Shown here piece by piece: positions 1-64,000 of a stretch of DNA of 64,000 nt. Position 1 is the first letter of the stretch; every line of letters starts with the position of its first letter. Both the position numbers and the translations under genes were made by a program. The notes beneath the pieces are model-generated. The model saw only the letters and a program-made list of their open reading frames with translations, did no database searches and had not been told where the DNA came from. This DNA is from Chiloscyllium plagiosum (lineage: Eukaryota): assembly GCF_004010195.1 (NCBI RefSeq), contig NC_057751.1:19430535-19494534 (forward strand), written 5' to 3'.

Positions 1-191
1 GTTCTGCTATAACATTTGTTTCTTCAACGCGAATTGGTTATAAGGCGATTGAAGAATTTAGACCATTATTTGTAGCGCACAAACTTTCTTTACCTGTATT
101 GGCTAAAATGTGACTCCGGTCCCATTGGTTTAAATGGTGCTGCTATTACACAATTTTCTTAACACAGGATCATACAGGAACAGAACTATTG

Positions 192-1326
192 TTTTTTTTT
201 CAAAAATATACTTTATTCATAAAATAATTTGATGGTCTGGACAGTTGGTCATGCATACATATGTAAACATGTACATACAGAGATCAAAATTTATTATTTT
301 TATACAGGTCTGTACATTTTTCAATCATATGCCCATATAATTAGCTGAGGCGTCAGCAGAGCCCAAACGACAGCATGGGCCCCCTGTTCTTTGTTAGGCA
401 GGCAGGCTTTACACAGTGGTCTTTCCCCACCGCGCCTTGGCGGCAGCTGCCCCAAGCTTCAGCGCATCCCTCAACACGTAGTCCTGGACCTTGGAATGTG
501 CCAGTCTGCAACTCTCAGTCGGGGTCAACTCCTTCAGCTGGAATATCAACAGGTTTCGGACTGCCCAGAGAGCGTCCTTCACCGAGTTGATGATCCTCCA
601 GGCACAGCTGATGTTCGTCTCGGTGTGCGTCCCGGGGAACAGGCCGTAGAGCACGGAGTCCTGTGTCACAGCGCTGCTCGGGGCGAAACTCGACAAACAC
701 CACTGCATTGCTCTCCAGACTTCCTCTGCGTAGGCACATTCCAGAAGGAGGTGTGTGACAGTCTCGTCCCCCCGCAGCCACTTCGAGGGCAGCGTGCGGT
801 GCAGCTGAGAGTCCGGGCGTGCATAAAGGATCTCACAGGCAGAGCACTTCTCACCACCAGCCAAGCCATGTCTTGGTGCTTGTTGGGAAGTTCTGGCGAT
901 GAGGCATTCTGCCAAATGACTTTGACAGTCTGCTCAGGGAACCGCTCGATAGGATCCGCCCTCTCCTTTTCCCAAAGGGTCTCAAGGACACTACATGCTG
1001 ACCACTTCCTGATGGACTTGTGGTCAAAGGTGTTTTTCTTCATAAATTTCTCCACGAAGGACAAGTGATACGGAACGGTCCAACTACTCGGAGCGTTCCG
1101 CGGCAGCGAGGCCAGGCCCATCCTTCGCAACACCGGGGACAGGTAGAACCTCAGTACGTAGTGACACTTGGTGTTTGTGTACCGGGGATCCACGCACAGC
1201 TTGATGCAGCCACACACAAAGGTGCCCATCAGGGTGAGGGTTGCATTGGGTGTGTTTTTTCCCCCGTTGCAACGGTCTTTGTACATTACGTCTCTTCGGA
1301 CCCGGTCCATCTTTGATCTCCACACG
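192..1326 (-). mobile_element. 5'-truncated Tx1-clade (L1-like) non-LTR retrotransposon: ORF2 C-terminus, 3' UTR and poly(A)
   Basis: Minus-strand ORFs 666-1364 and 409-915 join across a 1-bp frameshift in a C-run (768-773). Together they give a zf-RVT-like CCHC motif (CPRSGCGG-DETVTHLLLEC...W) and the Tx1-type end (KDALWAVRNLLIFQ...KARWGKTTV). An AATAAA and A-tail lie at about 192-217 on the minus strand. Confidence 0.8.
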
Positions 1327-1329
1327 AAG

Positions 1330-2560
1330 TATCCAGGGCAGAGCCCCGGCTCCTCAGACCACACCTCTGTTATGCTAATTTCGGCATTCGGGCCGCTCGT
1401 CAGATGTCAAACCGGTTCTGAAGCAGGTGAAAACCTGACCGAGAGGAGCCGTTTCTGCTCTGAGCGCACTGGTACATGTTTAAGGAGGCGGCAACCGATG
1501 GCGACTCCATCAACTTAGTGGAGTGCACGGTGTTGGTGTTTTGCTACATTAGCAAGTGCGTTGATGATGTCATTGTGTCTGAGACCATCAATTCTTGCCC
1601 CAACTAGAAGCTGTGGATGACCGCAAAGAAGTGTGTGCTACTGACGACCCATGATTCTGCCTTCAGAGCAGATGACAGAGTGGCCATAGCAATAGCAAGG
1701 GCCAAACTGTCCTGGGCCATCAAAGAAGCAAAGCATACATGCGCTAGAGAACATGCAATCTTTTTCAGGACAGCAGTGATATGTGGAACATGTGGAACAT
1801 GTGGAAGGGTATTCAGGCTATGACCAAGCACAGGACAGCATCACCTGCTGTGCTGCCACACTCTCAGGAGTTGAACAACTTCTGTGCACGGTTTGAGGCA
1901 CGAAATGATGTGGCAGCGAGGAGGGACCCCTCTTTCCCCCCCCAAACCCATGACCAGGTGTTGTCTTACTGTGGCTGATGTAAGGAAAATCACTGCAAAG
2001 TCCACCCATGTAAGACTGCTGGACCAGATAATATCCCTGGCAGCGTGCTCAGAGGATGCTCTGACGTGCTGGCGGATGTTCTCGTGAACATTTTTTAACA
2101 TCTCCCTGAGTTGCAGCATAGTTCCAATGAGCTTCAAGGCTAGTACCATCATCCCTGTGCTGAAGAGGTCTTCAGTGTCCTGCCTCAACGACTACCGCCC
2201 AGTTGCATTACCACCATCATCATGAAGTGATTTGAGAGGCTCGTGATGAGACATATTAAGACCCTACTGCCCCCTCACTGGACATCCTGCAGTTTGCATA
2301 TCATCTCAACCACTCAACAGATGATGCCATTTCCACCACCCTCCATCTGGCCCCTCACCCACCTGGAGAACAAGGGAACTTATGTCGGATTACTGTTTAT
2401 AGTGTTGAATGCAGAGCTGAAGTATTGGAAAGCTGAGTTGGCTGAGCTTGAATAGCTTCCTCTGTAACTGGCTCCTGGACTTCTTGACTGGGAAACCTCA
2501 GTCAGCCTGGACTGGGAACAGCATCTCCAATAACACTCCACCACCTCCTCTAACTCCTTC
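1330..2560 (+). mobile_element. Degraded Rex1/Babar-type non-LTR retrotransposon (end of endonuclease to RT)
   Basis: Broken frames read [39 protein letters not shown] and LALTHLENKGTYVGLLFI, which are typical of Rex1/Babar ORFs. Confidence 0.75.
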
Positions 2561-2659
2561 CATAAGGCCAATTTTGTATCTGATGGGCAAGTTCAACCTG
2601 ATTCCCATGTGATCTAACTTTACTAATTAGCCTACCATGCGGTACCTTATCAAAGGCCT

Positions 2660-3600
2660 GTACGTTGTGGATCTGTGTTGTTAGGGCAGGAGTTCAGGAG
2701 TGGCTGAGTGACACTGAGGAATAATGATCTGATTCCAAGTCAGGATGGTGAGTGGATTGGTGGGGAGCTCGTAGGAGATGCTCTCCCATGTATTTGCTGC
2801 CTTTGTCCTTTTAGATAGTTGTGGTCGTAGGTTTGGAAAGTGCTGTCTAAGGAGCTTTGGTAAATTTCTGCATTTCATCTAATAGATGGTACCTACTACT
2901 GCCACTGAGCCTGTGTGGTGGAGAGAGTGAATGTTAACATGTCCACAAACAATCAAGTGGACTGCTTGTGTCCTGGATAGTTTCAAGCTTATGGCTGTTG
3001 GAGTTGCATTCATCCAAGCAAGTCAGCGGTTTTCCATCATATTACTGGCTTGTACTGTGTAGATGTTGGACAGGCTTTGGAAGGAATCAGAAGATGAGTT
3101 ACTTGATGCAAGATTCCTAGTCTCTGACCTGTTTTTTGTAGCCACCATATTGATGAGGCTGGTCCACTTTGGTAGCTGGTCAGTAGCAGTCCTGAGTGGG
3201 AGATAAGTGGTAATGCCATTGAATGTCAAGACCAGATGATTAGGTTTCCTCTCATTGGAGATGATCATTGCCTGGCATTTGTTGTGTGAATGTTACTTGC
3301 CATTTGACAGTTCAGACCTGGATATTGTCCAGGTCTTGCTGCGTTTGGGCACGAATCGCTTCAGTATGAGTTGCAAGTAGTGCCAAATGTTATGCAATCA
3401 TTGGTAAACATCCCCACTTCTGACTCTACGATGGAGGGAAGGTCATTGAAGCAGCTGAAGAAGGTTGGATCAAGAACACTACCCTGAGGAACATCTCTAT
3501 GATGTCCTGGTATTGGGATGACTGATCGCCAAAAAATATAACTATCTTTTGTGCCAGCCAAAACTCCAACCAGCAGAGGTTTTTTCTTTCTTCCTGGTTA
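2660..3600 (-). mobile_element. CR1-group LINE, 3' RT region (same family as 21925-26310)
   Basis: Minus-strand VPQGSVLDPTFFSCFNDLPSIVESEVGMFTNDC matches the copy at about 25300-25450. Confidence 0.75.
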
Positions 3601-3939
3601 CCTCAAATCTAGCTTTGCTAGGACCATTTCTTTTAGTTGAAATAGAAACAATGGGATCTTTTAGGTCCACCCTTTAACATGTAGGTTTAACTTGATTTCA
3701 TTCTTGCCTAATTGTAACCAGGGAATCAGTTGCAATTACTTCTGTTCCTGCTCCTACATTGTTACTTGCCCCAATAATTGTTTCTTGAATTCCTTCAATT
3801 TCAACTTTTACTCCTTATTGACATAATTAATGCTGTGTCTTCAGGTTTTCATAGTATGCTGACAACACCCACCTGCACTTCTCCATTACCTCTCTCTAAT
3901 ACTTCCCTGTTGTTATGTTATCAATAGTGCATCTAAAAA

Positions 3940-4620
3940 TACTGAACAAGCAGAAAATTCCTGCCATTAAAGACCGAAGCACATGTTTTCGTTCCTTGCT
4001 CCAAGCTCCGTTCATTAATTACCCCCCCAACTCAATCTCTCTCTGATTAAACCAATCTGTCTCCAACCTTGATGTCACACTTTGATCCCAAGATGCATTT
4101 ACAATCTTGTTTGTGCCCTAACTAAGTAACTATTTCCATCACTGTCATATTGCTGTACTTTGCCCTAAGTCCATTCACTCACTGAAACCCTTATTCCTTT
4201 CATTCCTCCAACTCATTCTTCCCTCTGTAAACTGACTTATCTGAACCTTTGCCTGTCTTTCAACACACAGCAAATCCCACTCTCGTCGTTTGTGTTTGCT
4301 GACCTACGCTGGCTCCCAGTCCAGCAACATTTTGATTTTTATAACTATCATTCTGGTTTTGGATCCCTCTAAATCTCATTCATCTCCTCAAACCCATGAT
4401 TCTGTGATTGTGTGCCTCCAATTTTGGCCTCTTGTCCATCCCTGATCTGAAATGCTCTATCCACATTTGAACACTCGCACACATTCTACCTCCTCCAGAC
4501 ATAACTCTTCAAGAAGCTTTCATCATCTGACCTAATATCTGTCATGTTCTTTTATAATGCCCCTATGAAGTGCCTTGGGATGTTTGATTGCGTCAAAGGT
4601 ACTATATAAATATAACTTGC
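3940..4620 (+). mobile_element. Old L2-type LINE 3' end
   Basis: DLRWLPV motif (about 4301-4320) and an L2-type tail tgaagtgccttgggatgttt...aaaggtactatataaata. Confidence 0.55.
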
Positions 4621-6227
4621 CATCTCATCCAAAAGAGCGAACCTTTGTCAGTACTGGGCTGTAAGTCTCAACCTGGATTTTTGTGCTGAGGTTTCTGGTG
4701 TGTATCCATTTTTGTCAGCTAATGAGATTGGCTTTTCAATTTTTCACTTCAATGTCATATTGAGAGACAGGATCTTGCTCTTAAAATCTTACAATATTTG
4801 TTGAGATTAATATCTGAGGTTTATCTGAATTTTATCAATTCTTCTACAGAGTTCCTCTGAACCACCTTACTTCTAATTTTCAAATGCAGCATTCTTCACA
4901 CTCCTTGTTACATCCTTCTCATGTTGAAATTAGGACTTATTTTGCTATTTTGCTGCTCTAATTCCATAATCTCCCAAGATCTCTAAGATATGAATTCCTT
5001 AACTCCCTTGGTGTTCTGTCCTAAAATCGTTTCAACTAAACCTTTTAATGTCATGTAATCATCACTACATCAGTTTCATGCACACTTGTTTGTCAATTGT
5101 ATCATAACAACTATAATACAAAAGGAATGTTATGAGGTCGGATTATTTAAAAAATTTTTTTGGGGATCTACATGGCATTTATTGCCCTGAGAAACTAATG
5201 GTGAGCTGCTGCTTTGAAATAGTTTAATATAGCTGAGTGGCTTCATATGGCATTTGATGTGGGCCTGGTGACTAGTCTGCATATCTTTCCATTTAAGACA
5301 GTGGTGAGCTAGTAACATTTTCAGCAGTGCGTCAGCTTTGTGGTCATTTTATACTGGATCACTTTTTTTTACTGATGCCATCTTTTTAATTCTAAACTTT
5401 GAAAACTGAATTCAATTCTTAAACTGGTTGCACTCGTGTTCTCCAAACTATTGAGGCTTTTCAGTTATTAGTTCAGTGACATAACCAGTACACTACCTTA
5501 CTGTAAATGAATATCTTTTGAGGCCACTTGTGATGGAGCTACATGTTAGAGGTATAGGTTGTATGCAAATAACATGGAGCAAGGGACATTCTACCTCAGA
5601 ATAGTGCTGATTGACCAGTTGAAATGGAAAGAACGGGTGTTTCTGTAATTGTGCATTTAATTTAACCAAGGGACCACTTTTTGCCTATCTCCCACTACCT
5701 TTTGCCTTCAGCAATTCTTCTGCAGTGTGTATCTTTAGTTTTCTAGTAATGGCATACCTGATTGTGAGGTGTCAGTGGAGCGGAGAGTCCCCTTTCCTTT
5801 TCATGTTATTGAATGAGCTGAAACAAGTCAGTGTGGAAAGAACTAATAAAGCTTTATTAAACGTATTAGACTAACAATCACCCCACCCCTGTTTTGTAGG
5901 GAAATGTTTGTCATTGACCATAAAATTTAAAAACAATCTAGGAATTTCAGAATGAAGAAGAGTTCCTGGTTTTTGATGATGAATTGTTCATCCTGCTCCT
6001 GGAGGGGCACATTTGGCCTTGTTAAAATGTAGGTAAGGGTTAACAAAGCAAAGTCCAGCTCCTCCACCATCACAAAATCTCTTCTCTCTCCCCAACCCTC
6101 CCCATCCACCCCAAAAAACAACAAGTCGTTGAGACTATGTTTTTAGCCAGCAACAATCTAGTGGCAAATGGCAATGGTATGTTTCTCATAACAGGTAGCA
6201 TGGGCCTAGCTGCAAAGTATGAACTTG

Positions 6228-6427
6228 ATTTGGAGATGCTGGTATTGGACTGAGGTGGACAAAGTTTAAAAAACACACAATAGTGGGTTATAGTCCAACA
6301 GGTTTATTCGGAAGTACTAGCTTTCGGACGTCGCAACCTCCTGATGAAGGAGCAGTGCTCCGAAAGCTAGTACTTTCAAATAAACCTGTTGGACTATAAC
6401 CTGGTGTTGTGTGGTTTTTTAAACTAG
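6228..6427. mobile_element. Fold-back PLE-terminal element (family A) with hammerhead core
   Basis: 11-bp direct repeats GTATGAACTTG at 6217-6227 and 6428-6438; inverted arms; CTGATGA-A-GGAGC-AGT-GCTCC-GAAAGCTA at 6341-6369. Confidence 0.8.
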
Positions 6428-6761
6428 GTATGAACTTGCAAGTTTATCAGGAATAACCTCAGTTCCATGAGTGAAATGGACAATCTGGTCATTACCTGTA
6501 TTGTGGGATGCTGTGGACTTGCTGGGTTCCAATAATAGATTAAGAAATTTGCCACAGGTTTTAATTCCAAACTTTGTTCAAGCATGTCATCTAAGAACTA
6601 TCTTGACCTGGCAAGGTTTCTGAACATAAAGGTTTCAAGCCTTGACTTGGCCTTTTAGCTAATGAAATGGTGTATCTATATAGCTGAGATTGGGGCACTG
6701 TTTGTGCCATCTTTCTTTGTTTTGCTGATGTCTGTTGGCATTCTTTTGTGATGACACTCAC

Positions 6762-7550
6762 TTAGAGCCATAGAGATGTACAACACAGAAACAGACCCTT
6801 CGGTCCAACTCCTCCATGCTGACCAGATATCCCAACCTAATCTTGTCCCATTTGCCAGCACCTGGCCTGTATCCTTCCAACACCTTCCTATCATATACCC
6901 ATCCAGACGTCTTTTTAAATATTGTAATTGTACCAGCCTTCACTTCCTCTGGCAGCTCATTCCATACACGTACCACCCTCTGCGTGGAAAAGGTTGCCCC
7001 TTGGGTCCCTTTTTATATCTTTCCCCTCGCACCTTAAACCTGTGCCCTCTAGTTCTGGACTGCACCATCCCAGGGAAATGACTTCATCTATTTACCCTAT
7101 CTATGCCCCTCATGATTTTATAAGCCTCGATAAGGTCACCCCTCAGCCTCCGACACTCCAGGGAAAACAGCCCCAGCCTATTTAACTTCTCCCTATAGCT
7201 CACACCCTTCAACCCTGGCAACACCCTTGTAAATCATTTCTGAACCCTTTTAGGTTTCACAACATCCTTCTGATAGGAAGGAAACCAGAATTGTATGCAA
7301 TATTCTAAAAGTGGCCTAACCAATGTCCTGTACAGCTGCAACATGATCTCCAACTCCTGTACTCCATGCTCTGACCAATAAAGGAAAGCATACCAAACAC
7401 TGCCTTCACTATCCTGTCTACCTGCGACTCCACTTTCAAGGAGCTATAAACCTGCACTCCAAGGTCTCTTTGTTCAGCAACACTCCCTAGGATCTTACCA
7501 TTAAGTGTATAAGTCCTGCTAAGATTTGCTTTCCAAAAATGCAGCACCTT
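6762..7550 (-). mobile_element. CR1 LINE (HER1-like) 3' fragment
   Basis: Minus-strand peptides LHFWKANLSRTYTLNGKILGSVAEQRDLGVQV and VRVWNELPEEV, plus a CR1 3' tail. Confidence 0.85.
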
Positions 7551-8451
7551 TTTAAGAGTTTATTTTGTCTGTTTTGTTTTGAACAAGTTGTAAGGCAGAG
7601 ATATGAAGCTGTCTCTAAGAAAGTGAACCATTTGTGAGGCCTTGGGATTACTTGTAGTTGAAACAATGCAAGCAGACTAGGTGTGGCCAGCTCTCTCAGA
7701 ATAGGCTTTCTAGTTTTTGCTTAGTTTTTAAGCAGAAGCCTTTGGGTGTCTCAAGAGTTGGAAGCTTCAATGAATGTCTCCTAGCTGCTATTCTCAGAAT
7801 TTTCTCTTGGTTTTCTTCCCTTCCTGGATCAGAATTTGCCATTCTGTGGAGGGCTGTGTTAATGGGATGTTACTATAATGGGAAAGTAAATTAGCAATTA
7901 CTGTGTCTATTATTCGGTTAAGTTTTCCAAAGTATTCTAAAATCCTCTTTCTTTGGTTTGTATTCTAACTATAGTATTTAAATTGTGTTTTGCTTAACAT
8001 CGAATAGTTTGACCAGTTGCATCAGATCTGGAACACAACATTTCACATCTACCTTGAAAATAAGAAAACGTTAGGGTTTAGGGTACTTTCAAAATATTTT
8101 GAGGGGGTCTGGTCTGGTCCAAAACACTACTTTTGTCAAACCCAAAGAGTTTCTCCCACATTGAAATTGATTTTTGTAGTTTGTAAAAGAGAACAGTTTG
8201 GAGAAGGGGAATTTTTTTTAAAAAAAGTTTGCTGGTGACTTTTATCAAATAATTTAGATGGTGCAAATCTGAAACGAAACCAGAAAGAGTTTGGAAAAGC
8301 ACTGCCTGATTTGCTGAGTATCTATGGAGAGAAAAAAGTTAATTATTTCAGTTGCATTGCCCTTTATCAGAATCAACAACGTTCCCAAATAAGCTACTCT
8401 ATAAATTGAATGAATGCCTCTTTATTTTTTCTGTGAGAAGTTTTCTTTAGA

Positions 8452-8764
8452 ATAGATTACTTTGTGTGGAAACAGGCCCTTCAGCCCAATGAGTCCACAC
8501 TGACCCGCCGAAGCGCAACCCATCCAGACCCTTTCCCCTACATTTTCCCCTTCACCTAACACTATGGACAATTTTGGAATGGCCAATTCACCTAACCTGC
8601 ACATTTTTGGACTGTGGGAGGAAACTGGAGCATCCGGAGGAAACCCACGCAGATATGGGGAGAATGTGTAAACTCCACACAGACAGTCGCCTGAGGCAGG
8701 AATTGAACCCGGATCTCTGGCGCTGTGAGGTAGCAGTGCTAACCGCTGTGCCACCGTGCCGCCC
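8452..8764 (-). mobile_element. HE1-type V-SINE (tRNA-derived)
   Basis: Head GGCGGCACGGTGGCACAGCGGTTAGCACTGCT, V-domain TGTGTGGAGTTT...GGGTTTCCTCCGG and CR1-derived tail GGCCTGTTTCCACAC. Confidence 0.85.
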
Positions 8765-8804
8765 ATGTGTGTAATCTTAACATTGTAGGCAGAAGCTGCA
8801 GTAA

Positions 8805-9030
8805 ACTAATGTCCTTTTAGGGAAGTAAATTGGCCATCCTTACCTGTTGTGCTGCATGTGACTCCAGGCTCTCAGAAATGTGGTTGACTCTTAAGTACCG
8901 TCTGAAATAGTCTAAGCCATTTAGTTGTCACAAAGTTAGCTAACTACCACCAGCACAAGGGCAATTGGGGATGGGCCCTTCAATGCTTGCCCTGCTAGAG
9001 ACTGCAACATATCCTGTGAACGAATGGAAG
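8805..9030 (+). mobile_element. Partial tRNA-derived SINE with Meta-like core
   Basis: actaatgtccttttagggaag...ccttacctg...gtgactccag core and gggcaattggggatggg tail, shared with 60365-60725. Confidence 0.6.
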
Positions 9031-9859
9031 AAATAAAAAGAACCGCAATTGGCGAGTGTGAAGTTAATGCACAAGAAGTCCTGAAACTGCTGGTCATAGG
9101 CTTTGCACTTTCCTTTTTTTTAAAAAAAAGCTGTGTAGGCAGGGTTCCTGAATATGGAGGATAGTACTGAAGCATCGTGACCTCCGAGGTTTACAAAGTG
9201 TAGTCATAGTTACCAGAAAGCCAGTTATATTTTGATTTGTTAGGCTACTGGATTTTCTTTTGCTCACTGCAAGATGCTGATGATGCCTCTATACGAGAGG
9301 ATCAAGACAATGCATTTAACTGTGTGGAATAGATTGTGTATTTTTTAAATTCTGTTTTGGCCAGTGCCTTTCTTACTTTCCAGCTTTGTCGATACCATAT
9401 TCTAGCCATCTGTGATTGAGTGTACAAAATGACTGGAGAGAGCCATACCTTGCAGGACTAAGAGGTCTCTTGTGCCTCAGTTAAGTGTGGGAACTCACTG
9501 GGAAATTCTATCTGTGAACCGGTGCCTTGCCCCTCCATGCTACAGAATGTCAAGACAACCCAGCCACTCCCTCAGTCACATGTTACCCCAGGTACAATGG
9601 TAGGATGAGATCATCCTCAGAGATGATGTAAATGCCCTAATCCTGGGGGATTGTTATGCAGATGATTTCCTGATTCAGTGATTCCCCAAGACAATGTAGG
9701 TGTGATATCTCCTAGCTTCGGGGGATGGCTATGAAAACATTTCTGAATGGAAGAGATTGAATGAGAGTTTGATTTGATAATAGTATGGGGAGTAGTAGCA
9801 AATGACTGGGGGTCATTCGCATTCCTCCATGAATGTCGTCCCCACCCACTTCCAGAATG

Positions 9860-10390
9860 TTTGTGTATATGTGCGTACGTGTACACAAGTTTGTGGGGTG
9901 CATTTGTACTTGCAGAATTACATTTTACTTTGCTCAAAAACTGCATGAATCAATATAAGATTCTGTAAATCCGTTTTTTTAGATTAGACTCAATCTGACC
10001 ATTGTGGCACAGACAGCCTCACAGGGAGTTAACACCTTCAGTACCTTATCTGGGCCGACATGACACCAATTGTTAAAGTGCACTTGAGAATGTAACTTCT
10101 AAAAGTTTTGCGATTTACATATGAAAGAACTGAAATCAACATGGTCATTCGAAAAGATGAGAGACTTAAACAATCCGGGTCTTTTTCAATATATAAATTC
10201 AGTTACATCACATTGTAAACTTTTGCTATAAATTCCGTGTCTTACAATCTTATTCTCCACAATCACTTGATGAAGGAGCAGTGCTCTGAAAGCTAGTGCT
10301 TCCAAATAAACCTGTTGAACTATAACCTGGTATGTGATTTTTTAAAAAAAAACTTTGTACACCCCAATCCAACACCGGCGTCTCCAAATC
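9860..10390 (+). mobile_element. PLE family A 3' UTR/terminal repeat with decayed hammerhead
   Basis: Ends in the same terminal sequence as the 6228 and 16998 elements (tgatgaaggagcagtgctctgaaagctag...caacaccggcgtctccaaatc). Confidence 0.7.
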
Positions 10391-10476
10391 CTGAGGAACC
10401 CCAGCAGTGATGTCCTGAGGCTGAGGTGATTTGGTCTCAAACAGCCGAAGGGCCTGTTTCCATACTGTAAAGTAAT

Positions 10477-10659
10477 ACAGACAGAGTGCCTGAAGGATGG
10501 AGAGAATACAGGCACTCTGCCTGTATTCCTGATGAAGGGCTTTTGCCGGAAATGTCGATTTTCCTGCTCCTCGGATGCTGCCTGAACTGCTGTGTTTTTC
10601 CAGCGCCACTCTCTACTCCAGAATCTGGTTTCCAGCATCTGCAGTCATTGTTTTTACCT
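10477..10659 (+). mobile_element. PLE family B terminal element inserted into an HE1/CR1-type tail
   Basis: 13-bp direct repeat ACTGTAAAGTAAT at 10464-10476 and 10662-10674; CTGATGA at 10529; short 5' inverted segment; the (CTAAT)n tail resumes after the insertion. Confidence 0.75.
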
Positions 10660-10794
10660 ACACTGTAAAGTAATCTAATCTAATCTAATCTAAACCACTT
10701 CTTTCTTCCTTTATGCTAGTTATGATTCCAGCCAGTGGAAAGTTTCTCCCCTGATTCCCATTTATTCCATTTTATTAGAGCTCCTTGATGCCTA

Positions 10795-11160
10795 CTTTTG
10801 TTACCTGTTGGTTAACCAAGTTGTGTCATAAGGTCTAATGTTCACACTTCAACCTAAATGGATCTCTGCTTCAACAAGCTATTCAAAGATAATTTTCACA
10901 CCAAGTGGAATAGATGAACGCATGCTGGCTTGGCTTAGTCATCAAATTGCATAGTAAACTGAATCCCTGATTCACTAAACAGGGAGGAAGATGATTTGTT
11001 GTGGAGGGATGATTCTGAAAACTTTCTGACGACCCTGAAGCTAATCCAGAGAGGATCCTTATGGTCCTGCTCATGCCGTAGCAAAAGTGACTCCGAATCA
11101 ATTCGATGAGTTTTTTTTTCAGCAGATGCTGAAGACAATGAATTTCGCAGGCTTTAAAGC
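10795..11160 (+). pseudogene. Pogo/Tigger-like DDE transposase C-terminal remnant
   Basis: 10861-10917 reads DLCFNKLFKDNFHTKWNR* (cf. pogo QPLDVxxNKPFKD...W). About 10966-11019 reads PDSLNREEDDLLWRDDSE (cf. SNALDGTEDDxLW), and an acidic tail ends near 11155. Confidence 0.55.
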
Positions 11161-12659
11161 TTCCATTGTGGTTAAAGATTTCTTTGCCAAATGAATTTAT
11201 TCAATAAGCCGAGCCATAAATATGAATTGTTTTCCACATTCAAAATGATCACCTACACTCTGGTTTATGTTTTATGTTCTGTCAAAAGTTGACCCCTGCT
11301 TTTTTTTTGGTTTTAGTTTTGGAGGCTTCAAAAATTGACTTGTACTGTAATCTAGAGTGAAATTTTCTATTGAAAAGGAAATTTTTTTTTAATAAAGTAG
11401 GTCTGGTGGTATAATGTCAGCCAAAAACAAATATTACATCATATAGTAACAAGGAACTTGGTTGATTCAGAAGCCAGTCATTTAGTTCTTCATTTTAATA
11501 ACTTTCTTTTTCTTTGAGTAAAGTTCAATGTTACCCATGTAATAAAATGTCTCTGAAGCTCGGTGAAACTCATGTTTTAAGTCGACTCAGTTTGTAGGTG
11601 GGGAAAGTATGTGACATTGTTTTCTTTTGTCTAGTTCCTAGAAATCTGAGTGACCATTTCATTGAGGATGTTTTAAAAAAAAACCTTTGTGAGACTATGG
11701 AATGACTAGGTTGAAGTGGGCATAGTGACAAATTCTTGTGATTTATAGTTTTATAATCTGAGGGAAGGGTTTGTGAAGCAGAGAGACTGGGTAAAGCTCA
11801 GGAATCCATGTATAATATAGTCCACCTCTTTGTGAACAGAATGGCTGTGTAAAGTTTTGCTGTCCTTTTTGATGGAGACGGAGATCAAATTAAGTCTTAA
11901 ATGGTTTCACTATTCCCACGCCAGTTTCTACCCTTTTTGTTTTAATTAGCTTCTGTAACTCTGCTGTTTACAAGATAAGTTTTTCAACATAGCCTCTGCG
12001 TCAACCACTCCTTTCACAAAACATTCCATGTGCTAGCAACTTTGTAAAATAATTTTTTTTTGTAGCCTGTCTCTTCACACCCTTTGTAAGGATTTTAAGT
12101 TGAAGTCTTGTTGACACTTTTTTTAAGCACAGGAATTGAACTTTCCAATATTTTGAAAGTTCTCTGTTAAGTTGCTTCTACTCAAGTGGAAATAGTCCCT
12201 GTATCTCAAATCTTGCCTTGTAATTACAATTGCCCATCCCTGGCATTGTCCTGGTGAATCAATGCTGCACGATTTTTTTAATATGCTTTAGTGTTTCTTA
12301 TATAATGGAGTGACCAAGCCTGAAAACAGAAATCCAACTGTTGCTTTGTGAAAACTTTATTTTGCACTTGTTTTTATTAACAAGGAAGAGAGAACTAAAC
12401 TGCTTTTGATTTTTTTTTAAATGACTTTATCTACCTGCACCTTCTCTTTTAATCAATTGTAAGATTTCCTAATTCTGTTTCTTCTTAACTGCCAGAATCT
12501 CTTTCCTTTCAAAATATTTTACCTCATTTATTTTTCCACATTGAAGTTGTAGCTGTCACCTGTCTGCCCTTTTCACTAACCTGACTCTCTCCTCCTGAAG
12601 ACTTAAACACCCTGTTATCAAACCTCCAACTTTGTCATCAGCAATTTTTTGGAGGTTAT

Positions 12660-12966
12660 CATAGAATCCCTGCAGTGTGGAAGCAGGCCATTTGGCCTAT
12701 CGAGTCTACACTGACCTTCTGAAGAGCATCACACCCAGACCCCCATTCCTGTAACCTTGCATTTCCCATGGCTAATCCACCTAGTGTGCACATCCCAGGA
12801 CATCTGGGACAATTTACCATGGCCAATCCACTTAACCTGCATATCTTTGGACTGTGTAAGGAAACCCACGCAGAATGTACAAACTCCACACAGGTCACCC
12901 GAGGGTGGAATCAAACCTGCGTCTCTGGTGCTGCGAGGCAGCAGTGCTAACCACTGCGCCACCTTG
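12660..12966 (-). mobile_element. HE1-type V-SINE
   Basis: Head, V-domain and tail match 8452-8764. Confidence 0.8.
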
Positions 12967-13199
12967 CTACCTCATACACATACACAACATAAACAAGAAT
13001 GGATGCAATGTACCAGCATGCTATACTTTGAATTGTAAGAATGGAACTAAGTTGTGGACAGCATAGCCAAACCTATAATGTTTGGTAATTCTGAATGCTG
13101 ACTCCTCGTATCTTTATAAGAAAAATCTACTTCAGTTCCCCATTCTTGAGATTTCCTCATTCTTGTAAAAATAAAATTCCCTGTCCATCTTGTATTTCA

Positions 13200-13900
13200 T
13201 TGAAAATTGACGAGGTGAGGAAATTTCCCTCCACCCCTCCCCAAAAACTCATGTTTTTGTTTTTATTGCCTGTATGGGTCAGACTGTAAAGGTGAAAGGG
13301 CTGTTTGCTGAATTGAGGATCATAAAATATGAGGGCACCCTGGATGAGATTTGTTTTAACTCTGATTTTTTTTTTCCCTTTTACTGAGCTAACAGTGGGC
13401 AAGAAGGGAAATTAATGTACCTCAGATTTTGTTCACCTGCATCCCACTGTGCAACTTCTTTATGTTCAACATTAGTTTGCCAGTATCATGTTTCTACTTG
13501 TTCAAAGCAACAACCTTGGTTAAGTTACTTGCTACTGAATGTGCGCGTAGCACAGTGAACTATAATTATAAAACTGCTGACTGCAGAGTGCAATTTTCTT
13601 GCAAGAATGTGACTCAAAGCTTGAGCATTACCCTTCCTCCTTCACTCACGTCACCAGATGTGCTCATGTTTTTTTACAGTTGCCTGGAATTTCCACAGAT
13701 TCTTTCTGATTTCCCACCATAAATTGGAAAACCCTGAGATACACTGCCTGGAGTAGCTAACTATAATTGATCACCATCTCTTTGCGGAGTAGGGAGAGAA
13801 GAATGGGGAGTTCTGCCATGGTTATGGTGGGTAACTAGAAAAATCACGTAGCGGTTTCCCTCCATATGTCTAGTTGATATGGAAGTCACTAGTTGTAATT
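13200..13900. promoter_or_regulatory. Candidate cis-regulatory module (kB/AP-1/CRE/ETS motif cluster)
   Basis: Stretch without recognisable repeats containing GGAAATTTCC 13219-13228, TATA-like 13561-13573, TGACTCA 13610-13616, TCACGTCA 13646-13653, TGGAATTTCC 13685-13694, GGAAAACCC 13726-13734 and GGAAGT 13881-13886. Motif evidence only. Confidence 0.3.
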
Positions 13901-14024
13901 CTGTTCTCTCATCTCTGGCATCATCAAAGAAGATGCAAAGAAGGCTATCACAAAATTTGATGGATTTGTTTTTAAAATCATAAGTTCAGATAAAGTAAAC
14001 AAATAGAAGTAGGATTTTTTTGAT

Positions 14025-14130
14025 GTAATGGTAGTGTCCCTCCTTCTGCGCCAGGAGACCCAGGTTCAATCCCACCTGCTCCAAAGGGGTGTATTGACCT
14101 CTTTGAACAGGTTGATTAGGGAAATATAAC
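14025..14130 (+). mobile_element. Short (~110 bp) tRNA-derived SINE
   Basis: B-box-like ggttcaatccc; a second copy at about 36995-37105 shares gtgtccct...ctgctcca...tgaacaggttg. Confidence 0.55.
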
Positions 14131-14194
14131 AAATAGAAACTTTTTTTTCCAGTGGCTTAAAGGGTCAGTGGCCTGATGGCAATAATTGAAAGTG

Positions 14195-15145
14195 ATAGAA
14201 CAAAGAAAATGACAGCACAGGAACAGACCCTTCAGCACTCCAACCCTACACCAATCCAGATCCTCTAAACCTGTCACCTATTTTCTAAGAATCTGTATCC
14301 CTCTGCTCCCTGCCCGTTCACGTATCTGTCTAGGTATATCTTAAATGATGCTATCGTGCCTGCCTCTACCACCTCTGCTGGCAACATGTTCCAGGCACCT
14401 ACCATCCTTTGCGTAAAGAACTTCCCACACGTATCTCCCTTAAACTTTTCCCCCCTCACCTTTTGAACTCGTGACCCCTAGTAATTGAGCCCCCCCCTCC
14501 CCCCCCTCCAGGGGGGAAAAGCTTCTAGCTATCCACCCTGTTTATATCTCTCATGATTTTGGAGATCTCAATCAGGTCCCTCCTCAACCTCTCTCTTTCT
14601 AATGAAAATAATCCTAATCTACTCAACCTCTCTTCATAGCTAGCACCCTCCATACCAGGCAAAACCCTGGTGAACCTCCTCTGCACCCTCTCCAAAGCAT
14701 CCACAATGATTTGGTAATGTGGTGACCAGAAAATTTGCGTAGTATTCCAAATGTGGCCAAAACAAAGTCTTTTACAGCTGTAACATGACCTGCCAACTCT
14801 TGTACTCAATATCCCGTCCAGTGAAGGAAAGCATGCCGTATGCCACCTTAATCACACTGTCGACCTGCGTTGCCACCTTCAGGGTACAATGGACCTGAAC
14901 ACCTAGATCTCTCTCTGTCAATTTTCCCCAGGGCTTTTCCATTTACTGTATAGTTCGCTCTTGAATTGGATTTTCCACAATGTATCACCTCGCTTTTGTC
15001 TGGATTGAACTCCATCTGCCATTTCTCTGCCTAAATCTCCAATCTTTCTATATTCTCTGACAGTCCCCTTCACTATCTACTACTCCACCAGTCTTAGTGT
15101 CATCTGCAAACTTGCTAATCAGACCAACTGTACCTTCCTCCAAAT

Positions 15146-15182
<37 letters not shown>

Positions 15183-15685
15183 AAACAACAGAGGTCCTAA
15201 CAAATCCTTGTGGAATGCCACTGGTCACAGTTGTTCATTTTGAGAAGCTCCCTTCCACTACACTGTCTCCTGCTGCCCAACCAGTTCTCTGTCCATCTAG
15301 CTCGTACACCCTGGACCCCATGAGATTTGACTTTCTCCATCAGCCTACCATGATGCGGAACTTTATCAAGCACCTTACTAAAGTCTGTGTATATGACAAC
15401 TACAGCCCTTCCCTTATCAATCAACTTTGTCACTTCCTCAATGAATTTAATAAGTTGGTAAGGCATGGCATTCCTGCACAAAACCATGTTACCTATCACT
15501 TTCTTCCAAATGTAAATAGATCCTATCCTTCCGTATCTTCTCCAGCAGATTCCCTACCACTGATGTCAGGCTCACCGGTCTATAATTATCTGGATCATCC
15601 CTACTATCCTTCTTAAACAAGGGGACAACATTAACAATTCTTGAGTCCTCTGGAATCTCATCCATGTTCAAGGATGCTGCAAAAA
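14195..15685 (-). mobile_element. CR1 LINE RT-to-3' end fragment
   Basis: Minus-strand NVVPLFKKDSRDDPDNYRPVSLTSVVG, DFSKVLDKVPH, LERVQRRFTR and FFTQRMVGAWN. Confidence 0.85.
15151..15179. repeat. (TA)n microsatellite inside CR1
   Basis: About 14 TA units. Confidence 0.95.
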
Positions 15686-15869
15686 TCACTGAAGAAAGCA
15701 GTGGTAATATAAAGGGGAAGTATTTTTGTGTAAATGTGTTATGATTTGTAATGTACTGCCTGATAGGGTGGTAGCGCCAAATTAATAGTAGCCTTGAAAG
15801 AGGAATTGGATAAATACTTAAAGGAGAAAAAGTTGAAGGGATAGAAACTGGATTGGTCCTTTTTTTTAA

Positions 15870-16405
15870 AATTCATATGGGCATCGCTGGCTTGGCCAGC
15901 TTTTAACCATCTGTAATTGTCCAGAGGGCACTGAGGACTCCAGACCCACAGTAATGTGGTTGAATCCTATGTAGACAGGAGAAAGTGAGGTCTGCAGATG
16001 CTGGAGATCAGAGCTGAAAATGTGTTGCTGGAAAAGCGCAGCAGGTCAGGCAGCATCCAAGGAACAGGAGAAGGGCTGTTTGAGAAGGAGAAGAAGGGCT
16101 CATGCCCGAAACGTCGATTCTCCTGTTCCTTGGATGCTGCCTGACCTGCTGTGCTTTTCCAGCAACACATTTTCAGTTCCTATGTAGACAGACCAGGTAA
16201 GGATGGCAGTTTCTTTTCCGAAAGGACATTTCTGAACCAGGTGTGTTTTTATAACGAATGCCATTGTTAGATTCTTGATGTGAGATGTTTTTATTAAATT
16301 CAAATTTCTCCACCTGCCATGAGGATTTGAACCCAGGTCCCCAGAATATTACCTGGGTCTCTGGATGAACAGCCTCATGATGATACCATTCATCCATTGC
16401 CTTCT
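15870..16405 (-). mobile_element. Meta-like SINE interrupted by a PLE fold-back element
   Basis: Reverse complement of the 60365-60725 SINE on both sides of 15979-16177. Confidence 0.65.
15979..16177. mobile_element. Fold-back PLE family B element
   Basis: 14-bp direct repeat TCCTATGTAGACAG at 15965-15978 and 16178-16191; inverted arms 16014-16072 and 16118-16176; GGGC-TCAT-GCCC-GAAACGTC. Confidence 0.8.
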
Positions 16406-16997
16406 CCAAAGGATTTTAACCCTGGGCACCTTTTTTGTGCAGTATCAATGATTTTATTGCATAAAATGATGCCTGATTGCTACAAAGGCTGACTCCTCTC
16501 ATGCCTGCTGCTCTCGTTCTCACTTTGTTACCTGCTTCCTGTCCAAACATATGTGCATGTACAACTTTTAATTGAGAAATATCTATTTCGAAGTTGATGT
16601 ACCTCACTGCTAAATCATTTAAAACTTCAAAATGTTTCAGCACATCCAAAGGCAGGTGTGCATATACATGCTTGCACAAGGAGGATTTAATTCCCTGCAG
16701 AGTTCAGTTACTAACTTTACCTTTGTTACTTTGGAAGAGTGACATTTGGATGTGAGCATCTTGGAAACTGGGAGAGTTGCAGAGTATTCTGCTCATGAAT
16801 GGCATTGGTTTTGACCTTGATAACCAGCACCCTGATAAATTGTACAAGAGTTTAAAAAATCAAGGAATTTCATACTTTTAGAAAATTCCATTAAGAAATT
16901 TTTTTTTTGAAAAAGAAAGTGTTCCAATTAGCTGCAAACAAATCCAGAGTTGTCAGTTAGGGGTTACAACTCTAGGCAAATGGACTATCCTATTATG

Positions 16998-17283
16998 ATT
17001 TGGAGATGCCGGTGTTGGACTGGGGTGTGCAAAGTTAAAAATCACACAACACCAGGTTATAGTCCAACAGGTTTAATTGGAAGCACACTAGCTTTCGGAG
17101 CGACGCTCCTTCATCAGGTGAGAGTGGAGGGCTCGATCGTAACACAGAATTTATACCAAATTTTTGCTATAAATTCTGTGTTACGATCGAGCCCTCCACT
17201 CTCACCTGATGAAGGAGCGTCGCTCCGAAAGCTAGTGTGCTTCCAATTAAACCTGTTGGACTATAACCTGGTGTTGTGATTTG
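16998..17283. mobile_element. Young palindromic PLE family A element with two opposed hammerheads
   Basis: 12-bp direct repeat TATCCTATTATG at 16986-16997 and 17284-17295; 116-bp inverted arms 17045-17160 and 17163-17278 with one visible mismatch. Confidence 0.85.
17203..17237 (+). ncRNA. Minimal type I hammerhead ribozyme (family A)
   Basis: CAC-CTGATGA-A-GGAGC-GTC-GCTCC-GAAA-GC-TA-GTG: stem I CAC/GTG, stem II GGAGC/GCTCC, palindromic AGCT helix III, predicted cleavage after A17234. A mirror copy lies on the minus strand at about 17086-17120. Confidence 0.7.
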
Positions 17284-17858
17284 TATCCTATTATGCAGTA
17301 ACTATATAAACAACTTGTTTTTGTTAAAATATTGTTGCAGTGGAAAATACACTCTTCCAAAGTTAGGTTTTCAAGTGAGAAGTTTAGCTGAAAACATTTA
17401 GTTTTGGGAAGATTAAAATCAGTGAGCATGGCAATCTTCATTAAGGAGGAACTTTTGAGTAGAATTAAAACACATTTGCCAGTGTATGGGCTGATAAAGG
17501 CGTTGATGGGTCAAGTTCTGTGCAAAGGATGAAATATTAGCCTCCTGTTCTCAAACACATCCTCACCTGAGATTTGAACCACTAAAATATGTCTAAGCAT
17601 ATAGAGCACTGTAACAAACTAATTTAGTCAATATTCATTTCCATGTGGTGGAGGTGATTATCACAATGCCAATATGTACTGGAATTAGTAATTCAGAGAC
17701 CCTGCCATCCTTACCAGGTGTGACCAATAGGCCTCCAAATCCACAGTGATTTCTGAAATAGCCTCACAGGTCACTTGAGGGCAATTTGGGATGAGCAACA
17801 AATAGTGACTCCCACATCCCATGAAACAAAAAAAGTTCTGGAATGTGGATTACGTGTA

Positions 17859-17951
17859 TTATCTATAGCGTAACAGCCCACCATTTAGTTATCTATAGCG
17901 TAACAGCCCACCATTTAGTTATCTATAGCGTAACAGCCCACCATTTAGTTA
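17859..17951. repeat. Perfect 3 x 30-bp minisatellite
   Basis: TTATCTATAGCGTAACAGCCCACCATTTAG repeated three times without spacers. Confidence 0.95.
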
Positions 17952-20417
17952 CACATTTTATCAGTACCCTATCTTCTGGGCAAATAAAAGGTTTGACTTT
18001 TTTTTTCTTGTTTACAACTCATGTAAGAAATATTCACACCTGTCCTGAAGGCAGAGTTGGGGTACATTTCTACATGTGATAGAATCCGTCCACTACTTAA
18101 CACCAAATTACTTTTGCCAAGACAAATATAAACATACAGTTTAACCATAGACAGCATTATAGCTGAGTCTGATTCTGACTGTAAAGGATAAGAAAACTTG
18201 TCAACTGTGAAAAATGGCAAACTGTTTAAGATTTTTATTGACTGTGTGGCTGATTGGGTTGTGGTACTGTATAAATTAATCTTTGCTCTCCTCCTCACTG
18301 AATTTACATTACAATGTATAAAATTCAGTTATCAAAAAACTGGATGTTTTTGAAATTGTTATATTTTATACTATACTTTGTCCCAGTAAGTCAGAATTAG
18401 TTTTAAATTTTCTCTCCTCTGGTTCTCTGTAGGGCACTGGCTCCTCCACCTTGTCTGATAGTCTAGTTCTTGTGCTTGAGTCAATGCCTTTGGCAAAAGT
18501 TTTGATACAGTAGGGACAGTGTTCTGTTATGTCAAAAAAGTTTGTTCGGCCCACCAGTATGACTGCAAAAAGAAAGCATGATAGGGCCAGGAACAAAGGA
18601 TTGGGGGCAGAGTAAGCTATTGGGCCATCTGAGCCTGCTCAACATTTGATAAGATCCTGGCTGATCTGGTTATCATCTCAACTGTTTTTTCTGTCTGCCA
18701 CCACCCCCTCCCCAACCATTTGACTCCCTTGTCTTATCAAAAAATCACCCTGGAATAAATTGTTACCCAGCCTCCACTTTTTGCTGAAGAAGAGAATTCC
18801 AGAGACTAATGACCAAGGGTGATCATGTACCTTTAAACTCTGTGCCCTTGTTCTCCCCTACGAGAAAAATATCCAGTATCGACCCGGTCAAGTCCCCTCA
18901 GGATCTCATGTCTTAATAAGATCACCCCTCATTATTCTTATTCTCAAGGGCATAGACCCAACTTGTTCATAATTTATTTTTTAAAAAAAGGACCTTGATC
19001 CCAGTGATGAGCTGAATGAACTTTTCCAAATTACTTTTAATGCAGTCATATCATCTTATTTTTAAAAATAAGGAAGCCAAAACTGCTTGTAGTACTGCAG
19101 ATGTGGCCTTCTACAAGCAGTAAAATGTCAATAAATGCTAATGCTCCATTTACCACCTTTTGATCCCATGCTGTACCTGAGTACTGTCATTTTATGATTC
19201 GTGTACTAGAACATACAGGCTGTGTACCACTGAGTTGTGCAATTTGGCAGGACGAATAAAACAAATCCCAATTTTTCCACATTTAAAATGCTTGAGAGAG
19301 ACTTTTGTCATCCTCAATTTATCTTCCAACCTATTATCACATAAAACATGGCTACCAAACTTTCAGTCCTTTCATCCAAGTCATTGTATATAAACTTTAA
19401 AGCAGTTGAGGCCCTCGTACTGATCTATGTAGCTTATCTGGTAGTGACCCATTTATTTTTCTTGTTTCCTGTTAGCTAACCAATCTTTCATTGATGTTAA
19501 TATATTACCCCTTGCATCCTGTATTTTTGAGTAATAACTTTGGATTTGGCATCTTTATCAAGTGTGTTTTTAGAAATTCATCCACCATGTGTACAGGGTC
19601 TCCTGTATCCACTTTGCTTGTTATTTCCTTTTAAAGCACTTTAATCAACACCATTTCCCTTTACAGCGCCATGTGGTCACTGCCCAATTCCATCATGGTT
19701 TAAGAATCCTGCTTAATAATGGATTCAAGATATTGTTTTATGATGTTCGGTTATCTGACCCATAGTTTGCTTTTTTAAACATTTGCAGATCTCTTGCCTC
19801 CAAAATCTAAGGTATTTTGAAAGGCTGTAAACTAATGCCTCTCCTATTTCTACAGTCATTTCTTTTAAGGGACTTTGTAATGTGAGCCTTTGATTCCCAG
19901 GGGATCTTCCCTTGTTGATTTGTGATTGCTTAAAATCCATTGAATGTAAAAATGTAGGTGCAGGAGTAGGCCACTGAGCCCCTCAATCTGCTCTGGCATT
20001 TAATACGATCATGGCTGATGTGATTATTTCATGTTCTTGCCTACCCCAATAACATTTAATCCCCTTGGCAATTGAGAATCTATCAACTTCTGCCTTAAAT
20101 TTATTCAAAGATTCTGCTTTCACTGTCTTCTGAGGAAGTGTTACAAAGACTGTCACCCCTCTGAGAGATAAGAATCCTCCTTGTCCCTTAATAGGTGACC
20201 CTTATTTCTAAGTAGTGATCTAGATCTCCATCTAGATTGTATTATGAAGTGAAATATCCTCTTCACATATACGCCCCTCAGGATCTTGTATGTTCTGATC
20301 AAGTCACCTGTTGCTCTTCTAAACTTAAATGGATACGATTCCAGCCTGTTCAACTTCCCTGGTAAGACAACCCACTTGTTCCAGGTATTAGCCTAGTAAA
20401 AAGGTAATCATGTTTAT

Positions 20418-20579
20418 AGTCGCGAGTGTGGAGCTGGAAAAGCGCATCAGAGGAACAGGGCAAAAGCCCTTTTGCCCGAAACGTTGATTCTCCTGTTCCT
20501 CGGATGCTTTCTGGCCTGCTGTGCTTTTCCAGCACCACACTCGCGACTCCAATCTCCAGCATCTGCAGTCCTCACTTTC
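20418..20579. mobile_element. Fold-back PLE family B element
   Basis: Inverted arms agtcgcgagtgtgg...ccacactcgcgact; ttttgcccgaaacgtt motif; family B 3' end ctccagcatctgcagtcctcactttc. Confidence 0.7.
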
Positions 20580-20594
20580 GTGATGTTGATAATT

Positions 20595-20777
20595 CTACCA
20601 GACCATTGGACTGGTCTTTCATTAGAAGGAAACAACTGGTGCTGATTTAACCTGAGGATCGTCACCCCTCAGGAGAGAGCCCTTCATGGTAACCTCAGCC
20701 AGTGCAGCAATTGAACTCCAGCATTGCAGGTGCATGACAAACCAGCAGCTATCCATCCAACTGAACTAACCAACCCT
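20595..20777 (-). mobile_element. tRNA-derived SINE (same family as 31185-31500)
   Basis: Minus-strand head ggttggttagttcagttgg, B-box-like gagttcaatt and body gctgaggttaccatgaagg. Confidence 0.55.
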
Positions 20778-20889
20778 GAACTACTACCAATGCATTTTTG
20801 TCCATCCTTAAAGGAGACCAATGGCCTAACCAGTGCCCTGTACAACTGAAGCATGTTTGTATTCCATTCATGTTCGGCATTTAGATTTA

Positions 20890-21444
20890 GAAATAACTCC
20901 CCTGGGGCCAGTATCCCCTCACTATGTCCCCCTTTTTATTTACACATGGAGAGTCCTTGACACTGATGCAGTTCCCTTCAAGCCAACTCTGAGTGACGAG
21001 AACCTCTGACAGTCACCCTCTATCTAGCATCAAAGAAACCTGAGTCTGAGCTGGATATGGCAGATGTCACAGCCTTGACGCCTTTACCACCTGAAGAGGA
21101 GAGTGAATTGCTTCCAAAAAGCTCCAGCTGCAAGAGATGGGCTACAATCCACTACACGCTGCCTGTATCCAAGGCTGAGTCAGAGGAACCAGACCCAATG
21201 TGAAAATGTCCCGGGGGACTACAAGAAAAAGGACAGGCCTATGTCCCTGGACTTAAGAGAGTCCCTTACTGTGGCTGTTAACCTGGTCTAATCAGGGAGC
21301 CCTGGCTGACCGATCTAAACATGAGGATTAGATATCCTGTTCACTGAGAGTTGGCTCTGGGGGAGCGAGATCAGCGTCAAGGACTCTGCATGTAAATAAG
21401 CGGTGACTTGGTGATGGAATACCGGTCTCTATGGAATTATTTCA
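20890..21444. mobile_element. LTR-like element with inverted terminal segments
   Basis: 20890-21000 is an imperfect reverse complement of 21340-21444. The right arm ends ...taaataag...ttatttCA, like an LTR R/U5 end. Confidence 0.5.
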
Positions 21445-23466
21445 GATACTATTGTTAACTTTTTGAGAACCATGGATGATGAAACCTCCTCAAAGAATCT
21501 TTTTGTCCAGTGTGATATAATGGTTGAAGGTTATTAAATATTCCTTAAGTTTGCCACAGCATCTCTCAAGTCTCAGTTTTTTAGCTTAGGTTCCCAGTTT
21601 GCTTTAGCTGTTTCTTGATAGCTTTATTACATTTTTAGTTAGGTTTAAAATACTAGTTTTAAAGCCACACACATCCACTACAGACTCCTTTTTAACATGA
21701 AGTTGTTGAATCATCCTGTCTCATTGCACATTGCCATGTCTGCACCCTGGTAGACTTGAAGTGCTTTAAGAAATTGTCTCAATCGACTCATATTTATTAA
21801 TTCTTCCAGACTACTTTTGACAATCTGATTCTACCAACCGACATGTAAATTCAAGTCACTTTAGATTGTGATACCTTTCTTTATGTTCTCCATTTATTTC
21901 TTCCTGTATATTTTACACTACACTAGAAGGTGATGGCCTAGTGATATTATTGCTAGACTATTAATCCAGAGACCCAGATAATGTTCTGAAGATCCACGTT
22001 TCAATCCTGCCATGGCAGATGGTAGAATTTGAATTCAATTTCTTTTTAAAATCTGTAATTAAGGGTCTGATGACCATGAAACCATTGTTGATTATCAGAA
22101 AAAAACCCATCTGGTTCACTAATGTACTTCAGGGAAGGAGATCTGCCATCCTCACTTGGTGTGGCCTACGTGTGACTCCAGATCCACAGCAGAAACAGCC
22201 CTGTTGACCCTGCAAAGTCCTAACATCTGGGGTCCAGTGCCAACATTGGAAAAGCTGTCTTACAGACGAGTCAAGCAACAGCCCAACATAGTCATACTCT
22301 CTGAATCATACCTTACAGACCATGCCTTATAACCGTCCCTGGGTGTGTCCTGTCCCACCAACCGGATAGACCCAGCAGCGGTGGTTGGCACAATGGGATA
22401 CAGTTGGGAGGGAGTTGCTGAGTCCTCAATATTGGCTCCAGACATCAGGAAGTCTCCTGCTTTAAGATTAAATATGGGCAAGGAAGCACTGAGGATGGCA
22501 AGGCACAAAATGTACTCTGGGTGGGGGATTTCAGTGTCTACCACCAAGAGTGGCTCAGCAGCAGTATCACTGATCGAGCTGGTCCTAAAGGATATAGCTG
22601 CGAGACTGGTCTGCGGCGGGACGTGAGGGAACCAACAAGGGAAAAACATACTTAACAATTACCAACCCCTTATCGATCTGCCAGCTGCCGATGCATCTGT
22701 CCATGATAGTATCAATAAGAGCGACCATCGCACAGTCCTAAATCCCGTCTTCACGTTGGGAATAATTTCCGTCATGTTGTGTGGCGCTTTCACTAAGCTT
22801 AATGGGACAGACTATGAACAGATCTAGCAACTCAAGACTGGGCATCCATGAGGTGCTGTGGACCATTGACAACAGCATAAATTGCATTCCAGCACAATCT
22901 GTAACTTCATGGGTCAGCATATCCCCCACTCAACCATTACCATCAACCCTGAATCAACCCTGGTTCAATGGAGAGTGCAGGAGGGCATGCCAGGAAAAGC
23001 ACCAGACACACCTGAAAATGAGGTGTCAACCTGGTAAAGCCACCAAACAGGACTGCTTGCATGCCAAACAGCATCAGCAGCAAATGATAGAGTTAAGCAA
23101 TTTCCACAGCCAACCGATCCAATTTAAGCCCTGCAGTCCTGCCACACCCTGTCCTGGATGGTGGTGGACAATTACAGTTCACAGGAGGAGGAGGCTCCAC
23201 AAATGCCCCCATCCTCAATGATGGAAGAGCCCAGCACATCAGTGTGAAAAATAAGGCTGAAGCTTTTGCAGCCAGAATTGCAGAGTGGATGATCCATCTC
23301 TGCCTCTTCCAGTGGTCCCCAGCATTACACATACCAGTCTTCCGCCAATTTGATTCACTCGGTGATATCAATAAATGGTTAGAGGCACTGAATAGTGCTG
23401 TGAACCCTGGCAATATTCCGGCAATAACACTAAAGACTTGTGCTCCAAAACTGGCTGCTCTCCTAG

Positions 23467-24850
23467 GCAAAAGTGAGGTCTGCAGATGTTGGAGATCAGA
23501 GTCAAGAGTGGTGCTGGAAAAGCACAGCAGGTCAGGCAGCATCCAAGGAGCAGGAGAATTGACGTTTCGGGCAAAAGCCCTTCATCAGGAATAAGGCTGG
23601 TAGTCTTGGAATCTGCCATTACAACCCATTATTAGCCATTAATTGTCCACTAATAGCTATTCATTCTCCCAAGCTGATCATTATCCACACCTTTGACTGT
23701 CGAGCTGTCCTTCTCTCTCATTGGGCTCCATCTCCACCTATCATTTACTCCTTTCCTTCTTCCCCCACTCTGTCTTCTTCATAAAAGAAAAAATTCCTAT
23801 CTACCATCAATGCTGAGGAAGAGTCACTGAACCTGAAAAGTTAACTCTAATTTCTCTCTACAGATGCTACCAGACCTGCTGAGCCTTTCCAGCAATTTCT
23901 GCTTTTTCTTTGTGGTTTAAGTATTGTTGCCAATGATGTGAACATCAGAATGACCCAGCATTGGGAGGCACTTCTACAGCTGCTGAGCGCAAGATATTGG
24001 GAGAGCAGTACTGTGGAGGGATGATGCATCCATAACGAAGTATGAATAGGTTTTACAGGAATAATACTTCCTGGACGGTCTTTATGGAAAGTGGATACGA
24101 GTGGGGAGGGAAAAATATCTCTGGTGATGGGGTCGGTTTGCAGGTGGCAGAAATGGCGGAGGATGATGCAATGTATCCAGAGGTTGGTGGGGTGGAAGGT
24201 GAGGGTTGGGGGTTCTGTCCTTGTTGCGGTTAGAGGGGTAGGGTTTAAGGGCGAGGTGCAAGAAGTGGATGAGAATGCGCTGGAGGGCATCATTGACCAT
24301 GTGGGAGGGGAAATTGTGGTCTTTAAAGAAGGAGGACATCTGTTCAACCTCCTGGTGGGAGCACGAGGTGGCGCCAATGCAGTGATCAATGTAGCGGAGG
24401 AAAAGGTGGGGAAATGGTGCCAGTGTAACTATGGAAGATAGACTGTTCCACGTAGTTGACAAAAAGGCAGGCATAGTTGGGGCCCATGCGGGTGCCCATA
24501 GCTATCCCATTGGTCTAGAGGAAGTGGGAGGATTTGAAGGAGAAATGGAGGGTGAGGACCAGTTCAGCCAAATGAATGAGTGTGTCAATGGAAGGGTACT
24601 GGTGGGGACATTAGGAGAGGAAGAAACGGAGGGCTTGGAGGCCCTGGTCATGGCGGATGGAGGTGTATAGGGACTGGATGTCCATGGTGAAGAATGAGGC
24701 ATTGGGGCCCAGGGAAAATAGAAGTCTTGGAGGTGGTGGAGGGTGTGTGTGGTGTCCTGAATGTATGGTGGGAGTTTCTGGACCGGGGGGATAGGACAGT
24801 ATCAAGGTATGTGGGGCAGGAGCAGGCTGAGACGATGGGTCGGCTGGGGT
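23467..24850 (-). mobile_element. Penelope-like element: RT remnant plus family B terminal repeat, with a nested family C terminus at about 23615-23910 (+)
   Basis: Minus-strand FFTMDIQSLYTSIRHDQGLQAL, GIAMGTRMGP and LFLRYIDHCIG are PLE-type RT motifs. The flanking LINE sequence is duplicated imperfectly (gctctcctag / gctcccttag). Confidence 0.8.
23558..23592 (-). ncRNA. Minimal hammerhead ribozyme (family B), intact core
   Basis: Minus strand reads ATTC-CTGATGA-A-GGGC-TTTT-GCCC-GAAA-CG-TC-AAT; stem I pairing is weak in this copy. Confidence 0.6.
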
Positions 24851-27099
24851 AGCTCCCTTAGCCAAGCTGTTCCAATACAGTTACAACACTGGCATCTACC
24901 CCACAATGTGGAAAATTGCCTAAGTATGTCATATACATAAAAAGCAGAACAAATCTAACCTGGCCAATTGCTGTCCCATTGGTCTACTCTCGATCATCAG
25001 TAAAGTGATGGGAGGGGTCATCAACAGTATTATCAAGCAGCACCTGCTCAGTGACACCCACTTTGGATTCTGCCAGGGCCACTCAGCTCCTGACCTCATT
25101 ACAGCCTTGGTTCAAGCATGGACACAAGAGCTGAATTCCAGAGGGGAGGGGAGAGGGACAGCCCTTGACATCAAGGCTGCATTCAACTGAGTGTAGCATC
25201 ACTGAGCTTGAACAAAACTGGAATCAGTGGCTACTGGGGGCAAACTCTTTGGTGGTTAGTCATACCTGCCACATTGGAAGATGGTTGTCATTGTTGGTCA
25301 GTCATCTCAGCTCCAGGAGATCTCTGCAGCAGTTCCTCAGGGTAGTGTTCCAGGCCCAACCATCTTCAGCTGCTTCATCAATGACCTTCCCCTCCATCAT
25401 ATGGTCAGAAGTGGGGATGTCCACCAATGATTGCCTGATGTTTAGCACTATTCAGATAGACTCTTCAGATACTGAAGCAGTTCGTGTCCAAATGCAACAA
25501 GATCTGGACAATATCCAGGCTTGGGCTGATAAGTGGCAACTAACATTCTCACCACATACATACCAGGCTCTGACCATCATCAATAAGAGACAATCTAACC
25601 ACTGGCCCTTGCCATTCAATGGTACTACCATCACTGAGACCCCACTGTCAACATTTTGCCGGTTATTATTGATCAGAAACTGAACCGGACTCAAGTAAAT
25701 AGTGGCTACGAGAGCAGGTCAGAGGCTAGGAATACTGCAGCGAAGAACTCCCTTCCTGACCCCCCCCCCCCCCCCCAGCCAAGCCCCAGTCAGGAGTGTG
25801 ATGGAATACCACCCACTTGCCTGGATGGGTGCAGCTCCAACAACACTCAAGAAGCTTGACACCATCCAGGGACAATGCAGCCCGTTTGATTGGCATTGCA
25901 TCCACAAGCATCCACTCTCTCCTCCACCAATGCTCATCAGCAGCAGTGTGTACTACTATTTACAAGATACACTGCAGAAATTAACCAAAGATGCTCAGAC
26001 AGCACCTTCCAAACCCACATTGCTTCCATCTGGAAGGACAAGGGCAGCAGATACATGGGAACACTACCTGCTGGAAGTTCCCCTCCAAGCCACTTGCTTT
26101 CTCGACTTCTTAGAAATATATAGCTGTTTCTTTACTGTCGCTAGGTAAGAACCCTGGAATTCTCTCCCTAATAGCATTGTGTGTCAACCCAAAGCAGGTG
26201 GACTGCAGCAGTTCAAGAAGGCAGTTCACCACCACCTTAAGGGGGCGACTAGGGACAGGCAATAAATGCCGGTCAGCCAGCAATGCCCACATCCCATTTT
26301 AAAAAAAAGCTACTGTTGGAGGGTCGATAGACTATTCTGTCGTCATTTCTTCAATCTACCTAAACTTGTTTTAAACTTTGTTCTCTTGAAGTAAGGTAAT
26401 CTTTCACTACTGTACAGCATTAAGGATATTTTGAAATTACGGAGCTACCCCACCACCTTTTCCTAGCTTTGTCTTTTGGAAGTGCTGAACATCTTTTAAT
26501 ATTCAGGTCTTGGCCTTGGTCACCTTGTATCGATATTTTTAATAATGGCTGTCGGCTCAGAAATAATTATGTATCTGGACTAACGGTTTATTCATTTTTC
26601 ATGAATGTTGCATACATTCAGATGCAGAGTCTTGAGCCCTTATCTTTTTAGCAATGTTGTAATCTCTGGCCTCCTGTTACACTCCTTAGTTTGTACTCCT
26701 GTCCCTTCCTACCACACTTGGTTCATTACCCAAGTCCACCCTACTCTATGCTATTTGTGTCCCTTTGATTTATCATATCTCCTCTCACATGATCCCATCT
26801 CTTCTCTCCATGTAAGTGCTCGGGAATGACCATCTCCAACATGAGAGAATCTAACTATTGCCTCTTGACATTCAATGGTATCGCCATCACTGAATCCCCC
26901 ACTGTCAACATCCTGGAGTTTATCGTTGAGTGGTAACTGAAATAGGCCAGTTATACAAATGAACATTAGATAAATACTGCAGCTACAAGAGCAGGTCAGA
27001 AACTTGGAATTCTGTGATGTGTAACGGTCCAACCTTTACTCATCAGCCAACTTGCTTACTCCAGGTATAAATCTAGTAAAACTCCTCTGAATCACCACC

Positions 27100-29230
27100 T
27101 ATAAGACATAGGAGCAGAAATTAGGCCATTCAGCCCATCGAGTCTGCTCTGCCATTCAATCATGGCTGATAAGTTTCTCAACCCCATTCTCCCATTTTCT
27201 CCCCATAACCCTTGATCCCCTTGATACTCAAGAACCTATCTATCTCAGTCTTAAATATATTCAATGACCTGGTCTCCACAGTCCTCTGTGGCAGTGAATT
27301 CCATAGATTCCCCACTCTCTGGCTGAAGAGGTTTCTCCTTATCTCCATTCTAAGGCTTTACTCTAAGGCTATACTTTCAGGTCCTCGTCTCTCCTACCAT
27401 TGGAAGCATCTTCCCAACATCCACTCTGTATCAGTGAGTTTTCAGAAGATGTGTAGCTCAGCTTGAGGTTCTGAATGTAGGTTTGCTCGCTGAGCTGGAA
27501 TGTTCATTTTCTGACATTTCGTCACCATATTAGGTAACATCATCAGTGAGTCTCCAGTTGAAGCACTGGTGGCATGGCCTGCTTTCTATATGTGTTTCCT
27601 TGGGTTGGTGATGTCATTTTTCTGTGGTGTCATTTCCTGTTCTTTTTCTCAGGGGGTGGTAAATGGGATCCAAGTCAATGTGTTTTGATAGAGTTCCAGT
27701 TGGAATGCCATGCTTCTAGGAATTCTCTTGCGTGTCTCTGTTTGGCTTGTCCTAAGATGGATGTCTTGACCCAATCAAAGTGGTGTCCTTCCTCATCCAT
27801 ATATAAGGATACTAGTGAGAGTGGGTCATGTGTTTTTGTGGCTAGTTGATGTTCATGTATCCTGATGGCTAGTTTTCTGCCTGTTTGTCCAATGTAGTGT
27901 TTGTTACAGTCCTTGCAAGGTATTTTGTAAATGACATTAGTTTTGCTTGTCTGTATTTGGTCTTTCAAGTTCATTTGCTGCTGTTTTTATTGTGTTGGTG
28001 TGCCAGAGTACTCAAACCTCTTGGCATCATGGTAGCCCACCAAGACACTAAAACAGCAGCTAATGAACTTGAAAGACCCGATACAGACAACAAGCAAAAC
28101 TAATGTCATTTACAAAATACCTTGCAAGAACTGAAACAAACACTACATTGGACAAACAGGCAGAAAACTAGCCACCAGGATACATGAACATCAACTAGCC
28201 ACAAAAAGATATGACCCACTCTCACTAGTATCCTAACATACAGATGAGGAAGGACACCACTTCGGCTGGGACAAGACATCCATCCTAGGACAAGCCAAAC
28301 TGAGACATGCACGAGAATTCCTTGAAGCATGACATTCCAACCGGAACTCTATCAACAAACACATTGACTTGGATCCCATTTACCACCCCCTGAGAAAAAG
28401 AACAGGAAATGGCAAGGAAACCTAAACACATAAATAGAAAGCGGGCCATGCCACCAGTGCTTCATCCAGAGGCTCACTGATGTTACCTAGTATGGTGACG
28501 AAACTAACCTTCCAGCTCAGTGAGCAAACCTACATCCAGAGTATTCTGTATATTTCAATTAAATACCCCCCTCATCCTTATAAATTTTATCAAGTATAGA
28601 CCCAGAGTCCTCAAACATTCCTTATGTTAAACACCAAGATATATAGCACAGAAAAAGGCCCTTTGGCCCATTTTAGTTCATGCTTTTCAGAAACAACCAC
28701 CTAACTATTCTAATCCTATTTCCCAGCACTTGGCCCATAGTCTTGTGTGCCTTGACATCGCAACTGCGCATCTAAATACCATTAAAATGTGATGAAGGTT
28801 TCTACCTCTGCCACTATTACAGGCAGTGAATTCCAGATTTCCCCCCCCCCACCATCGTTTGGGTGAAATGATTTTTTCCCTCTCATCGCCCTCTAAACCT
28901 CCTGCCCCAAATATTCAATCCATTCCCCCTTGTCATTGTTCTCTCCACTAAGGGGAAAAATTTCTTCCTGTCAATGTCCCTCTTTTATACAATTCAGTCA
29001 TGTTCCACCTCAATCTCCTCTGCTGTAAGGAAATCAACCCCAGTTTGTCCAATTTCTGTTCATGACTGAAACACTGCAGTCCAGCCCAGTAAATCTCCTC
29101 TGCCCCCTCTCCAGTATTATCATATCTCTCCTATAATGTGCATTCCAGAACAGCACATCATTAAGTAAGGAGACCAAAACTCCCCACAGTATTCAAGATA
29201 GTGTCGCCAATGCCACATGTAACTCCCACT
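27100..29230 (-). mobile_element. CR1 3' fragments flanking and following the inverted PLE
   Basis: CR1 tails at about 27100 and 28635; the CR1 sequence resumes after 28540. Confidence 0.6.
27465..28540. mobile_element. Inverted-duplicated Penelope GIY-YIG endonuclease/3' terminus (family D)
   Basis: ORF 27675-27974 (-) NVIYKIPCKDCNKHYIGQTGRKLAIRIHEH...REFLEAWH, with a mirror copy on + at about 28060-28400. Hammerhead-like CTGATGA-T-GTTACC-TAATAT-GGTGAC-GAAATGTC on the minus strand at 27513-27546. Confidence 0.85.
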
Positions 29231-29888
29231 TTGTACTTCCCCAGAACTACTGAGTCCATGCTCCAGTTCTTAACTGTTCAATAATTCCAATAACTGCTTA
29301 CTGAATTATTTTACATTTTGTACTACATACAATATCCTTTTTATTGTCACGTGTACTCCATTGTAGGAGTACAGTGAACAGCTTTTATAAAGTCTGCCAG
29401 GTGCAAGTACCTCGATACAGATGATAAAAATAGTTGCTTGCCTTACAGTTGAAAAATAAGTTTAAAAGCAGGACAACGTTAAAGGGTTGACATTAAAGTA
29501 GGAAATTTCAAATAGACATTACAGTGTAGCAGCTCAGCGCAGGGCCTCTGCACGTGGTCTAACCGCCTGTGCCATACCCTAGTCCAACAGCCATCACTGC
29601 TCTGCTCCATACTGGTACTCCGCTGCTCCAAGATAAATGCCAGGACTTAAATGCTCAGAACTCGCTACCTGCGTGATACTCCGGGGCTGCCTGATTCTTC
29701 ATTAAGATGGAGACTGACACAATTAAATTTGAAACTAGGGTCATGAACTTAAAGCTAAAGTATGAGGCAGGCATTGGCTAGGATAAGTTGGCCAAAGATC
29801 TCTATTTTGACAGCACCAAACCATCCAACTGCTTTCGACACCTTCCCTGCAGGAAGGCTAAAAATCAATGCTCTTAACATGGAGTCTG

Positions 29889-30015
29889 CCATTCCTGATG
29901 AAGGGCTAATGCCCGAAACATCAATTCTCCTGCTCCTCGGATGCTGCCTGACCTGCTGTGCTTTTCCAGCACCATACTCTCGACTCTGATCTCCAGCATC
30001 TGCGGTTCTCACTCT
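29889..30015 (+). mobile_element. 127-bp PLE family B element starting at the hammerhead
   Basis: 18-bp direct repeat CTCTTAAC(A/G)TGGAGTCTG at 29871-29888 and 30016-30033; CTGATGA-A-GGGC-TAAT-GCCC-GAAACATC from 29895. Confidence 0.8.
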
Positions 30016-30244
30016 CTCTTAACGTGGAGTCTGTCCTGTCTCTTTTTCCAGCTATGTGTGACCCCAGAACTGCTTTTCAATGGCTCCCGAACTGAGCTAT
30101 TAAGGTGATCAACTAAAACTCTTTGGACAGAATGAAATGTCAACCTAACAAATTTGGAACAGTGTACTGTGAATGTTATATTTCAAAGACAATGTTATCT
30201 TCCCTGATATAACTGGATATACAGCAAATGTATTTCTTCCCAAA

Positions 30245-30475
30245 ATTAAAAGATCCCGTGGCACTGTTGGACAATGAGTAGGGAAATGTACCACTGCTCA
30301 ATAAACACCCTGAGGCAGAATCTCATTCTATTGCTGTTTGTGGAGCCTTTTTGTGTGCAAACTGTGTCTATAGTGGATTACACAAAAGCTTTTTGAAAGG
30401 TAGCTTGTTGGCTGTGAAATGTGCTCGAATACCCTGAGGATATGAAAGATGCGACATATTTGCAAATGCTTTCTG
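30245..30475 (+). mobile_element. DeuSINE-like (SacSINE1-type) fragment
   Basis: aaaagatcccgtggcact...ttgctgtttgtggagc...gtgtgcaaa Deu-domain similarity and an L2-type tail. Confidence 0.55.
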
Positions 30476-31184
30476 TTTACTGTAAATATTGCGCATCACA
30501 GACCACAGGCTCAGTACATCAGATTGAGCTGCAGTCCGTAATAGCAATTCCAGAAAGTTGCCCCTGTCATACTGAAACAGGTGCAGTTAACATTTTCTGA
30601 ATAAAATCTAACACCTGGTTTTCAGAAGTATTTCAGTTGTCTGCAACATCATTTTCATTCTTGAAAGTGCACAATAACCAAAGTTGCTGTTTATTTCTAT
30701 TGGGTAAAGTGGTGACAACATTTGAAACTAACACCTACCTCTATAGCTACGTAAAGTGGGTGTGAAAAATATCCAATGAGCCCTATTTTGATTAATTGAT
30801 GAAGTGCTAGGAAGATTCAGGGTAGGTTTGAAAACAAAGGTAATAACCGTCCTCTGGTACCCAGCATACAAACAGTTCAAGTTCACAAAGTAGGTAAACT
30901 CCAATGTTTTAATCTTCTAATCCTCATTGAGAATTATATTAAAATCAGATATAATTCCACTGACTTTACTGTGGGATTATGACTATCTTCAAATCAGATT
31001 CAGCTCCCCCCCGCCCCCGTCAAAGAAACAAACACAGTTGCTGTACTAATAATTGTACTCTGTATGAGATGAATTGCAAGTACATACCTAAGGATTGCCT
31101 AGCCAATGGAGTTAGCTGGTGAATCCTTTGTCCTCCTACCACCACTGCTGCCCCCCCCCCCAAAAAAAAGGTAATGCTGGCACA

Positions 31185-31500
31185 GGCAATTGGTGGTGGT
31201 TTAACTTGAGGGTCACCACACTGTGGGTGAAGGGAGCAGTTCAGAAGAACGGTCCTTCATTGTAACCTCCATTGGTACAGGTATTGAACCCATACTGTTA
31301 GCATCGTTCTGCATTGCTAACCAGCTAACTGACCCTGATGCCAACAGTGTGCATTCAGTTCCTGTACAGCTGAGGGTACCCTGCTTCTCCCCTCTCTCCT
31401 CCCCTGAGGTGGGGTGACCCTCCGGTTAAACCACTACCAGTCATGCCTGTAAGAAGAAAGCAACTGTATGGTTCTCTGGGACTATGGTGACTTTACCTTT
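31185..31500. mobile_element. Head-to-head pair of tRNA-derived SINE fragments
   Basis: tggtggtggtttaacttgagggtcacc (left) is inverted relative to ggtgaccctccggttaaaccactacca (right); tail gggactatggtgactttaccttt. Confidence 0.55.
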
Positions 31501-31579
31501 CATCGTTATGTAAGACTAACTACTAAAATGTCTTGTGAAATGCATTCTGGCATTTTCTTTTTAGCTTTCAAATTTTTAA

Positions 31580-32780
31580 CGTAGAAGGCAGAGGATAGTT
31601 GTGGTGGGATGTTTTTCTGGCTGACTCGACGTCTGTGACCAGTGGTGGTCAACAAGGATCAGTGCTGGGACCTCTCTTTGTAATATATATTAATGATTTG
31701 GATGAAAATATAGTTGGTCTGATGAGTAAGTTTGCAGAGGGCATGACATTTAGTGGACAAAAAAAAACAACTGTCAATACTAGAAATCAGAAACAAAAAG
31801 TCGCTGGAAAAACTCAGCAGGTCTGGCAGAGTCTGTTAAAAAGCAGTTAATGTTTCTGGTCCACTCGCCCTTCAGAGTAGGTCAGTCCTGAAGAAGGGTC
31901 ACCAGACTCAAAATGTTAACTCTGAAAATTGGTGGAGTCGTTATACAAGGACACAGCAGGATATAGATCAGTTGGAAAGTTGGGTGAAGAAATGGTAGAT
32001 GGACTTTAATCCAGACAAGTGTGAGGTGATGTATTTTGAGAGGTCAAATGCAAGAGGAAGGTATACAGTAAATGGCAGGACCCTTGACAACATTGATATA
32101 CAGAGGGATCTTGGAGGGAGCAAGTGCCTAGCTCCCTGAAAATGGCAACACAAGTGGATAAGGTGGTAAGGAAGGTGTATGGCATGCTTGCCTTCATTGG
32201 TCAGGGCATTGAATATAAAAGTTGGTAAGTCATGTTGCAGTTATATAAGACTTTAGGTCACATTTGGAATATTGTGTGCCGTTCTGGTCACCACATTATA
32301 AGGAGATGGCTTTGGAGAGGGTGCAAAAGAGGTTTACCAGGATGTAGCCTGGATTGGAGCTTATTAGCTATAAGGAGCGGTTGGGCAAACCTGGAATGTT
32401 TTGCTGCAGCATTGGATGCTGAGAGGTGACCTGATATAAAATTGAGGCATGGATAGTTGAGAGCACGTTTTAACAACATTTCTGCCTTGAGAAATACTAG
32501 GTGGCATAGGTTTAAGGTGAAAAGTGGAAAGTTTGAAGGAGATGTGCGAGGCAGGTTTTGTTTTCTAACACCAGGGTGGTAGTTGCCTGGAACATGCTGG
32601 CAGTGAAGGTGGTGAAAGCAGATAAGACAGCAATGTTTTAAGAGGCATTTAGATAGGCAGGGAATAGAGGGATACGGACCATGTGCAGGCAGATGGGATT
32701 ACTTTAGAATAGCATCATAGTCAGTGTGGACATGGTGGGCCAAAGGGCCTGTTCCTATGCTGTTCTTCCATGTTCTGTAA
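31580..32780 (+). mobile_element. CR1 LINE RT/3' fragment with a nested fold-back PLE family C element (about 31775-31925)
   Basis: [25 protein letters not shown] and MLQLYKTL; nested CTGAAGA-A-GGGTC-ACCA-GACTC-AAAATGTT at 31888. Confidence 0.8.
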
Positions 32781-33149
32781 ACTTTAACATTCCGAAGCCT
32801 CCCAGCTGGAAGGAAGAACTTAACCTTTCCACAAATTGCAGCCAAAGTGGTGATGCCTGTGTCCCATGTCATGATCGTTCTCTTTGGGATGGTACATGCA
32901 TGCACCAAATTCATGAAAAAAGAATGCAGGTATCAGTCACCCTTGCATCACCCTACACATGCCTCCATATGAATATAACTGCATCTAAAAATAGCATTAA
33001 AACAAGATTGTTTTTAAAGTTCCAACATGTATCCCATTTCTAAAAGCATCAATGAGCTACTGCAAAGTCTATAATTCAATTTAAACATACTGATTCACAA
33101 ACACCTTTAATTTACCACTTTATCCCTGAAGACCTTAAAATCAAGTATT

Positions 33150-33975
33150 TTTATTAATTCATGAGATATGGGTGTCACTGATTGGATCATTGTTTTATTG
33201 CCCATCCCTAATTGGCCCTTGAAAGTGGTGCTGAGCTGCCGCTTTGAACTGCTGTAGTCCATGTGATTTAGGGACATCAACAGTGCTGTTAGGGAAAGAG
33301 GATTTTGACCCAGTGATCGTGCAGGAATGATATTTCCAAGTCAGATTGGTAAGTATTTTAGAGGGAAACTTGCAAGCGTTGCTGTTCTTATGTATCTGCT
33401 GCCCTTCTAGATGGTAGTGTTTGTAAGTTTTAGAAGGTACTGTCTGAAGAGCCTTGGTGAATTTCTGCAGTATGTCTTGTTGCTGGTGCACACCACTGCC
33501 ATTGTGCGTCTGTGGGGGGAGGCAACAAATGTTTGTGCATTTAGTGCCAGTCATGCAGGATGCTCTATCCTGGATGATGTCAAGCTGTTGGAGATTTTGG
33601 AGCTGCAATCATTCAGTTAAGTGGGGACCAGCCCATCACACACTCCTGACTTGTCTTGTAGATGGTAGAAAGACTTTGGGGATGGAGGAAATTCATGAGG
33701 TGAGTTACTCACTGCAGGATTCTCAGCCTCTGACCTACTCTTGTAGTCAGATTATTGATATGGCTGAGTCTAGTTCAGTTTCTAGTCAATGGTAACCTCA
33801 AGGATGTTGATGATGGGGAATTTGGTGATGGTAACACCATTAAATGTCAAGGGGAGATGTTTTGATCCTCTGTCTCTTGTTGGAGACAGTCATTGCCTGG
33901 TACTTGCATGAATGTTACTTGCCACTTGTCAGCTTAAGACTGCATATTGTCCAGATCATGCTGCATTTGGACATA
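33150..33975 (-). mobile_element. CR1-group LINE 3' part (family of 21925-26310)
   Basis: Tail ttattgcccatccctaattg and peptides QLDIIQDRA and GLQQFKAAAQHH on the minus strand. Confidence 0.75.
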
Positions 33976-34824
33976 GCCATGGAGTTTTTCCGTGCAGAAA
34001 GTGATCCTTTGGCCATAAAGCTCCTATCTACCTTTTTTCCCCATTTTCCAGCACTTGGCCTGTAGCCTTGTATGCTCTAGCATTTCAAGGGAACATTACA
34101 ACATTTAGGAAGTATTTCAATGTTTCCCACCTTCTCAGCCCTTTTCAGGTAGTCAGTTCCAGACAACCACCACACTCAGGATGGGGGGACAAAAACTTGC
34201 GTAAATCTGTGTCCCCCGTAATTGACCTCCTCTAAGGGGGAAAAAGGTTCTTCATGTCTGCTGGATCCATGCCCCCCTCAATGTCGTACAACTCAGTCAG
34301 GACCCCCACCCCCACCCCCAATTCGGCCTTCTGACCACAGATATTCAGCCTCCCTTTGTAGTTGAATTTCTCCCACCTAAGCAACATTCTCAAGAATCTC
34401 CTCTACTGCCCCCTCCAGCATAATTGTATACTTTCTATAGTGTAAAAACCAGAGCAACACGTACTCCAGCTGTAGCCTAACTAACATGATGGAGTTATAC
34501 AACACCCCTGCTCTTGTATTTGATGCCTTGACTAATAAAGGTTAAGTATTCCATCAGCCACTGTTCAGCCAATGTATATCATCCTGTAGTCTAAGACTTT
34601 CTTCCTTGCCTATTTATCATATCACTAATTGTTCTGCCTCTGTGAACTTACTGATCAAATCTCCTATATTTGCATCTAGATCATTAATTTATAGTGCAGA
34701 TAGAAAAGGACCAAGCACCAAAATGTGTTACAGCTCTGGATGCTAGCTTCCAGTCACAGAAACAACCTTTGACCATCACCCCATCTATTCCACTTCAAGC
34801 AGACTAGATTAATTAATGATTAAT

Positions 34825-35145
34825 GGGAAGGCAATGGCCCAGTAATATTATCGCTAGAATATTAGTCCAGAAGTTCAGCTAATGTTTTGGGGACCTGGGT
34901 TCTAATCCTGCCATGTTAGGTGGTAAAATTTTGAATTCAATAAAAAGAATCTGGAACTATGGGTCTAATGGTAACCATGAAACCATTATCTATTGTTGGA
35001 AAAATCTGGTTCACTAATAATGTCCTTTAGGGAAGGAAACTACCATCTTTACCTGGTCTGATCTACACGTGACTCCAGACCCACTGGCACACTTGACTGC
35101 TCTCTGGGCAATTAGGGATGGGCAAAACATGCTGGCCTTGCCCAC
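34825..35145 (+). mobile_element. tRNA-derived SINE with Meta-like core
   Basis: Collinear with 60365-60725; further copies at about 35520-35870 (+), 36700-36930 (-), 17645-17830 (+) and 5150-5500 (-). Confidence 0.75.
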
Positions 35146-36494
35146 TGCTCTGCAGAGTTTTTGCAAGTAGCTGCTCCCACTTCACTTTGACTCGATCCTG
35201 TTTTTGTCTTGTATTAAATTTGGCCTTCTCCCAATTCAGAAACTTTATTTCTGATTCTATTTATCCTTTTCTATGACTACCTTTTTTAAATATTGCTGAG
35301 TTATGATCATGATTTCTGAAATGTACCACACTGACATTTCTACCACTTGCCTAGCTTCATTCCTTAAAATTGGGTCCAGCACCACCCCCTCCCTTGTAGG
35401 ACTTTTTAATGTGCTGACTTAACAAAGCTCTCCTTGATATGTTTTCAAGTATTCCAACCCCCGTAAGCCTTTCACACTTTGTCTATCCCAGTTAATATTG
35501 GGGAAGTGGTATTGGGGAGGCAGTAAGGCATTGCTACTGGACTAGCAATCCAGACCCCTGGGCTAATGCTCTGAGGACATAGATTCAAATCCCATTACGG
35601 CAGATGGTTGAATTTGAATTCAATTAAAAGCTGGTCTAATGCTGACCATGTAAGCACTTTTGGTTGTTGTAAAACCCCAGGTAATTTGCTGTCCTTTTTT
35701 TTTAGGGAAGAGAACTTGCCATGCTTATCTTGTCTGGTCTATATGTGACTCTAGACCCTGTAGCAACATGGTTGACTCAAAACAATTAACACTTTACAAT
35801 AGGGATGGGCAATAAATGCTGTCTTGGGCAATAAATGCTGTCTTAGCCAATGGCACCCTTTTCCTGTGGACACTGGAAATAAAATGAAATCCACAACTCC
35901 CATTATTTTTACACTTCTTTGAGACTTATTTACATATCTGTCCTTCTATTCCTCCCTGACTGAGAGAGTTGTAGTACTCTCTCACAGCAATTTAATTGCC
36001 CCTCTTTTTTTTAACCCTTGAGTTGTATCCAAATGACCTCCGTTGAGGGACTTTTCTAAAATATCATACTACTTTATTTGCAGCAATTGACTCTTAAGAT
36101 TGCACTGCCACTTTTTAATTACACCTCTCTCTGTCTTAGCTAAACATTCTACACCCTTTAATATTGAGCTGCCAGAACTTGTCTCCATGATAACGATATC
36201 TCAATACCATGATTGGTCTTCCTCTTTCTCCTCCCTCCCTGTGTAGCTGGGTTCTGACTGCATCACTGTGTGTTTTCCAATATACAAAATGTTTTTGAGT
36301 GAGGTACATCCTGGAGCTTTCCTGACAATCAGCCTGCCTTCCTTTTCTGACTGGTCCCCTGTTCCTTCCTTGACTGCACTCCGCTTAAACTGTGGGAACA
36401 CACATTGACTACTTTGGTACCTGAAGTCCTGAATGGTGCTGAATTGTGCAATCATCACCCACTTCCACCCTATCTCCCAACCCTACATTTCTCA

Positions 36495-36672
36495 CAGCCA
36501 ATCCACCCTAACCTGCACGTCTTTGGACTGTGGGAGGAAACCAGAGCACCTGGAGAAAACACAAGCAGACTCTGGGAGAATGTGCAAACTCCACACAGAC
36601 AGTCGCCTGAGGCTGGAATCAAACTCGGGACCCTGGCACTGTGAGGCAGCAGTGCTAACCACTGAGCCACCC
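36495..36672 (-). mobile_element. 3'-truncated HE1-type V-SINE
   Basis: Head GGTGGCTCAGTGGTTAGCACTGCTGCCTCACAG and V-domain. Confidence 0.8.
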
Positions 36673-39176
36673 TAATTTATCGCTGACAGCTTGGAGCCAT
36701 GTGTAGGCCAGGCCATGTAATGATGGCAGCTTCCTTCTCTAAAGGACATTTGTGAACCAGATTTCCCTGACAATCAGCAACAGGGTCATGGTCACCATTC
36801 GACTCTTAATTCCAGATTTTAAAAAAATTAATCCAAATTCCACCATCTGCAGGGTTTGAAGCTAGGTCCCTAGAACATTACCTGAGTCTCCAGATTAATA
36901 ATCTACTTATAATATCACTCTGCCATTGTCTCTCTGTAAATCATTGAAGTAGTTGATGATTAGGCCAAGGACACTGTCTTGAGGGACTGGGACCCTCTTG
37001 TGGCACAGTGATAGTGTCCCTATCTCTGGAGCAAGTGACTTGGGTTCAAGTCCTGTCTGCTCCAGAGGTATATAGTAACATCTCTGAACAGGTTGCTTTG
37101 AAAAATAGGTTTGAAAAAATAAATTTTAATAGAAATTGCTGCAGGAGTTCCTCAGGATGTACTGGAGCTGAGATAATTAATCTTATGGTTTAATGATACT
37201 ATTAATACTACTAATGCATTGCTTCTGTCTGACCTACTTGTCCACCTAATTTTTAAGCCCCCACGTGATAGTGACAGTTGGTTTAAGAATGAAAATGCAG
37301 CTGTGGCAGAGGCACGCAGAAGTCCCACTTCAGTAGAATTGATTTAAACTTGTCTCATGTAGAACCTCGCAAAACCACTTGATTTAGATGAAGGAAATAC
37401 TTGCAGCTGAGCCAATTGTATAAGCATTCTCTATCTCCCCATCAGCATCTGCATTCTAGCACATGGATCCCAAGTTAGACCTCTCCAGGTAGCTGAGAGT
37501 GTGACCTGAGAGGTCCTCTTTTTGTGCTCCTTCTGTAGTAATACCTGCAAGTAATCAAAATGAAGGAATATTGGCCATCTTGGCACAGAGATCTATTTCT
37601 CCATCACCACAGTATTCCACGTAATTGGGAAGCTAAAGCCTTAAATACACTGCAGCTGTTATCAAACTCCGTGGAAGCAAGCTAGAGGCCAAACTTTTCA
37701 AGCCAATTGCCCATTTGAAATGGGGGAGGAGGCAGTGCGGAAGAGAGGAATTCCTAGTACAAAGTTAGCACAGAAGCTTACACAATGAATCACTTGACCT
37801 AAATTTGCAATTTACTCAAAACTGAAACTATTAAGTCCAACTGAATTGACTAGTTTTCAGAGCATTATTTTTTGAAATGGAACTAAAACATGGCAGGTGG
37901 AGTGTAATGAATAGAAATGTGAAGTTGTTCACTTTGGCAGAAAGGGGAAAAATAAACTTGTTTAAATGGAGAATGGCTAATGAATTCTAAAATGCAGGAA
38001 GATCTGGGTGTTCAGTGCATGAATCACAGCAAGTTAGTATGCAAGTAATTAAGGCAAATAGAATACTTTCCTTTTATTGCAGGAGAAATTTGAGCATAGA
38101 AATGAAGATGTACTTGGTTATACAGGGCATGGAAACAGGGGTTAAAGTAAAAGTTGACAGAATGCTTATGCATACTTAAGGCTGAGATTCTTGATCAGTT
38201 GGGGAATCAATGGGGAAAGGGGAAGAATGTCGGATCAGCCATGATCCTGTTGAGCTGCAGAGCAGAATATAGGGGATATAAGCAGCCTATTCCTATTCCT
38301 TATGGCCTTTTGGTCTAGGGACATTGGTGTAGTGGTAATGCCGCTGGACTAGTAATCCGGAGGCCCAGGCTATTGCTTTGGGAACATGGATTCGAAAACT
38401 ACCACAGCATCTGATGCAGTGCAACCTCACCGATGTTATATTGGGAGCTAAATTAATGAGAGCAAGGGATCAAATGAGGGAAGATGTGATTTAAAGAGAG
38501 AAGGCAAGGAAGTAAGGTAATATTTGAAGGGAAATGATGATTTGAACATAGGATGGGACAGATCATCTGTACTGGTGAGTGCAGCAGGAGTAAAGGCGAA
38601 ATGCTATGAAAATAGCAATGTGGGAGCACATATAAATGCATGGAACATTCATAACGAAACCAATTTAACAGCCCAAATAGAAATAAATGTTTTTGCTCTG
38701 ATTGGCAGTAGAGATGTGGCTACTGTTAATTAAGATTTATGTAAGAGAGAGAGAACCAAGATATTGAATCAGTTTGATTCAGACGGAGAACAGAAATAAA
38801 GGTAGGAAGTTGCTTGGAGTAGTTTATAGATCCCATTGATTAGTAACCATATTGTGCAATGGGGTAAACCGAAATAGTGAGGACTTATGATAAAGATGCA
38901 TGATAATCATGGTGGTTTTAATTTCCATATAGACCTGATGAGCCGAGTTAACAAAGATTGCCCTGAAATTCATAGTGCTTTCAGGATAGTTTCTTTTGAG
39001 CAGCACATTACCAGAAAGCCTGCTTTCTAGAAAAGCCTGCTCTCTGGGAATGTGCAATGAAACAAAATCAGTTCATGAGCTCACAGTAAATGTGCCCATA
39101 GATAGCAGTGATCGTGACCTGTTTGAACTTAATATTCAGTTTGAGGGAGAGAACTGTGGATCTAAGATGAGTGTTT

Positions 39177-40000
39177 AGAGTCATAAAGCTGTACAGCATG
39201 GAAACAGGCCCTTCAGTCCAACTCATTCATGCTGATCAGATCTCCTAAATTAATCAAGTCCCATTTGGCCTCTGTCTCTCTCAACCCTTCCTATTCATAT
39301 ACCCGTCCAGATGTCTTTTAAATGTTGCAATTGTACCAACCTCCACTACTTCCTCTGGCAGCTCATTCCATACACACACCATCTTCTGTATGGAAAACAT
39401 TGTCCCTTAGGTCCCTTTTAAATCTTGCCCCCTCGCCCTAAACCAATGTCCTCTAGTTTTGGACTTCCACACTCTAGTGGGGAAAGACCCTGGCTATTCA
39501 CTGTATCTATGTTCCTCATGATTTTATAAATTTCTATAAGGTCACCCCTCCGCCTCTGACATTCTAGAGAATATAGTCCTAGGCTAATCAGCCTCACCCT
39601 ATAGCTCAAACCATCCAACCCTGGCATCATCCTTGTAAATCTTTTCTGAATCCTTTCAAGTTTCACAGCATCTTTCCTATGGCAAGAAGACCAGAATTGA
39701 ATGCAGAATTCCAAAAGTGGCCTAACCAATGTCCTGTACAGCTGCAACATAACCTCCCAACTCCTATATTCAGTACTCTGACTAATAAAGGAAAGCATAC
39801 CAAATGCTGCCTTCACTATCCTATCTACCTGTGATTCCACTTTCAAGGAGCTATGAACCTGCACTCCAAGGTCTCTTTGTTCAGCAACAATCCCCAGGAT
39901 GTTATCATTAAGTGTATAAGTCCCACCCTGATTTGCCTTTCCAAGATGCAACACCACCTATTTATCTAAATTAAACTCCATCTGCCAATTCTCGGCCCAT
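39177..40000 (-). mobile_element. CR1 LINE 3' fragment nested in an older, plus-strand CR1 (about 38600-41030)
   Basis: ORF 39418-39957: LHLGKANQGGTYTLN...LYRTLVRPLLEFCIQFWS...RGDLIEIYKIM. Confidence 0.85.
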
Positions 40001-41649
40001 TGAAAAACTTAAATAATAGTATGAAAACAGAACCTGCCAAAGCAAACTGAGAAATTTAGGCTAAGGGGTAAGTCAATAGAGGGAGTTCCTAACACTCAAT
40101 AAGGAATCATTCTAATGTGAATACAAGACTCTTGGGGAAAGACACTTTATGGTTAACTCAGGAAGTTGAAAGTAATAACAAATTGAAAGAAAGTGTACAA
40201 TTTAGCAAAGACTAGTATCAGGTCAGAAGATTGATAGATTTTTTTTCAAATCTTCATTATTCTTTGATTTTGAGTGAAAGCTGGTCAGAAATCGAAAAGC
40301 AGGTTTGAGGTATTTGACAAGGAAGAATAGGGAAGGTTTGGTGAATTAATACTAGTAAATGAGGAAATAGCAGATGAACTGAACAGAGTTTGTCTGTCTT
40401 CATTGTAGAGGATAGAAATAACCTCGCAGAGTAATTGTGAATAAAGAGGTGAAAGGGAGGACAGAATATATATGAACCGGAAAAGTTGAGGGATACGGGT
40501 CAATGCTGGCAAATGAGACCAGATTAATTTAGGATATCTGGTCGGCATGGATGAGTTGGACCAAAGGATCTGTTTCCATGCTGTACAGCTCTGACTCTGT
40601 TGGTATGGATGGAAGGTCAATTACCTAACAGGAAAGAAAGAAAAGGCATAAATGAATCATTTGTAGTTTGGCATGGTGAGAATAACAGGAATCTGTGCTG
40701 GGCTTTCAACTGCTGAAGAAAGGTATAAGCTATTATCTATGATGTGGATGAAGGGAACCAAGTATATGGTTGCTAAGTCTGCTGATGACTATTCATATGA
40801 CAATAAATTGAAGCTCCCTCGAGCCCTCTTCACAAAAGGAAATAGATTGAATAGTCATCCAGAAATTTGGCAGATGGAGTATAATGTGGGAAAACACAAA
40901 TTCCATTTTGGCAGGAAGAGTAAGAAAAACAGCATGTTTAAATGGAGAGATTGCAAAACTTTGCAGTATGTAGGGATTTGGGTGTACTGGTATGTAGGCC
41001 ACCATAGTTATTAAGCCAGTACAACAATCCAGAAGGAAAATATCAGTAATACTTGGAATTGAATGTGCTGGAGCTTCACTTGAATACACAAGACAAGTCA
41101 GACTGATATGCATAATTTGTGCATCTTACTACTCGCCTACCTTCTGGGAAGTGATTAGATAGGCAATTCGAAAGGTTTGTTGCCGTTTCGCAAGAGGGCG
41201 TTGAACTTAGGAAGAATGTCTTGCTTTTGATCTCTTCTGAGTTCAGACAGCACATAGCCATCCAACTGCTCTTGACTCCGCAGAGTCCCTTGCACAGAAC
41301 CTGTGTAGTTCAACTGTCTTCCCAATAGTACAGCTACTTATACACTTGTAACATGGAGTCTACATATGTCTGTTTCTCCTTCTCCCATGTATTGCCTGTA
41401 ACCTCCTGAATTGCTCTTCAGTAACCCCTGAACTTGCTTGAATGACTTATTGGAAATCTAGCAATATATCACTCCTGTATTGTTGGGCAAAATTGAATAT
41501 TGCCATGCATCAACTCTCCGAACAAAAAGCTCATAAATGTTATGAGCAGTAGATTGTTGGTTTTCTCAGTACAAGGGGTCCCCAAATAATGAGCGTCCAA
41601 CTTCGAACTTGTACTTTTGAACATGCTCTTGCTCTTTTAAAGACCCAAC

Positions 41650-42753
41650 ATACTTCTGTTGTGGGCAAAATCTTAGAGAGAATTGTAAGGGATAGGATTT
41701 ATGAACATCTGGATAGGAATAATGTGATCAAGGATAGTCAGCATGGTTTTGTGAAGGGCAGGTCGTGCCTCACAAACCTTATTGAATTCTTTGAGAAGGT
41801 GACTAAGGAGGTGGACGAGGGGAAAGCAGTAGATGTTGTGTATATGGATTTTAGTAAGGCGTTTGAGAAGGTTCCCCATGGTAGACTACTGCAAAAAATA
41901 CGGAGGCATGGCATTGAGGGTGAGTTGGAGGTTTGGATTAGGAATTGGCTGGATGGAAGAAGACAGAGGGTAGTAGTTGATGGCAAAGGTTCATCTTGGA
42001 GTGCAGTTACTAGCGGTGTTCCGCAAGGATCTGTTTTGGGACCATTGCTGTTTGTCATTTTTATAAATGACCTGGAAGAGGGGTTAGAAGGTTGGGTAAG
42101 CAAGTTTGCGGATGATACGAAAGTCGGAGGAGTTGGTGACAGTGAGGAAGGATGTGGCAGGTTACAGCAGGATATAGAGAAGCTGCAGAGCTGGGCAGAA
42201 AGGTGGCAAATGGAATACANNNNNNNNNNNNNNNNNNNNNNNNNNNNNNNNNNNNNNNNNNNNNNNNNNNNNNNNNNNNNNNNNNNNNNNNNNNNNNNNN
42301 NNNNNNNNNNNNNNNNNNNNNNNNNNNNNNNNNNNNNNNNNNNNNNNNNNNNNNNNNNNNNNNNNNNNNNNNNNNNNNNNNNNNNNNNNNNNNNNNNNNN
42401 NNNNNNNNNNNNNNNNNNNNNNNNNNNNNNNNNNNNNNNNNNNNNNNNNNNNNNNNNNNNNNNNNNNNNNNNNNNNNNNNNNNNNNNNNNNNNNNNNNNN
42501 NNNNNNNNNNNNNNNNNNNNNNNNNNNNNNNNNNNNNNNNNNNNNNNNNNNCTTTACTCAGCGAGTCGTGAGTTCATGGAATGCCCTGCCAGTAGCAGTG
42601 GTGGACTCTCCCTCATTATGGGCATTTAAGCGGGCATTGGATAGGCATATGGAGGATAGTGGGCTAGTGTAGGTTAGGTGGGCTTGGATCGGCGCAACAT
42701 TGAGGGCCGAAGGGCCTGTACTGCGCTGTATTCTTCTATGTTCTATGTTCTAT
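41650..42753 (+). mobile_element. Young 5'-truncated CR1 LINE with an open RT frame, spanning the assembly gap
   Basis: [32 protein letters not shown] and KFADDTK in one uninterrupted frame up to the gap; (TTCTATG)n tail at about 42734-42753. Confidence 0.9.
42220..42551. other. Assembly gap (332 N)
   Basis: Run of N. Confidence 1.
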
Positions 42754-43264
42754 ATGAGCATTTCCCATGTTTGGGTACGGCTGCTTTCCACTGTCCTATA
42801 TTATGTTCTGACTTGTGTACAAGTTGACTTGTGAACAGACTCCAGACGGAACCTGGGGACTGCCTTTACAAAAGATGGATACAAGTTGAGGATTTTATCA
42901 GAGTTGAGGCCACAGTTGGATCAGCCATGATCATGTTTTGATGGCTCAAGCTAGAGAGATGGAATAGCCTATTCCAGTTTATTCTTACTCAAACAGCTAT
43001 GTTTGCAATGCTCAAAGCATAAGATCACATCTAATGTTGGATACTGTGATTGGACAATATTAGTTGAACAAATCGGAGTGTGCCAATAATTACTCAAACA
43101 ATTTTAAGGTCAAGCTCATTATATGGTTTCCTTTATGTAGCTTCCAGCAAGCACTTGTTAATACGTAGAGCTCTGTCCTTGGAACATAACTAGGCTTTAA
43201 GCCTTTTTAATTACAATAAAAAGTTTGGAGAACAACTTTTTCCTGGTGCATCCCCCTTCTCATA

Positions 43265-43760
43265 GTCGGAAAGTCTTAGAGAGGTACAGCATGGAAACAG
43301 TCCCTTCAGTCCAACTCGTCCATGCCGACCAGATATCCCAACCTTACCTAGTCCCACCTACCAGCCCATATCCCTCCAAACCCTTCCTATTCATATACCC
43401 ATCAGATACTTTTTAAATGTTGCAATTGTATCTGCCTCCACCACTTCCTCTGGCAGCTCATTCCATACATGCACCACCCTCTGCGTAAAAAAGTTGCCTC
43501 TTGGGTCCCTTTTATATCTTTCCCCTCTCACCCTAAACCTATGCCCTCTCGTTCTGGACTCTCGCACCCCAAGGAAAAGACCTTGTCTGTTTATCCTATC
43601 CATGCCCCTCATGAATTTATAAACCTCTATAAGGTCACCCCTCAGCCTCCAACCCTTCAGGGAAAACAGCTCCAGCCTATTCAGCCTCTCCCTGTAGCTC
43701 AAACCCTCCAACCCTGGCAACCTCCTTGTAAACCTTTTCTGAACCCTTTCAAGTTTCACT
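43265..43760 (-). mobile_element. CR1 LINE 3' fragment
   Basis: ORF 43391-43759: KLERVQKRFTR...RGDLIEVYK...FFTQRVVHVWNELPEEVV. Confidence 0.85.
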
Positions 43761-44127
43761 CAATGCCTCCAATAATCAGTTGATTTGCCTTTTTAAAATT
43801 TGAAACTCAGGCGAATTTTTTTCTTATTTTTAAATCAAAGGGTACGAAGAGGAGTTGGAAAAGCTCTAACTAATTTACACTCATTTAGTACAGGCTAGAG
43901 GTCAATCTCCTGTGGCTTAACTACTTGCTGAACAAAATCACTGCTGCATAGATCAAGTTCCATGATAGCCTAAGTTCTGAGCTGCTATTAAGTTTGCAAA
44001 GTTCAAAAACTAGGTAATGCAAGTGTCTGAGTGTTATGTATAGATCAACTTGTTCTGAAGCAGATTGCTTTTAAAACCTATCCTTAGAATATGATCTGCT
44101 TTTTTTTCAGGTACTTAAGGGCAAAGG

Positions 44128-44252
44128 ATGGCTTTCTGGAGTGAGATAGTGAAATTGCAACAGTTCCTTCCTCAGTTCCAGGCATTGTATGCACAGCGAT
44201 TCCCCATTGAGGTCCGGCACTACCTTGCTGAATGGATAGAACAGCAGCCATG
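44128..44252 (+). CDS. STAT6: STAT6-like, first coding exon (exon starts at 44111): [42 protein letters not shown]
   Basis: STAT N-domain signature [18 protein letters not shown]; acceptor tttttttcag at 44101-44110; donor TG|gtcagt (phase 2 within the Trp codon, as in STAT genes). Confidence 0.85.
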
Positions 44253-44936
44253 GTCAGTCAATGGAGTAATAACATTCGCGACTGCTCTCCTGTTGTGGTT
44301 CTAAGCAAACGAAATGACTTCAGAAGTCTATTAATCAAGTAACAATTTCACAGCTTTTAAATAGATGCATTATTATAATCCCCACTGCTTCTGTTGGGAG
44401 TTAACACCAACACACCCACTCTTTAAGTGTTGGTTGATGTATCTTTTAAAACTCTGAAAGAGAGCAGCAACAGGAAATGACTGTGGTCAGGGTTGAAATG
44501 GCAGTTGAATAAGGCTGTCTGTAATGATAAAGACCATCCTTGTTAACAGAGGACTGGCAGTAGTAAACATAGTTACAACCTGGCAGCATTCCATTGCCAT
44601 TATATTCTGTCCAACACTTTTAACCTGTGCCCAATGTTCACCAACAAAGAGAACAAATTTCATGACATTTGGTTTGCCACAGGAGCTGAGATCCTGTCCA
44701 TAATGAGTGCATACTACCTTGTGTTTCACTTTATTTCTCTGATCACTGTTTTGCATCAAGTCTGTTTTTTGGCTGGTTTGACTTGTGCAACTTGCACATC
44801 TGTCTGTGTGCATGCATTTTAACATGAGGCATTAGTACAGGATGTTTATTAGCAATGTTGATGTCCCACATTGACTTGTCAGCTTTCCTTTTGTTTTCCA
44901 AATAAAATGTTTCAATTTGTCTCCTGTCTTTTTAAG

Positions 44937-45078
44937 GAGTTCCATTCACATAAACCCTGCTAATGAAAGTCTTGCTCGAAATCTCTTGGAAACAATGGTA
45001 TCTGAATTACAGAAAGTGTCAAGTCGTATGTCCTATCCAGTGACACGCAAGCTCAATGAATATGCTGTTGCTCTCAAG
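44937..45078 (+). CDS. STAT6: STAT6-like coding exon 2: SSIHINPANESLARNLLETMVSELQKVSSRMSYPVTRKLNEYAVALK
   Basis: tttaag| acceptor and |gtatgc donor; 142 nt keeps the frame; resembles the STAT5/6 N-domain helices (AxxLLExxVxELQK, KLxxYA). Confidence 0.8.
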
Positions 45079-45731
45079 GTATGCTTTAGAAAACAAGTGG
45101 GAAAGTGCTTAATTTGTATTTTAACATGATTTGAATGATATGTTATAGTATAATGAATAGTATAGAATACTTGACTGTGTTTGCCTTTTAATGTCTTCAA
45201 GTGGTTCAGTTAATGTTTCTCTGAGATTCCACATTCTCATTGAAGAGGGTGGGCATCCAATCTACGAACAATGTCTGAAGTGCTGCCTAGGGCATGTTGA
45301 CTGGGCAGTGGAGCATCGAAAGCACGAATTTTTGCCCTATCACTTTAATACTTGTCAAGATTTGGCTCTGATTTGTAGGCATAGAAACTGACAATGACTA
45401 GTCACCACTGGTTATGTACTAGTAGATTAGTCTTTTGTTTGTTCCAGTTAATGCTGTCCTCTGATGCTAATTGACCTGAATACATCTGATGCATCAAGAT
45501 AAATAATGGCAAGGATAGTTGGCTGATATCTAACATACGATACTGTGCAAGCAGTGGAAGTGCATTGAGAGTATTCAGCAGTTGCCCCACTCTGAACCAG
45601 AAATGTTGACATGCCTATTTATTGAAGATGCTCATTGGCTGTTTTGCGTTACTGCATTTTCTAGGATAGACTATCAGCTATTTGATCAAAAGTCACAAAA
45701 ATAATACTTCAATTAATGTTTTATGTTTCAG

Positions 45732-45827
45732 AAAACATTTGATCAGCAGCCATTAGAACTAGTGAATATTATGAACTGTCTCTTGATGCGGGAAAATCAA
45801 TTATTCCAGGAACTTCGGCAGACTCAT
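45732..45827 (+). CDS. STAT6: STAT6-like coding exon 3: KTFDQQPLELVNIMNCLLMRENQLFQELRQTH
   Basis: tttcag| acceptor and |gtaagt donor; 96 nt, phase 0-0; matches the STAT5/6 TYD..PLELV..I...L..E motif. Confidence 0.85.
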
Positions 45828-47289
45828 GTAAGTTTTTCAACATTTTCTGAAGCTATGCCCTTTGTAGGGAAAAAAGGACTGCCACACAGTTGTCATGATG
45901 AGATTGGGAATTACGTACCCATTCATGTGTCTTCGTCATGCTAATGGTGGAAATGTTAAGTTTTTGAAAGTTTTGTAAAGCGTTCTGTTTAAGTGTGGTA
46001 TAGAAATACTTAACTCACTCTTCCCAAAAGTACAGATTTGTGCTGCAAAATGGATCCACAGATGCAGGGATATTTCTTAATATTTGCTCCAATGGCTATT
46101 CTATGTATTTGACTTTAGCGCATGTCTATTTGGCTTTGAGGAACCTTGCAGCTGATCCTGAAGTTGTCCTCACCTAATGTCCACAGATGTTACTGAATAG
46201 GATAACAAACAGAAGGCTGAATTTGTTGGTTTCCTTTTGAGGCCAGAGGGAAACTGAGCTTTAGCAGTTCTGTTTTTAAAAATTTTCTGCAGAGTCCTCC
46301 TGTGCATTCAGCAAGTACGTTGTAAAGCATTTTGACTTCACTTTGGCAGAAATGTGTTTGTCATCTTGAACATCATATTAGTAAGCAACAAGATTGGAGA
46401 TTGTCATTAGGTTGATTACCAGTAACTGCAGGGTTTTAAAAAAAATTATTCATGGGATGTGGGCATCATTTGAGCCAGCATTTATTGCCCATTTCTGGTT
46501 GTTTTTGAGAAAATGGTGCTGAGCTGCCTCCTTGAACCCCTGCAGTCCATTTGGTTTAAGTAGACCTACAATGCCATTAGAGAGAGAGTTTCACTTGTCG
46601 TAGATCTGTTTAATTCTGGAACTTTTTTTTATCATTCTGATTTCATGTTCAAGTTAACTAGGCTAAATTAATAATATCATTTGGGTAGTGAAACTTAACA
46701 CCAGTGATCAGGAACTAATACTATGAGTAGTATCATCCAGTTAAATCATTGCATTTTTTGTTTTTCAAGCTAAATAATCTAGAACCAATAAAAACCACTA
46801 AACAAGCAAGCAAACTAAGTTTTTCATAATTTTTCTGAGCCACTTGTGCTGGTCATTCCCTCCTTCCTATGGTTTTATACAGATCCAAATAACCTGTTTA
46901 TTATAAGCATATAAACACAATATGACTTCATTGCCATTTTCAAAAACAAAATGTGTAAATGTTCAAAACTGCCCACAGGAATGTTTCCCTGAACAAGGGT
47001 AATTCTTCCACATCTGTCCTAAACCTTGTAATTTGACTTAGGCCTTGGAAGATGGAAAGCATCAAATCGTGCAGAATTTGTTAACGTGTGTGAGAGAGAG
47101 ACTTGAGAATAGTTCAAACCCCACAATACAGTGTAGCACAATAATTTAGCTGCAAAATTTCAAAACAGTAGCTGAGAGGTTGAAAGGAGCAAAGGTAAAA
47201 ATAACTGCATTTTATATAGATTAAGCCTCTTTTTTTATTAATGGACTGAAGCTTTTCCCTGAATGTGGTGTGGGCCCCATTTACGCAAG

Positions 47290-47593
47290 AAGATTAGATT
47301 CCCTACAGTGTGGAAACAGGCCCTTCGGCCCAAGGAGTCCACACTGACCCTCCGAAGAGGAGCCCACCCAGACCCATTTCCCTCTGACTAATGCACCTAA
47401 CACTACGGGCAATTTAAAATGGCCAATTCACCTGACCTGTACATCTTTGGACTGTGGGAGGAAACCGGAGCACCCGGAGGAAACCCACGCAGGCACAGGG
47501 AGAATGTGCAAACTCCACACAGGCAGTCGTCCAAGGCTGGAATCGAACTTGGAACCCTGGTTCTGTGAGGCAGCAGTGCTAACCATGCCGCCC
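47290..47593 (-). mobile_element. HE1-type V-SINE
   Basis: V-domain and tail GGCCTGTTTCCACACTGTAGGGAATCTAATC on the minus strand. Confidence 0.85.
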
Positions 47594-48049
47594 TAATGGG
47601 AAATGGGCTTGACTGCTTTTTTTTTTTTTTGAAGCAGTTATGACAACCAAACAGGAGTAGCTCCAAGGAAATTCTTGGCATGCTCTTTTTCAAGTTTTAA
47701 ATGGAAAGTGAATTCTATGTGATAAGTGTATTAAGTACCATGATGGCGAGTATTGCTGAGAAAAGACACATTCTTTCAAAACTCTCTGAATTGCACCCAG
47801 CAGGACATTTGCAAGAGTACCAGTGTAATGGGTAACAACATTTTAAGAACATGAGCTAAATAAAAGGAGAGTGCTGATTGTTTGGCAAGTGGGCTGCAAT
47901 AGAGAAGTCATTAATTAGGCAGTGACTAACTGTGACTGCCAAATTTTGTTTAAACTTAAACCAGGCAAGTGGACTCGAGTCAACTGGATCTGAAGGAGTG
48001 AACCAGAGAATGCGGCTGTCATCTGTTTCGAAAGTTGAAGTAGACTTTT

Positions 48050-49141
48050 TATGAAGTTGTGGATTTGTTCGCCGAGCCGGTGTGTTTTTCTGCAAATGTT
48101 TTGTCGTCTCGCTAGGTGACATCATCGGTATGCCTTTGTCATCATTAGACATCCACAACTGGAAGAAACCCATCATCACATCCTCCCCGGAATAAAGTTC
48201 ACTAAAAAAGAGGCAAACAACAGCAGACTACCCTTCCTGGAGGTATTAGTGGAACATGCACCTACCGGGGAACTCCAGACCGGTGTGTACAGAAAGAACA
48301 CCCATACTGAACTATAACAGCAATTGCCCCAGTCCCCACAAGCAGAGCTGCATTAGGATGTTCTTTAAATAGGCAAAATCACACTGCAGCCACCCAGAAC
48401 TCCAGAAGGCAGAAGAGGAACCTCTATTCAAAGGATTTAAACGAAACAATTACCCCAAGAGCACTATCCTTCAGTACCTACAGGGCAAACCCAAAGAGGA
48501 AATTACCACACTCCCAGACACAATAGTGACCATACCATACATCAAAGACCTGTCGGAGATAATTACCTGACTACTAAGTCTCCTGGGAATCTTAGTGACC
48601 CACAAACCAGTGAACGCCTTCCATCAGCTACTCCCAAAGGTTAAAGACCCAATACCCACGTCCAACAGGATGAACGTTCTCTCCAAGATACCCTGCAAAG
48701 ACTGTGAAAAACACTTGAAGGACAAACTGGAAGAAAACTGACCATACAAGTGCATGAACATCAGCTCACCACTGCCAGAAATGACCAGTACACTCTCTCA
48801 TTTCCAATCACACGGGCAGCGTAAAACACACATTCAACTGGGAAGATGTAACTATCCAAGCATAGGTAAAACGGAGACGCCAGAGAATTCCTTGAAGCCT
48901 GTCACTCCAACTGGAACTCAATCAATAAACACGTTGAACTGGACCCCGCATATAAACCACTCCGATACAGAACCAGCAGTACCAACAAATCCAGGTGGGA
49001 CAGAGCACCACCACCTTATCAAAGCAGCACTGACTAGGTTACCCAGCGAGGTGACGAAACGTCTGCAGAAAAACACTCTGGCTCGGCAAATGAATCCACG
49101 ACTTCATCCACAACTCAAGCTACAAATCTTCTCAAGAACTC
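48050..49141 (+). mobile_element. 5'-truncated Penelope element (RT thumb + GIY-YIG) with an inverted terminal copy at its 5' end
   Basis: IKFTKKEANNSRLPFLEV, VYRKNTHT, TIPYIKDLSE, KIPCKDC and GQTGRKL..VHEH; 48050-48133 is inverted relative to 49027-49107; hammerhead-like motif at 49030-49063. Confidence 0.85.
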
Positions 49142-49896
49142 TAAAGACTATGCGCATGTTCTTGCTGTCTGTAAAGAACAGAGCCCTGAGTATTTGCATA
49201 TATAGTTTCCAGTATGTCCAAATGCACCACACTGCAAGTCCAACTATCATAAATACATTGTCTGAGTAATTCTTAAAAGTACGCACTAAAGAGCATTTTA
49301 CATATTTTGTCTGGTTGCACATCTAATGTTGGTCATTGTTTTGAGCTTCTCAAACGTGGAGTAGCTAGGTACAGTAAGTACTTGAACCATTGCAAATGGC
49401 TAAAGAACAGGTTATTTGACATTCTTTGCCAGTTTTTGGAATGTACTTCCTGCTTACCTTATCATACTGGTGCTGAAAGTTACATACCATGTTGCTATCT
49501 TTTTGGTTTAAGAGCACCATTACTGATGCTGCATGCTAGCAGCATGTTGTTTCAACTATATCGTAGGCAGACTGCCTTTTTGGCTTGTCGGGGGCATCTT
49601 GTTAACAGTAAACTTTTGTGTTGCTACATTTCCAGAGTAAACCTGAAAAGTGTCCAGTATAACTCATTACCCTCGAAGAGCAAGATATCTCAAAAACTTA
49701 AACAACAGGTGGAGGTAGCTGTTTCATGTTCCTATTATGCAGCAGCAACATGAGCGGTGTTCACCACTAATTGTTGTCAAGCTAAAAAGACATTCTGTCT
49801 ATCACATTAACACGGTATTTAAATTCCGTGCCAGTGTGATGCTAGGTAAGAAGTTTGTACGTCCCAAAAAACTGGCTGACTGTATAAATCAACATG

Positions 49897-50475
49897 GCTG
49901 ACGAAGGACTTTTGCCCGAAACGTTGATTTTCCTGCTCCTCAGATGCTGCCTGACCTGCTGCAGTCCACCTGCTGTGGGTTGACCCACAATGCCATTAGG
50001 GAGGAAATTCTAGGAATTTGACCTAGCAACATTGAAGGAACGGTGATATTTCCAAGTCAGGGCGGTGAGTGGCTTGGAGGGGAACTTGGTGGTGTTCCCA
50101 TGTATCTGCTGTACTTGTCCTTCTAGATGGAAGTGGTGTGGGTTAGGAAGGTGGTGTCTGAGCGTCTTGCAAATAGTAGTACACGCTGCTGCTACTAAGT
50201 GTTGGTGGTGGAGGGAATGGATGTTTGTGGATGTGGTGCCAATCAAGTGGGCTGCTTTGTCCTAGATAGTGTCAAGCTTCTTGAGTGTTGTTGGAGCTGT
50301 ACCCATCAAGGCAAGTGGGGAGTATTCCATCACACTCCTGACTTGGGCCTTGCAGATGGTGTACAGGCTTTGGGGAGTCAGGAGGTGAGTTACTCACCAC
50401 AGTATTCCTAGCTTCTGACTTGCTCTTGTAGCCACTGTGTTTATGTGGCGAGTCCAGTTGAGTTTCTGGTCAATG
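49897..50475. mobile_element. PLE family B fragment (+, 49897-49960) abutting a minus-strand CR1-group LINE fragment
   Basis: CTGACGA-A-GGAC-TTTT-GCCC-GAAACGTT, followed by the reverse complement of about 25680-26210. Confidence 0.7.
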
Positions 50476-51562
50476 GTTTAATTTGATAATGTTTGCTAAT
50501 TAATCTTTAGTCTGCTAAGGATTAAAGATCATAAATTGGACTTGTAGTGTGGTGCACTTGCTCAACCTGGAAGCTGCACATGTTAATACAGAGCCCTGGT
50601 CTTTCCATATAGAAAAACATGCGCACACATAGCGTTTATTTCAACTTGTAAAATAAGTGACAACCATTTATGTGGTGCATTCGTCCAGGCAATGCCTAGA
50701 CCAATCATTGTCAATCTTGCCTGGTTTAAAATTAAATAAAGCCTGGCAATTAACTGTCAACTGCCATCTCATTAGTGCATTCTCTATGGCAGTGCCTTAG
50801 CCAGAGTCTGCTTGCCATCTAATCCTTATGCACTTCTCATACAATAAAAAATGTTGTTTCCCCTCTTACATTGGAATTCTTGTGTATGTGTACAAGATGA
50901 AAAGCTTTGACAAAAGTGCCCTTTTTCAAGCGATATTGAGTCAATACAATGACTATTGAACAGAACATTATGCTGAATGTCCACCTACAAGTGCAATTAC
51001 AGCAGAAATGAATTGTATGTTTCTTTTAGTCTGCTGAGTATATTTTGACCAAGCATTATATTTGAGTATCCAACCCAAGCTATTAGGAAATCCACAAGTA
51101 GATTTTAATATTTGTTTGCTTAGTATGGAGTATTTACTCTGTCCCCATAGGATCACATCCACATACCCAAGTCTCGTTTGTTTAATATGTGTGCGTGCAG
51201 AAGCACTGCTGCTTTTAATATCTTAACAGCACAGCACCAGCAAGATTCCTGCTGCTCATCCATCCAAAACCACCTTGCCTATTAGCTCATTAACTTGTAG
51301 ATTTGTTTGATAGAAGATAGGGAAAACCCTAGCCTCCAGAAATGGGGCCAACACTCAATGCGCTAAACTCTAACCATATACTCTGATTGCATACCTATCT
51401 GGCTCAATTATCAGATTATTGGTAGAGTGCCGTGAGTTTTGGTTTTGATGTTTAAGGATGAGCTTGGAAGTCTGTGCATTAATAGGTTTAAATAAGGGGA
51501 AAGTTAAAGGAACATTGAGCTTTGCAGGGAGACAAAATAAGTAGTAATAAGGAAAGCCAAGG

Positions 51563-53720
51563 TGTTTGGAGAAATGTAAATGTACCCCTAGTGTCTTGAT
51601 TGGTATGTTGTAATCATGTGATCTGCAGCTCTAATGTAAATGCCTTTGTGTGCAATCTTGATTTGATTTATTACTGTCACAAGTACCTAGGTACAGTGAA
51701 AAGTTTTGTTTTGCATGCAATACAGTTAGATCATACAAAGTGCAACAGGGTAATAGAATAGAGCTTTTCGGGGGGAGTGGGGCGGGGGTTTGAAGACACG
51801 ACACTTGAAACATGGTGTCAGTGGTGCAGCTGAAGATGTGTGGATTTTCAGAACTGAAGAGAGCCAGCTACTAAAAGAAATAGGAAGATTTTCTCAAAAT
51901 AAAGAACAACAATCTTCAACTTTTGAATTAACTTGTTGCAATCCGCTTGGGAAAGTGCACTGATTCTCGAGCCCCATGATGTTTGGGGTCACTACAAAAG
52001 TTAATGACTTCATCAAGATACATAAAGTCCCTAATTTACCTGTCTGATAGACTCTGGTTGACAGAAAACACTGACCCAGTTTGCGATATTTCAAGAGTGA
52101 TCTGACCAGAGCCTTATGCAAACTCATCAATACCTCTCTGCCCTTGTATTCTAACCCTCTTGAAATGAATGCTAGCATTGTATTTCCCTTCCTAACTGGC
52201 AACTGAAGTTTCATCTTAACCTTAAGAGAATCCTGATATAGGACTCCCAAATCCCTTTATGCTTCAGATTTCCAAAGCCTTTCCCCATTTTAGAAACCAG
52301 TCTATGCTTTTATTCTTCCTGCCCAAGTGCACAACCTCACACTTTTCCATGTTTTATTCCATTTGCCACTTCTTTGCCAACTCTCCTAGCCACTTCAAGT
52401 GATTCTGCAGCCTCACTGCTTCCTCAACATTAACTCTCCCTCCACCTATCTCTCCATCTAATTTCTGTGTCATCTGTAAACTTAGCAGCAATTCCCTCAG
52501 TTCCTTCATTCAAATCATTTTATATATAACATGAATAGTTGAAGTCCCAGCACTGACCCCTGCAGAAGGCCACTAGTCATCAGCTACATTCCTGAATAAG
52601 ACTCCTTATCCCCACTCTCTGCCAGTCAGCAGAAAGCATTGATTTGCACCTCAACACTGCTCCGAGTGCAAATCATACTATGCTGCTTGTGAAAGGCATA
52701 AAGGGTGGAGAAAGGTGATCTTGATGTTGAGATGGGCCTTGCCATACTTACACGCATCTTGCCATGACTTGAGGTTGCTCAGACCTGTATATGATTTTGC
52801 CCATAGAGTTCTACAGCTCAGAAAAACCATTCAGCCTGTTGTGTTCATGCTGGTGACCAACCACCTATCTACTTCAGTCCCATTTTCCAGAAGTTGGCTT
52901 GTAGCCTTGTATGCTATGGCATTTCAAGTGATCATCGAAATATTTCTTAAATGTTGTGATGGTTCCTGCGTCCTCCACCTTGTATTTTATGTAATGGATT
53001 CCAGCTATCCACCCCTTTCTGGGTGAAAGAATTCTTCCGTAAGTCCCATCAAAATCACTTGCCCTTTACCTTGAACCTATGCCCTCATTGATCCCTCCCC
53101 TATCTTCCCCCAGCCCACCACCACCCATCACTTTTCTCTGCTCTAACAAAAACAACCCCAGCTTATCTTGCCTCTCTTGATAGCTGAAACATTCCAGCCC
53201 AGACAATATCCTGATAAATCTCCTCTCGTGCAATCACATTCTTCCTGAAGTGTGGCGACCAAACTCTGCACTGTTTTCCAGCTGTGGCCTACCGTTGTGG
53301 ATACTTCAATCAATAAAACCCCCATGCTCTCGAATTCAGTGCCTTGACTAATAAAGGCAAATATCCCATCTGCCTATTTAACCACCTTTATTTACCTGTC
53401 CTGAATGATTCAGGAATGAAGAGTTCAATCATTTCATGAAGGATTGGGAAATTTAACACCATGCGTCATCTTTACATAATCCCCAGTCAAAAGGAAAAGT
53501 TGAAGCAGCAGTTCATCAAATTCACAAAAAGGATCATAATAAAGTTAAGCAAATACAGCTCAGACCTTTACAAGGCGTAAATGAAGGAGAGTGAAGTCAT
53601 GGAAAGTAAATAGTGCATGCAACCCATTTTCTCTCTCAAAATGGGGAATGTTTGGAGAAATGTAATCGGACTATTAGTGTACTGGCTGGCCTGCTGTCAT
53701 CTTGCAACCTCTACCTCACT
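51563..53720 (+). mobile_element. Heavily deleted Gypsy-type LTR retrotransposon with nested insertions
   Basis: Identical 17-mer LTR starts TGTTTGGAGAAATGTAA at 51563 and 53649; PBS-like TGGTGTCAG at 51813-51821; purine tract GGGGAA at 53643-53648; integrase remnant EEFNHFMKDWEI*HHASSLHNPQSKGKVEAAV at about 53418-53513. Confidence 0.6.
52080..53410 (-). mobile_element. Two CR1 fragments (about 52080-52630 and 52800-53410) nested in the Gypsy remnant
   Basis: Minus-strand MLAFISRGLEYKGREVLMSLHKALVR and a CR1 tail near 52805. Confidence 0.7.
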
Positions 53721-54358
53721 TTTAAAGCACCTTTTTAAAGGCTTTCACAGGCTTTGTTGAAAGCTTCAAACAAATGGGGGAATTACATTCCGAATGAGTT
53801 ACTGATACACTTGTGTAAAAATTGAGTTTCAAAGATTTAAAAACTATAAGTGAAAATTGGATCGTTTATCCAAATGGGAGGTTTTTTTGGTATTCCTGAA
53901 GGAGTGTGAGAAGTTATGTTGTTGCTGGATATAAGAACAATTGCAAAATGAAGAAACGACTGATTCTTTGGCAGCTGTGAGCAAATGAAAAGTGAGAAGG
54001 TCCCCAGTTATTAACAAAGACATAATATTTTTGGCTCTATTGAGGATTGTTGACCTTTAGAAATGCTTCAGCGAGTCAGGCTGGTGAATGTTTGTTTGAA
54101 CTGACAGGGTGTGATCATTCACTTAAAGATTATTTCCAGAACACAAACCAAACTGCTTCTGAGAGCTATTGGAATGGTACGGTTAACTCACTTATTCAGA
54201 GAATTTGTGAAATGGAAGAGTATTTCTTGTATTCTTTTATGTAAGGAAATAACAAATAAAAGATGCATACTCACCCAGTAAATGGTTAATTTTTGCCACT
54301 GTTTTTAAAATCTAAACCAGTTTTAGATCTTGGTATTAGATCTGATTTTGTTTTGTAG

Positions 54359-54566
54359 GCTGGGGTACCAACTGTCACCTTACCAACTCAACCTGTTCTG
54401 AACACCAACAGTGAAAGGATGAAGCAGGAAGATGCAAATGTGTTACAGCAGCTGTCTCTGCTGAATGGCTTAATCAAGACTATCCAGATGTACCGCAGTG
54501 CTATTCAGCAAATGAATGAAGCTCCTGATCAGGAGCAGCAGCAGCAGCTGCCACAGTGTTACCAAT
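54359..54566 (+). CDS. STAT6: STAT6-like coding exon 4: AGVPTVTLPTQPVLNTNSERMKQEDANVLQQLSLLNGLIKTIQMYRSAIQQMNEAPDQEQQQQLPQCYQ
   Basis: ttttgtag| acceptor and |gtgagt donor; 208 nt open frame, phase 0-1; linker followed by a heptad-like helix as expected for the coiled-coil start. Sequence similarity is low, so support is mainly structural. Confidence 0.7.
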
Positions 54567-55962
54567 GTGAGTACGACACAGATTTTGCAAAGTTAAAAAT
54601 ACCAATAAGTCTAATCTGAACTCTATATTAAAAGCTCAGTGAATTTATTACCCTGCTAACTCCTCAGATGAGTGAGTCAAACTCAATTTGGCAGCATTAA
54701 AGGATCAATTATTTACATCTTAGGTTAGGATATTTCAGATCTAGAAAAATTCTTAAAAAAAACTTCTGTATGCCAGTTAATCAGAATTCTTTATTATAAA
54801 TCCAGTTTATTTACATGTCGCATTCCTTATTGGAACTTCAATTAAAAATGAATGATGTGTGAAACGGGTCTGGAAAGAGTAAAGATTAATGTTTCTGGTG
54901 GAGAATTCTAATCACAAGATCATTGATGGAGAAGGATGTTACATGCAATGTAATGAGTTAATCCATAACGATCCTACAGTTCTCCTTTGCAGAATCCCTA
55001 TGGTTTTAAAGAGATTCCTTTTTTTTTGTCTCTGTTAATCTCTTCAGTAATTCAAGCCACCTGTTCACCACTCTAAGAATTCCGAATCTCTAACTTTTAT
55101 ATCTAACAGATTTTAGCAGTATAGTTCAATATCTACTGGCTTTTTTTGTTTTGCATCATTGGACATGCCAAGCATTTCCAGATATATCCAAGCATATCCA
55201 TTTAAGATATTTTAGTATCTCTCTTTCAGTGCTATTCATATTTTTCTGTCTCATGAGTGCACCACCGACCTGTTGTGCGTCTGCCCTCCCTCTCTTGTAC
55301 ATCTTTCTCTTGTGCATTTGCACCTCCCATGTGTGAACATTGTTTTCTATACCTCAAGTGCAGTCCCTTTTTATCTTGCCTGTGCTTCACCTCACCCCCA
55401 ACCCCATGCACATGCAGTTCAGTCTTGCTCTCTCATGCATGTCGCCTTGTGTGCAAACCTTTAATCAAATATCGTTTTCTTCTGCATACTTCTTTCTCTG
55501 CTCAGTCCCCGCGTTCCATGCAGTTACCTATTTTCCCTCTTCCACCTCCAAGATGTGCATATGTCTCTGTTTCTTTTGTTTCCCTTGTGTGTTTCCTTTT
55601 CTCAAGATGTGGAGGTGCTGGTGTCGGACTGGGGTGGACAGTTGTTTTTTATCCTTTTCTTAAGCAAGTTGCCTTCATATGCACAAACTTATAATCTTCT
55701 ATTCCCTCATTCTCCCCCGATGCATTTTCTCTTGTACGAATATTTCTTATCTCAACCTTTTTCACTTCACCATCCGATACACGTTTTTCTGTGTTTCACA
55801 GCAGGGGCAGAAGAATCTCAGTGGGCAGAATTATACCTGAGTGTTTTGCGTTGACTGGCTACAAAAGGAAATCAAATTAGATGAATGCACAAAAAGAAAA
55901 AATGTTTGTGCATGGTGATGTCTTCCTAGATCTCTGGATCATTGCATAATTGTTTATTTTAG

Positions 55963-56063
55963 CTCAGCACCACCTACAGCAAGCAAATAGTCCACTACCA
56001 GAATACACCAAGAGGGAGGAGCATGTAAACCAGCAGAAGACCACATGGGATGATCACAGAAGG
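55963..56063 (+). CDS. STAT6: STAT6-like coding exon 5: (S)QHHLQQANSPLPEYTKREEHVNQQKTTWDDHRR
   Basis: ttattttag| acceptor and |gtgagc donor; 101 nt, phase 1-0, which exactly bridges the flanking exon phases. Confidence 0.6.
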
Positions 56064-57344
56064 GTGAGCTAGCTCTGTTACTAGTTTTTAAAAAAAACAG
56101 TTGGATAACATTTTTGTAATAGCTTCTTGGAAGTGTAAACAAATCAAAGCCTTCTCCCAGAAATTGCCACCATTTGTAAATGAGCCCTTTTGTGTTTGCT
56201 TTGTATGTCTGCTTCCCACCAAATCATGGGTTTCCATGTATATTAAAATATGCAGCTGACCAAAAGGAAGCCTGTATCAATGTGTTTTGAAGTCCAAACA
56301 GAAGCTACTGAAATCCTTAAGTAGGGTTTTCATTTGCCTGATTACAGGTACTTGCTCCTTCTAGGGACGCACTACTTATCCAAGTCTCGAGAATTTAAAT
56401 GTTGAGTGACAAAGCAAGGCTTGGGTGTTGTGGCATCTAACAGCGGACTCCGGACAGTTTTACCAGTATTGAATACTGGGAAGTGGCTAAAATCTTCAGT
56501 TATATTGCTTAATATATTGGCTTGAAGGTTTATCTGAAGCCATATTGGATGAATTGACCCCTCCAGCTACCATGAATTAACGAGGTCAGCTGGTCAGTTA
56601 GGAACCTCCCCATGGAGTATCGTGGACTTACATATGTATCCTAATACTTCACCAACTCCGTCGTATGGGTTTGACTTGCCACCAATTTTCCATTTCAAAC
56701 CAACTTCATCCCAAATCGGTACTTTCTCTTCCCTGTCCTTCGTTTCCCCACTCTTTACAGAGCACCCTATATTGCGTTATGAACCTTCATGTTCTAGATA
56801 TCCAAGTCCAGTGCTATCTGCTCTCGCTCATAAACTGCCATATGTGTCCTGAAGAACTGTTTGAATTGTTGCATTTCACACATATGTGCTTTGTGCAATA
56901 ATCTTTTGTGCTTTTAGGGAAATGCGACTGTGAAGTCAGCAGCGTTACAATGAGACTGAAGTGGCATTAAGTAACTTTGCTCCCACACCTGCAGTATTGT
57001 ACTTGAATCTCTCCGATTCTTAACTAACATTCAGCAGTCTGTATGTATAGCCAAACCTGTGATGTACTAAGGTTGACCAAGGTGCAATTCATCTAATGTT
57101 GGCTCCGGTTGTTGGATTGAAGCTGATATAGCATGAATGTGCAATGCCTTGTACTCTTAGTCATTCGGTAAAAATGTTACACAAACTTGATTGCATTCCT
57201 GCTGTCTAAAGGAATTTTGAGCTTGCTTACAAATGATTGTAACTCTGTTAAATCCAAGAAAGGTTATTCCTCCCTTTTTTTAAAATCTGATTTTTGAATA
57301 ATCTGAAACTTTTTCACTGCTCCATATGTGAAACTTGGCTCATT

Positions 57345-57730
57345 TGATAGCGCATTCTTGGTCAGAAGGTTCTGGGTTTAAAGACTTGAGTTCATGAGCT
57401 TGACTGACATCTCTGTGGTGCTGAAGGAACACTCCTAATTCTTTGGGTGAAATTTTAATTTGACACTCTGTCTGCTCAGGTGAGTGCACTATTTGGCAAA
57501 AGGGCAGGGAGTTCACATGGTATCCTAGGTAAATATTCCTCCTACAAGCAGTATCAACAAAAATAAATTAACTGGTCATTTCATCTTATTGGTGTTTAAA
57601 GAGATTTGCTGTGCGCAAAATGGCTGCTGCATTTGCCTACATTCATCACCGCATTTCAAAGCAAACTATTATGTGAAGAACCTTGAGACGTTTCTGAGAA
57701 ACATAAGACGCAATATAATTGCATATGTTT
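57345..57730 (+). mobile_element. DeuSINE-like (SacSINE1-type) SINE in a STAT6 intron
   Basis: Head gtcagaaggttctgggtt; Deu-like gcagggagttc...ctggtcatt...ttgctgtgcgcaaaatggctgc; L2-type tail. Confidence 0.6.
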
Positions 57731-59799
57731 TTTACTGCGTGCCAACTTCTATTTGTGCTTCTGTTGATAAGCAGTCAAAACCATTTCTGAGCTTGAGCTG
57801 GTGAGAGTACTTTGCCCTAAGAGAAAGGGGAAGCCATTAGGCTAATTGCTTTAGTCGAGTATATTTGCAGCCCTAGAGTAGCATTGGTAGCTGGTGCTTT
57901 GTTTTTCCTTGTAAAAATGCATGGCAACAGATAAAAGACAGAGCTGTTTATACTTTCAACTGTTATGTTACTGCCACTAAACTGAAGCTTAATTAAGCAG
58001 TTTAGGAAGAAAAGTTGCTTGCAGGAGGGAAGAAATAATTTTGAGCTACTTGATGAATTCATGACTACATGGCAAGCATACTCGCTGGGAAAGTCTGTGC
58101 TGGTAGCAATTCTTGCAGATGACTGCAGAAAAACGTTTCAAGTGTAAGGGGTGATGGTGAATGTCTTTTCATCCATACCAGTTACCATTTGGCAGACTGC
58201 ATTGCATTTTACAAGAATTGCTGACTAGTTCACTGGCTGTAAATTCATGTCAAGCGCAAATCAAAGACTGCAGCATTAATGCATAATTTTTTTATATACG
58301 CAAGGGAAAGTTTGCACCTGGGAAACTGGCTATAATCTTCTAGCTGCTGCGGATTTGGTCTTAAATATTGAATGTCTTTAGATTAGCCCACCCCTTAGGT
58401 GTGTGTGCATTAAAGACAGCAGTACACAAGTAACTGCATACTTGCCTCCTTAACTTTTGTTTTCATTTTGATCAGAAACTTTGGTTTTTTTTAAAAAACA
58501 CATTCCTTCACAGTGTAACAATGGTTAATGAACAATACTTGTCCTTTTTATCTCTTCCTGTTCCATCCACTGCCCATACAGGAAAAAATCTCTTTTTCAG
58601 AAAGCACCTAACCTAGAATGAATTCATTTGAATACATTGTGTTTTTGTTTTTATTTTCTCCATATCTCCTCTTTACTAGGAAACAGCACCACCAGTTTGC
58701 CTCTGAGGTGAAGGGTAATAGTGCTTAGTGGAACATGTTAACATAGTTTGCGTTCAGTATCAACATGAAACATACTCTGATTAGGTGCAAAGCAAAGCTT
58801 CCTCTTAATCTTCCCTAGCAATGTGAATTAACATCAGTGTAATATGTTTCCTCTATTTCACAGATCATCTCCTCAGTAAGATTGCCAATTTGTACTAAAT
58901 TAGTTCAATGTCAATTTGGAATTGAGCTGTCTGCCTAGACTTATTTCATTTGGGACCCCAACAATGGCAAAGAGACCTTCATCCCATCAATCCAGGGCTG
59001 GATTTGGATATGTTTGAAAAAAACAACTTGATTGTATGCCCGTAATCACTGCTTCCCCATATATCATCCCTAAAGTAGTCCTACTTTGTAACAACAGTAC
59101 TACCTAATCTAAAGATACTTTTACCCAGAGCACCCTCCATTCCAAATGTACGTTTCTCCCCCTTTTGTCAGTATTTTGCATTAGAAGGAAACGGTCTTGA
59201 TGGTTTTTGAATTATAAACCCAGACTTTCGTGGGTTTTGCAAGTTGCTGTTGGATTAGGTGCTATCTGTTCTGGATGTGCAGAATAGTTCCAAACAGTTC
59301 CTTATTTGTGTTTAAAACGTTTTGCACTGATGCAATGATGAATTGGCAAAAATATAGTTAGATGCTTATCTTATCAGTTAAGGAGTGAACACCAATTTAA
59401 AGCTGGCACATTATGGTGTCTTTGACAAAGTAGAAAAATAGTATCCACAGAAAGTTGGCCTACTGTCATTAATAATAGTTTAAAAATGCAATTAGTCCTG
59501 GACATCTGTTGTTGACTGGGTTGTTCACTTGATCATACAGTACTTGGACTATTTAAAGTGAGGATCCTTTTGATGTGATGTGATAATTTTAAAAACTAGG
59601 GACCTGTTAGTTATATGGTTAAAGCTTCATTGAAGATTTTCAGCTGTCCCAGTGGTATAACCATATCTTATGACTATTTAGCCATTAGGCAGCCATTCAA
59701 AAGTGCTTGCTCGTTGAACTGAACCTGCTACAAATATTTACTTATGAGTAATTTTAAAAAATTTTTGCAAACGTTACATAGTACTGAATTGGCAATTGC

Positions 59800-60360
59800 A
59801 GCCAAATGCTTATATGGCACCTTATAGTGAAACGTCCCAAGGCACTTCACACAATTTGGGGAGGCGGTGGGGGTGATGGTTAAGACAACAGACATTGAGC
59901 TGCATTCAGCAGAAGGTACTGAAGGCACGAGGGTTTGAGATTTTTGTAGATGAAGAGGTGTGGTAGTTCACGAAAAGAATTGCAGACTAAGATTGTAATA
60001 GCTGAAGGTTCTGCTGTGAATGGTGGAATCGAGGGGGAATGTGGTAGGCTAGCATTAGAAGAACAGAGGGCATAAACCGAAACACAATGTTGGAGGAGAT
60101 TGCATAGGTAGAAAGGGCTGAGACTGTGAAGGGATCTTAAACTAAGGTAAAAATTTATGTTATCAGTGTATTGTTTAGGATTGAAGATTGTGCAGTCATT
60201 GAGATGAATGTGATAGGTGAATCATACTTGCCTGAAGGTAGAGTGTAGCAACACAAATTTGGATGAATTAGTGTGTGTGTGTGTGTGGATAAAGAACCTT
60301 GAATACTAGTAAAAAGGGGGCTCATGAAACTGAGTTTGGAGATGAAAGCATGAGTGAATA
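59800..60360 (-). mobile_element. Old L2-type LINE 3' fragment
   Basis: Reverse-complement L2 tail aacgtcccaaggcacttcac followed by degraded L2-like sequence. Confidence 0.45.
60272..60287. repeat. (TG)n microsatellite
   Basis: About 8 TG units. Confidence 0.9.
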
Positions 60361-60364
60361 TTTA

Positions 60365-60725
60365 AAGGGAGGCAATTTCCCAGTGGTATTATCACTGCAC
60401 TGTTAATCCAGAGACCCAGGAATGTTCTCTGGACCCGGGTTTGAATCTCACCACGGCAGATGGTGGAATTTGAATTCAATAAAAATCTGGAATTAAAAGT
60501 CCAGTACTAAAAGATGACCAGGAAATGATTGTCGATTTGTCAGGAAAACCTATCTGGTTCACTAATGCCCCTTAAGGAAGGAATTTGCCGTCCTTACCTG
60601 GTCTGGCCTATATGTGACTCCAGACATACAGCAATGTGATTGACTCTTAACTGCCCTCTGGGCAATTAGGGATGGACAATAAATGCTGCCTAGCGAATGG
60701 TATCCTCACCCCATGCATGAAGTTT
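60365..60725 (+). mobile_element. Full-length tRNA-derived SINE with Meta-like core and CR1-group tail
   Basis: B-box-like gggtttgaatc; core 60552-60625 atctggttcactaatg...ccttacctggtctggcctatatgtgactccagac; tail gggcaattagggatggacaataaatgc. Confidence 0.8.
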
Positions 60726-61708
60726 AAATAAAAGTTACTCTGGGTTGAAGTATGGATGGAGATGAAGCATGTTTGAGCTGGAAAATAGTGGTTTTTAGCT
60801 AAGAATTAGATTATTGTCATTCGATTTAGTTATGCACTGAGATTGTAAAATGATAGCAAAGTGGTTGGAAAGAGGATAGTTGTACAGATCATGACAGTCT
60901 TTGTCTTGCAAGTGCTGAGCTGGAGAAAGTTAATGATTGGGGAGCAGAAAAGAGGAGAAAATGGTACACATTATTTCAAAACAAAAAGCTCTCCAAGTTA
61001 AAATGGTTGTGGATCACTGTTTCATGTCTCCTTTTGATTCAAGGTGCAATCTTCCAGAACTTTAGGAATTCTAGATTACAGTTTAATATTACACACTATG
61101 ATGCAGAAATATTTAGAAAATTGTACAGAAAATTTACAGAAGGTTTATGAACTAAATTGTCACAGATGGTTGAGTCAGTTAACTAAATTGGATACAAATC
61201 TTCCATTCAAACAGCCTTGCAAACTGAAAGGGATTGGGAGAAGGGATGAAGCCTCAAACTAATTTGTCGCACGCTTGAATGTGTGCCTCCCAATAATCGC
61301 ATACCTCATGACTTTTTTTTTAAATTTTAGCTTTGCTTTGCAGTTCACCAAGAGTTTCATGTGGTCTGCTGTATGACCAGTACATATGCAGAAAAATCTG
61401 TCTAGCCAACATGCCAACAAAATTAGAAATTTTGAATGGTGGCTCCCCTTTACCTTTTTTAAGCTTTGCCTGACACTAAATATTGAATAGAGGCTATTGT
61501 GTTTCTGCAGATTGCATTACATTTGAGCATGAACAGAGAAGCTGGTCTCAGTCTTATTGCTCAGCTCTAACAGACCTATGGAGAGAACAAAATACACTGG
61601 GGTACACAAGCTGTTTGAGTGTTGCTCCCTGGGACCATTTTAATAGGGTAAACATGCCTTAAGGCTAACAATGAATCTTTTTGGGTTTTTTGAATGGCTT
61701 TTTAACAG

Positions 61709-61857
61709 AAGAGAAATTACAGCATCTTGGAAGCGGTGAGATCTCTGGAACAGGTCCAGGGCCTTGTGCTGAATATGATTCAGGACTGGAAACGACGACT
61801 ACAGCTGTCAGGAAATGGTGCCTACTTTGAGGACAACCTGGGGTCACTTCAGGAATG
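61709..61857 (+). CDS. STAT6: STAT6-like coding exon 6: KRNYSILEAVRSLEQVQGLVLNMIQDWKRRLQLSGNGAYFEDNLGSLQE(W)
   Basis: tttaacag| acceptor and TG|gtgagg donor. The coiled-coil motif WKRRxQLxGNGAxFE matches STAT6 ([26 protein letters not shown]) better than STAT5 ([24 protein letters not shown]). Not in the ORF track in this frame. Confidence 0.9.
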
Positions 61858-63669
61858 GTGAGGAACCAGATTCAGTCCATTTGGTGCACAGTATTTTACA
61901 AATAAATCGGCACGTAGGCGCAAATGTCAAATTGAGACACACTGAATTGCAGTTGATCACTGGAAATTCCTACTTATTCATAATTAATTATAGAAATTTT
62001 GTTTGAATGATGGATTATTAGATTCTTTCATGACGTCAGTGTTGCAGAAATACAAATAAGTTAAGTGAAATTTGACACACGCATTGCCAAATCAATTTCT
62101 GTTAAATGATGGTCTTGTAGTTGATGGCTTATTTTGAATAAAATATGGAAAAAAAATCTATGGACATTATTTCAAATTTTGTGCCTCGACTGCTACCCTA
62201 CCAAAGGGCTACCCAGCAAGAAACAATTTCAACCCTGCTCAAATTTAGTGATGTATTTATGTATTGAGTATCTTGCCATATTAAAAATTGTATGTGGTCC
62301 TCATCACTGGTGTTAAATTTTATTGAAATTATTCAAGTTATTTTATTGTATGAAAGTAAATGTGGCCTAGTCTAATTGTTATGAATTCATCACCATTTTC
62401 CTATTTCTTTCTGGCTGCTCTCAGTTGCTTCAAGTGGGGGGAGAAAATACAAAATCCATTCTAAACCTGTTCTAATATCCTTGTTTTAAACTCCCACTTG
62501 CCTCCAGCAAAGGTTGATGATCTTGTCTCTTTGACTTGTGGCTGTCATTGAATTTGCAAATCTCCAGCTCTTCCCTTTTCCGAGGGAATTCCAATCAGCT
62601 TGAGATCAGGGGTTTGAGCAGTTAGTGCTATTGCTGGACAACAAGGTAACCAATGGGGTAGCACCACTGAAAACAGACATAATGGCATGGCGCTGGCGGT
62701 TTAAACTCCTGGTGTATCACTGTTGCATGCATTGAGTCAGAGTGGAAAATGGAAAACTGCTAAAGTCACAACATTGATACCAGACCAGCTGTAGGACTGC
62801 AAGTACTGTACTGACTTGCAGGCTACCTGATCGACTAGGATATTGGTGCTAGAGACTTCAAGTGAGCAGGACTCGATCGGCAGAAATTTCCATGCCTCAA
62901 AATCTTTATTTGTTGAGTCTCTGTACTTTAATATATTAGAGAATTTATTTTACTATCAGAATGCAACCTTTATTACTGTTTGTGAATTTGCAAGTTCTAT
63001 AAGTCTTTTATATGTTCACCATGCCAATTAATTCAGGAGTTGGTGATACAGAGTTATTTGCAGTCAGATGTTTTAGCATTTCAAATACCAGTGGGATTCC
63101 TTGCTGAACTATAGAAAGAGTGCTCCTCTCTCTGAGCAGGTAGCATTTCAACTTTCATTATGGTTCTTACAAGGTCTTGAACTAGAACAAATAGTTCTGG
63201 ACTTCTGTATAGTTCTTGTTTTGGTTATGGTTTTTAAGTTTATCATGGTGACACTTCACAGAGAAATACTCATTTTCTGGGCTTGCCTTGCTGTTCACAT
63301 AAACTTAACCAAAACAAGCCTGAATATATAGCTTTGATAAGTTCCAGTTTTTGAACAGAACTGGATTCTTAAAATTAATTGTTTTAGTTTCGGCCAAAGT
63401 GGGTCTTCTTTAACGTATTGCAAATGAGTTGCAAGCAGAGCTATTTATTATAAACCTGCGCCTGAATCTTCTCAATTTGTCATGTATAAAAGACAGTGTT
63501 GTAAATTGCAGTTTTTACCTGATTTAGCTCGCTTCAAATTAGGTTTAGTAACTTTTATCAAATATGCTTCATTTCCTCAGTGAATATTTTCAGGATGTAG
63601 AATTAACATCTTTTTTCAATTTCTATTCCCCCCCACCGAATTTTACTATCTCCTGTCCTGAATTGTTGG

Positions 63670-63860
63670 ATAGTACTGAAGAAACTCAGCAGGTCTGACC
63701 ATCTCTATGGAGAGAAAAAGAGTCAGTGTTTCAAGTTCAGAAACCTTTTGTCAGAACTAGGGTCGATGAAAGGTCAGTGGACTCGAAACATTAACTTGGT
63801 GTTTCTCTCAAAAGGTACTGGAGACCTGCTGAGTTTTCCCTCCAACACTTGTTGCATTTG
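63670..63860. mobile_element. Degraded fold-back PLE family C element
   Basis: aaactcagcaggtct ... agacctgctgagttt inverted arms; gatga-a-aggtc-agtg-gactc-gaaacatt motif. Confidence 0.6.
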
Positions 63861-63879
63861 TTTTAAGTGTCTGTTGCTT

Positions 63880-64000
63880 AGACATAGAAAATAGGAGCAG
63901 GAGTAGGTCATTTGGCTCATTCAGCCTACCCTGTAATTTAACACGATTGTGTCCGATCCTCGATCTCAACACTCATCTGCTCTCTCCCCTATGCCCCTCC
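63880..64000 (-). mobile_element. CR1 3' tail (runs out of the window)
   Basis: Similar to the CR1 tails at 27100 and 19950. Confidence 0.6.

What the first reader, a model, noticed from the sequence alone, without database searches (positions are those of the whole stretch)
6228..63860. Four sequence-distinct hammerhead-ribozyme families in short mobile elements across the locus
Seen: the hammerhead core CTGAnGA...GAAA recurs with different but complementary stem II sequences. Family A has GGAGC/GCTCC (6341, 17206, mirror about 17100, decayed about 10266). Family B has GGGC/GCCC with loops TTTT, TAAT or TCAT (10529, about 16095, 23561-23588 minus, 29895, about 49898). Family C has GGGTC/GAC(C/T)C (31888, about 23813, about 63765). 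Family D has GTTACC/GGTGAC (27513-27546 minus, about 28477, 49030). Well-preserved copies have one extra nucleotide after A9 and a tiny palindromic helix III (AGCT or ACGT). Families B and D are physically linked to PLE RT or GIY-YIG coding remnants. Established: Penelope-like elements carry minimal type I hammerheads, and hammerheads with a short palindromic helix III are thought to cleave as dimers. Inference: more than a dozen cores in 64 kb suggests a very high genome-wide copy number of ribozyme-bearing non-autonomous retroelements. I cannot tell whether these shark families have been described.
Basis: partly seen in the sequence, partly recalled or inferred. Interest (0 to 1): 0.75.

Follow-up and report, generated by a model that had tools for sequence, protein, structure and literature searches.

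The report
Shark Penelope-element hammerhead remnants
The recurring motifs are small hammerhead (self-cutting RNA) sequences in broken end-pieces of Penelope-like jumping genes in a shark genome, a kind already described; nearly all copies here are damaged, and the one new detail is that RNAs from one family end in a poly(A) tail just behind the motif.

Summary
The motifs are real (7 strict hits; 0-1 in 12 shuffles) but of a known kind: minimal type I hammerheads in the terminal repeats (pLTRs) of Penelope-like elements (PLEs). They are not separate non-autonomous families. They are 5'-truncated PLE ends, mostly laid down as head-to-head pairs with a one-sided 31-47-nt tail and target-site duplications, as described for PLEs.

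D is contiguous with Poseidon-type endonuclease/RT sequence. B shares one insertion block with a Neptune-type RT. C is homologous to B, so there are three lineages, not four. A resembles pLTRs of Neptune-type PLEs found elsewhere.

Only 2 of 18 tabulated sites keep every hammerhead feature, and those two are predicted to be buried in their own 116-bp hairpin.

Public DNA contigs show very high abundance. In one single-cell RNA sample, 1,148 of 5,769 laid reads end in poly(A) 12-15 nt after family A's AATAAA, about 30 nt past the predicted cut site. Cleavage itself is untested.

The parts
6228..6427 (.). Family A fold-back insertion: complete end on the minus arm, tail-less plus arm with core at 6341 (helix I damaged); 11-bp target-site duplication at 6217-6227 / 6428-6438
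9870..10392 (+). Long family A pLTR copy (5' boundary approximate); core at 10267 with C3 changed; predicted cut after 10295
10305..10340 (+). AATAAA (10305-10310), poly(A) addition site (10322-10325) and GU-rich downstream tract of family A
   Evidence: loose ends (458 + 690 reads, from copies across the genome)
10477..10661 (+). Family B end piece, core at 10529 (closing pair of helix II broken), 13-bp target-site duplication
15979..16177 (.). Family B fold-back insertion, CUGA box lost at the junction, 14-bp target-site duplication
16998..17283 (.). Young family A fold-back insertion, arms 99% complementary over 116 nt; the only two fully intact hammerheads (17117-, 17206+); 12-bp target-site duplication; 47-nt one-sided tail
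20418..20580 (.). Family B fold-back remnant without the 5' core box
23470..23612 (-). Family B 3' end, core at 23588 (helix I first pair broken); left end of a block that interrupts a LINE RT fragment
23612..23920 (+). Decayed family C pLTR, core at 23813, nested in opposite orientation inside the block
24075..24854 (-). Broken Neptune-type PLE reverse transcriptase (60-80% identical to Chiloscyllium protein P0002 in its best segments), same strand as the B end, right end of the block
27436..28540 (.). Family D1 head-to-head insertion: GIY-YIG endonuclease (27678-27986-, 28036-28410+) plus pLTR on each arm; cores at 27546- and about 28477+ (core box deleted)
29889..30015 (+). Family B end piece, core at 29895 (palindrome and helix I broken), 18-bp target-site duplication with one mismatch
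31775..31922 (.). Decayed family C inverted pair, core at 31888 with G12 lost
48049..49141 (+). Family D2: 5'-truncated Poseidon-type PLE with inverted tail-less pLTR (48049-48138, decayed core 48128-), broken RT-thumb and GIY-YIG (48132-49007) and 3' pLTR with core at 49030 (G8 lost)
49893..49961 (+). Family B fragment, core at 49898, helix II mismatch
55606..55640 (-). Family A tail fragment without core
63669..63864 (.). Decayed family C inverted pair (cores 63754-, 63763+)

Best explanation
These are the hammerhead-bearing 3' ends (pLTRs) of endonuclease-positive Penelope-like retrotransposons of the Poseidon and Neptune types, likely inserted by target-primed reverse transcription as 5'-truncated, often head-to-head copies and now mostly decayed. 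Shown: minimal type I hammerhead layout; contiguity of D with GIY-YIG/RT sequence; fold-back pairs with a one-sided 31-47-nt tail; target-site duplications; damage in 16 of 18 sites; poly(A) addition just behind family A's motif in one RNA sample. Inferred: B belongs to the Neptune-type RT in the same insertion block; A belongs to a Neptune-type parent; in an active full-length element the motif would cut the element's RNA as a dimer through the AGCU/ACGU palindrome or with help from the element's protein; the dispersed stubs are passive cargo that rarely if ever cut.
For: D1 arms encode GIY-YIG 83-88% identical to carpet-shark PLE proteins, and D2 matches RT thumb plus endonuclease directly upstream of its motif; no Cys linker in 0 of 28 such relatives that show the endonuclease motif, i.e. 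Penelope/Poseidon type, against 64 of 70 for relatives of the RT at 24075-24854, i.e. Neptune/Nematis type (criterion from PMC8557442). The LINE RT reading frame stops at 23470 and resumes at about 24850 with a few codons repeated, so B end and RT sit in one block. Six fold-back inserts have one arm longer by 31-47 nt, the published 'tail'. Five of 15 boundary pairs give a direct repeat scoring >=11 against 3 of 298 random pairs. In metagenome contigs, 21 of 120 loci with the same core pattern have PLE protein matches, and their 11 distinct motifs all show the palindrome, H17 not G and the first two helix I pairs, none of which the pattern demanded. A-like motifs sit downstream of a Cys-linker endonuclease (L042) or beside an inverted Neptune-type RT (L014). 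Extra base after A9, G10.1-C11.1 and palindromic helix III are the published marks of PLE minimal hammerheads.
Against: No coding sequence is attached to any family A copy in the window, and its parent is inferred from 72-75-nt matches at 75-78% in contigs picked by the core pattern itself; L040 looks chimeric. The B-RT block has lost its endonuclease and holds an inverted C piece, so the link is by shared boundaries and strand only. Ten of 15 boundary pairs gave no strong duplication. Several B copies start within 5 nt of the core, which a short dedicated template could also produce. Cleavage was not tested.
Confidence: 0.87

Rival explanations
1. Families A and B are independent short non-autonomous elements (SINE-like or retrozyme-like) that are transcribed from their own short copies and mobilised in trans by PLE proteins.
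For: Isolated 130-bp B inserts with their own duplications start 4-5 nt before the core; A has no ORF in the window; trans-mobilisation by pLTRs is published (PMC3846280); a 2026 preprint derives animal retrozymes from PLE pLTRs and reports them in one chondrichthyan.
Against: No tandem units hold a hammerhead; helix I is 2-4 bp, not the 6-bp canonical form of retrozymes; 5' ends vary from 5 to about 400 nt upstream of the core; DNA contigs show B copies continuing upstream of 10525 and 10509; poly(A)-ended A RNAs stop about 65 nt short of the DNA end and so could not template a complete copy (inference).
Confidence: 0.08
2. Some family A ends have been kept by the host as a combined poly(A) signal and conditional ribozyme that can cut the tail off a transcript.
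For: Poly(A) tails join 12-15 nt after AATAAA in 1,148 reads, first mates are strand-biased 1681 to 273 at the core, and 828 of 913 reads covering 10267 carry the intact C3; the predicted cut lies 10 nt before AATAAA; a hammerhead between stop codon and poly(A) signal lowers expression in mammalian Clec2 genes (review PMC6765202).
Against: One sample only (the second run laid 0 reads); the number of source loci is unknown; the tailed reads run through the cut site uncut; published minimal hammerheads cut poorly in vitro, one needs protein, and no cut ends were seen in lizard RNA-seq; use of a transposon's poly(A) signal does not need selection.
Confidence: 0.04
3. The motifs are chance matches or unrelated hairpins inside repeats.
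For: The relaxed scan is only 2-3 times above shuffles (15 against 3-7); Rfam gives no hammerhead hit.
Against: Strict scan 7 against 0-1; helix II pairs hold in 12-13 of 14 copies per position with different pair types between families; the same layout recurs beside PLE genes in other contigs.
Confidence: 0.01

Closest known systems
Minimal hammerheads (min-HHR) in pLTRs of metazoan Penelope-like elements (Cervera and De la Pena 2014, PMC4209133)
   Same: Type I layout without loop 3, unpaired base between 9 and 10.1, G10.1-C11.1, palindromic 15.2-16.2, several families per genome, mostly single motifs from truncated PLEs, some pairs on opposite strands; reported in Poseidon and Neptune elements of fishes, and about 4,000 and 9,000 motifs in coelacanth and Xenopus.
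   Different: No shark is named in the main-text parts read or in the one supplement file searched (file 1 not searched). Helix I is very short here (2-4 bp). Abundance in this genome looks higher but was not counted.
Insertion structure of EN+ PLEs (Arkhipova et al. 2013, PMC3846280; Craig et al. 2021, PMC8557442)
   Same: 5' truncation, adjacent inverted 5'-truncated copy, 30-40-bp tail on one side, 8-10-bp target-site duplications.
   Different: Inserts here are much shorter (130-290 bp for most), duplications 11-18 bp, tail up to 47 nt.
PAc, Poseidon element of Anolis (Frangieh et al. 2024, PMC11167929)
   Same: Hammerhead in the pLTR overlapping the ORF start; family D keeps an open frame starting at the core in 3 of 3 copies translated, and the full-length element L004 has its long frame running through the core.
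   Different: PAc was assayed (protein-assisted cleavage, not needed for insertion); nothing here was. The ORF-start reading for D was not confirmed against a full-length shark protein.
Non-LTR retrozymes (Cervera and De la Pena 2020, PMC7229834; Li et al. 2026 preprint 10.64898/2026.07.22.740005)
   Same: Type I hammerhead, no coding capacity in the short copies, relation to PLE pLTRs.
   Different: Retrozymes are tandem repeats, typically with canonical hammerheads; here there are no tandem units and the motif is minimal.

Membership tests
PLE minimal type I hammerhead | Conserved CUGANGA and GAA boxes around helix II, above chance | tested here: met
   7 strict hits against 0-1 in 12 shuffles; 9 of 18 sites keep all core bases
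PLE minimal type I hammerhead | Unpaired base between A9 and 10.1; G10.1-C11.1 | tested here: met
   Extra base in all cores; G-C in 9 of 14 non-redundant copies, paired in 12 of 14
PLE minimal type I hammerhead | Palindromic helix III without loop, NUH triplet | tested here: met
   Exact AGCT or ACGT in 6 of 14 non-redundant copies, 15.2-16.2 paired in 9 of 14; 7 of the 8 others are ATGT or ACAT, as CpG decay would give
PLE minimal type I hammerhead | Short helix I with covariation between families | tested here: inconclusive
   Pairs hold in 7, 11 and 7 of 14 copies at the three positions, with different pair types between families; 11, 11 and 9 of 11 in PLE-flanked outside loci
PLE minimal type I hammerhead | Self-cleavage as dimer or with protein help | not testable with these tools
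   No pile of read ends at the site, but the library would likely lose a 30-nt 3' product
EN+ Penelope-like element (Poseidon type, family D) | RT followed by C-terminal GIY-YIG without Cys linker, then pLTR | tested here: met
EN+ Penelope-like element (Neptune type, families B/C) | RT whose full-length relatives carry the Cys linker; pLTR on the same insertion | tested here: inconclusive
   Linker in 64 of 70 relatives; B end and RT share one block and strand, but the endonuclease is missing; Neptune and Nematis were not told apart by a tree with named references
EN+ Penelope-like element (family A) | pLTR downstream of a PLE ORF | tested here: inconclusive
   No ORF in the window; A-like motifs follow PLE endonucleases in L042 and L040 and neighbour an RT in L014
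EN+ Penelope-like element | Inverted 5'-truncated copy, one-sided tail, target-site duplication | tested here: met
   Six fold-back inserts with 31-47-nt asymmetry; 5 of 15 boundary pairs with duplications of 11-18 bp
Non-LTR retrozyme | Tandem repeats each holding a hammerhead | tested here: not met
   5 tandem-repeat rows in the window, none at a hammerhead
Non-LTR retrozyme | Canonical 6-bp helix I with loop 1-loop 2 contact | tested here: not met
   Helix I 0-4 bp in all 18 sites
Non-LTR retrozyme | Abundant circular RNAs | not testable with these tools
   Only a poly(A) single-cell library was available as raw reads

The most novel reading that the evidence does not exclude
Family A ends are a mobile 'poly(A) signal plus latent ribozyme' cassette spread over this shark genome in very large numbers: copies that end host transcripts give them a new 3' end that can be cut off 30 nt before the tail when two such RNAs pair through the AGCU palindrome or when PLE protein is present, making PLE activity a switch for mRNA de-tailing.
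Probability: 0.05. Interest if true: 0.75.

Novelty: new member of a known kind. Interest (0 to 1): 0.25.

Why it matters
As it stands it extends a known RNA motif to sharks at high density (14 listed intervals covering 8.9% of this window) that Rfam misses, and it warns that motif counts overstate active ribozymes. The used poly(A) site in family A is a small testable lead: it shows these stubs can end RNAs, and it places a predicted cut site between the RNA body and its tail. If cleavage were shown there, a transposon-borne ribozyme would control the stability of host RNAs.

Tried and rejected
Whole-genome census: no genome held. Rfam: only hairpin-driven miRNA-type matches below their cut-offs, no hammerhead. 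Pfam on 101 of the window's frames: only weak GIY-YIG, RVT_1 and zf-RVT matches plus three chance-level ones, no host gene; ESM Atlas on the frame 54359-54616 gave no usable hit. Run search: no RNA holder listed among indexed runs, which says nothing on expression. Run X22 laid 0 reads (no test). No pile of read starts or ends at the predicted cut site, uninformative for this library type. Summed contig depth (6.0 and 9.6 million at the A and B cores against 13.8 in the unique flank) was not taken as a copy number, as the tool warns. MAFFT misaligned family A by one column, so pairs were counted on anchored motifs instead; no R-scape-type test was run. Cofolding of minimal motifs gave helix II swapped dimers, not the active dimer, and the 4-bp palindrome duplex is weak (-2.5 and -1.7 kcal/mol), so folding neither supports nor excludes dimer cleavage. 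The match at 1403- lies in an L1-type RT frame, has no other copy and no helix II: rejected. No shark DNA was found in the metagenome scan. Lunse et al. (dimer cleavage) is not held.
Full report
Observation. Requiring helix II leaves 7 hits in 64 kb, against 0 in 11 shuffles and 1 in one shuffle; allowing one core mismatch gives 15 against 3-7. One of the 7 (31888) is a mis-pairing with a downstream GAAA. Self-BLAST groups the sites into families and shows that B and C share their downstream region at 67-69% identity, while the two D subfamilies are 61% alike. An anchored table of 18 sites shows 9 with all invariant core bases and 2 (17206+, 17117-) that also keep helix II, the palindrome, the NUH triplet and helix I. 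Three rows (16095, 20464, 28477) were anchored slightly off; the raw sequence shows they lack the first core box. Among 14 non-redundant copies the four inner helix II pairs hold in 12, 13, 13 and 13, with different pair types between families; helix I holds in 7, 11 and 7. Rfam 15 reports no hammerhead at E<=10.

Anatomy. Most sites belong to head-to-head pairs: 17045-17278 (99%), 27679-28361 (92%), 16011-16179, 6265-6422, 48051-49107, 20418-20548, plus decayed C pairs at 31775-31922 and 63669-63864. In the six better-kept pairs one arm runs 31-47 nt further than the other. Direct repeats of 11-18 bp flank 5 of 15 boundary pairs tested, a score reached by 3 of 298 random pairs. This is the published PLE insertion: 5' truncation, an adjacent inverted truncated copy, a 30-40-bp tail at one end and a short duplication (PMC8557442 passages and introduction; PMC3846280 passages).

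Parents. Family D: both arms at 27.4-28.5 kb encode a GIY-YIG domain 83-88% identical to carpet-shark proteins P0005/P0006, and 48132-49007 matches RT thumb plus endonuclease directly before the 49030 motif. None of 28 relatives showing the endonuclease motif has the Cys linker, which places D with Penelope/Poseidon. Family B/C: the RT remnant at 24075-24854 matches Chiloscyllium P0002, and 64 of 70 long relatives with the endonuclease motif (of 91 long proteins examined) carry the Cys linker of Neptune/Nematis. A LINE RT frame stops at 23470 and resumes near 24850 with a few codons repeated, so the B end at 23588 and the RT lie in one block on one strand, with an inverted C piece inside. Family A has no ORF in the window. 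A metagenome scan with the shared core pattern returned 120 loci, none from shark. Twenty-one have PLE protein matches, and their 11 distinct motifs all show the palindrome, H17 not G and two helix I pairs, against 57, 60, 39 and 46 of 72 in the rest; many of the 21 come from one or two related assemblies, so they are not independent. L042 has a Cys-linker endonuclease upstream of an A-like motif, L014 has the same pLTR inverted beside an RT, and L040 has an endonuclease end followed by an A-like motif and tail. These matches are short and include the pattern itself, so A's parent is likely, not shown.

Abundance and RNA. I laid four runs on 9400-10900 at 82% likeness. DNA run X1 put 86,952 contigs on the stretch, which also holds other repeats; summed depth peaks at the A and B cores and falls to 13.8 in the unique flank. 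This shows very high abundance but is no copy number. In single-cell poly(A) run X21, 5,769 reads were laid; 458 and 690 continue as poly(A) behind 10322 and 10325, 12-15 nt after AATAAA at 10305-10310 and ahead of a GU-rich tract. Three of four A copies in the window have no A run there and the fourth has one about 18 nt further on, so priming on a genomic A run is unlikely; only the top loose ends were shown (1,851 were not). First mates at the A core lie 1681 to 273 on the minus strand, fitting sense RNA read from its tail; B is unbiased (434 to 575) and shows no tail among the listed ends. The tailed reads cross the predicted cut after 10295. No pile of ends was reported, but a 30-nt 3' product would likely be lost, so cleavage is untested. 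X22, the same sample, laid no reads. The number of loci behind the tailed reads is unknown. In the outside loci AATAAA follows the motif within 45 nt in 9 of 33 well-paired distinct motifs (1 of 33 upstream) and in 3 of 11 PLE-flanked ones.

Folding. The 16998-17283 insert folds into one long duplex (-240 kcal/mol, z = -32), and the probability of the closing helix II pair drops from 0.90 in the isolated motif to 0.00 in context. The only intact motifs are therefore predicted to be occluded when the insert is transcribed through. B4, B5 and D1 keep helix II in context but have lost helix I.

Mechanism. Shown: structure, coding links for D, damage, poly(A) use. Inferred from the literature: an RT-endonuclease protein cuts the target, starts reverse transcription at one of two sites near the pLTR end (which explains the tail; PMC11167929, parts 1-2 of 4) and usually stops early. 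The hammerhead would cut the element's RNA as a dimer or with protein help; activity was low for S. mansoni and D. virilis motifs (PMC4209133, parts 1-2 of 4), protein-dependent and dispensable for insertion in PAc, and no cut ends were seen in lizard RNA-seq. Family D keeps an open frame from the core onward in 3 of 3 copies translated, as in PAc, but I could not confirm it against a full-length shark protein.

Literature and novelty. The motif class, its marks and its genome-wide spread were described in 2014. Seven paper searches gave no paper on these shark families or on a PLE poly(A) site behind the hammerhead. Term searches inside PMC7229834, PMC2377424 and one supplement file of PMC4209133 were also blank; PMC6765202 was seen as passages. 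The 2026 preprint (parts 1-3 of 5) reports retrozymes and PLEs in one chondrichthyan, and its closed supplements may list related families. Repbase and Dfam could not be searched, and Lunse et al. was seen only as a citation. Earlier notes of this scan describe the same pattern on many other pieces of this genome; two word searches for polyadenylation found none holding all words. The name HE1/HER1 for the repeat tail at 10444-10476 is recalled, not from a call.

Verdict. Real, correctly spotted, and a new member of a known kind. The 'four non-autonomous families' reading is replaced by truncated ends of three PLE lineages. Interest 0.25, most of it from the used poly(A) site in family A.

Noticed in passing
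window 10268 (loose ends): In three runs (302 reads, 625 and 109 contigs) sequence joined just before the A core ends in the same nine letters, eight of which are complementary to the palindrome and cut-site region. Either a recurring fold-back junction or an A subfamily with a self-blocking leader.
   Followed up: no
window 10444-10476 and 10662-10695: The B insert at 10477-10661 sits in the tail of another repeat (recalled as HE1/HER1), whose RNAs also end in poly(A) (399 reads).
   Followed up: partly
window 10478-10524: A short extra hairpin (about 16-bp arms) of non-B sequence lies inside the duplication-bounded insert, in front of the B core.
   Followed up: no
P0007, P0019, P0042, P0044: Database isoforms of shark host genes (MAP3K7, CUEDC2, WBP2-like and one unnamed) end in family D-type endonuclease sequence: predicted exonisation of PLE pieces or annotation artefacts.
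   Followed up: no
L004:260-3406: A full-length Neptune-type PLE frame (1,049 codons) between direct repeats in a metagenome contig, with a Met codon inside the hammerhead core.
   Followed up: partly
window 412-1406 (minus): Well-kept 3' part of an L1/Tx1-type RT with zf-RVT match.
   Followed up: no
window 54359-54616 (+): An 86-codon open frame with a Gln run and a CxxC that may hold a host exon; no Pfam or Atlas hit. No host gene was identified in the window.
   Followed up: partly
window 9553-9850: Another multi-copy repeat directly upstream of the long A copy (depth), not identified.
   Followed up: no
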